Positions 1-35,427 of a DNA stretch of 35,427 nucleotides are shown here, one piece after another. The stretch comes from a virus (taxonomy: Duplodnaviria > Caudoviricetes), in the IMG/VR virus record IMGVR_UViG_3300049004_000019, positions 1 to 35,427 of that record; one strand, written 5' to 3'. The translations under genes and the position numbers were made by a program. Position 1 is the stretch's first letter. Each line of letters begins with the position of its first letter. The notes beneath the pieces were generated by a model, which had not been told where the DNA came from, searched no databases, and was given only the letters and a program-made list of their open reading frames with translations.

Positions 1-40
1 AGTAGTGCCGGTCGTAGAGGCACAGTTCGCAGTCGTCCAT
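1..40 (-). CDS. Small hypothetical protein, truncated by the window edge (MDDCELCLYDRHY...)
   Basis: ATG at 40 overlaps the upstream stop (TGATG); CxxC motif. Confidence 0.5.
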   Translation of the reverse strand, partial: MDDCELCLYDRHY

Positions 41-195
41 CAGTGCGTGTTCAGGTAGTGGATGCCGGCCAGCGCCAGGAAGAAGAGAGCCACCCAGAGC
101 GCGATCGTGAGCAGGGCCGATCCGAGGATGGCCAGCGCCCAGAAGAACGCGAGCCAGCCGCCGGCCGCGCGCCGGGCGTCCCGCTTCGAGGTCAC
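40..195 (-). CDS. Small membrane protein (51 aa)
   Basis: GTG at 195 in GTGA overlap with the stop of 192..743; long hydrophobic segment WLAFFWALAILGSALLTIALWVALFFLALAGI. Confidence 0.6.
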   Translation of the reverse strand: MTSKRDARRAAGGWLAFFWALAILGSALLTIALWVALFFLALAGIHYLNTH

Positions 196-743
196 CACGC
201 CGCGAGGTCGCCCACAGGGGCCCGCGCGACCTCGAAGTCCTCGCCCACCAGGGCCTCCCGTGCGCTGTACACCCCTGGACCGGCTGCCGCATCGATCCGC
301 CACGCGTCGCGGAAGTCCAGGATCTGCGCCCACGTCAGCGAGCCGGCGGAGACGTACATCGCCAAGTCGGAGCGAAGGTCCAGCAGGTCTTCGGCGTACC
401 AGCGGATGCTCGTAGCGAGGCCCGTATCCGGATTGATCACGTGGGAACCGTCAACGGTGCCATCTCCGCGGGTATACATCCGGGCGCCCGCCTTGAAGAC
501 GATATGACCGAACACGCAGGCAACCGTGCCGCAATCGTTGGCGGGAACCCTCGACTGCCGCACGTCCGGCCGGAGGTCGTCCAGGTGGATGTCCATGCCG
601 TTGTGGCCAGCACCGTCGGTGACCGCCAGCCAGTAGTCCTGATGCCAGGTGCGGAAGTTGTTGGCCTCGATCTCGTCGATGACCTCTTCGAACAGTGCCA
701 GCCCGCGCTTGTCGCTGGGCTTGGCGATGGGCTCGTAGTTCAC
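192..743 (-). CDS. Phage hypothetical protein (183 aa)
   Basis: Typical codon use, purine-rich RBS, W-x-Q..W and CGTVACVFG motifs of a kind seen in actinophage hypothetical proteins. Confidence 0.75.
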   Translation of the reverse strand: MNYEPIAKPSDKRGLALFEEVIDEIEANNFRTWHQDYWLAVTDGAGHNGMDIHLDDLRPDVRQSRVPANDCGTVACVFGHIVFKAGARMYTRGDGTVDGSHVINPDTGLATSIRWYAEDLLDLRSDLAMYVSAGSLTWAQILDFRDAWRIDAAAGPGVYSAREALVGEDFEVARAPVGDLAAW

Positions 744-756
744 GATTGCCCCCCGC

Positions 757-897
757 TCACTTCCGCTTGGCGTCGCTGGAGACGATCGCGCCGTTCTTGA
801 TCGCCTTCCGCTCCGCCGCGCTGGTCGGGAACAGCTCGCGCCCGTTGACGTCGGTCACCGGAACCACCGTCGCCAGGAATTCCTTCAGCTTGCCCAT
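757..897 (-). CDS. Small hypothetical protein (46 aa, MGKLKEFLATVVPV...)
   Basis: ATG at 897 with GAGAGGG upstream; the longer ORF-track start runs through a structured non-coding region. Confidence 0.6.
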   Translation of the reverse strand: MGKLKEFLATVVPVTDVNGRELFPTSAAERKAIKNGAIVSSDAKRK

Positions 898-929
898 GTG
901 CTCGCCCTCTCGTTGTCCTGTCATTCCGC

Positions 930-1091
930 GCGCGGTGGGCGGGTCCGAAGTTATCCGCCTTGCCGAGTACCGACCCTTCAACGGGCTGGCTCGCACCGCT
1001 CCACCCACGGACTTGGCCTCGCCACAAAGCAAGTCCGTGTGGTTTTTCTCGGCCCCCCCGCCGTCTGGTCGGCAGGACGGGGGGGACCGAA
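930..1091 (-). ncRNA. Putative structured intergenic RNA or leader (two long hairpins plus a three-way junction)
   Basis: Helices 932-937/994-999, 938-942/955-959, 964-967/990-993, 1006-1015/1030-1039 and 1049-1090; mismatches read as G-U on the minus strand. Confidence 0.45.
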
Positions 1092-1092
1092 G

Positions 1093-1344
1093 TCAGTCTG
1101 ATTCAGCGTGCAGTTCAGGGTCGTAGACGATGACCGTCCGGGCGTCCTCGACACGATGATGGAACTCGGCGCCGTCCAACGCGCCGATGACGTCATCCAT
1201 CGTGCTGTAAACGGTTGCGGGAAGGTCTAGCAGCCAGACCCTCACCAAGCCAGCCTTCATCCCTTTTCCATGGATCCTTACTTGGCCCGGACCGAGCTTT
1301 CGGTGAAGCACTGCACCCACGGAGCGGGCGGTAACGCTGGTCAT
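1093..1344 (-). CDS. Hypothetical protein (83 aa)
   Basis: ATG with GAGGAGGG RBS; tightly packed in the leftward operon. Confidence 0.7.
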   Translation of the reverse strand: MTSVTARSVGAVLHRKLGPGQVRIHGKGMKAGLVRVWLLDLPATVYSTMDDVIGALDGAEFHHRVEDARTVIVYDPELHAESD

Positions 1345-1346
1345 GG

Positions 1347-1556
1347 CTAGCCCTCCTCGCTCTCGTCCAGCGTGATCCCGAACAGGGCTGCGAGCGATCG
1401 GCCGACCCGCCCTACTTCCTCTCGGTCCAACTCAGGCCACGTCTTGAACCCGTCCTCGTGGTCAAGCGAGACGTGCTCATCCGGGGGTAACAGAATCTCC
1501 CGTGCCATCGTGTCCATCCGGTCGTGGATCATCGCCATCAGGTCGAACGCGTCCAT
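1347..1556 (-). CDS. Hypothetical protein (69 aa, MDAFDLMAMIHDRM...)
   Basis: TGATG overlap at 1556; GGGAG RBS. Confidence 0.65.
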   Translation of the reverse strand: MDAFDLMAMIHDRMDTMAREILLPPDEHVSLDHEDGFKTWPELDREEVGRVGRSLAALFGITLDESEEG

Positions 1557-1762
1557 CAGCTGCTCCCGTGAAGTGCGCAAGCGCAGCCATCCCAGACAGG
1601 GTTGTGAGCAGTACTGGAGTCCATGCCGAGCACGTTCCGATCGTGCCGCTTGCCCTGCTCGCAGGTTGCCATGTGACCGGACCAGACCAGTTCGCCCCCG
1701 ACGATGACGGCTCGCAGGACGAAGCATCGGCTACCGCAGTAGCGGCAGTACGCGCCCGCCAT
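1556..1762 (-). CDS. Small Cys/His-rich protein, possibly Zn-binding (68 aa)
   Basis: TGATG overlap at 1762; CRYC, HMATC and CAC motifs. Confidence 0.65.
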   Translation of the reverse strand: MAGAYCRYCGSRCFVLRAVIVGGELVWSGHMATCEQGKRHDRNVLGMDSSTAHNPVWDGCACALHGSS

Positions 1763-2193
1763 CAGTCGTCCACCCGATCCGACCACGGGACCTCACCGAG
1801 GTGCTCGGCGTGCTCGGTGTACATCTCCTCGATCACGTGCTCTGCGGCGTACTTCGCCGCAAGGCGGTCCAGCCCGCTACCACGCCCGCCACTGATGCTG
1901 GCTTCGCTCTGGGCCTTCATCGCCCGCCCCATGTCGAAGAACTCGTTCAGCTCCAGCGCGCGAGCGTGTTCAGCCTCGAAGTTCCGAGCGCGTCGGCGTT
2001 CGTCCTCCAAGGCCTTGGCCCAATCGCGGAGGTATTCGTGCAGCGTGATGAAGACCCTGTTCGGTTCGCTCGCACACCGGAAAAGGCCAAGGCCACGGTT
2101 GTCGATACGGCAACCGTCCTCGTAACGGGCAGGGACGGTGCCAGCTATGAGGCACGTGCCGTGCGGGCAGCGGACGGGACGGATGGCGGTCAT
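1762..2193 (-). CDS. Hypothetical protein (143 aa)
   Basis: ATGA overlap with 2190..2393; Cys-containing N-terminus, helical C-terminus. Confidence 0.65.
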   Translation of the reverse strand: MTAIRPVRCPHGTCLIAGTVPARYEDGCRIDNRGLGLFRCASEPNRVFITLHEYLRDWAKALEDERRRARNFEAEHARALELNEFFDMGRAMKAQSEASISGGRGSGLDRLAAKYAAEHVIEEMYTEHAEHLGEVPWSDRVDD

Positions 2194-2393
2194 CGTGCGC
2201 CACCCTGCTCCCGCTGTTGCCGCCTGATTCGCATCAGTAGTCGGCAGGAGTGATGTATCCCGTCGGCCGACGTGCCCTCAACGAGGGAGGCCGAGTCGTC
2301 GTACGCGTTGTACGTGCCGTCAGCGCTACGCCGGATCGTGTATCCGTTCGCGTAAGTCTCAACGATGGTCGGTTCGGGCTGTGGTTTCGTCAT
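2190..2393 (-). CDS. Hypothetical protein (67 aa)
   Basis: Packed between neighbours with a 1-nt gap and a 4-nt overlap. Confidence 0.65.
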   Translation of the reverse strand: MTKPQPEPTIVETYANGYTIRRSADGTYNAYDDSASLVEGTSADGIHHSCRLLMRIRRQQREQGGAR

Positions 2394-2394
2394 C

Positions 2395-2721
2395 TCAAGA
2401 CCCGCTCACGTACTCGGTGAGCGCCCACTCGTGCGCCCAATCCACGATGTGCTGCTCGGCCGCAAGCTTGCGCATGGCGGGCGTCGCCGTGGCGTCCTTG
2501 GCCACCATGATCAGGGCCTTGGTGGTCAGCACGTAGCCGGCGTCGTCACCGAAGAGGTCGTAGAGCACGCCATCGACGGACTCTTTCCAAGCGTTCGTGT
2601 TCCGGACGATCAGACCTGCGGACTCCAGCTCCTCCAGGACCGTCTCGGCAGGCGGGCGATGCCCGACCCACTCGGTCGACTGGTGAGCGAGTACGTACTC
2701 AAGCGTCTCGGTCTTGCCCAT
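2395..2721 (-). CDS. Hypothetical protein (108 aa, MGKTETLEYV...), first gene of the leftward operon
   Basis: ATG at 2721 with GGGAGA RBS. Confidence 0.7.
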   Translation of the reverse strand: MGKTETLEYVLAHQSTEWVGHRPPAETVLEELESAGLIVRNTNAWKESVDGVLYDLFGDDAGYVLTTKALIMVAKDATATPAMRKLAAEQHIVDWAHEWALTEYVSGS

Positions 2722-2748
2722 CTGGTGTCTCCCGGGAGTTCTAGGTGG

Positions 2749-3102
2749 CGTTAACTCTCCGACGGTTTGCATCTTTGCAACCCGGAAGCCTGCTTACGTC
2801 TATTCGGCAGGCTTCCGGGGCCTTCCGGCCAGAGCTGCATCGCGCAGGTTGGCCAGTTTTTACGTTCGGGCTGGTCTGAGTTCTCCGAACGGCCCGACTT
2901 GCGGTTGAGATCAGCGATCGAACACCTGGATCGGGGGTTGTGAGCCTGCACCTCACCTGATCCGGTAGCGACACCAGTTGTTCCGATGTTGCCTTCAGGC
3001 CCCGATTCGCTGGACTCCTACGGGGAGGACTCAGGACTTCCTTCGCTACCTCGGTGTTCTGTTGTCAATCTCCGTGTCGTCAAGTGACGTTAACTCTCCG
3101 AC
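2749..3102. repeat. 15-bp perfect direct repeat CGTTAACTCTCCGAC (2749-2763 and 3088-3102)
   Basis: Two identical copies flank the structured intergenic region. Confidence 0.85.
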
Positions 3103-3103
3103 A
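2780..3103 (-). ncRNA. Putative ~320-nt structured non-coding RNA or 5' leader
   Basis: Lies downstream of a predicted promoter; nested helices 2964-2971/3043-3050, 2909-2914/2957-2962, 2915-2919/2929-2933, 2940-2944/2952-2956, 2866-2871/2892-2897, 2827-2831/2850-2854; no convincing ORF. Confidence 0.4.
2781..2819 (-). terminator. 13-bp GC-rich hairpin, possible intrinsic terminator or processing stem
   Basis: CCCGGAAGCCTGC (2781-2793) / GCAGGCTTCCGGG (2807-2819); only a weak U tail. Confidence 0.5.
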
Positions 3104-3109
3104 CCTCAG

Positions 3110-3138
3110 AACCTACGCGCCCTGCCAAAATTTAGCAA
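3110..3138 (-). promoter_or_regulatory. Leftward sigma70/HrdB-type promoter
   Basis: TTGCTA (3138-3133), 17 bp spacer, TAGGTT (3115-3110). Confidence 0.55.
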
Positions 3139-3185
3139 CCCCCTTCTTGGAACCTGTCCGTGCCATACTTGCCAAAGTTTGGCAG
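3122..3185. promoter_or_regulatory. Two palindromic operator-like sites (TTGCC-N7-GGCAA consensus) around divergent promoters
   Basis: CTGCCAAAATTTAGCAA (3122-3138) and TTGCCAAAGTTTGGCAG (3169-3185); extended -10 candidate TGcCATACT at 3161-3169 for rightward transcription. Confidence 0.6.
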
Positions 3186-4130
3186 CGTGACAGGACAGGA
3201 CAGAGGAGCACTCGCTATGGGTAGGCACCACGCACACAAGGACAGGCGTCCGGCCGCTGTCCTCGGAGGCATGGCCGTTCTGGCCCTGACCGTCGCCACG
3301 CCGACCTACATCGTCGAAACCGTCCCCGCCGAACCGGCGGTAGGCTCTGTCCGTCCCCTCCTGCAACTTGCCCCCGTTGCCGCCGGAGGACAGGTCAGTG
3401 CGAGCGCCAGCGGACCGACGCACCCGCCCAAGCCCGCACTGACCGCTAGGCCCCGTTCGGCGGGATCGCCCTCCGCGCCCGAACGGGGCCTTTTGCTGTC
3501 CCCGCACCCATCGGCCACACACAGACCCTCGGCCAAGCCGACGCTCAAGCCGACGGCTAGGCCAGTGCCCACGCCCACGCACACCACGCCACCACCGACG
3601 GTCGCGGCGCCCATCGCTCCCCCTGCGCCCACGGCCAGCAAGTCACCCCAACCGACCCACACGAGGTGCTGGTCATGGGAATGAGCCGCAAGGGGGGAAA
3701 GCCGAATCACTCGGAGACCAAGACTCCGGCCGCGCACAACCATCCCAAGCACAAGGTGCACGCGTACTGGCCACCGTGGCTGGCCGGTCCGCTCGTCGTT
3801 GTCCTGGGCAACATCGGCCACGAGGTGTGGGGACAGAGCCTGCCGGCAGCGGGCATTGTGCCGCTTGTCCTTGTCCTGTCCGTCGCTGTCCTGTCCGCGC
3901 TGACCCACCGGTACGCCAGTCCGCGCAACAACGTCCAGCAGTGGCACGCTGTCCTGTCCGTCGCTGTCCTCGGGCTGTCCCTTGTCCTCGTCGAGATGTT
4001 CGGGACAGGACTGTGGCCGCCGGACGCACTCGGACAGGCTGTCCTCTACCTGTCCGCTGTCCTCGCGCTGTCCTGGAACATCCGCCGATTCGAGGTTGTC
4101 CGCGGCGAAGGACAGGACAAGCACGGGACA
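3150..4130. repeat. GGACA/TGTCC pentamer cluster 1
   Basis: About 22 copies in 3800-4130 plus about 8 in 3150-3500 (manual count), including non-coding GGACAGGACA at 3193-3202. Confidence 0.9.
3217..3684 (+). CDS. Pro/Thr/Ala-rich exported or membrane-anchored protein (155 aa)
   Basis: GAGGAG RBS; MGRH-type basic N-terminus, hydrophobic helix, long PT-rich stalk; ATGA overlap with traB. Confidence 0.65.
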   Translation: MGRHHAHKDRRPAAVLGGMAVLALTVATPTYIVETVPAEPAVGSVRPLLQLAPVAAGGQVSASASGPTHPPKPALTARPRSAGSPSAPERGLLLSPHPSATHRPSAKPTLKPTARPVPTPTHTTPPPTVAAPIAPPAPTASKSPQPTHTRCWSWE

Positions 4131-5897
4131 ACCGCCGAAGAGGACTGGCTCGGCCTGAAGAAGCCGCGTTCGATCAAGGTCACCGATTCCGACGGCAAGA
4201 AGACTCAGGCCAAGGTGAAGCTCTCGGCCGGCCAGACCGCCAAGGACGTCGAGGCGGCGCTGAACGCCATGGGATCGAGCCTGGGCACGATCACCAACGG
4301 CGTCCGGGTCGAGAAGGGCAAGCGCGAGGGCGAGGTGGAACTCACCGCGCTCTGGGAGAACCCGCTCACCGACTCGGTCGGATGGGAAGGCCCGGAGTAC
4401 GTGGGCGGCAGCATCTGCGACCCGATCAGTCTCGGCATCAACGAGCAGGGCAAGCACCCGCTACTGCGTATCGGTGGCGACTACAACAAGGGCATCCAGC
4501 CGGGCGCCGTGAAGATCATCGGCATGCCCGGCGCAGGCAAGGGTGTGTGCGCCGTGATCATCCAGGTCAACCTCCGGGGCCGCATCGACCAGTTCCCGGT
4601 GATCAGTGACCACGCCAAGGGCGAGCAGATGCTGGGCATGCTGCGACCCGGGATGCCGAAGGGCAAGGCGTGGATCAACGCGCTCGAACCGGGCGAGTCG
4701 GGTCCGGAGAAGGCGCTGGCCAGGGCTAAGACCCAGGGCCAGGCGGTTCTTCGCGCCATCGCGGCGCGGAACAAGGCGCTCGGCGATGGCGGATTCTCCT
4801 CCTGGCGGCCGGAGGCGTTCACCAAGGGCTTCATGTGGCGTGGGCAGCACATCAAGATGCCCGCGATCGTCTACCACGTCGAGGAGTTCTCCAAGGTCGG
4901 CACGGTCAGCCCGGACCTGTTCACCACCATCGGCGAGCAGGGCCGCTCAGCGGGCGTGTTCCTGGTGGTCAGTGCCCAGCGCGCCAGCCACGACCGCTTT
5001 CCCACCAGCCTGCGGAGCCTGATCCCCAACGGCATCTGCTACGGCGCTTTCGACGATACGGACGTCGGATTCGCCCTGCCCGACGGTGCGACCGCAGGTG
5101 GCGCCAGCCCGGCCGAATGGCAGACCAAGTACCCCGGCAGGGCCATGGCCAGCCTGAATGGTGCCGAGGAGGGCATGGAGCGCATCCCCTGGAAGACCCA
5201 CTACGCCGCGTCGGTGGAGGAGTTCGAGTCCTACGTCAAGGAGGTCATGGCCTACCTGTTGCCGCTGGCCCCCGACCTGGACCCTTGCACGGCGGAGGCG
5301 TTCGGCCAGCCCTACGCCGACTACCTGAGCGGCACTGTCACGAAGACGCCGGCCAAGCCCGCGACGGCGGCGGCCGGCGGGGACGACGACTACGAGGGCG
5401 AGGAAGAGATGGACGAGGACGGAACACCAGAAGACCTCAACGAGGAAGGGGACGAGATGGACGAGGAAGACCCGAACGAGGCTGAGTACGTCAAGCCCAC
5501 TGCGCCTCCCGGTTGCGACGCCAGCAACGTCGACCCTCGCCAGGGCCTGGCCGACTACACCGGACCGGCCTACGACCTGACGCCTCCGCCGAGCCTGGGC
5601 CGACAGGGCCGGGTGCTCAGTCCCACCGAGAAGCGGGTGCGCTTCCGCGAGATCCTGCAGCGCCTGGCCGACGAGGGCCGCACCGAGGTGCGCACTGGCG
5701 AGCTGGTGGCCATCTGGACCGAAGAGCTGGGCCACCCGGAGGTGAACAAGACTCCGGAGGTCGGCCGGCTGATCAACGAGGCCGCCGCCGATGATCTGGT
5801 GGACGGCAAGCCCAACGACCTGATGGGCTGCCTCGATCGTCCGCCGAACAGTCGCGGGCGCTTCCGGATCGTGCTGCGTCCCCGGGTGAACGCGTGA
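3681..5897 (+). CDS. traB: TraB-like FtsK/SpoIIIE-family conjugative dsDNA translocase (738 aa)
   Basis: Four N-terminal hydrophobic helices, Walker A GMPGAGKG, Walker B YHVEE, GRSAGV-x4-SAQR motif, acidic linker and winged-helix-like C-terminus: the architecture of actinomycete plasmid TraB. Confidence 0.8.
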   Translation: MSRKGGKPNHSETKTPAAHNHPKHKVHAYWPPWLAGPLVVVLGNIGHEVWGQSLPAAGIVPLVLVLSVAVLSALTHRYASPRNNVQQWHAVLSVAVLGLSLVLVEMFGTGLWPPDALGQAVLYLSAVLALSWNIRRFEVVRGEGQDKHGTTAEEDWLGLKKPRSIKVTDSDGKKTQAKVKLSAGQTAKDVEAALNAMGSSLGTITNGVRVEKGKREGEVELTALWENPLTDSVGWEGPEYVGGSICDPISLGINEQGKHPLLRIGGDYNKGIQPGAVKIIGMPGAGKGVCAVIIQVNLRGRIDQFPVISDHAKGEQMLGMLRPGMPKGKAWINALEPGESGPEKALARAKTQGQAVLRAIAARNKALGDGGFSSWRPEAFTKGFMWRGQHIKMPAIVYHVEEFSKVGTVSPDLFTTIGEQGRSAGVFLVVSAQRASHDRFPTSLRSLIPNGICYGAFDDTDVGFALPDGATAGGASPAEWQTKYPGRAMASLNGAEEGMERIPWKTHYAASVEEFESYVKEVMAYLLPLAPDLDPCTAEAFGQPYADYLSGTVTKTPAKPATAAAGGDDDYEGEEEMDEDGTPEDLNEEGDEMDEEDPNEAEYVKPTAPPGCDASNVDPRQGLADYTGPAYDLTPPPSLGRQGRVLSPTEKRVRFREILQRLADEGRTEVRTGELVAIWTEELGHPEVNKTPEVGRLINEAAADDLVDGKPNDLMGCLDRPPNSRGRFRIVLRPRVNA

Positions 5898-6103
5898 CCG
5901 CCCGGGAGGCGGCCATCGTCATGGCCTACACCGAGGTCGCGATAGGGGACTTCGCGACCTTCCACGCCTACGCACAAGAGAAGCTCGGTCGCTGGATCCG
6001 GGTCCACGAGTTCGCCAACCGGGCCGTGATAGACGAGCTGAAGCGGGCGTGCTACGACGACTTCCTCGCGCTCAGTCATGAGGCCGCGCGTGACGCTGCG
6101 TAG
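5894..6103 (+). CDS. Conserved small phage hypothetical protein (69 aa)
   Basis: GTGA overlap with traB; AYT...F..FH.Y....LGR....HE pattern. Confidence 0.75.
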   Translation: MTAREAAIVMAYTEVAIGDFATFHAYAQEKLGRWIRVHEFANRAVIDELKRACYDDFLALSHEAARDAA

Positions 6104-6107
6104 CGCA

Positions 6108-6205
6108 TTGCCCAGCTGGGCACCCAGCGCGTCCCGTCTGGTTCCCCTTAGGGGATTTTCCGGTTGCCCAGCGTGGGCAACCGTTTGGGGCCCCACGTGG
6201 GCAAC
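6108..6205. promoter_or_regulatory. Cluster of palindromes upstream of the TraA-like gene
   Basis: TGCCCAGCTGGGCA (6109-6122), TCCCCT-T-AGGGGA (6143-6155), CGGTTGCCCA-GCG-TGGGCAACCG (6161-6183), CCCACGTGGG (6192-6201). Confidence 0.7.
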
Positions 6206-6225
6206 ACAAGGAGTGAGCAACTGAC

Positions 6226-6564
6226 ATGGCGCATCCCGCGACTACTGGTGACATCTACACCCCCGACGGGCTGAAGGCCTACCTTGACCGCCAGCGCGCC
6301 CATGCCTTGGCCGGCTCCGACGGCTACCACGCGATGGCGTGGGAGCTGCGTCGTGCCGTCGAGCGGATGGGCAACAACTCGCGGTTCTTCGGGGGGACTC
6401 AAACCAAGTTCGCCGCCCGGCGTCTGACCCGTCCGCTCTTCCATGCGGCGGCGCTCGCCGAGGACCAGGCGAAGATGTTCGCGCTGGTCTGGGCCATCCA
6501 CAACGGCATCTTCGTGCCCCAGGCCGAGGCCAGCGGTGCCAACGTCTACAAGCCGAATGGGTGA
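6226..6564 (+). CDS. Small helical protein resembling actinomycete plasmid transfer accessory protein (TraA-like)
   Basis: AAGGAG RBS; ARRLTRPL..AA pattern; position next to traB. Family call is tentative. Confidence 0.55.
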   Translation: MAHPATTGDIYTPDGLKAYLDRQRAHALAGSDGYHAMAWELRRAVERMGNNSRFFGGTQTKFAARRLTRPLFHAAALAEDQAKMFALVWAIHNGIFVPQAEASGANVYKPNG

Positions 6565-6847
6565 CGATCTGCGGGAGACGATGCTCCAGGCCGCGGCGGC
6601 GCGCTACGGCCAGGAGCATTATCGCGGCCTGCTCTTCTGGCGCGGTATGCGGAAGGCCTGGCCCTTTCTCCTGCTGGTGATCGTCGTTGGCCTGCTGGGC
6701 TGGGCGCTCAAGCCGACCGTTCACGCTGCCTCCGCCCACGGCGCCATCGCGGTGCCGTGGGTCGGGGGCGGCCTCGTGCTGGCCATGGCCGCCTTCCTGG
6801 CCTACCGCCGGCTCCGTAGTCCCTACCGCCGTCGGAGGTTCCGGTGA
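6557..6847 (+). CDS. Two-TM membrane protein (96 aa), possible spread (Spd)-like protein
   Basis: ATG at 6557 overlaps the upstream gene end; two hydrophobic helices and an Arg-rich tail. Confidence 0.65.
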   Translation: MGDDLRETMLQAAAARYGQEHYRGLLFWRGMRKAWPFLLLVIVVGLLGWALKPTVHAASAHGAIAVPWVGGGLVLAMAAFLAYRRLRSPYRRRRFR

Positions 6848-7089
6848 ACGCTGACTACTGCGACCGGTGCGGTTCAGGCATCCTGCCCTCGCCACCCGCC
6901 GAGCATTACGGAAGGTTCTTCGGCTTGGAGTCCAGCGAGGAGATGCGCAGCAAAAACGGCCCGTGGTCAACCGAGGGTCTTCCTGCGGGGCTGGGGCTTC
7001 CGGGAACGCTGGTTGGACGCAAATCAGCGTTCATGCACATTTGCGAGGCCTGCTACGCCTCGCTCGTCCGCTGGCTGGCGACGCCGTGA
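6844..7089 (+). CDS. Zn-finger-like hypothetical protein (81 aa)
   Basis: GTGA overlap; CDRC...CEAC. Confidence 0.7.
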   Translation: MNADYCDRCGSGILPSPPAEHYGRFFGLESSEEMRSKNGPWSTEGLPAGLGLPGTLVGRKSAFMHICEACYASLVRWLATP

Positions 7090-7223
7090 TGATCACGCCC
7101 CGCCGGTTCCGGCGTCAGAAGTGCCCGCGCTGTGGCCTGATCACCCGCGTGACCAGCAAGTACAACGTCTGCACGCCGTGCGTGGTCTACCTCGAATGGC
7201 ACCGACCGGAGGTGGTCCGATGA
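7089..7223 (+). CDS. Small Zn-ribbon-like protein (44 aa)
   Basis: TGATG overlap; CPRC...CTPC. Confidence 0.55.
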   Translation: MITPRRFRRQKCPRCGLITRVTSKYNVCTPCVVYLEWHRPEVVR

Positions 7224-7450
7224 TCAAGGTCTCTCATGCGGACGGCTCGGCAGAGTTTCTCGCCGTGGCTCTCGCGGACCTCGCCAGCGCCATACGCAGC
7301 AGCACCACGCCGGCCAGCGTGGTCTACGACCTGCAAGTCACCTTCGCCTGGGAGCGTCCGAACCCCTCCATGCCCATCGTCAAGACGGCCGTGGGAGCGC
7401 AAAGCGTCGTAGTGGCCGACCTGGGTAACGAGTTGGAGATCCTGCTGTGA
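7220..7450 (+). CDS. Hypothetical protein (76 aa, MIKVSHADG...)
   Basis: GGAGGTGG RBS, ATGA overlap. Confidence 0.7.
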   Translation: MIKVSHADGSAEFLAVALADLASAIRSSTTPASVVYDLQVTFAWERPNPSMPIVKTAVGAQSVVVADLGNELEILL

Positions 7451-7917
7451 CCCGCATCGGGAACTGGTTCCGCGCGCTGACAACGGCGCCCGCGATACCA
7501 GCGCCGAAGAAGACCGCCGAAGAGGCCGCATGGGAGGCAATCGCCAACCGGTGCCCGTCGATCTATCGGGACGCCACGCGCGACTTCCGTTGCATGGTGC
7601 CTCACGGTTCCGGCGGTCGTTCCCATAGCAACCCGGAGTTGCCCTGGGCTTGGAGCGAACCACCAACTGGCGGCGACTTCTGGGCACGGCGCCCGGGGTC
7701 GAAGATCGTGCCGGGCGCCTGGTACCACGAGTGGGAGCGGGTCACGCCGGACGTCGACAACATCGCCGATGACGGCTCGAACTGGCCAACACGCGGGCTC
7801 CGGTGCGCGCAGTGCGGCGAGGTCCGGGAGCACGTGTACATGCAGCCTGGGCAGGTATCTCCGTACGGCCGAGGGGCCTGGCCCGGCCGCTGCCCTGGTC
7901 CGCAGGACGACCGATGA
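7447..7917 (+). CDS. Hypothetical protein (156 aa)
   Basis: GTGA overlap, GGAG RBS; Cys/His motifs (CAQC). Confidence 0.65.
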   Translation: MTRIGNWFRALTTAPAIPAPKKTAEEAAWEAIANRCPSIYRDATRDFRCMVPHGSGGRSHSNPELPWAWSEPPTGGDFWARRPGSKIVPGAWYHEWERVTPDVDNIADDGSNWPTRGLRCAQCGEVREHVYMQPGQVSPYGRGAWPGRCPGPQDDR

Positions 7918-8411
7918 CCCGCATCGGGCACCACCTGCTCGGCGGAACGTGCGGGCTCGCGCTCGCCGCGGTGGCCAGCCTCCCGGCCTTCGAGGCGGTT
8001 GCCGTGGCCATCATCGCCGCCGTGGTGGCTCCATGGCCCGACGTCGACCAGCGCAAATGGTGGCGGGACTCGCTCGGGGAGTTCAAGGCGCTCCGGCACC
8101 GGAGACTTACCCATTGGTGGGGAGTACCGGCAGCCTTTCTGCCGTTGCTCTTCTGGCTACACGGCCCGCTGGCCTGGCTGCTGGGCGCCGCCCTGACCGG
8201 CTGGTTCTCCCACCTCGCCGGCGATTGGGTGTTCGGCAAGCGCGGGCCGGCGGTCACCGGATGGCGTCGGGCCGGCATCCCGCTCGCTCCCTGGTGGGGC
8301 TACCACGGCCTGGGCCTGAAGTGCGGCGGCAAGGCGGAGAAGTACTGCGCGTGGCCTGTCCTGGCCGGCGTGCTGGCAGTGCAGGCAGCGTTCCTGACGG
8401 GAGTGGCGTGA
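7914..8411 (+). CDS. YdjM-like membrane-bound metal-dependent hydrolase (165 aa)
   Basis: Motifs GH, PDVD, HRRLTH, SHLAGD with several TM helices; ATGA overlap. Confidence 0.8.
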   Translation: MTRIGHHLLGGTCGLALAAVASLPAFEAVAVAIIAAVVAPWPDVDQRKWWRDSLGEFKALRHRRLTHWWGVPAAFLPLLFWLHGPLAWLLGAALTGWFSHLAGDWVFGKRGPAVTGWRRAGIPLAPWWGYHGLGLKCGGKAEKYCAWPVLAGVLAVQAAFLTGVA

Positions 8412-8680
8412 TGGCCAGACGAATCGACGTCAGCGTCCATGAAATCGCCACTGACGGCCTTCCTCCCCGGGACGGGGACATGGCAGGTCGATACGCCTTC
8501 ATCTTCGACGGGTGCATCGTGTCCGGTTGGCCCTGGTTCGGCGATGAAGGCGATGGGGCGTACGGCGGCTACTGGATCGCCAACTCGGACGTCGGACGCG
8601 TGAACATCAAGTTCTCTGGGGTGACTCACTGGATCGAATTCCCCGAGCCGCTCCACTCGATCGGATCCGGGATGGCGTGA
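8411..8680 (+). CDS. Phage hypothetical protein (89 aa)
   Basis: GGGAG RBS, TGATG overlap; LP...VTHW pattern common in small phage proteins. Confidence 0.7.
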   Translation: MARRIDVSVHEIATDGLPPRDGDMAGRYAFIFDGCIVSGWPWFGDEGDGAYGGYWIANSDVGRVNIKFSGVTHWIEFPEPLHSIGSGMA

Positions 8681-8820
8681 TGGAACTGAACGAAGCCGTC
8701 GAGTGGGTCGAAGGTCTGGCCAAGGACTACGTGCTGCTCAAGCGGGATTGCTCCGTGGGAGAGGCAGAGCGGGTCATGGCCACAACGCAAGAAGCAATCA
8801 GCACGCTTCGGGAAGAGTGA
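8680..8820 (+). CDS. Small hypothetical protein (46 aa, MELNEAVEWVEGLAKDY...)
   Basis: TGATG overlap; fills the gap; below the ORF-track cutoff, translated manually. Confidence 0.6.
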   Translation: MELNEAVEWVEGLAKDYVLLKRDCSVGEAERVMATTQEAISTLREE

Positions 8821-8834
8821 AGGAAGTGGATACC

Positions 8835-9074
8835 GTGACGTCGGATGCACCGGCCAGGCTCAGCCGCCCGGACGCCGCAAGGTACTTGGGCCTCTCCATC
8901 GGCACCCTCAGGAACTACGACCGTGAGGGCAAGCTGGTGGCCGAACGAGACAAGCACGGCCAGTGGTGGTATCCACTGGCCATGCTTGATGACTTCGCTA
9001 ACCACAACGTCCTGCTGTGCTCGGACGGTGAGCGGGCGGCATCACCGGGAGGCGAGCCTCGTCCTCAGGGCTAA
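8835..9074 (+). CDS. MerR/excisionase-like HTH DNA-binding protein (79 aa)
   Basis: LSRPDAARYLGLSIGTLRNYDREGKL...G.WWY; AAGGAAG upstream; start could be GTG 8826. Confidence 0.75.
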   Translation: MTSDAPARLSRPDAARYLGLSIGTLRNYDREGKLVAERDKHGQWWYPLAMLDDFANHNVLLCSDGERAASPGGEPRPQG

Positions 9075-9225
9075 GCGGAATCGTGTAGCGGGGGTAGTCC
9101 GTTCCGGCCACTCGGTACGTCAGCGTCCGCTCGTCTGCGGGTCCGTCAACGCTCAGGATCTCCAGCCCCCATTCCGCCGCCGTGCGGGGCTGGAGAGCCC
9201 ACCCTGGGATTCCGAGACCTTTCAT
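8998..9225 (-). CDS. Hypothetical protein (75 aa)
   Basis: ATGA overlap with the DUF2637 stop, but overlaps the convergent HTH gene by 77 bp. Confidence 0.4.
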   Translation of the reverse strand: MKGLGIPGWALQPRTAAEWGLEILSVDGPADERTLTYRVAGTDYPRYTIPLSPEDEARLPVMPPAHRPSTAGRCG

Positions 9226-10064
9226 GATCGAGCCGCTTTCAGTTGTCGGGTCAGGGCCGCTGCCTCGTTCGTGTTGATCGTGTAGCCCTCCTTCCTCAGC
9301 GCTTCGACCAACGAGCCCCGGCTCAGCTTGTCCCCGAGTTCGGCAGCAATCCGGGTGGCAGCGGACAGCCGGGCTTCGTTGTCCTTGGGGACAGCCGTCG
9401 GGCGGACAGGCTTCGGTGGTAGCGGGCGGACAAAGCCGTTTGTCCTCGGCTTGTCCTCGGGGACAGCGGACAGGACAGGCTTAGGAACCTCGGACAGGAC
9501 AGCGGGCTTCGGGCGGACAGGTTCGCGGACAGCCTCAGCGGACGGGACAGCTGGCTTGTCGGCTGTCCGCGAAGGACGGGACAGGACAAAGGTCGCCACG
9601 ATCATGGCGCCGTCGATCGCCAGCGGGTAGAGGACAGCGGACTGCTTGGACTCCCCGTAGCTTCGCGCCAACGCCGAGATGTGGTCGTAGCTGATGGCGA
9701 AGCAGAGCACGGCGACGGCGCCTGTGGTGACCCTGATCCACCAGCGGCCGTCGACAGCGGCCACGTGGAAGGCGATAAAGAGCAGCACCGGGATCACCGC
9801 GCTGAGCGCCTTGGCTCCGGGGTTGGAGTGCGCGTGCGCGTAGTTCGCGGCCACGGTCGCCAGCGTCCCCGCCGTCAGAAGCAGGTAGGCCATCGCCCGA
9901 CCGCCCGCCGAGGACGGCCCGCGCGGCAGGTGCCACGCCGGCAGCTTCAACCGAGGGATCGTGATCCGCCACCGCGCCATCACCGTGACCGCGCGCCAGA
10001 TCCCCCACTCGGCCAGGAAGGCCAGTGCGGCGAGGGTGGCCGCGAACGCGACGTCCCGGATCAT
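9222..10064 (-). CDS. DUF2637/SpdA-like membrane protein with Pro-rich linker and C-terminal HTH-like domain (280 aa)
   Basis: AN..HA, AISYDHI..LA..YGE and YPLAIDG motifs; about five TM helices; C-terminal LSRGSLVEALRKEGYTINTNEAAAL; ATGA overlap at 10064. Confidence 0.8.
   Translation of the reverse strand: MIRDVAFAATLAALAFLAEWGIWRAVTVMARWRITIPRLKLPAWHLPRGPSSAGGRAMAYLLLTAGTLATVAANYAHAHSNPGAKALSAVIPVLLFIAFHVAAVDGRWWIRVTTGAVAVLCFAISYDHISALARSYGESKQSAVLYPLAIDGAMIVATFVLSRPSRTADKPAVPSAEAVREPVRPKPAVLSEVPKPVLSAVPEDKPRTNGFVRPLPPKPVRPTAVPKDNEARLSAATRIAAELGDKLSRGSLVEALRKEGYTINTNEAAALTRQLKAARS
9325..9640. repeat. GGACA/TGTCC pentamer cluster 2
   Basis: About 20 copies in ~310 bp (manual count), inside the linker-coding part of the DUF2637 gene. 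Confidence 0.9.
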
Positions 10065-10486
10065 GACGGCCTCACTGGACCACCGTCGAGATGGCATCCG
10101 CCCTGCGAGCACGCTTCAGGGTCGGGGCAGCCCAAGCATCGCGCCCTCATGGCCTCGGACTCTGGCGCCACGAATGACGGGCATTCGGTGCGTGAGTGGC
10201 CAAGCGGCTCACGCATGCAGCCGCACTGGTCGGTGGCTTCCTCGTAGGCCGCCGTGCGCTCTTGCAGTCCGTAGTCGTCGCAGAGCGGGCACGCCCGACG
10301 ATGCGCGCCTGCTCTGTTGCGGATGCACCCGCATTCCTCGTACTCGACCTGCGCTGTATTCAGAGGAGGGATCACCGTGTAGCCCAGCTCCCGCAGAGCC
10401 GCCGCATACTCGTCCGCCTTGCGGGTGAGGAACTTTAGGCGCCGAGCCTCGGTGGCCTTGGCGGTACGTGCCTGCGTCTCGCTCAT
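10061..10486 (-). CDS. Cys/His-rich hypothetical protein (141 aa, MSETQARTAK...)
   Basis: ATGA overlap; two CGC-x6/7-H-x3/4-CP repeats. Confidence 0.65.
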   Translation of the reverse strand: MSETQARTAKATEARRLKFLTRKADEYAAALRELGYTVIPPLNTAQVEYEECGCIRNRAGAHRRACPLCDDYGLQERTAAYEEATDQCGCMREPLGHSRTECPSFVAPESEAMRARCLGCPDPEACSQGGCHLDGGPVRPS

Positions 10487-10635
10487 GACTTGCGCCCGCC
10501 CTTCCCGCCGTTGCCCTTCCCGCCGTTGCCCCCATTGCCCTTCTCGTTCTTGTCGACGACCTTCTCGACAGACTGCCGAGCCTGCTCCCGGTCCTGCTTC
10601 GGGGTCTGCCGGTGCTTGCCCTTGTCGTCCGCCAT
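10483..10635 (-). CDS. Small basic Gly-rich protein (50 aa, MADDKGKHRQTPKQD...GNGGKGNGGKGGRKS)
   Basis: GGAAGG RBS; stop overlaps the next ATG; translated manually. Confidence 0.6.
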   Translation of the reverse strand: MADDKGKHRQTPKQDREQARQSVEKVVDKNEKGNGGNGGKGNGGKGGRKS

Positions 10636-10768
10636 CAGTTACCTTCCAGTAATTGGCGCTGTTTCGCACAATCAGCGCAGGTTTGCTCGTGAGTGTTCCG
10701 CATGCCCATGTTGCTGAATTTGAGCCCACAGAGCGCCCGCTGAAACGATCGGTGCGACCGGAAGTGGC

Positions 10769-10984
10769 TCATCTCAGTACGGCCTCCCTCCTGGCCTGCG
10801 TGCCATCCACCTGAGTGGACGCGTACTGCCGTCCGGTCACGGGAGAGACTCGCGGTTCGTCGGTCGCAATGTTGAGGGAGTGCTGTCCGGTCTCGTGGTC
10901 GTACGCCTCAAAGGTCACCACGCCAGTGACGGTCTCGTCCTTGAACGGGGCGACCACCCGCGTTCCGATGCCGAAAAGTTCCAT
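10769..10984 (-). CDS. Hypothetical SH3-like beta protein (71 aa), probably leaderless
   Basis: ATG at 10984 lies 7 nt after a -10 box; no SD; F.IGTRV...G.V pattern. Confidence 0.6.
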   Translation of the reverse strand: MELFGIGTRVVAPFKDETVTGVVTFEAYDHETGQHSLNIATDEPRVSPVTGRQYASTQVDGTQARREAVLR

Positions 10985-10991
10985 GCCAAGA

Positions 10992-11024
10992 ATTGTACCC
11001 CACGTCAACGTCCAACGTCAACGT
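10992..11024 (-). promoter_or_regulatory. Near-consensus promoter with overlapping direct repeats
   Basis: TTGACG (11021-11016), 18 bp, TACAAT (10997-10992); ACGTCAACGT at 11002-11011 and 11015-11024. Confidence 0.7.
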
Positions 11025-11041
11025 GCCAGGGTTCGGACAGC

Positions 11042-11076
11042 AAAACGCCCCTCCCGGTACGGATCCGGGAGGGGCG
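11042..11076 (-). terminator. Rho-independent terminator closing the late transcript
   Basis: Perfect 12-bp stem CGCCCCTCCCGG/CCGGGAGGGGCG, 7-nt loop, then TTTT on the minus strand. Confidence 0.85.
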
Positions 11077-11086
11077 AGTGCGGGAC

Positions 11087-11315
11087 AGCAAGGCGGGTGG
11101 GATTCGAACCCACGGGCGGCTCTGGCAGCAGGGGCGGACACTCCCCACCTGTCGGACGGTCACTCGGTCGCGACCCGATCACCCGCTAGCTCGGACGACT
11201 ACCGCCGCCCAAGCCCGACTCTGCCATTCACCGCTCTGGCGCGGCGTACGCGGCTTGTCCCATCCGCCCTACCGCACTTCACCCGTTTGTGGCCTCTCCG
11301 GGCACGCGCCTTGCC
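11087..11315 (-). ncRNA. tRNA-like structured RNA (~229 nt) with a ~168-nt domain replacing the anticodon and variable arms
   Basis: Closing stem GGCAAGGCG/CGCCTTGCT, D-like arm CCCG-GAGAGGCCACAAA-CGGG, perfect T arm GTGGG-TTCGAAT-CCCAC, long internal helices rich in G-U pairs. Confidence 0.7.
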
Positions 11316-11318
11316 GTG

Positions 11319-11684
11319 TCAAACCTTAGCAGCGTGACGCCGCGTCCGAGCGTCGACGTTGGGGACGATCACCACGCCGAACGCTCCGGCGACCGCGATG
11401 ATTACCATCCACAACTCGCTCGCATCGAGCCCGTCGGCCACGACGGCGGGGGTCAGTACGCCGGCTATCGCGATCACAACCGCACTCAGCTCCTTGGCGA
11501 ACCGAGCCACACCACCGTCGAGGTTCGGAGTGATGAGCGTCTGTACCGCGTTGGCCAGTGCGACCGCGACCACGGTCCACTCCAGCACGCCGTGAATGCC
11601 CCCGTCGGTCACTCCGGCGATGCCCGCACCGACGAACCCGCAGAAGGCGACGATGGCCTTGAGGTGAGCCTTGATCCAGCTCAT
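11319..11684 (-). CDS. Holin-like membrane protein (121 aa, duplicated helical hairpins)
   Basis: Four hydrophobic helices, two repeats ending in PN; directly downstream of the endolysin. Confidence 0.7.
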   Translation of the reverse strand: MSWIKAHLKAIVAFCGFVGAGIAGVTDGGIHGVLEWTVVAVALANAVQTLITPNLDGGVARFAKELSAVVIAIAGVLTPAVVADGLDASELWMVIIAVAGAFGVVIVPNVDARTRRHAAKV

Positions 11685-11701
11685 GACGTCCCGCTCTCTA
11701 C

Positions 11702-12655
11702 TCAGGCTTCCGCGCGGCGGATGTGCCGCTCGGACTGTTCGGCGTTCGGCAGCGAGGCCGCCGTGACGACCGGCCCGCAGTGGTCCAGGTCGTCGACCAC
11801 GACTGGCTCGCCGTAGAGCGTCACCATGTCGTCGAACTCCGGTGAGCCCACATAGAGCCGGTACTTACCGGTCGGCGCCACCCCCGCCAGGTAGACGGAG
11901 TTGTTGCCCTTCTCCATGACCAGCTTCACGTGCTCGTCCTCCTTGGCCGGCGTGACCGGCGGCTTGGGTGGTGGTGGCTTGGGCACGGGCACTCGCGTGG
12001 CCGCCGCCAGGAACGAGGCCACCGTGCCCTTGGTCTGGTTGACGTCGCATACGCCCGGGTCGCCCGGGATGTTGGCAGTCGAGGTGTACTGCAGAATCAG
12101 CGGCGAGAAGGTGCCCCACGGCGCCCACCCGGTAGCGATCTTGGTAGCGAGTGCGGCGTAGGTTCCGCTGCCCGTGACGTACGCGGACTGCCACCAGCGG
12201 CCACCGACCAGCGGCAGGAGTTGCGCGGCGCCCACGCCCAGGCCGGACCAGTACCACTTCGGGAAGTAGCCGCACAGCGGGTAGGAACCCGTAAGCGCGT
12301 TCCAGCTCCGGACGAACCCCTGGACGTCGGCCAGCCCGACACCGGAGCCCTCAGCGTCGAGCTGGACCACGAGGCCGTCGAGCGAGCCGTAGCCGGCCAC
12401 GAGCGCGTTGTAGAAGTTCGCGGCCTGGGCGGAGTAGTTGCCCGGGCGAAGCCAGTGGTAGCCGCCCCGGATCGGGAAGCCGGCCCGCCGGATACCGGCC
12501 GCCGCACTGCGGTAGTAGGCCGAGGTCGCCGCCGCGGTCTGAGCCGGCGTGCCCTCGGTGGCCTTGCAAACCACGCCCTGGATGCCGCCGGCCTTGACCG
12601 CGGCGTAGTCGATCGTTCCGTTGTACCGGCTGATATCGATCGTGTAGAAGGTCAT
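11702..12655 (-). CDS. Endolysin, GH25 muramidase (317 aa)
   Basis: IDISRYNG, KATEG, GGYHW, LDAE, LQYTS and DVN motifs; Pro/Lys linker and short C-terminal domain; ATGA overlap at 12655. Confidence 0.9.
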   Translation of the reverse strand: MTFYTIDISRYNGTIDYAAVKAGGIQGVVCKATEGTPAQTAAATSAYYRSAAAGIRRAGFPIRGGYHWLRPGNYSAQAANFYNALVAGYGSLDGLVVQLDAEGSGVGLADVQGFVRSWNALTGSYPLCGYFPKWYWSGLGVGAAQLLPLVGGRWWQSAYVTGSGTYAALATKIATGWAPWGTFSPLILQYTSTANIPGDPGVCDVNQTKGTVASFLAAATRVPVPKPPPPKPPVTPAKEDEHVKLVMEKGNNSVYLAGVAPTGKYRLYVGSPEFDDMVTLYGEPVVVDDLDHCGPVVTAASLPNAEQSERHIRRAEA

Positions 12656-12954
12656 CCGTCTGCACCTCGTAACGCCCGGACGAGTAGGTAGACACGCTGC
12701 CAGATCGCCAGCGTCAGCAGGCTGTAAGTGAAGATCCGCACGTAGGACAACCAGGCCAGCCCTGGCCAGTAGAAGCTGATTGTCCGGATGATCAGGACCA
12801 GGGCCAGCGCGACCATGAAGTACAGCATGTGCCGTCCGAGCGCGGACCCGCGCCACTGCGACAGGCTGTAGTAGAGGACCAGGAACAGGATCACTCCGGC
12901 GAGCATGAGCATGCCGAGCACCCCCGCGACCCGATCCGCCACGGCAGCGTCCAT
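12652..12954 (-). CDS. Putative holin (three TM, 100 aa)
   Basis: Three hydrophobic helices with W..S.LGR.M motif; adjacent to the endolysin; GGAGG RBS. Confidence 0.7.
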   Translation of the reverse strand: MDAAVADRVAGVLGMLMLAGVILFLVLYYSLSQWRGSALGRHMLYFMVALALVLIIRTISFYWPGLAWLSYVRIFTYSLLTLAIWQRVYLLVRALRGADG

Positions 12955-12955
12955 C

Positions 12956-13192
12956 TCATGCCTCCCGGTGGTGCTTGGGCTTGGGCCTCATGGCCTGAGC
13001 CAGTTCTTCCAGGAACGGATCAGGCCCGGACTTCCGTCGGGCCTGCTCCAGTCCTTCGGAGACGTCATGGATGTCCTTCCAGCGGTCAGTGGTCTCCCTC
13101 AGCCCACGCTCGGCCTGGATCCGGGCCTTCCGGCCTTCCTCCTCGGTGGGCACTTGGGACTCCCCTTTTCTGCACCGCCTAGGCCATCTCAT
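12956..13192 (-). CDS. Lysis-region small coiled-coil protein (78 aa; start may be the internal GTG of VPTEEE)
   Basis: MRWPRR... start overlapping the upstream gene; typical position in actinophage lysis cassettes. Confidence 0.55.
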   Translation of the reverse strand: MRWPRRCRKGESQVPTEEEGRKARIQAERGLRETTDRWKDIHDVSEGLEQARRKSGPDPFLEELAQAMRPKPKHHREA

Positions 13193-13445
13193 CTCGGACC
13201 TTTCCGAGCACCGGGTACGCCGCCTCCATGAGTCGCTGCTGCTGGGCCTGCAGGATGTCCGCGCGCGCGGAGTGTGCGTGCGCCGACGCCCATGCGTCGG
13301 TGAGCTGGCGTTGGTAGGACTCCTCCAACCGGTCGACCTGCGATTTGGGGACCAGCCAACCCCGGACGATGGCGAGGATGACACCTCCCACGATGGCGGA
13401 CAGCCCGCTCGTGGACAGGACGTCGGCGGTCACCCAATCGAACAC
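13179..13445 (-). CDS. Lysis-region membrane protein (TM plus coiled coil, 88 aa)
   Basis: GGAG RBS; TM helix followed by RGWLVP and a helical tail. Confidence 0.7.
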   Translation of the reverse strand: MFDWVTADVLSTSGLSAIVGGVILAIVRGWLVPKSQVDRLEESYQRQLTDAWASAHAHSARADILQAQQQRLMEAAYPVLGKVRDEMA

Positions 13446-13465
13446 AGGTCAACGTCTCCGCTCGT

Positions 13466-14293
13466 TCACAGGTGCGCCTCGATCCACGCCACCGCGGTGG
13501 CGAAGTCAGCCTTGAGCCGGTCCAGCCAATCCGGTGCGCCAGGCGAAGGCACGGGGGTCGGAGCCGGAGCGGTCAGCGGCACGGGCACGGTGACGTCCCC
13601 GTCGTGGCTGAGCAGCGTGCCCCAATCGGTGAAGCTGAACTTGAACTCGCCGGCCACGCCCCATCCGGTGCCCCAGGAGTTCCGGGCGAGCACCAGGTCC
13701 TTCTCGGCGTCGAGGCCGTAGACGAGGAACTCGTGGCCACCCTCAAGGCCGGTCAGGCGCTTGGGCAGTTTGACCAGACCGTTGGCGTCGGGCTGGTCGA
13801 ATGCGGCGTACCAGTTGACGCCCGTGATGACGTGCGAGTCGTTGGAGACGGTCGCCAGAGCGTCATCGAGGGAGAACGTGTGGCGGTAGCCGGAGATGAG
13901 TCCGAGGCCCTGCGCCGCCTTGTTGACCGAAACGCCGTCACTTCCGGTATCGGTGGGCGGGTATGTCCCGTTGTACGGGTCCAGCGTGGTGGCCAGGTGG
14001 TAGAGCACGTCCCGCGCGACAGCCTCGGTGGGCTGCAACGACGCCTTGAGAGCGTCCGTGAGCGCCTCGTAGACCTTCCCGGTGTAGACCGAACCCAGCA
14101 TCGCGTTTCCGGTACAGCTCCCGGTCTGCCCCTGGTCCAGTACGGGGTAATGCCGGTCCCAGGTCTTCGACACGAGCGTGGTGCTCGACGGCTGATGCGC
14201 GAACGCCCGGGACTGCGGGTCGTGGTTGACGTGCCGGCCGAGCCCGCCGGGCGCGCCGGGGGACCGCTGGTGTTCAACCTCGTAGTGCGTCAC
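13466..14293 (-). CDS. Papain-like (C1A) cysteine peptidase (275 aa)
   Basis: DQGQTGSCTG (oxyanion Q, catalytic C), GGHE (H), RNSWG..WG..G.F (N); GTG at 14293 with AGGAGG RBS and GTGA overlap. Confidence 0.9.
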   Translation of the reverse strand: MTHYEVEHQRSPGAPGGLGRHVNHDPQSRAFAHQPSSTTLVSKTWDRHYPVLDQGQTGSCTGNAMLGSVYTGKVYEALTDALKASLQPTEAVARDVLYHLATTLDPYNGTYPPTDTGSDGVSVNKAAQGLGLISGYRHTFSLDDALATVSNDSHVITGVNWYAAFDQPDANGLVKLPKRLTGLEGGHEFLVYGLDAEKDLVLARNSWGTGWGVAGEFKFSFTDWGTLLSHDGDVTVPVPLTAPAPTPVPSPGAPDWLDRLKADFATAVAWIEAHL

Positions 14294-14988
14294 AAAACCT
14301 CCTGGACGGTGAGCGAGTAGTAGTCGCCCGAGTCGACGTGCAAGTTGCTGCCGGCGACGTTGTTCTTGATCCGGATCTTCGCCGTGACGCTCCCGGCGGC
14401 GAGGCTCGGAATGACGGTCGACCCGGCGGCCGTGCCGCGAGCGGAACGGAGGTCGGTGTTGCTGGCGCTGTCCACCAGCCGATCGAGCGTGATGCTGGCG
14501 CACACATAGTCGGTGGCGCCGATCTGCACGGCGGCGATCATGCCGCCAGAGATCACGTCGGCGTACCCGGTGATCGAGAGGTTGACGAACAGGTTCGACG
14601 TCGAAAACCGCTTGGTCATGGTGACCGAGTTGGGCGTGCTGGACAGGTCGAAGAACACGCCGGCCGAAGAGATGACGTTGGAGGCGGTCACGAAGTTCTG
14701 GGCCTGCGCGAACGCGCCCGCAGTGCTCAACCCGACCTTGCCCAGGCCGATCATGTCGCTCCCCGACTTGACCAACCAGATCGTGTCGCCCACGACGGGC
14801 TGATAGGAGAGCAGGCACTTCACCCCGGCCACGGTGGTGGTGACGTCGCCGGAGAGGTTCAGCGAGCACGAGTTGTCGCCCGCGTTGATCGCCGTGATGA
14901 CGCCTTGCCGGAGCTGGGCGTACTGCAGGTTCTGTCCGTTGGCCGGGTCGTTGAGTTGCTGCGCAACCGCGACGATGGGGTCGGTCAT
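14290..14988 (-). CDS. Minor tail / tail tip protein (232 aa)
   Basis: N-terminal OB-like segment (G.I..I...SYQPVVGD.IW) and beta-rich C-terminus; position after the tail hub gene. Confidence 0.7.
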   Translation of the reverse strand: MTDPIVAVAQQLNDPANGQNLQYAQLRQGVITAINAGDNSCSLNLSGDVTTTVAGVKCLLSYQPVVGDTIWLVKSGSDMIGLGKVGLSTAGAFAQAQNFVTASNVISSAGVFFDLSSTPNSVTMTKRFSTSNLFVNLSITGYADVISGGMIAAVQIGATDYVCASITLDRLVDSASNTDLRSARGTAAGSTVIPSLAAGSVTAKIRIKNNVAGSNLHVDSGDYYSLTVQEVL

Positions 14989-16145
14989 GTCAACGGCTGC
15001 ACAATCCGCCGGGCGCGCGTCTGCAGAGTCTGTTGGCCACCGGCCCGTAGTGGCACGGCAAACGCGTCGACGATGCAGAACTGCTCGGCTATCACGGGGT
15101 CGTCGGTCAGGTCCGGGCGAGCGTAGGACACCCGTACGACGTCACCCACCTCGTAGGCGGGGTTCGGCAGGGTGGGCACCTCGATCGACTGCATGAAACC
15201 GAGCTGGCCCTGTAGCTCCATCTGGGCCCTCAGCGTGGCCTGGGCCTGACTGGCGATCGTCTCGTCCCGGATGAACGGGGCGTAGCGCTTGCCGTAGGAG
15301 CTGCCCCACTGAGTGGGCGAGTTGGGATCGTTATCCGTGGCAATCGCCATGATGGGCGCCGGTAGGTCGGAGTTTTCCGCCACGACGATGACACCGTTGT
15401 AGCCCTCCCCCGTCCAGGTCCGCTTGACGCCGGGCAACCCGATGTTGGCCGGGTCCAGGTCGTCGTACGACCAGACCGGCGGGTCGGACTCGTTGGGCTC
15501 CGGGCGCATGGTGGCCACGCCCATCGGGTCGAAGTAGAGCCGGTAGCCCAGGTTGGCCGCGAGCTTCTGGCAGATCTCCCACGGGTCGGCCTCAGCGTCG
15601 AAGGTCATCCCGTTGGTCAGCTCGCTGGTGAGCGGGAAGTTCATCGGCACGCCCGGGTAGGCGGTCTGCAGCAACTGCGTGATCGTGTCGATGACGTTCG
15701 TGTTGGGCGTGATGGCCAGCACGAACGGTGTCTTCTCGCCCGAGATGATCCAGCTACGGTCGTAGGCCGTTGACAGGTTGATCACGGGAAAATCAACCTC
15801 GGCCACCGTAAAACGGAAGGTCCCGATGGGCACGTACTCGGTGTCAGCCTCGCCGGACACGAGTCGGTCGTTGAACATGATCCCGCGGTACAACCGGATC
15901 TGCCGGCCACTCGGCACGAGCAGGTCGTTGACGTCGCGCGGCGAGAGACTGCCGTCCCGGTCGATGATGCTGACGGTGGCCGTCCGTTGCACAGCCGAGC
16001 GCGAGCATGTCACGGTCCCGTCGACGAGCACGCCCTCGCCAGCGAACTCGGCGAGCACCTGCTCGCCCTCAAGGATCTCGGCCTTGGCGACGACGAAGTG
16101 GTCTCGCGTCAGCGCGTCCCGGAAGGTGTCAGAGATGGGCCACAT
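14985..16145 (-). CDS. Minor tail / baseplate hub protein (DUF5047-like, 386 aa)
   Basis: TAATG overlap at 16145; MWPISDTF..AL, VPIGTF, LYFDPMG, YNGVIV, PNPAYEVGDVV motifs. Confidence 0.8.
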   Translation of the reverse strand: MWPISDTFRDALTRDHFVVAKAEILEGEQVLAEFAGEGVLVDGTVTCSRSAVQRTATVSIIDRDGSLSPRDVNDLLVPSGRQIRLYRGIMFNDRLVSGEADTEYVPIGTFRFTVAEVDFPVINLSTAYDRSWIISGEKTPFVLAITPNTNVIDTITQLLQTAYPGVPMNFPLTSELTNGMTFDAEADPWEICQKLAANLGYRLYFDPMGVATMRPEPNESDPPVWSYDDLDPANIGLPGVKRTWTGEGYNGVIVVAENSDLPAPIMAIATDNDPNSPTQWGSSYGKRYAPFIRDETIASQAQATLRAQMELQGQLGFMQSIEVPTLPNPAYEVGDVVRVSYARPDLTDDPVIAEQFCIVDAFAVPLRAGGQQTLQTRARRIVQPLT

Positions 16146-19100
16146 TACGGCGCCTCGCTCTCCAGGAAGTTGACCGAGATTTCGCGGCGCCAGACCGAGT
16201 CGGGGAGCTGCTGGTTCGACCGCGGCGTCTGACGAGCCCACGAGCGGTCAGTGATCCGGATGTAGCGGGCGCCGAAGTCCGGGAAGATGAGCCACAGAGG
16301 CCGTGGCCGGCTGAGTAGCTGGCGGAGCATGAACCACTCCGACTCGGTGTCCACCAGGATCTTCAGCGACCCGTCATAGCCGCCAATGAAATCGGTGGTG
16401 GTCACAGCACGCTGACTGAGCTGGTCCCACGTCGTCGGCCGGAGCGGGTAGACCGTCGAGGACTCCTCGTGCTGGGACTCGCTCATCTCGACGACGTGCA
16501 CGCGCATGGCCAGGGTCGCGTCCTGCGGGTCACGCAGGACCCAGATCCCACGACCCGGCGGGGCGAGTTGGGCTGTGGAGTAGAACGTCACCGGGGAAGA
16601 GAGGGCAGGAACGGTGTTGGTCGCCGGCAGGTAGTTGTACGCCCGGTAGACCACGCCCACGCCCGGCGGCGCCTCGTTGTCGAAGATGCTGCCGATCAGG
16701 CCGGCTTCGTAGTCAGTGATGAGCCATTCACCCAGGTCGGCGCCACGGATCGCCTCCCACTGCACGGCCTGCCCGGAGCCGAACTGCGGAATGGTGTCGG
16801 TGCTCGTGCCCGCACAGAACTGGATCCCGTCCACCCAGACCTTGACCTCGGTCGCGGACGCGCCGTTGTTCAGGGTGGCCCGGACCCACAGGCAGTTGGT
16901 CGGCATGGTGAACGTGCAGGAGAACTGCGTCCAGCCGCTGGAGAGGATGTTGAACGCGCCGCTGTTCGCCGAGCTGCCGACCGGCGCGCCGAACTGGTCC
17001 AGCCCTTCCAGCGTGATCGAGCTGGCGAACGTGGCCGAGGATCGGGCGTAGAGCGAGAAAGTGTACGTCGTGTTCTCGATGCCGAGCATCGGCCACTGCG
17101 GGGCGCCAATGAGCGCCGGCTGGCCGGGCCAGCCCATGAAGAGCTTGTTGCCGGAGTTGTTGACGCTCCAGCGGATCGAGCCCTCGCCGTCGAAACGCTG
17201 CGTGTTGTCGTAGGTCAGATAGCTCTCGGTCTGCCCGTCGGGCAGGTAGAACCCGTCGGTCGTCTTGAGCCAGTCGCCACCGGACCAGAGCTGAGCGGGC
17301 GCGTTGTTGCGCTGGCCGGTGGAGACCAGGGCCCGTTCGACCACCGTCGAACCAGTGCCGATCCAGCCGCCGTTGGACCAGCCCGTGTATGTCGTCTGAA
17401 TGTTGTTGACGGTGGCGCCACGGATCTCGATCGCCGCGATGCCGTAGGCCATGCCGGTCGGCGCGGTCAAACCCTCGGTTCCCGCGCCGACGGTGGGGCG
17501 GATCGAGTGGCCGAAGTACTCCGAGCCGCCACCGAACCGCCCGTAGAAGTCCTCGGTGAAGACCAGGCCGGGGTTCCGCCAGGTGCGCGCGTTGCCGTCG
17601 ACGGCGTTGAAGTCGCCGATGCCGACGATCACCAGCGAGTTCTCACGCGTCGTGGTGAGCGAGACATTGGCCGTGCCGGTCGTGGCCGACGCCTTGGCGC
17701 TCGCGCCCCCGAAACTGGTCTCGTCGTGACCGGTGACCGCGTAGACGATCGTCCGGGCCTGGGACTGACTGGCGGTCACCGTGACATCGACACTGCCGCC
17801 GGCCGCGAAGTACGCGGTGGAGATGGAGACATCGCCCGTGCTCGCGGTGGTGTTCTCCTGCCGGCTCGTCCACGTCAGGCCGCCGGTCGAGGTGACCACG
17901 TTGGTCGGGGTGGACGCCGTGACGCCCGACGCCGTGACCGCCACCAGCAGAGCAGCCGGCGGGATGTTGGCGCACGTGAACGTGACCGCCGAGCCGGTCC
18001 AATAGCCGCTGTCGTACTTCGCCGCGACCACGGGCTGCTGGGTGCCGGCCGCACCGACCGAGGTGCCCGACCCGATCAGGACGTTGGTCCCGACCAACAC
18101 CTTGTCCACGTAGTGGATCTCGCTCGCGGCGGCCGACTGCACCTTGACCCAGGCAGCGCCGAAGACCGCGCCGACCGGAGCGGTGGTGGTGTAGTTCGCC
18201 TGGATCCACGCCGAGGTCGAATCGGTGACCGCCGTGCCGTAGTTGTTGGACAGGGGCGCGCCGGTCCGGTCGTACCAGCCAATGCCGACGTTGCACGAGC
18301 GCGCGGTAGCGGCCGTGCGGAAGGACGCCAGCGCGGTGTAGGACTGGCCGGTCTTCACCCGGAAGCCGGTCAGGCCGCCTGCGGTCAGGAATTCCATGTC
18401 CCCGGTGCCGCTCTTGGTGATCGACATGGCCCCGGTGCCCTGCAGCACGGGCGTAGTCACCCGGGCCAGCGTGCCGCCACCGAAGAGGGCGGCCCACGTA
18501 CCGGTGCCGAAGAACGCCGAGTCGAAGTTGCTGTCTTGCACCTGGAGCAGGTTCCAGTTGGCCTGGACGTCGATGCGGGTCCTGATGAACGGCGGCGTGT
18601 TGTCGCTGACCTTGCCGATCATCGTGGGCGTCGGGAGCGGCGTGAGCAGCATCGTGGTCGGCGACGAGTTCGACCAGGTTGACCACCACTTCTGGCCCCG
18701 GAAGTCCGCGGCGACACGGACCCACGCGGCGTAGGTCTGGCCGTTGAGCAGGCTCGTCCCGACCGTGAGCTTGGTGGCGTTGCCGACTACGACGCCGGAA
18801 TCCCAGACGCTCTGCGCGGTGTCGGGGTTGAAGCCGAACGCCGAATACTGGTCGGCCCGGAAGATCTTGACCTGATAGGCCGTCTCCGGATCCCCGTCGA
18901 AGTTGGGGTTGAACTGCCAGGTGACGTCGGGGCTCGTGCTCTGCGTCGGATTGGTGATCGAGATGGCTGTGACCGTGGCCCGGTCGCGGTACTCGACGTC
19001 GAAGTACAGCTCGGCCAACCGGAGGTTGATCCCGCTGAAGGCCGACTGGTACCACTTCACCTCGGCCGAGCAGTGCTCGATCGCGTAGACGGTCCACTCA

Positions 19101-19513
19101 CTGCCGAAGTCCCGGGGCGGCGTCGTGCGCCAGACCCCGGTGCGCGTGGTGTAGGTCGTCGCGTCGGAGTACTGCATCGACTCCCAGAAGTCGTACTGCG
19201 CGCCGGCTCGGCCCGACCCCGGCGAGCGCATCGCCAGCTGGATCGAGCCGGCCTGCCCGCCGCTGGAAGCGTTCATCCGGATGCGGGCGTTCAGCCGTAC
19301 CCGCAGGATCCGTTGGCTCGCGCCGACTGCCGTGAGCCCGCCGGAGACCGGGGCGACCCGCAGGAGCGCTTTCGGCCAGGAGGTGAAGTTGCTGGCCGAG
19401 ACGTAGGACGTGTCGCTGTTGTCGCTCGTGGCCTGCCAGCCGGTGGCCGCACCGTTGATCACGACCGAGCCGACCGTGACGTCCGAGCCCGGCCGGATCG
19501 TGGTGATGGTCAT
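16145..19513 (-). CDS. Large minor tail protein: FN3-like and carbohydrate-binding-like modules with a C-terminal distal-tail-like domain (1122 aa)
   Basis: Follows the tape measure gene; two CBM4/9-like jelly-roll segments (YT...S..W.Q...T.T.P...YVD/WVD) and C-terminal DNEAP.G..V.Y... Confidence 0.7.
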   Translation of the reverse strand: MTITTIRPGSDVTVGSVVINGAATGWQATSDNSDTSYVSASNFTSWPKALLRVAPVSGGLTAVGASQRILRVRLNARIRMNASSGGQAGSIQLAMRSPGSGRAGAQYDFWESMQYSDATTYTTRTGVWRTTPPRDFGSEWTVYAIEHCSAEVKWYQSAFSGINLRLAELYFDVEYRDRATVTAISITNPTQSTSPDVTWQFNPNFDGDPETAYQVKIFRADQYSAFGFNPDTAQSVWDSGVVVGNATKLTVGTSLLNGQTYAAWVRVAADFRGQKWWSTWSNSSPTTMLLTPLPTPTMIGKVSDNTPPFIRTRIDVQANWNLLQVQDSNFDSAFFGTGTWAALFGGGTLARVTTPVLQGTGAMSITKSGTGDMEFLTAGGLTGFRVKTGQSYTALASFRTAATARSCNVGIGWYDRTGAPLSNNYGTAVTDSTSAWIQANYTTTAPVGAVFGAAWVKVQSAAASEIHYVDKVLVGTNVLIGSGTSVGAAGTQQPVVAAKYDSGYWTGSAVTFTCANIPPAALLVAVTASGVTASTPTNVVTSTGGLTWTSRQENTTASTGDVSISTAYFAAGGSVDVTVTASQSQARTIVYAVTGHDETSFGGASAKASATTGTANVSLTTTRENSLVIVGIGDFNAVDGNARTWRNPGLVFTEDFYGRFGGGSEYFGHSIRPTVGAGTEGLTAPTGMAYGIAAIEIRGATVNNIQTTYTGWSNGGWIGTGSTVVERALVSTGQRNNAPAQLWSGGDWLKTTDGFYLPDGQTESYLTYDNTQRFDGEGSIRWSVNNSGNKLFMGWPGQPALIGAPQWPMLGIENTTYTFSLYARSSATFASSITLEGLDQFGAPVGSSANSGAFNILSSGWTQFSCTFTMPTNCLWVRATLNNGASATEVKVWVDGIQFCAGTSTDTIPQFGSGQAVQWEAIRGADLGEWLITDYEAGLIGSIFDNEAPPGVGVVYRAYNYLPATNTVPALSSPVTFYSTAQLAPPGRGIWVLRDPQDATLAMRVHVVEMSESQHEESSTVYPLRPTTWDQLSQRAVTTTDFIGGYDGSLKILVDTESEWFMLRQLLSRPRPLWLIFPDFGARYIRITDRSWARQTPRSNQQLPDSVWRREISVNFLESEAP

Positions 19514-22500
19514 CGACGCCTACCCGTCTTCATCTGCATGAGCAACTTGCCAAAGGCGTCATCGACGTGAGCACGGATGGCGGCCACCTGCTTGTCTCCC
19601 ACGTCGCCGGACACGTTGATCGTGAGGTTCAGACCACCACCCAGACCGCCGACGCCGGGCGTCACGGTCTCCGGGCCGTTCTCGCCGAAGGTGTAGCGGC
19701 GACCGGACTTGCCGACGCCCCAGATTGGCTCCCCGATCACGCCGCCGTTGGCATAGCCCTTGGGCGGCAGGGAGGGATTGGCCTGCTGGACGTTGAAGAT
19801 CGACCCGTACCGGCTGAGGATGTAGTTGATGCCCGCCACGATGTTGGCGATCGGGTTCGTGATGACGTCCGGCAGACGCGGGTCGCGGTACGCCTCGAAC
19901 GTCGAGGGGATCGTCTGCATCAGGCCCTGCGAGGGGTGGCCGGCCGCCGCGTTGGAGTCGGTCAGGTTGATCGCGTTGGGGTTGCCGCCGGACTCACGGC
20001 CGATCAGGACCGTGAGCGGCCCGAACCAGGACGCCGGTACGCCGGTAATCTGCATGGCCGCCGTGATCCAGCCGGCGAGGTTGCCGCTCACGCCGGAGAT
20101 ATCGATAGCGCTGGTGAGCTTGTCCTTGAGCCAGGCGCCCGCCCAATCAATGAGCTTGCGCGGGATGCCGCCGAGCATCTGGGCGAAGCCTGTCCCGCCC
20201 ATCTGACTGATCAGTGCGCCGACGTCGCCGGCCTTGTCGAGCAGCCATTTGATCGGGTTGGTCAGCGCGCCGAGCATGTCGCTGATTCCGCTGGTGATGC
20301 CGCCGATCAGGCCGCCGGTCGCGAAGCCTGGCGTGTTGATCGCCCGAAGCAAGTCGTAGTGCCGGGCGGTTTGCGCGGCGTTGACGACGAACTCGCCGTC
20401 GGAGACCCGCGCCGTGGGAACGCCACCTGCCGAGAGGCCAAGGATCGAGTCCGAGGTTCCGGTGCCCGGACCGCGGATCAGGCCGCCGCCGGCCAGTCCG
20501 GGAATGGTGGCGAGCTTCGATCCACCGAAGGTGCCCACCAAGTCGTTGATCGGGTTGATGATGCCCCGGTTGATGAACCCGATCACGAAGTTGATCGGCG
20601 CCTTCACCTTGTCCTGCAGGCCGTTCCAGAAGTTCGAGATCGCTGCCACACCGTTGCGGAAGGCGTCCGGCAAGGTCTTGGTGACCCAATCGGACATCGT
20701 TTGCCAGAAGCCGCGAATCTTGTTCCAGATCGTCTCGGCCACACCGGCAATGGCGTTCCAGACCGTCTGGTAGAGCGAGTGAAAGGCGTTGTTCGCGCTG
20801 GTCAAGGGACCGCTCAGGAAGCTGACGATGGCGTTCCAGATATTCCTGATCCCGTTCCAAGTGGACGTCGCCACCGAAACGATGGCATTCCATACGCTCG
20901 TCCACAAAGCGTGCATGGCGTTGTTCGCGGCCGAAAGCGGACCACCGAGGAAATTCACGGCAGCCTGCCACAAAGCTTGCACACCGGCCCACCACTGCTT
21001 GGCTACCGCAGTGATCCCATTCCAGATGGTTGACCACAAAGCTTGGAAGGCGTGTAGCGCAAGGGTGAAATCCTGCTGAATCACCTTAATCGCCAGAAGA
21101 ACGATGTCGTACCAGATCGTGTACCAAGCCTTGACAATGAACGCGAGCGCGTTGAAAACGGGCTCGAAGATCGTGTGCCACAGCCAGAGGAAGGGGGCGG
21201 CCAACACCTGGACGGCGGCGCCGATCGCCGAGAAGACCACCTGCAGCCCGGCGTACCAGGCATGGGCGGTCCCGATGATCCCGTTGAAGACCGCAACGAT
21301 CCCGTTCCAGAGCGACTGGAAGAAGTTGCCGACCGCGCTGACCGCGTTCGAGACATTGGTGAACGCGGACTGCAGGCCGGCGTACCACTGCTGGGCTCCG
21401 GCCACGATGTTGTTGAAGATCGTGACCAGGCCCTGCCACCACGGCTCGAACACGCTGTGCCAGAGGAAGAGGACGACGCCCTTCACAGCGTCGAACGCGG
21501 TGGTCACGACATTGCGGAAGGTCTCGCTGTGCTGCCAGGCCAGAACGAGCCCGGCCACCAGTGCGGCGATGGCGATGACGACGATGCCGATCGGGTTGGC
21601 GTCCATCGCCACGTCGAGCAGAGCCCACGCATCGGCGAAGGAGCGGACGCCGGCCGCGAGCTGGACGAACGAGATGACCGCGCTCGCGATGGCCCAAGCC
21701 CGCATCGCGAGCGTTACGCCCTCGATGATCAGTTTCAGCGTGCCGAGCGTGGCAACGAACGCGATGATCGCGTCCTTGTTGTTGACCAGCACGGTCACGA
21801 TGCCGCGAATGTCGTCGACCACCCGGCGGGCGGCTACGCCGATCTCCTCCATCTGGCCGACGAACCCGTGGCTGATGACCTGGCCATCCTTGAACGCCTG
21901 GAAGAACGCCCAGACCCCACGGCCGGCGACGTTGAGCCGGCTAGGGAACTCGCTCAGCTCGTTCTTGCCCTGAAGGCCGGAGATGAACTCCTTGATCCCG
22001 GGCACGACTCTCTCGGTGACGATGTGCACGAGGCTGGTGAACGCCGGCAGCAGCGCGGCGCCGATCGTCGACTTCAGGTCGTCGAACTGAGCCTTGAGGA
22101 TTCGCTGCTGATTGGCCAGCCCGCCGGAGGTCCGGGTGAAGTCGCCCTGTGCGGTCTTGGTCTGGTCAAGAACCAGGGCGTATGTGGCCTGGGCCTTCTG
22201 TGCCGGAGTGAGCGCGGTCTTGATGTTGTCGATCAGGCCGAGCTTCATGGCCTCGGTCTGCAGGGTCGCGGCGTTGATGTTGACGCCGTACTGACGCAGC
22301 GGCTCAGTCTCGCCCACCAGGCCGGAGCGGAGCGCCTCCAAGGCGTCCTCCGGCGAGGTGTTGTTGAAGGACGCGAGGTCGCCGGCCAGCTTGACCATGT
22401 TCGTGGACATCTTCGCGGCCTCTGGGCCGGGCAGCTTCAGCGCCACGAAGAGGTTGCCGAGCGTTCCTACGGCATCGAGGTACGAGGCCTTGGACAGGCC

Positions 22501-22824
22501 CATGCTCGTTGCCGACTGCTTGCCGAAGTCGAGCACCGACTGAGTGCTCTTGCCGAACACGACCGCGACCTTGTTCTGTGCCTCAGACACATTCGAGGCG
22601 GCCTCGATCGTCGATTTGAAGAAGCCCGCGATCTGACCGGTAGCCAGCCCCGCGGCGGCGACCCCTGCGGACTTGAGCAGGGAGGAGAACGAGATGCCGA
22701 ACGCCTTGCCGGCCTCCTCGCCCGCCTTCTTGCCCATCGCCGATGCGGGCTTGGCGATGCCGTCCGCATCCAGCCCGCTGGTATCGGGCCGGATGCGGAC
22801 GTACGCGTCAGCGAGCGAGACCAT
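19510..22824 (-). CDS. Tape measure protein with C-terminal lytic transglycosylase (SLT) domain (1104 aa)
   Basis: AYVRIRPD N-terminus, GETEPLRQYG core, periodic W/F repeats, RESGGNPNAIN..DSNA..G.PSQGLMQ. Confidence 0.95.
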   Translation of the reverse strand: MVSLADAYVRIRPDTSGLDADGIAKPASAMGKKAGEEAGKAFGISFSSLLKSAGVAAAGLATGQIAGFFKSTIEAASNVSEAQNKVAVVFGKSTQSVLDFGKQSATSMGLSKASYLDAVGTLGNLFVALKLPGPEAAKMSTNMVKLAGDLASFNNTSPEDALEALRSGLVGETEPLRQYGVNINAATLQTEAMKLGLIDNIKTALTPAQKAQATYALVLDQTKTAQGDFTRTSGGLANQQRILKAQFDDLKSTIGAALLPAFTSLVHIVTERVVPGIKEFISGLQGKNELSEFPSRLNVAGRGVWAFFQAFKDGQVISHGFVGQMEEIGVAARRVVDDIRGIVTVLVNNKDAIIAFVATLGTLKLIIEGVTLAMRAWAIASAVISFVQLAAGVRSFADAWALLDVAMDANPIGIVVIAIAALVAGLVLAWQHSETFRNVVTTAFDAVKGVVLFLWHSVFEPWWQGLVTIFNNIVAGAQQWYAGLQSAFTNVSNAVSAVGNFFQSLWNGIVAVFNGIIGTAHAWYAGLQVVFSAIGAAVQVLAAPFLWLWHTIFEPVFNALAFIVKAWYTIWYDIVLLAIKVIQQDFTLALHAFQALWSTIWNGITAVAKQWWAGVQALWQAAVNFLGGPLSAANNAMHALWTSVWNAIVSVATSTWNGIRNIWNAIVSFLSGPLTSANNAFHSLYQTVWNAIAGVAETIWNKIRGFWQTMSDWVTKTLPDAFRNGVAAISNFWNGLQDKVKAPINFVIGFINRGIINPINDLVGTFGGSKLATIPGLAGGGLIRGPGTGTSDSILGLSAGGVPTARVSDGEFVVNAAQTARHYDLLRAINTPGFATGGLIGGITSGISDMLGALTNPIKWLLDKAGDVGALISQMGGTGFAQMLGGIPRKLIDWAGAWLKDKLTSAIDISGVSGNLAGWITAAMQITGVPASWFGPLTVLIGRESGGNPNAINLTDSNAAAGHPSQGLMQTIPSTFEAYRDPRLPDVITNPIANIVAGINYILSRYGSIFNVQQANPSLPPKGYANGGVIGEPIWGVGKSGRRYTFGENGPETVTPGVGGLGGGLNLTINVSGDVGDKQVAAIRAHVDDAFGKLLMQMKTGRRR

Positions 22825-22826
22825 GC

Positions 22827-23270
22827 CTACCTCTTCCTGCCGAGGCCCAGGGCCAGGCGTCGCTCGTCTTCAGGGGTCAGGTCATCGGGTGAATCCACGT
22901 CGGCATAGAGGAACGCGGTGAACTGCTCCATCGCGGCGTCGACGTCGGGGAGCAGGTCGGTGTCCCACTCCTCGGCGCGGGCCATCCGGGCGGAGATCAC
23001 CCGGCGTTCGACCAAGGTGCGCTCCACCAACTCGTCGGTCCAGATGGCCTCGGCCGCGTCGCAGACCTCGGCCAGCGTCAGCCGGCTGCTCGCTGCTTCG
23101 CCGCCTCCGCCACCACCAGCGCCAGCTCCGGCCGGCCAGCCATCGCCTCGATCTGCCGCCGGTCCGCCGCGGCCAACGGTGAGACCACGGTGTCCGGCAA
23201 GGAGGAGACGTCCGGAGAGGTAACCACGGTGCGAGGCTGCCCATCCGAGGAGTCGGAGGGCAGCGCCGTA
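22827..23270 (-). CDS. Tail assembly chaperone, -1 frameshift extension (gpGT-like; fused product ~249 aa)
   Basis: The -1 frame is open from the CGCCCTAC site (23275-23268) to 22827 and reads PYGAALRLLGWAA...LTLAEVCDAAEAIW. Confidence 0.7.
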   Translation of the reverse strand, partial: YGAALRLLGWAASHRGYLSGRLLLAGHRGLTVGRGGPAADRGDGWPAGAGAGGGGGGEAASSRLTLAEVCDAAEAIWTDELVERTLVERRVISARMARAEEWDTDLLPDVDAAMEQFTAFLYADVDSPDDLTPEDERRLALGLGRKR

Positions 23271-23575
23271 GGGCGCTGCGCCGCGTTCTCCACGATGGCC
23301 TTCATGACGGTCATGAGGTCGCGGGAGTCCTGGCCGTTGTCCAAGGCGCCCTGCCAGAACGCCTCGAAGTCCGCCGGGTCGATGACCAACCGCATCTGCC
23401 GCTTGAGGAAGCCCATCGCCTCCGGACTGTCCTCGTCGATGCTCGCGGCCTGCTCCGCGAAGTCCATGAGCACGATGTCCGTGAGTTGCGGGTGGACGTG
23501 GACCTCCGTACCGAACCAGCCGAAGGAGTCGCTGACCTTTTCCTTGACCCTGCCCAGGTCGCCAAGATTCGCCAT
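23078..23575 (-). CDS. Tail assembly chaperone (gpG-like, 165 aa)
   Basis: TGATG overlap with the major tail stop; between major tail and tape measure; RPT..PSDSSDG motif. Confidence 0.8.
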   Translation of the reverse strand: MANLGDLGRVKEKVSDSFGWFGTEVHVHPQLTDIVLMDFAEQAASIDEDSPEAMGFLKRQMRLVIDPADFEAFWQGALDNGQDSRDLMTVMKAIVENAAQRPTALPSDSSDGQPRTVVTSPDVSSLPDTVVSPLAAADRRQIEAMAGRPELALVVAEAAKQRAAG

Positions 23576-24156
23576 CAGATGCGCGCCTGACCGGAGACCC
23601 ACATGATCCAGGGATAGGTGGGCGAGACCGGGATCTCGAAGTTGAATTCCGCCGGGATGAGCGCGACGTTGGGCGCCTTGGCGAACTTCGACTTGATCGA
23701 GCCGGAGGAGATCGTCTGGAACATGACCATGCGCATGGTCCCGTCCAGCGACTCCCACCCGATCATGGCCCGGACCTCGGCGCCCGGGACCGGCGGCGTG
23801 AGGCTGGTCAGCTGCGTGGTGGTCGTGCCGGAGACGACCGTGTACGCGCCGCCGTTGAGGGCGTACTTGTAGTTGGTCAGCGCGAAGTTCTGCATCGCGA
23901 ACGCGATCGAGCCGGACCGGTCGGTGGTGAAGTACTTGATCGGGTCGAAGAACTCGGCCGCCTTGACCGGCTCCACCTTGATCTCGTAGTTGAACTCCGA
24001 GCCGTCGTCGGTGGCTCCGAGGCTCAGCCACGCGACCGGCCAGGAGTCGGTGAACTTCGAGCCGGTCACCGTGTTGGACGGAAGCGTGCTGGAGAGCGGA
24101 GCCCAGAACAGGTAGCCGGCGTCATTGAGCAATGACGGCGCAAGGGTAGCGGGCAT
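23575..24156 (-). CDS. Major tail protein (193 aa)
   Basis: AG.LFWAP....P, W..LGATDDG.EF.Y motifs; AAGGAG RBS; position. Confidence 0.85.
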   Translation of the reverse strand: MPATLAPSLLNDAGYLFWAPLSSTLPSNTVTGSKFTDSWPVAWLSLGATDDGSEFNYEIKVEPVKAAEFFDPIKYFTTDRSGSIAFAMQNFALTNYKYALNGGAYTVVSGTTTTQLTSLTPPVPGAEVRAMIGWESLDGTMRMVMFQTISSGSIKSKFAKAPNVALIPAEFNFEIPVSPTYPWIMWVSGQARI

Positions 24157-24157
24157 G

Positions 24158-24496
24158 TCAGGACTCCTTGGTGTTCTGCTTCGCCGCGGCCTTGGCCGGA
24201 GCGTCCTGCGTCACCTTGATCGCGACACCGGGCTCGGTGCGCGAGAGGACCTCGTTATTGGGGATCGGGCACTCCGGCTGACCCGGCAACTGCGGAGGGC
24301 AGTAGTGCCGGGCGTTGACGACCGAAAGGTCCTTGGGGTCGACGTTGCTGGCCGGAATGGGGTGGCCGACGTCGTAGGCGAGAGCACCACCACCGGCGAT
24401 GAAAACCTGCTCGCCGGCGACGTAGGTGCCGTACTCGGCGATCTGCTCGGCACGGCGAGCTTCCATCGCGGCGAACGGGTCAACGGGCGTAGTCAT
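24158..24496 (-). CDS. Hypothetical protein (112 aa, MTTPVDPF...)
   Basis: GGAGG RBS; directly upstream of the major tail gene. Confidence 0.7.
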   Translation of the reverse strand: MTTPVDPFAAMEARRAEQIAEYGTYVAGEQVFIAGGGALAYDVGHPIPASNVDPKDLSVVNARHYCPPQLPGQPECPIPNNEVLSRTEPGVAIKVTQDAPAKAAAKQNTKES

Positions 24497-24497
24497 G

Positions 24498-24580
24498 AAA
24501 AAAGACCTCCAAGGCAATGCGCGACGGGACTTCCGGGAACTGCGTCTTGCGGGTCACGCGTCGCTTGCCTTGCAGGTCTT
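24498..24580 (-). promoter_or_regulatory. Long hairpin with U-tract that pairs the RBS of 24158..24496 (terminator or attenuator candidate)
   Basis: AAGACCTGCAAGGCAAGCGACG ... CGTCGC(GCA)TTGCCTTGGAGGTCTT-TTTT-CATG on the minus strand. Confidence 0.6.
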
Positions 24581-24793
24581 GCCTGCCGACATCGTACGAC
24601 CGTGATGCGTGTGGGGATAGTGGGACCCGCACCAGGAGCATTTGCGCCCGTCGTGCAGACCGATCCAGTGACGGACCACGCGGGAGCGCCGGTAGATCTG
24701 GAACCAGACGGCGTACCGCCAGTCCGGCGGATCGTGTTCATCGCCGCTCCATGGGCAGGGGATTCCTAGCGCCGTCGTCCTGCTCTCGTTCAT
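24554..24793 (-). CDS. Small hypothetical protein (79 aa)
   Basis: ATGA overlap with the upstream stop; CSWC motif. Confidence 0.5.
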   Translation of the reverse strand: MNESRTTALGIPCPWSGDEHDPPDWRYAVWFQIYRRSRVVRHWIGLHDGRKCSWCGSHYPHTHHGRTMSAGKTCKASDA

Positions 24794-25257
24794 CCGCCCA
24801 CGCTCCCGAGGCCCTTGCGCATGTAGCCCTTGTTGCGGCCCTTCTGGTTCTGGATGCGGCCGTAGTACGCGGCCTGGCTGGTGGCCACCTTCCGGCGCTT
24901 GCCCTTCTGGAGCGGGCCGATGATCGCGGTCTTGCCCTGCGCGGCCTTGGACTTGGCGCGCGTGGTCACGTCGGCGTAGGGGCCCTCGGAGTCCTGGGAC
25001 AGGAAGGTCCCGATGCGGGAGCGGAGGTAGCCGGGCGGCCGACCGTGGTTGCCCTTGGCGCTCACCGGGGCGGCGGCCTTGTCTGCCCGCTCGACCCGCT
25101 TGGCGTTCTTGTAGACGAACTTCCCGACCGGCGAGTTCTTGGTCGCCTTCAGCGCGTCGAGCGCGGCCTGATCCACGACGACCTTGACCGTGACGCGCGT
25201 ACCGTCCCGCGCGGTGGTCGTGAAGTTCTGAGTGAACTTGCCGCTGGCCCCTACCAC
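24790..25257 (-). CDS. Neck / tail-completion protein (HK97 gp10-like, 155 aa)
   Basis: Basic protein with A...APV...G.LRSRI motif; position in the head-tail module. Confidence 0.7.
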   Translation of the reverse strand: MVGASGKFTQNFTTTARDGTRVTVKVVVDQAALDALKATKNSPVGKFVYKNAKRVERADKAAAPVSAKGNHGRPPGYLRSRIGTFLSQDSEGPYADVTTRAKSKAAQGKTAIIGPLQKGKRRKVATSQAAYYGRIQNQKGRNKGYMRKGLGSVGG

Positions 25258-25727
25258 AGGACTGCGCTCGTCACTTGGATCTCGAAGGAGACCTGGGCGT
25301 AGGCGCCGTCCTCGATCTGGTCGATGACCCAGGAGAAGCCACCGATCTCGGCCAGGCCGGGCGGCTGGATCGCGCCCTTCAGCGTGCGGTCAGCCCGCAC
25401 AGCCGCCGTGATCACGTCGTAGACCGCCGCGGTATCGGTCATCTTGGTGCGCAGATCGTCGGAGTCCCCGTCCCACGTCTGGATGAAGCAGGTGATCGCG
25501 TAGTCCTCCATCGGCGTGCCCTCGCCGCCGTAGCGCGAGGTGCTGCCCTGGATCGCGGACTGGTCCTCGTCCTCGGAGTAACCCACCACCACGAACGTGC
25601 GCGGCGGATCGGTGACCGGCATCGGGCCGTAGTAGACCGTGACGTCCGGCTTGGCCGAGGACAGCGCCGAGGACACCAAGTCGTACGCGCCGTTAATCGC
25701 CGCCGGGATGCTCGTCGAGCCGGCCAT
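25251..25727 (-). CDS. Tail terminator / head-tail joining protein (158 aa)
   Basis: Acidic alpha/beta protein, V..GP and A.RADRTL.G motifs; TGATG overlap. Confidence 0.7.
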   Translation of the reverse strand: MAGSTSIPAAINGAYDLVSSALSSAKPDVTVYYGPMPVTDPPRTFVVVGYSEDEDQSAIQGSTSRYGGEGTPMEDYAITCFIQTWDGDSDDLRTKMTDTAAVYDVITAAVRADRTLKGAIQPPGLAEIGGFSWVIDQIEDGAYAQVSFEIQVTSAVLW

Positions 25728-26566
25728 CAGAAGATCACCGGCCGCTTCGGGCCGAGCAGCTCCCGCACCCGGTTGGGCAGCGAGAAGCCCAAGCCGACCG
25801 TGGCCACGTCATCCTCAGGTCCGGTCCCGCGCACCCGCCGGTTGCGCCCCTGCTGGGTGTTGCGCCAGAGGTGCGCGGTCAGTTCGAGGTAGGCCAGCCG
25901 GATGTTCGGCGGAATCGCGCCGGCCACCCCGGCGACGTAGGTGACGCTGGCGTCCGTGCCAATGAACGGGATCGGGTAGCCGCCGTTGATCCGCTCGACA
26001 ATGCCGCTGTCCCCGTAGAGCCGGTAGTCGGTGGAGGCCAGCGCAACCGGGACGCTGCCGCCCTGCCAGAGCCCCACCGAGGTCACGCTGAGGACCGGAG
26101 CGCGGGTCAGCGCGAGATGGCACGACCAGCGGTCCAGCGGAATCATCTCGGTGTAGGCCGTGGGAACCACGTCGCCCACTTCGCGGGTGATGACCGCTTG
26201 TGCCGCGTCCATGAAGTCCTGGATCTCGACGTCATCAGCGGTGTTCTGCTTGTTCAGGTGCAGCTTCACGTCGGCCAGTGAGGCGATACGCCGGGTGATG
26301 GCGAGCACGTCGAACTGGCCGTCATCCACGCCGATCGCGGCGCCGCTGGCGGTCCAGAGGTAGAGGTAGGTCCCGGCCTGCGTGGTCGGGACGTTGCACG
26401 AGTAGGCGCCGGTTCCGCTGTGCGTGATCGTCAGGCCGACGCCGGAGACCAACGTGCTGCCGTCCGGCCGGGTGACGACCAAGCTCATGGTGGCGTCGGT
26501 CGGGGCGCCGAGTGTGTCGGTGACCGCGGTCGTGAGAATGACCTGCTGGCCGAGCGTGTAGCTCAT
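25727..26566 (-). CDS. Head-tail adaptor with an extra N-terminal Ig-like domain (279 aa)
   Basis: SLADVKLHL...DD..I...AA, V.YVAG...IPP.I..A...L.AHLW motifs; N-terminal VTRPDG...GTGAY...AGTY.Y.W domain. Confidence 0.8.
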   Translation of the reverse strand: MSYTLGQQVILTTAVTDTLGAPTDATMSLVVTRPDGSTLVSGVGLTITHSGTGAYSCNVPTTQAGTYLYLWTASGAAIGVDDGQFDVLAITRRIASLADVKLHLNKQNTADDVEIQDFMDAAQAVITREVGDVVPTAYTEMIPLDRWSCHLALTRAPVLSVTSVGLWQGGSVPVALASTDYRLYGDSGIVERINGGYPIPFIGTDASVTYVAGVAGAIPPNIRLAYLELTAHLWRNTQQGRNRRVRGTGPEDDVATVGLGFSLPNRVRELLGPKRPVIF

Positions 26567-27921
26567 CTCATGCCTCCCGGGGATGACGTGGCGGAGACGA
26601 GCGTGCCTCTCGACCGATGTGCGGAGGACAGGACAGCGGACGACCGCCCCGTGGTGGTCAGGACAACGGACGGGATGTTGACCCCCGGCTGAGTCCCGGT
26701 CGCGGACAGGACAGTGCTTGCGGACAGGACAGCGGACGCGCGGACAACCAGCGTCGGGACAGCGGACAGGACACCAGCGCCGGACAGGACAGCGAGAGCC
26801 TGCTGGCGCGCCAGCGCGGACAGAGTGCTCGTCGCGGACAGCGATGCGGTACCGCCAGCGGACACGGTGCCCGTCGCGGTCATTGCTCCGGCGCCCGCCA
26901 GAACGGCCGTACCGGAGACGGCCACGATGCCGGCCGCACTCAGGGCGCCCGCACCGGCCAGCGTGGAACCGGAGCCCGTACGGGCTGCCGCACTGAGAAC
27001 GCCGGCACCGGTCAGCACGGAGGTCGCCGCCTGGGCGGCCGACGCACTCAGCGACCCGGCTCCCGCGAGGCTTCCGCCGGCCCCCTGTCCGGCCAGTGCG
27101 GCGAGCGCGCTAGAAGCGGCCAGGGTCGCGATGCCCGCCTGGTTGCCGCCCGCCGTGGCGAACAGCACCCCGGCGCCGACCATGGCGGCCGAAGCGCCCT
27201 GCGTCTCGGTCGCGGCCAGCGAACCAGCGCCCGCCAGGGCGGCCAGGCCGGCGAACACTCCGGAGGCGGAGAACGCGCCCGCGCCCGTCAGGGTCGAACC
27301 GGCGCCCTGTCGCACGGCGCCGGAGAGCGCTCCCGTCGCGGCCATCGCGCTCGACCCGGTGATCGCGCCACCGGCAGTCAGCGACCCGGCACCCGCCATG
27401 CTCGCCACGCCCGGCGTCGTCCCGGCGCTCGACGCGCTCAAGGCGCCCGCGCCCGCCATCGTGGCGCTGGCCGGTTGGGTAGCGGTAGCCGCCAGCGTGC
27501 TCGTGCCGGCCATCGTGGCCGCCGCGCGGATGGTCTGCGTTCCGGCGGCGGACAGGACACCCGCGCCGACCATCGCGGCCGTAGCGGCCTCGGTCACCAG
27601 GGCGGACAGGACACCCGCGCCGGACAGGACAGCCGCTCCGCTGACAACCTGCAGGGCTGTCGCGGACAGAGTGCCCGCTCCGGACAGGGTGGCCGTACCG
27701 GCGGCGACGACTGTCCCGGTGGCGGACAGCGCGCCAGCGCCCGCCGCAGTGGCGGTTACCGCCTGAATGGCAGGAGCGGACAGGACACCCGCGCCCGCCA
27801 TCGTGGCCACGCCGGGAACCCGTACTGCCGCCGCCGCAGTCAGCGCACCGGCACCGACCATCGTGGCCGTGCCGTTGACGGTGCTGGCTACGGTCTGCGG
27901 AGGCAGTACGGGAAATGGCAT
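26563..27921 (-). CDS. Ala/Gly/Thr-rich beta-repeat virion fibre-like protein (452 aa)
   Basis: ATG at 27921 (MPFPVLPP), 4 nt after the upstream stop; more than 20 imperfect (M/L)xGAGxLSA repeats. Confidence 0.7.
   Translation of the reverse strand: MPFPVLPPQTVASTVNGTATMVGAGALTAAAAVRVPGVATMAGAGVLSAPAIQAVTATAAGAGALSATGTVVAAGTATLSGAGTLSATALQVVSGAAVLSGAGVLSALVTEAATAAMVGAGVLSAAGTQTIRAAATMAGTSTLAATATQPASATMAGAGALSASSAGTTPGVASMAGAGSLTAGGAITGSSAMAATGALSGAVRQGAGSTLTGAGAFSASGVFAGLAALAGAGSLAATETQGASAAMVGAGVLFATAGGNQAGIATLAASSALAALAGQGAGGSLAGAGSLSASAAQAATSVLTGAGVLSAAARTGSGSTLAGAGALSAAGIVAVSGTAVLAGAGAMTATGTVSAGGTASLSATSTLSALARQQALAVLSGAGVLSAVPTLVVRASAVLSASTVLSATGTQPGVNIPSVVLTTTGRSSAVLSSAHRSRGTLVSATSSPGGMR
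26624..26866. repeat. GGACA pentamer cluster 3
   Basis: About 16 copies in ~240 bp, all GGACA on the plus strand (manual count). Confidence 0.9.
27548..27790. repeat. GGACA pentamer cluster 4
   Basis: About 12 copies in ~240 bp (manual count). Confidence 0.9.
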
Positions 27922-27925
27922 CGGG

Positions 27926-29668
27926 CTACGTCCGGAGCATTCCGACGTACGGCCCGGTCGCCGTGACAACGGCGCCGGTCGGGAAAGTGCTGGCGAACGC
28001 GCCCGTGGCCTGGCCGGTGAGCTTGTAGCCGACCGCCTGAACGCCCGTGCTCCACAGGCCCGCCGAGGTAGGCAGCGGGAGGAACGGGTTCGGTCCCTGC
28101 ATCGCCGAGAAGACATTGGTCGCGGAACCGATGGTTTCGACCTTGTAGACCAGCCAGTACATGCCGGGGTCCGGACGCCAGATGAAGCCACCCGCGTTCG
28201 TCGTCTTCAGGCCCGTCGTGGTGCCCATGCTCAGGACGGCCGAGATGGTGATTTCCTGCAGGTTCGTGTCCGGATAGCCGCTGTAGTTGTAGTCCGCGAA
28301 GATGCCGAGTCGGCCAGTACCCGCCGTAGTGGCCGAGGCCGTGGTGACCTCGACACCCCAGTTGGACCACTGCGTACGGGCCTCGGTGATCGGGAAGGGG
28401 TAGGCGAACATGTCGCCGGCCACTGCGGTGTACGTGGTCCGGGCACCGAACGCGTCCGGGGCGTACCAGGTCGTCGCCCGGATCGGACGCCGGGTCACGC
28501 CCGCCTTCTGGGCGGACACGTTCATCTGGCCGATGCTGCCGTAGGAGTTGTTGACCGACAGCCGCTTGACCGCGTCCATGATCGCGTCGGCGCACATCGC
28601 GGCGCCGGTCTCATTCGGATGCAGGCCATCGAAGAACAGCGAGGCGACCTTGTTCAGCTTCGCGTCCATGTAGGCGGTCTGCACCATGCCGTCGAACTCG
28701 GCGACCACCGAGGCCATGGCCGTGTTGAGCGCCTGCACGTCCCCGTCGAGGGAGGCGGTCTGCGCAACCCAGCTCGCGTACTTGGTGCTGTAGCCGGTGG
28801 CGGTCAGGCGCGGGACGTCGCAGACGATGACCGGCGGGGGAGCCTTGGACTCCAGCCACGCACAGTCGTAGTAGACCAGGCCGCTGTTCTGGGTGACCGT
28901 AGCGATGATGGTCTGGCTCGCGTTGGCGCTGGTGAGGTTCGTGACCCGCTTGACGACCGGGCAGTTGCTCAGCGTGCCCGAGGGCATGATGTTGTCGGTC
29001 GTGATCGTGCCCGTCACCCCGGCCGTGCCGGAGAAGGTGACGATGCCACCGTTCACCCCCGCGCGGCCGATGAAGTTCATGACGACCGGCTCACCCGCGT
29101 AGTCCGCCGGCAAGGTGATCGTGATCGTGCCGGCCGTGGTGGCGTGGAAGCGCTCGGTGCCGCTGGAGGAAATGTCGTACTTGGCGGTCTCCGCCGTCCA
29201 CGTACCGCCGTAGGTCGGGACGAGCGGACCGGTGGCCGCGTCGTTCTCCGCGATGACCGACGCGCGCCAGCGGGAGATGCAGGCACGGAGGGCGTGCTGG
29301 TAGGCGGTCAGAATCTGGGTGGTTGCCCCGCCGAGCGTCCCGAGGTCGTTGATGCCGTGCATCATGATCATGGCGCCGCCCTCGGGCGCGTACGGCGCCG
29401 AGCGTGCCGGCCACTTGGACCCGGAACTCACCCGCCAGAGCGTGGCCCAGCCACCTTGCGCCGCACCCTCGACAGTCAGGCGCGAGCCGGCGATCGAGTA
29501 CTTCCGCCAGTTCGTGTACTCGATGTCCAGGGCTTGACGTAGGTAGGAGTCGATCCGGCCGGTCTGGTCGTAGGAGCCGGCCGTACCGTCGCCGTAGGAG
29601 TGACTGAACAGCGACCACACGTCGGGCAAGGTGGCCGCCGCGCGGGGAACAAGCAGGCCTTCGCTCAC
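27926..29668 (-). CDS. SGNH/GDSL-family hydrolase with inserted and C-terminal beta domains (580 aa), probably virion-associated
   Basis: Block I FSHSY, block II IAGS, block III HGINDL, block V DGLHPN; GTGA overlap. Confidence 0.8.
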   Translation of the reverse strand: MSEGLLVPRAAATLPDVWSLFSHSYGDGTAGSYDQTGRIDSYLRQALDIEYTNWRKYSIAGSRLTVEGAAQGGWATLWRVSSGSKWPARSAPYAPEGGAMIMMHGINDLGTLGGATTQILTAYQHALRACISRWRASVIAENDAATGPLVPTYGGTWTAETAKYDISSSGTERFHATTAGTITITLPADYAGEPVVMNFIGRAGVNGGIVTFSGTAGVTGTITTDNIMPSGTLSNCPVVKRVTNLTSANASQTIIATVTQNSGLVYYDCAWLESKAPPPVIVCDVPRLTATGYSTKYASWVAQTASLDGDVQALNTAMASVVAEFDGMVQTAYMDAKLNKVASLFFDGLHPNETGAAMCADAIMDAVKRLSVNNSYGSIGQMNVSAQKAGVTRRPIRATTWYAPDAFGARTTYTAVAGDMFAYPFPITEARTQWSNWGVEVTTASATTAGTGRLGIFADYNYSGYPDTNLQEITISAVLSMGTTTGLKTTNAGGFIWRPDPGMYWLVYKVETIGSATNVFSAMQGPNPFLPLPTSAGLWSTGVQAVGYKLTGQATGAFASTFPTGAVVTATGPYVGMLRT

Positions 29669-30057
29669 GCGATCGTTCCGAGGGTGTAGGAGAGCGAACC
29701 GCCCACGGCCTGTGCGATGAACGACACGGCCAGCTTGGCGAGACTGTCCGGCACCGTGTACCGGTCGCCGGGATCAAGGAACCAATCGGCCAGTGCGGTC
29801 GTCGGCGCGGTGGCCGAGAAGTTCATGCAGACGCGGGCGGAACCCCAATTGACCATCAGGATGGTCGTGCGGGTGATGTCCGCCGCGATGACGCTCGTGG
29901 CCGCCGTGGTGGCCAGCGTCCACGAGCTAGGACCCGCGCCGGTCGCGCTGGCGTCGAGCTGGGTGACGTACTGGACGGAGCCCCCGGCGGTCGGCGCGTA
30001 AAGCCGGAGCGTCGCACCTGCGCCGGGGGTTACCGCAATCGTGCTGTCGGCGCCCAT
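29665..30057 (-). CDS. Beta-rich virion structural protein (130 aa)
   Basis: AGGAGG RBS; Thr/Ala-rich beta composition; in the head module. Confidence 0.7.
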   Translation of the reverse strand: MGADSTIAVTPGAGATLRLYAPTAGGSVQYVTQLDASATGAGPSSWTLATTAATSVIAADITRTTILMVNWGSARVCMNFSATAPTTALADWFLDPGDRYTVPDSLAKLAVSFIAQAVGGSLSYTLGTIA

Positions 30058-30067
30058 GTGAAGCCTC

Positions 30068-30481
30068 CTACGTCAGCGAGACGGAGAGGGCTCCGACGGC
30101 AATCTGGAAGGTGTTGCCGTTGGCCACCGAGATCGGCTGGCCGGTGAAGCTGCCGTACCACCAGCGCAGCGGAGTCCCCGCGCTGTCCCAGATCTCGACT
30201 CCGACGATGGACCAGGCGCCACCGGAGCCGTTGGTCCACGAGAGCGCCGAGGTGGCCGGCCCCGTGGTCGCACCGGCCGAGGCCGCCGCGAAGGTGTTGC
30301 CGGCCAGCGAGGTCCCGCCCGTGGTGTAGCCGGTACCGGTGAGTTCGGTCCCGGCCGTGGTGTTCGTCGGCACGGTGGTCGTGAGACGAACCTTGGCCGG
30401 CGTGGTGAACATGGTCGGGGCGCTAGTCCCCAGCGTCAGATTCAGGATCAGGTTCGCTTGCGCCTGAACGATCGCTGCCAT
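30068..30481 (-). CDS. Virion structural / fibre-associated protein (137 aa)
   Basis: GTELTGTGY...G.W.I.G..IWD...G.TF.I..GAL.VSL pattern common in phage fibre-anchor proteins; AAGGGAG RBS. Confidence 0.75.
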   Translation of the reverse strand: MAAIVQAQANLILNLTLGTSAPTMFTTPAKVRLTTTVPTNTTAGTELTGTGYTTGGTSLAGNTFAAASAGATTGPATSALSWTNGSGGAWSIVGVEIWDSAGTPLRWWYGSFTGQPISVANGNTFQIAVGALSVSLT

Positions 30482-30602
30482 CTGCCACTCCCTTCTGCGT
30501 CTCGGAAGTGCTGGTCATGGTGGCCGCGGTCGGACCGTCTGCCTGTTGCACCGTCTGGCCGAGACGGTCGGTGACCGTCCAGCCGGGAAGCTCGCCGCTC
30601 AT
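30423..30602 (-). CDS. Small hypothetical protein (59 aa, MSGELPGWTVTDRLG...)
   Basis: ATGA overlap at 30602; 3' end overlaps the next gene. Confidence 0.45.
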   Translation of the reverse strand: MSGELPGWTVTDRLGQTVQQADGPTAATMTSTSETQKGVADGSDRSGASEPDPESDAGD

Positions 30603-30937
30603 GAGGTCTCGTACGTGCGCACCGAGAACGTGAACGAGGGGGTGGTCCCGCCGATCGCGTAGACGACGCGGTAGAGGGGGCCTTTGGTGGTGAAGGACTT
30701 CACCACGCTGGTCGTCGCCGTGATCTGCGTGAATGTGTCGGGCGTAGCCGCCGGGCTCCAGTTCGTCCCGTCCATGGACCACTCCAGGCTGATGTCCAGC
30801 GTTGGAGTGGTCCCGGACGCGGCCGACACGACCACTTGCACGCAGACGTTGTTCCCTAGGTCGTCGACGTTGACGGACTGGTTTCCCGAGGCCGTCCGCG
30901 CCGCCGACGGCAGGACCGTAAGCGTCTGCCAGGCCAT
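30599..30937 (-). CDS. Beta-sandwich virion protein, possible capsid decoration (112 aa)
   Basis: V.AASGTTPTLD..LE.S.DG.NW...F.Q.T...YRV...IGGTTPSFTFSV. Confidence 0.75.
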   Translation of the reverse strand: MAWQTLTVLPSAARTASGNQSVNVDDLGNNVCVQVVVSAASGTTPTLDISLEWSMDGTNWSPAATPDTFTQITATTSVVKSFTTKGPLYRVVYAIGGTTPSFTFSVRTYETS

Positions 30938-30938
30938 G

Positions 30939-31388
30939 TCAGAGGGGCTTGCTGGGGTCGTTCACCCGGGACTTCGGGTGAACGGTCTGGTCGGTGTCGC
31001 TGGACTTGGCCGCGACCGACGGCTCACGCAGACCCTCAGGCGCGTGGTCCATCTCCCGCAGTTCGGCCTCGGTGTAGGCCGGGGGCACGGGCTGAGGAGG
31101 GGTCTCCACCAGCGCGCCCTCCTGCGGAACCTGGTTGTACGGGTTCGGGGTGAACGCGGCGTCGCCTACCGGAACCGCGTTCTTCATGGCCTCGGCATCC
31201 GCCTTGGCCACAGCCTTGTCAGCCTCGATCGCGGCCTCTCGGGCGCCGACGTGATCGTCGCGGTAGCCGACCATCTTGCTGGCGTGCGACCGGACGTCGC
31301 CCGCGTTGTCGGTGAACGCCGGGGTCGACGGCTTGGCCGGCTGCTCCGGCGCCTTGGGGGTGTCGTCCTTCTTCGGCTCGGTTGCCAT
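30939..31388 (-). CDS. Hypothetical Pro/Ala-rich protein downstream of the capsid gene (149 aa)
   Basis: GAGAGG RBS, 1-nt gap to the next gene. Confidence 0.75.
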   Translation of the reverse strand: MATEPKKDDTPKAPEQPAKPSTPAFTDNAGDVRSHASKMVGYRDDHVGAREAAIEADKAVAKADAEAMKNAVPVGDAAFTPNPYNQVPQEGALVETPPQPVPPAYTEAELREMDHAPEGLREPSVAAKSSDTDQTVHPKSRVNDPSKPL

Positions 31389-31401
31389 GTGTCTCTACCT
31401 C

Positions 31402-32925
31402 TCAGACCGCAACGAGGGTGCGGAACGCACCGGGGACAAGGGCGTCGCCACCGACACGCCAGAAGGCGAACCAGCCACCGGAGCCGGTGGGGCGCGCGGT
31501 GGTCGGGTCCTTGACCATCGGCTCGTACATGACGCTCATGCCGATGCGGTCGACGATCGCGTACTGCGAGAAGTCGCCGTAGACCGCGAGCTTGGTGGTC
31601 GCCGTGGTGGCGTAGGGGATCGAGGTCGACTCGTAGATCGGGCCACCGAGGAGCTGCTCGGGCGAGCCCTGGCCGAGGTTGGTCCAGTAGGACGAACCGC
31701 CGGCAGTGTCGAAACCGCGAGCCTTGTTGATCACGGTGAGGCTGGTGACCCATGCGGCGTTACTGCGGAAGCGCGGGGGCAGCGCGGCCTGGAGGGCGTA
31801 GATGTCAGCCAAGCCCGACGAGGTGCTGGACAGGCCGGTCGTACCGGTGGTGCCGGTCGTGGTGACCGTGGTGGTCGCCGCGACGGTGATTCCCTTGGGC
31901 TGGCCGGAGCCGGTACCGATGGCGAACGCGGCTTCTTCCAGCCGGTCCTTGGCGTCCGAGAGGAGCATCGGGACCTCGGTGGCGAAGTCCGAGTCTTCGA
32001 GGATCTCGTACGAGCCGAACACCCACGCGGCGGCCTTCTGGGGCGTGATGACGATGTTCGAGAAGGTGGGCGAGTTGTCGCCGACCACGCCGGACTCAGC
32101 CAGCCACGCGGCGTTCATGCCCGCGGATGCGACGCCGTTCCAGGTGTTGGTGGCGGTCGTCTTGACGTTGGCGATCCGGCGGTAGGGGTTCAGGCTGCCC
32201 GAGTTGGTGAGGATGATGCTCGGGTCCAGCGTGAACGGAACGAGGTAGCCACCGTTGGCGCTGGTGAGCGAGAGGCTCGCGCGCTGGAGATTGGTCGGGT
32301 CGCTCATGAACGACTCGAACGCCTCGTAGTACTCCTGCGAGCCGGTCATCAGCATGTGCCGGGCGATCAAGGCGCCCTGCTTCTTGCCGGACTTCTGGAT
32401 CAGGCTGGTTGCCTGCTCACGGCCCTCGTCGGGCAGCCACGCCGGGGCCTGCTCGATCGCGTCGCACGCCCGGGACATGAACTCGTTGGGCGTGTAGGTC
32501 ATCGACCGGACGGCCTCGGGGTTCTCGTACGGGTCGCGCTTGTGTGACTGGCCCTTGTAGCCGCGCTTGACCTGGGTGCGGTCGTCGCCACCGTCAACGC
32601 CGGTCACGCCACCGAGCGAAGCGACCGACGAGGTCATGCCGGTACTCAGCGCGGACGCGCGGACGGCGTCCATGCGGGATTCGAGCGCCAGCAGACGCTC
32701 GTGCTCCTTCTGGCCCTTCTCGAACTCGTCCAGCAGGGTGCCCGAACGCGACAGATCGTCGTCGGTCGGAGCGTCCTCCTGCTCCTCGATCGCGGTCAGT
32801 TCGGCCTGGATCTCGGCGAGACGGTTGCCGAGGGTCTCCGAGCGGCGCGGGGCGCCACCACGGATCAGGTGGATTGGGCGTCCATCGGCACGGTGGCCGA
32901 TGACGATGCGGCAGTTCGCTGCCAT
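31402..32925 (-). CDS. Major capsid protein, HK97 fold, with N-terminal scaffold (delta) domain (507 aa)
   Basis: Coiled-coil N-terminus, NGGYLVP, AAW.AE, GTGSGQPKGI, LLG.PIYE, YGDFSQY.IVDR, RVGG....P.AFR.L. Confidence 0.95.
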   Translation of the reverse strand: MAANCRIVIGHRADGRPIHLIRGGAPRRSETLGNRLAEIQAELTAIEEQEDAPTDDDLSRSGTLLDEFEKGQKEHERLLALESRMDAVRASALSTGMTSSVASLGGVTGVDGGDDRTQVKRGYKGQSHKRDPYENPEAVRSMTYTPNEFMSRACDAIEQAPAWLPDEGREQATSLIQKSGKKQGALIARHMLMTGSQEYYEAFESFMSDPTNLQRASLSLTSANGGYLVPFTLDPSIILTNSGSLNPYRRIANVKTTATNTWNGVASAGMNAAWLAESGVVGDNSPTFSNIVITPQKAAAWVFGSYEILEDSDFATEVPMLLSDAKDRLEEAAFAIGTGSGQPKGITVAATTTVTTTGTTGTTGLSSTSSGLADIYALQAALPPRFRSNAAWVTSLTVINKARGFDTAGGSSYWTNLGQGSPEQLLGGPIYESTSIPYATTATTKLAVYGDFSQYAIVDRIGMSVMYEPMVKDPTTARPTGSGGWFAFWRVGGDALVPGAFRTLVAV

Positions 32926-33659
32926 GCCTTCACTCCAGAGCGCTCGATCCGGTCACGGATCAGTTGGCGGTTTCGCTCGGAGTGCTCTTGCGGGTCCGAG
33001 TCGGCGCCGGGCGCGGGTGCGGTGGCATGGGGCGTCGGGTCGCCGAGGCGAGTGGCGCGGGAGAGAAGCAGCTGCAGAAGCTTCTCAGCAAGTTCATCTT
33101 CGGACATGATGGCACGTTCGCCAAGCATGGCGGAACGCATGCTCACGATCTCAGCGCCGGAGTAAGCCGGGAACGGGGTTGGGCCGTACTCCTTCAGGCC
33201 GAGTTCGGTCCGGTTGATCGTCGGCAGATCGCCACCGCGCTGACGAGGAAGGCGCTCGGGGTTGGACCGGATGATGCGACCGGTGAACGAGTAGCCGGGG
33301 ATCGCTCCGTCCCGCATCGCTTCGAGCACGGCATCGGCCATCGGGGTGCCGTTGTACCGGGAGACCGTGAGCAGGCCCTTGCGGTCAGCGGTGATCGAGG
33401 TAGGCACGCCGATCGGGATACTGCCGGCTTCACTCGGCGTGCCGTGGATCGTCATGCCGTGGTTGTAGAAGACGCCCGCCTTCTGGCCGGCACCCTTGAT
33501 CGTCCGATTGAAGGCCGTGCGGTCGATCGTCTCCATGTAGTGCCCGTGCGAGTCGGCGATCTCGGCCGGCGTGTCGAACACGGCGGCGTAAGCGGTGACC
33601 GTACGACCCTGCACCTCAAGGTCCGTGATGGGGACGCCGCGAGAGATGTAGTCGGTCAT
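32865..33659 (-). CDS. Prohead protease, HK97 family (264 aa)
   Basis: YAAVFD, E.IDR.AF, FYNHG, PIG, GYSF, L.EYGPTPFPAY; ATGA overlap with the portal. Confidence 0.92.
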   Translation of the reverse strand: MTDYISRGVPITDLEVQGRTVTAYAAVFDTPAEIADSHGHYMETIDRTAFNRTIKGAGQKAGVFYNHGMTIHGTPSEAGSIPIGVPTSITADRKGLLTVSRYNGTPMADAVLEAMRDGAIPGYSFTGRIIRSNPERLPRQRGGDLPTINRTELGLKEYGPTPFPAYSGAEIVSMRSAMLGERAIMSEDELAEKLLQLLLSRATRLGDPTPHATAPAPGADSDPQEHSERNRQLIRDRIERSGVKAWQRTAASSSATVPMDAQST

Positions 33660-35152
33660 GAGGCTGCCTTTCCTGCCGGTAGCGCTTTGGCCTTGCCGTT
33701 GAGCGCGGGCGGTTCGTCCTGCTTCTGGTCATCCGGTTTGGCGTCGCCCTCGGCCGGACCGCCGAGGGCAGCAGGGACCGGTGCCGGTTCGGGCTGGTCC
33801 GGCACGGGCAGCTGAAGCTGCACGGAGTACAGCCCGGAGTGCTTCAGCATCGACCAGTCGCCATCGGCGAGCAGGGCGGCCTGCGCGGACTCGGGCTCCC
33901 ATCCGGAGTTGATCAAGGTCTGCAGCGTCGACGCGTGCGTCTGCATGATCTGCGCGGCTTCGAGCTTGTCCTCGCGCAGGAACGCGATATCGCGGTCGTC
34001 GTACCAGAGGATCGCGCCGGGCGGGACCTTGAGCAGGACGGCCAGGGAGCCGGCGGCGTTCTGCCAGAGGGACCGCAGGGTGATGTCCGCGTACGCGCGC
34101 TTGGCCTGCGCGTAGTTGCTGTAGGTCGCAGCCTGAAGCCCTTCGGACAGACCCACGATGATCGGCGGGCAGCCGGCCACCGAAGCGATGCGGGTCTCGA
34201 TGCGGCCGGTCACCTGGCTGAAGTCGACCTGCTTGAGGTCGGTACCGATGACCGTAGCGTCGACGCCGCCACCGATGTGCAGGGAGCGGTAGGCGTTGGA
34301 CACGCCGCGATGCTGCTCCTCGAAGAGCGACTTCATGGCCCGGACCGCGGTCACGTCCAGGTCGGGGTCGTACTTGAACAGGGTCTGTAGCGTGGCGCCG
34401 TTCTCGAAGAACGCGTTGCGATGGTTGGTCGCGGCGTTGTCGCCCTGAATCTCCCGGATGAGCGGGGTCAGGTAGGACATGCCTTTCCACGGGGACTCCG
34501 GATCCGGGATCGGAGCGAAGTGGCAGACCTCTTCGGCCAAGAGGAACTCCACCTCGTCCTTGGATGCCGCACCGAACGGGCCGCCCGGCCAGTAGACGTA
34601 GCCGAGGATCTTCGACTCGATGGCGTCCGGGTTGCCGCCGTCGGGAACGCCTTCCTCGCCGCGGATGATGTAGACCCAATCCGGGCGGAGCCGGCACATC
34701 TGGCCGTTGCGCAGCGTCCAGTACGAGTTGCCGGCCAGGTCGGCATCAATGAGCATCTTCGTGAGCAGGTCGCCCGTGGTGCCGTTCGTCCACGGGATCT
34801 CCAGCGGCTCCAGTTCCTGCGTGCCGAACAGGTCACCGGGGCGGCCGTTGCTCATGCGGCGGAACTGGAACCGGACCTGGGCGAAGATCGAGAAGCGGGC
34901 CCGCATGCAGGCGAACGCCACCGCGTTGCCCTTCATGGCGCCCGTGGCGAAGCCCAGGAAGGACGGATCAATCCGTTCGGCGCGGTTCGGGATATCAGTC
35001 GGAATGCCGAAGTACTCGCGGCCGGCGAAGTTGAACGACTGGTCCTGCGCGTCGAGGCCGAGGTTGTACGCCCGTTCGATCGTGTCGGGCCAGCGCACGG
35101 CGGCAACGGCGGAGGACGGCCGACCGAACACGCGCTGCCAGAGGTTCGCCAT
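33656..35152 (-). CDS. Portal protein, HK97 family (498 aa)
   Basis: VAFAC, L.GNSY, LRPD.V, KGMS.L, FFENGA, IA...G.PP..VG, TYSN. Confidence 0.95.
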   Translation of the reverse strand: MANLWQRVFGRPSSAVAAVRWPDTIERAYNLGLDAQDQSFNFAGREYFGIPTDIPNRAERIDPSFLGFATGAMKGNAVAFACMRARFSIFAQVRFQFRRMSNGRPGDLFGTQELEPLEIPWTNGTTGDLLTKMLIDADLAGNSYWTLRNGQMCRLRPDWVYIIRGEEGVPDGGNPDAIESKILGYVYWPGGPFGAASKDEVEFLLAEEVCHFAPIPDPESPWKGMSYLTPLIREIQGDNAATNHRNAFFENGATLQTLFKYDPDLDVTAVRAMKSLFEEQHRGVSNAYRSLHIGGGVDATVIGTDLKQVDFSQVTGRIETRIASVAGCPPIIVGLSEGLQAATYSNYAQAKRAYADITLRSLWQNAAGSLAVLLKVPPGAILWYDDRDIAFLREDKLEAAQIMQTHASTLQTLINSGWEPESAQAALLADGDWSMLKHSGLYSVQLQLPVPDQPEPAPVPAALGGPAEGDAKPDDQKQDEPPALNGKAKALPAGKAAS

Positions 35153-35391
35153 CAGACCTTCGACCTGTGCCCGGCATGCTGGTCAAGAGCGTCGTCAAGC
35201 GCCTCGGTGGCGGACGAATGCACGGCGGAGGCGAAGACCACTGCGCACGAGCACACGACGTCGGTGACGAACTCGACGGGCTCACTCCGGTCGTCGTCGC
35301 GCTGATGCACGGCGCGGATGGCGTGCTGCTCTACGAACCCACGAGGATAAAGGGCTCCCGCTTGCGCTTCGGTGCGGTCTGGTGACCCCAA
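35152..35391 (-). CDS. Small hypothetical protein upstream of the portal (79 aa, start uncertain)
   Basis: TGATG overlap with the portal start. Confidence 0.5.
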   Translation of the reverse strand: MGSPDRTEAQAGALYPRGFVEQHAIRAVHQRDDDRSEPVEFVTDVVCSCAVVFASAVHSSATEALDDALDQHAGHRSKV

Positions 35392-35427
35392 TGCGCCAGG
35401 GTCAGCGCCCAGATCGGGGAGATGTCT

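Follow-up and report, generated by a model that had tools for sequence, protein, structure and literature searches.

Patches of the word GGACA inside phage genes are maintained as DNA signals and may be binding arrays for an SpdB2-like membrane protein

Results

Genes and signals of the window

The window is the whole stretch of viral DNA analysed here, 35,427 nucleotides of IMG/VR record IMGVR_UViG_3300049004_000019; the element is a phage of soil actinobacteria. Relevant features are as follows:

3120 to 3186: two inverted repeats of the TGCCAAA..TTTGGCA type, presumably operator-like, distinct from the patches
3155 to 3501: patch 1, 8 copies of GGACA/TGTCC, non-coding at 3155, 3193 and 3198, with 5 in ORF 3217-3684
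3193 to 3202, + strand: non-coding tandem GGACAGGACA, immediately 5' of the ribosome-binding site of ORF 3217
3217 to 3684, + strand: small protein, hydrophobic over an N-terminal stretch and with a Pro/Thr-rich tail, leading the transfer operon
3681 to 5897, + strand: TraB-like DNA translocase with N-terminal hydrophobic helices, Walker A motif GMPGAGKG and a C-terminal helical domain
3800 to 4130: patch 2, 22 copies (16 TGTCC, 6 GGACA), in the membrane-helix region of traB
6106 to 6205: non-coding repeat locus at the clt position, with TTGCCCA/TGGGCAA pairs flanking a CCCTTAGGGG core; GGACA absent
6226 to 6564, + strand: small protein 3' of the clt-position locus
8826 to 9074, + strand: small DNA-binding protein of the MerR/HTH_17 type (Pfam PF00376, E 4e-8)
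9222 to 10064, − strand: SpdB2-like DUF2637 membrane protein with hydrophobic helices, disordered linker and C-terminal three-helix domain; proposed reader of the patches
9225 to 9401, − strand: three-helix, HTH-like domain (about residues 222-280; pLDDT 92-95; beta-wing absent in the model)
9329 to 9636: patch 3, 20 copies, in the DUF2637 gene, from the linker into the three-helix domain
26563 to 27921, − strand: Ala/Gly-rich repeat protein among head-tail genes
26626 to 26864, + strand: patch 4, 16 copies, every one GGACA on the + strand
27550 to 27787, + strand: patch 5, 12 copies, 11 of them GGACA on the + strand

The TGCCAAA..TTTGGCA-type repeats are conserved in three relatives (L007, L001 and L002). 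No sigma-70-type promoter was found at 3000-3300, and no tRNA gene was found in the window. Pfam searches with the proteins of ORF 3217-3684 and of 26563-27921 gave no match; their counterparts in the relative G001 are 48% and 52% identical, respectively. Repeats and position suggest that the latter is a virion fibre. The 3681-5897 product has the membrane helices, P-loop ATPase and C-terminal helical domain of TraB-type proteins, and is 24-32% identical to plasmid TraB/FtsK genes (49 records; best E 5e-28, to an annotated traB), with no Pfam match, FtsK_SpoIIIE included. Neither this protein nor the DUF2637 protein had a match among 50,697 cultured-phage records, and a first viral scan using the window TraB alone gave no matches.

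The repeat locus at 6106-6205 is a candidate TraB site; in L001 and L004, where the TraB helix differs from that of the window, the post-traB word is TTATCCA/TGGATAA. ORFs 32-41% identical to 6226-6564 were found in G001 and G003, and from its position we call the product putatively TraA-like. The MerR-like gene lies next to the DUF2637 gene, and its G001 counterpart is 72% identical; the gene was not found in G002, G004, G006 and G009 (three GGACA elements and one TCCGG element; contigs 66-72% complete).

The DUF2637 protein matches PF10935 with 29.3 bits (cut-off 22.8), a partial match over profile positions 9-53. Its model consists of five long helices, a low-confidence linker (residues 163-228) and the three-helix domain (residues 229-279), an arrangement that fits the SpdB2/DUF2637 architecture of hydrophobic helices, linker and C-terminal domain of DNA-binding type. 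The best fold matches of that domain were homeodomain, Fur and ArgR (Z 5.8-6.5, rmsd 2.5-2.6, 52-59 residues aligned), the top one a homeodomain (Z 6.5, rmsd 2.5, 56 aligned); all lie under the trust level of the tool, none reaching Z 8, and the resemblance is to a generic three-helix fold only. Foldseek with the full model returned nothing at E ≤ 0.001, and the ESM Atlas no match above 0.79. The family comprises 25 proteins, and a profile search for distant members gave the same 25 only. The start of helix 3 varies among them (TNE, TQA, TGA, SQA, TTD), and their linkers retain motif-compatible peptides; Arg249, Thr265 and Arg273 are invariant.

Distribution and layout of the GGACA patches

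Counting both strands, the window contains 138 copies of GGACA/TGTCC, 78 of which fall within 1,484 bp; the density is 52.6 per kb within patches and 1.77 per kb elsewhere. Our recount gave 8 copies at 3150-3500, 22 at 3800-4130, 20 at 9325-9640, 16 at 26624-26866 and 12 at 27548-27790, exactly the numbers of an earlier note on this DNA; these intervals were picked post hoc, after inspection of the data. Among all 5-mers, GGACA is the most clustered (maximum 21 in 300 bp). The four patch-bearing genes (ORF 3217-3684, traB, the DUF2637 gene and the fibre gene) are mutually unrelated.

The claim that the motif is read in varied frames and strands holds: 4-5 frame/strand combinations occur in three of the genes and 4 in the fibre gene, where 27 of 29 copies read TGTCC along the coding strand. 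Within patches the orientation is mixed (6:16 and 15:5 in two of them), and in traB it is opposite to that in the other genes. The commonest 8-mer around the motif accounts for 19 of the 78 patch copies; the core is 5-6 bp. The 5-bp tandem makes up 17 of 73 gaps between neighbouring patch copies. The helical-turn phasing that had been proposed was not seen: same-strand spacings in the window patches have no 10-11 bp period (Rayleigh p 0.57-1) and follow the codon period of 3/6 only.

Of the five patches, three share a transfer module of 6.5 kb and the other two a single remote gene; the roughly 17 kb separating them is free of patches. The idea of genome-wide marking is not supported for the window, and relatives offer it no better footing: in four other GGACA elements, of which all or nearly all the sequence was scanned, patches keep to the transfer module, bar one 8-copy cluster.

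All five patches are found in G001, where patch 1 has its orthologue at 13648-13894 and the counterparts of patches 3, 4 and 5 hold 17, 15 and 11 copies, respectively; in L140 the counterpart of patch 4 holds 16. The tandem at 3193-3202 is non-coding, as had been noted, and GGACA copies occur at the matching position in L007, L001 and L002.

Selection on the DNA

Each patch was compared with 5,000 synonymous recodings under two null models, the check proposed in the earlier note. Maxima under the two nulls were 9 and 9 for the traB patch (observed 22), 9 and 12 for the DUF2637 patch (observed 20), 8 and 10 and 6 and 9 for the fibre patches (observed 16 and 12), and 4 and 5 for the coding part of patch 1 (observed 5). 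Recoding did not reproduce the clustering (p ≤ 0.0014 in 10 of 10 tests). Silent sites are conserved among relatives at 79 of 93 positions inside the motif versus 378 of 679 comparison sites, and the conserved ones include rare A/T-ending codons. Selection therefore acts on the DNA, as the earlier note had supposed, and the GGACA patches are DNA-level signals maintained by selection within genes. Peptide or codon bias as their source is rejected on the recoding null together with the silent-site conservation.

One reading takes the patches for side effects of slippage, gene conversion or peptide repeats, devoid of DNA function; it is accordingly largely refuted and highly improbable. The codon-period spacing, the location of part of the patches in low-complexity regions, and the presence of a single patch in 54 of 104 motif-scan loci (L140, one of the 54, was examined further) agree with it; the recurrence of one word in non-coding DNA and, in several frames, in four genes unrelated to one another argues against it, as do the silent sites and the recoding null.

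GGACA and other words in related elements

A scan by motif only yielded about nine contigs with at least two patches; eight are elements with SpdB2-like plus FtsK/TraB genes, and several carry non-coding arrays 5' of spdB2. The word is common to at least two unrelated SpdB2-like families and to elements of 44-69% GC. Neither of the two HTH families that go with GGACA is picked up by a profile of the other. The helix of the window family is unlike that of the second family, so that GGACA would have to be a product of convergence. The capsid profile PF05065 had no match in five other GGACA elements, so their phage nature is taken from IMG/VR only.

The proposal that motifs are element-specific and switch between elements was borne out. 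For instance, TCCGG replaces GGACA in a relative whose TraB is 38% identical; its patches are in traB, while its own spdB2-like gene (5 copies) has none. No comparable patches were found in phiC31, phiBT1, TG1 and Heather (4 of 16 records matched) or in SF3, and the four phiC31-type gp25 genes show weak Pro-Glu repeats only. A Pro-rich linker of TurkishDelight contains a cluster of GGGGAC; there is no TraB within 7 kb of it, and the cluster was excluded from counts.

In related families the motif changes together with the SpdB2 helix

In Streptomyces plasmids, the scan recovered the published clt words 3' of traB (CCGCACA in pJV1 and TGACACC in pWTY27; PMC3583192). A second motif lies inside spdB2 in 14 of 17 plasmid loci, pJV1, pSN22 and pWTY27 included, and is absent from the other 3. 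Across these 14 loci the in-gene motif sorts with the SpdB2 helix and not with TraB: GTGAGC, the word of pJV1 and pSN22, goes with S[STA]GWVA (5 loci), GTGAAC with S[ILV]GWVS (7) and GCGAAC, the word of pWTY27, with SVAWVSD (2). A single TraB/clt type (TGACACC; 6 plasmid loci) comprises two in-gene motifs, and GTGAAC occurs also beside unrelated transfer proteins (3 loci).

A second set, 29 SpdB2-like loci from a protein search, behaved alike, the motif changing together with helix 3. The pairs were D[STN]xxK with GGACA (8 loci), DS[IV]RR with CCGGA(C) (4), ATAKRY with GCTCA (2), TTAQRW with GGACAC (1) and STAYRR with degenerate GGTNNA (10); ETVARY (4) had no clear patch. The word GGTYSA, derived from spdB2 linkers, was then counted inside traB. 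It peaked at 8-11 copies per 300 bp in 7 of 7 STAYRR loci having traB, and at 2, 2, 2 and 6 in four loci with the same TraB family and another SpdB2 helix. The reciprocal test was weak: traB of two GCTCA loci had 4 and 2 copies.

Co-variation of motif and SpdB2 helix is thus shown in two related protein families, a test that the earlier note had proposed. Pairings were counted per locus, and the co-variation is inflated by linkage and kinship because motif and helix mostly share one gene. As for the DUF2637 protein as reader, the part of that proposal which stands is the co-variation in related families; the family of the window does not conform, its helix varying while GGACA stays constant (TNEAAAL in the window and TQAAADL in G001, the two members with DNA).

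Discussion

We consider it somewhat probable that the patches are binding arrays for the SpdB2-like membrane protein of the phage, which would tether DNA for spread or maintenance in the host filament. Since the words change together with its DNA-contact helix, an SpdB2-type protein likely grips the DNA of its own element. Held at the membrane or cross-wall, the DNA could spread through the filament or be retained in it. An oligomer binding many short, weak sites simultaneously would explain why the arrays are dense, unphased and of mixed orientation, and they may have been placed where proteins tolerate the words: membrane helices, linkers and Ala/Gly repeats. TraB would use the separate locus at 6106-6205, and the fibre-gene patches might offer a second grip about 17 kb away. 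SpdB2 of pSVH1 is described as a pore-forming, oligomerising protein that is required for spreading and binds TraB (PMC4447253), and SpdA2 is reported to bind a site within its own coding region (PMC4170104). Counter-evidence exists: besides the varying helix and the unpatched spdB2-like gene of the TCCGG relative, SpdB2 of pSVH1 is said to bind DNA nonspecifically (PMC4447253 and PMC4170104, which cite work of 2007), which counts against a sequence-specific reader.

The earlier note had viewed the patches as dispersed clt-like loading sites for the C-terminal domain of TraB. Most elements do carry patches in and beside traB, TraB proteins bind clustered repeats (PMC4447253 and PMC3583192), and the TCCGG relative is patched in traB and not in its spdB2-like gene. 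Nevertheless, we deem this unlikely, and the patches are probably not the clt of TraB: the clt position holds a separate repeat locus, its word changing in step with the TraB helix, and the patch motif repeatedly comes apart from TraB. L001, with another TraB helix and post-traB word, retains a GGACA patch; L109 carries GGACA patches, with no strong one in traB, and 3' of traB it has a different cluster, of CTGACA; one phage TraB family accompanies three patch motifs; and the orientation of the copies is mixed within patches and reversed between traB and other genes. Gene control as the main role of an SpdB2-like reader, the arrays serving as operators or roadblocks that hold down one late gene and the toxic genes for transfer and spread, would account for the copies adjoining the ribosome-binding site at 3193-3202 and for the dense arrays 5' of spdB2 in other GGACA elements; for RepAM, which binds within its own gene, a regulatory role of this binding has been suggested (PMC2440964). 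Still, a separate operator-like repeat is present at 3120-3186, and a membrane anchor and patches deep in a virion gene suit tethering better than promoter control, so that we rate it quite unlikely.

Another reader might be a phage protein peculiar to the clade of the window, either the MerR/Xis-like HTH protein of 8826-9074 or the product of a gene outside this 41%-complete contig. The MerR-like gene adjoins the DUF2637 gene and is shared with G001, which has all five patches, and the DUF2637 helix varies in this clade. Head-to-tail binders of the MerR/Xis-like type, however, are expected to require phased sites, and none were seen; the gene was also missing from the four incomplete contigs mentioned above. 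We rate this reading very unlikely. Just as improbable is a host protein (a septal translocase or nucleoid-associated protein) on whose word unrelated elements converged. The recurrence of GGACA across unrelated families and GC contents agrees with it, and Streptomyces has a nucleoid protein, Gbn, that recognises a short word (PMC9239103); against it, a single host genus harbours at least six words in plasmids and phages, sorting with element-encoded helices.

Returning to the SpdB2-like protein as reader, a broader proposal, which in our judgement falls just short of an even chance, is that SpdB2/DUF2637 proteins of actinomycete plasmids and phages are sequence-specific self-recognition tethers, with private 5-7 bp words that stand in dozens of copies in the coding sequence of each element and are all rewritten along with the helix, and a septal pore selecting its own DNA from among other replicons. 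If true, decades of plasmid work have missed a second layer of specificity beside TraB/clt, and in the phage clade of the window remote virion-gene patches would let a phage genome of 55 kb or more spread through the mycelium without lysis. The patches bear on the passage of plasmids through septa that follows conjugation in Streptomyces (pock formation), in which SpdB2 is the key protein, and are a candidate cis site for a protein thought to bind DNA without specificity. The in-gene words predict such a site for laboratory plasmids (GTGAGC for pJV1/pSN22, GCGAAC for pWTY27), and at least eight helix/word pairs form a natural series. The patches clearly exemplify a DNA code that overwrites protein sequence, and where spd/tra genes are trimmed or codon-optimised in vectors, these candidate sites could be deleted unnoticed. 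We found no description of an in-gene word code in the literature searched, outside which lay supplements and the 2007 SpdB2 and 2011 TraB papers.

Comparison with known systems

RepAM of pMEA300 also binds multiple repeats in its own gene in an actinomycete element; it is a replication initiator acting on 8-bp repeats in a hairpin origin (PMC2440964), and differs from the window system in having neither membrane anchor nor remote patches. In the SpdA/sps system of pIJ101, the site of an Spd protein lies inside its own coding region and affects plasmid stability; the sps site is palindromic and conserved, occurs in few copies and is common to several plasmids (PMC4170104). In the window the patches hold 12-22 copies each, and their word is no palindrome, changes from element to element and goes with a DUF2637 gene.

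The TraB/clt system is similar in its clustered, short, element-specific repeats, which a membrane protein reads with an HTH-type domain, and the window carries a TraB-like gene. However, clt is one mostly non-coding locus directly 3' of traB, with 7-9 bp direct repeats in a common orientation, whereas the patches occupy the 5' part of traB and three other genes, leaving the post-traB locus free of GGACA, and consist of 5-6 bp words in mixed orientation. Their word does not follow the TraB helix, dissociating from it in L001, L109, the six TGACACC plasmids and one phage TraB family.

The closest likeness is to SpdB2 of Streptomyces plasmids (pSVH1; pJV1, pSN22, pWTY27; DUF2637/PF10935), which shares with the window protein the membrane helices, linker and C-terminal helical domain, the DUF2637 match, the coding together with TraB and the same kind of in-gene patch. 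Plasmid SpdB2 is said to bind DNA without specificity, and the literature searched mentions no element-specific site for it. The long coiled coil is missing from the window protein, whose helix 3 is divergent, and its patches, unlike those of plasmid SpdB2, extend to traB and to a virion gene.

Transfer Module and Phage Genes

The window (one entire virus record of 35,427 bp, 67% GC, completeness estimate 41%) encodes on its minus strand a portal, a prohead protease, a capsid protein, a tape measure with an SLT domain and a GH25 lysin. Beside these phage structural genes, a Streptomyces-type transfer module is also encoded. The loci relevant to this study are:

3681-5897: TraB-like translocase, part of the transfer module
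6106-6205: clt-position locus, TTGCCCA/TGGGCAA inverted pairs around a CCCTTAGGGG core
8826-9074: MerR-like gene
9222-10064, minus strand: SpdB2-like DUF2637 protein, part of the transfer module

Operator-like inverted repeats (3120-3186) lie 5' of the transfer operon and are kept in three relatives. Virion-region genes at 27926-29668 and 13466-14293 contain an SGNH/GDSL hydrolase domain and, next to the lysin, a papain-like domain. On the minus strand, 11092-11118 looks like the T-arm and 3' end of a tRNA and is possibly an attP core; ARAGORN detected no tRNA, and the same 11-mer is absent from G001, a 55-kb contig of a relative.

GGACA Patches Are a DNA Signal Under Selection

The word GGACA/TGTCC occurs 138 times in the window. 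Seventy-eight copies lie inside 1,484 bp, and the other 60 are spread over 33,943 bp. The five patch counts in the earlier note proved exact on recount, and the outcome it named as refuting, clustering reproduced by codon shuffling, was seen in none of the patches (p at most 0.0014). Each host gene was recoded 5,000 times, either with codons drawn at genome frequencies or with the gene's synonymous codons shuffled among themselves. The counts of the four large patches were never attained by any recoding under either null, while the small patch, tested on its five copies in coding sequence, gave p values of 0.0002 and 0.0014. Extended by one base each way, the word reads V-GGACA-V: G follows it in 58 of 78 copies, and T is never found on either side.

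All 14 Leu-Ser pairs within the patches of the putative fibre gene use CTGTCC, against 0/5 between the patches; since the motif itself delimits the patches, this comparison is in part circular. In 13 other genes, used for comparison, the figure is 6/33. When traB was aligned codon by codon with its counterparts in three relatives, four-fold sites were identical in 79 of 93 comparisons inside motifs versus 378 of 679 elsewhere. For C-ending codons alone the values were 37/37 versus 249/343, and rare A/T-ending codons inside motifs were likewise conserved. When only C- and G-ending codons were considered, two of three pairs, which are not independent, reached significance (p 0.0006, 0.004 and 0.13). 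The GGACA patches are, therefore, a real DNA signal under selection. No 10-11 bp phasing of copies was found in the window patches, and the helical-turn spacing suggested previously was not borne out.

Patches in Related and Unrelated Elements

All five patches are present in orthologous genes of G001, despite only ~52% identity of the fibre protein, and the traB patch is found in two other relatives, L001 and L002. L005, whose TraB is distant, has 2 GGACA copies in the region matching the patch. One element (L003/L008/L009), with a TraB 38% identical to that of the window, lacks a GGACA patch and carries two TCCGG patches instead, in agreement with the earlier idea that related elements might use a different short motif. 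These patches are positioned differently, in the traB linker and in a small ORF after traA (24 copies), whose window orthologue has zero GGACA. No patch was detected in the spdB2-like gene of this element. Its traB linker (L009 11430-11580) consists almost perfectly of tandem copies of the word, which are translated as PVSS/PVSD/PVSG repeats. In G001:C1, small non-coding CGGACAT and GGTGGACA clusters (47-178 and 1631-1817) flank the gene region 1826-3247; they may be replication iterons instead of SpdB2 sites.

An IMG/VR scan by motif alone yielded 105 stretches; the flanks of 80 were retrieved, and 104 loci were analysed. Patches (at least 8 copies per 250 bp) numbered none in 32 loci, one in 54 and two or more in 18. 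The latter come down to some nine contigs: one is G001, seven more carry an SpdB2-like gene next to an FtsK/TraB gene, and one (L070) is unrelated. L140, the sole single-patch locus examined further, has a fibre orthologue. Non-coding arrays, pure (GCTGTCCTGTCC)n tandems included, lie 5' of spdB2 in several GGACA elements. Four of these contigs were scanned, three over their full length and one over 60.0 of 61.7 kb, and every large patch is within the transfer module. In a 108-kb, 44%-GC phage contig found by TraB profile (L148 7687-11458), the DUF2637-like gene bears GGACA patches and the TraB-like gene is split over two ORFs.

TraB or SpdB2 as Proposed Reader of the Patches

The earlier note proposed that TraB or the DUF2637-HTH protein might read the patches. 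Published clt loci, the repeat loci of TraB, lie at the end of traB (PMC3583192), and our motif scan recovers those of pJV1, pSN22 and pWTY27. The core and layout of the window's clt-position locus are retained in four relatives, and the core is similar to the CCCCTAGG centre of pWTY27-type clt. A 69-aa ORF (5894-6103) separates the locus from traB in the window and G001; L001 and L004 lack this ORF, and the locus directly follows traB. In both, the arms become TTATCCA/TGGATAA (L001 is truncated at the contig end) and the TraB helix is RF[IL]AD, versus RLIN. L001 keeps the GGACA patch though its clt-position word and TraB helix differ. Position makes 6106-6205 a candidate TraB site, while an operator or RNA hairpins are possible alternatives. 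The separate clt-position locus, the L001 mismatch and the existence of plasmid and phage TraB types with several words all argue against TraB as reader of the patches.

A protein search with a second GGACA-associated SpdB2-like family, made without motif selection, provided 29 loci; seven of the eight GGACA loci were already among the motif-scan finds. Across this set the word sorts with the SpdB2 helix (D[STN]xxK with GGACA in 8 loci, DS[IV]RR with CCGGA(C) in 4, ATAKRY with GCTCA in 2, TTAQRW with GGACAC in 1, STAYRR with a degenerate GGTNNA in 10, and ETVARY with no clear patch in 4), although the counts are not independent events because the loci are related. A trans test was performed on 26 loci, three near-duplicates having been dropped, with a word learned from the spdB2 linkers of the STAYRR group. 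Inside traB this word reaches a maximum of 8-11 copies per 300 bp in 7/7 STAYRR loci; where the TraB family is the same and the SpdB2 helix another (four loci), the peaks are 2, 2, 2 and 6. The words of these four loci are weak in their own traB (GCTCA 4 and 2; CCGGAC 7 and 5).

Long-studied plasmids have the same kind of signal. Among 17 of the 27 plasmid records matching the pWTY27 DUF2637 protein, 14 loci contain a hexamer patch inside spdB2, unlike their own clt word, and three have no spdB2 patch. The patch is read in at least two frames or strands in 13 of the 14 (in one in L040), and the plasmid patches are confined to spdB2. The word follows the C-terminal helix pair: GTGAGC (n=5), GTGAAC (n=7) or GCGAAC (n=2). 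Six plasmids sharing one TraB type and a TGACACC clt divide into GCGAAC and GTGAAC carriers, and the transfer genes of three GTGAAC plasmids are unrelated, as assigned from annotation. In pSN22 (L021 5361-6444) the spdB2-like gene is annotated as two ORFs in different frames, and the GTGAGC patch spans both. An Amycolatopsis plasmid (L023) has two remote ACGTCC clusters and one GGAATTCC cluster (1459, 25376, 38306), none in its spdB2-like gene.

The co-variation of word and DUF2637 HTH helix that the earlier note proposed to test is seen in plasmid and second-family loci; the window's own family is the weak point. The window's DUF2637 protein is modelled with five long helices, followed by a disordered linker and a three-helix domain of high confidence, whose nearest folds (homeodomain, Fur and ArgR types; Z 5.8-6.5) are at a generic level. 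Among 25 homologues Arg249 is invariant, Thr265 and Arg273 are nearly so, and helix 3 starts with TNE, TQA, TGA, SQA or TTD; GGACA is unchanged in both homologues with DNA, despite helix 3 variation. Profile comparison detected no relation between this domain and that of the other GGACA family. Because helix 3 varies while GGACA is constant, and the domain shows no detectable relation to that of the other family, the DUF2637 protein is a candidate reader on grounds of analogy and because TraB is disfavoured. In the window's clade, the protein encoded by the MerR-like gene at 8826-9074 is another possible reader. Most likely, the patches are the cis site at which SpdB2-type proteins act, and not a dispersed clt.

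Relation to Known SpdB2 Systems

PMC4447253 describes SpdB2 as a membrane protein that forms oligomers and pores, makes contact with TraB and is needed for intramycelial spreading, with nonspecific DNA binding and with homologues in some actinophages. A stabilising effect of SLP2 spdB2 is reported in PMC4170104. An oligomer in the membrane, carrying many small HTH domains at the ends of long linkers, would contact a 5-6 bp word, and binding would be weak per single site and strong per array, a mode that dense, unphased, mixed-orientation patches fit. An assay on array-free DNA could make such binding look nonspecific. The arrays may serve spreading, stability or the damping of genes. In the open full-text literature searched, no account of SpdB2-linked motif arrays inside genes was found; an earlier mention, for instance as peptide repeats, is possible. 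Word arrays of this kind are present in long-studied plasmids as well as in phage-type elements.
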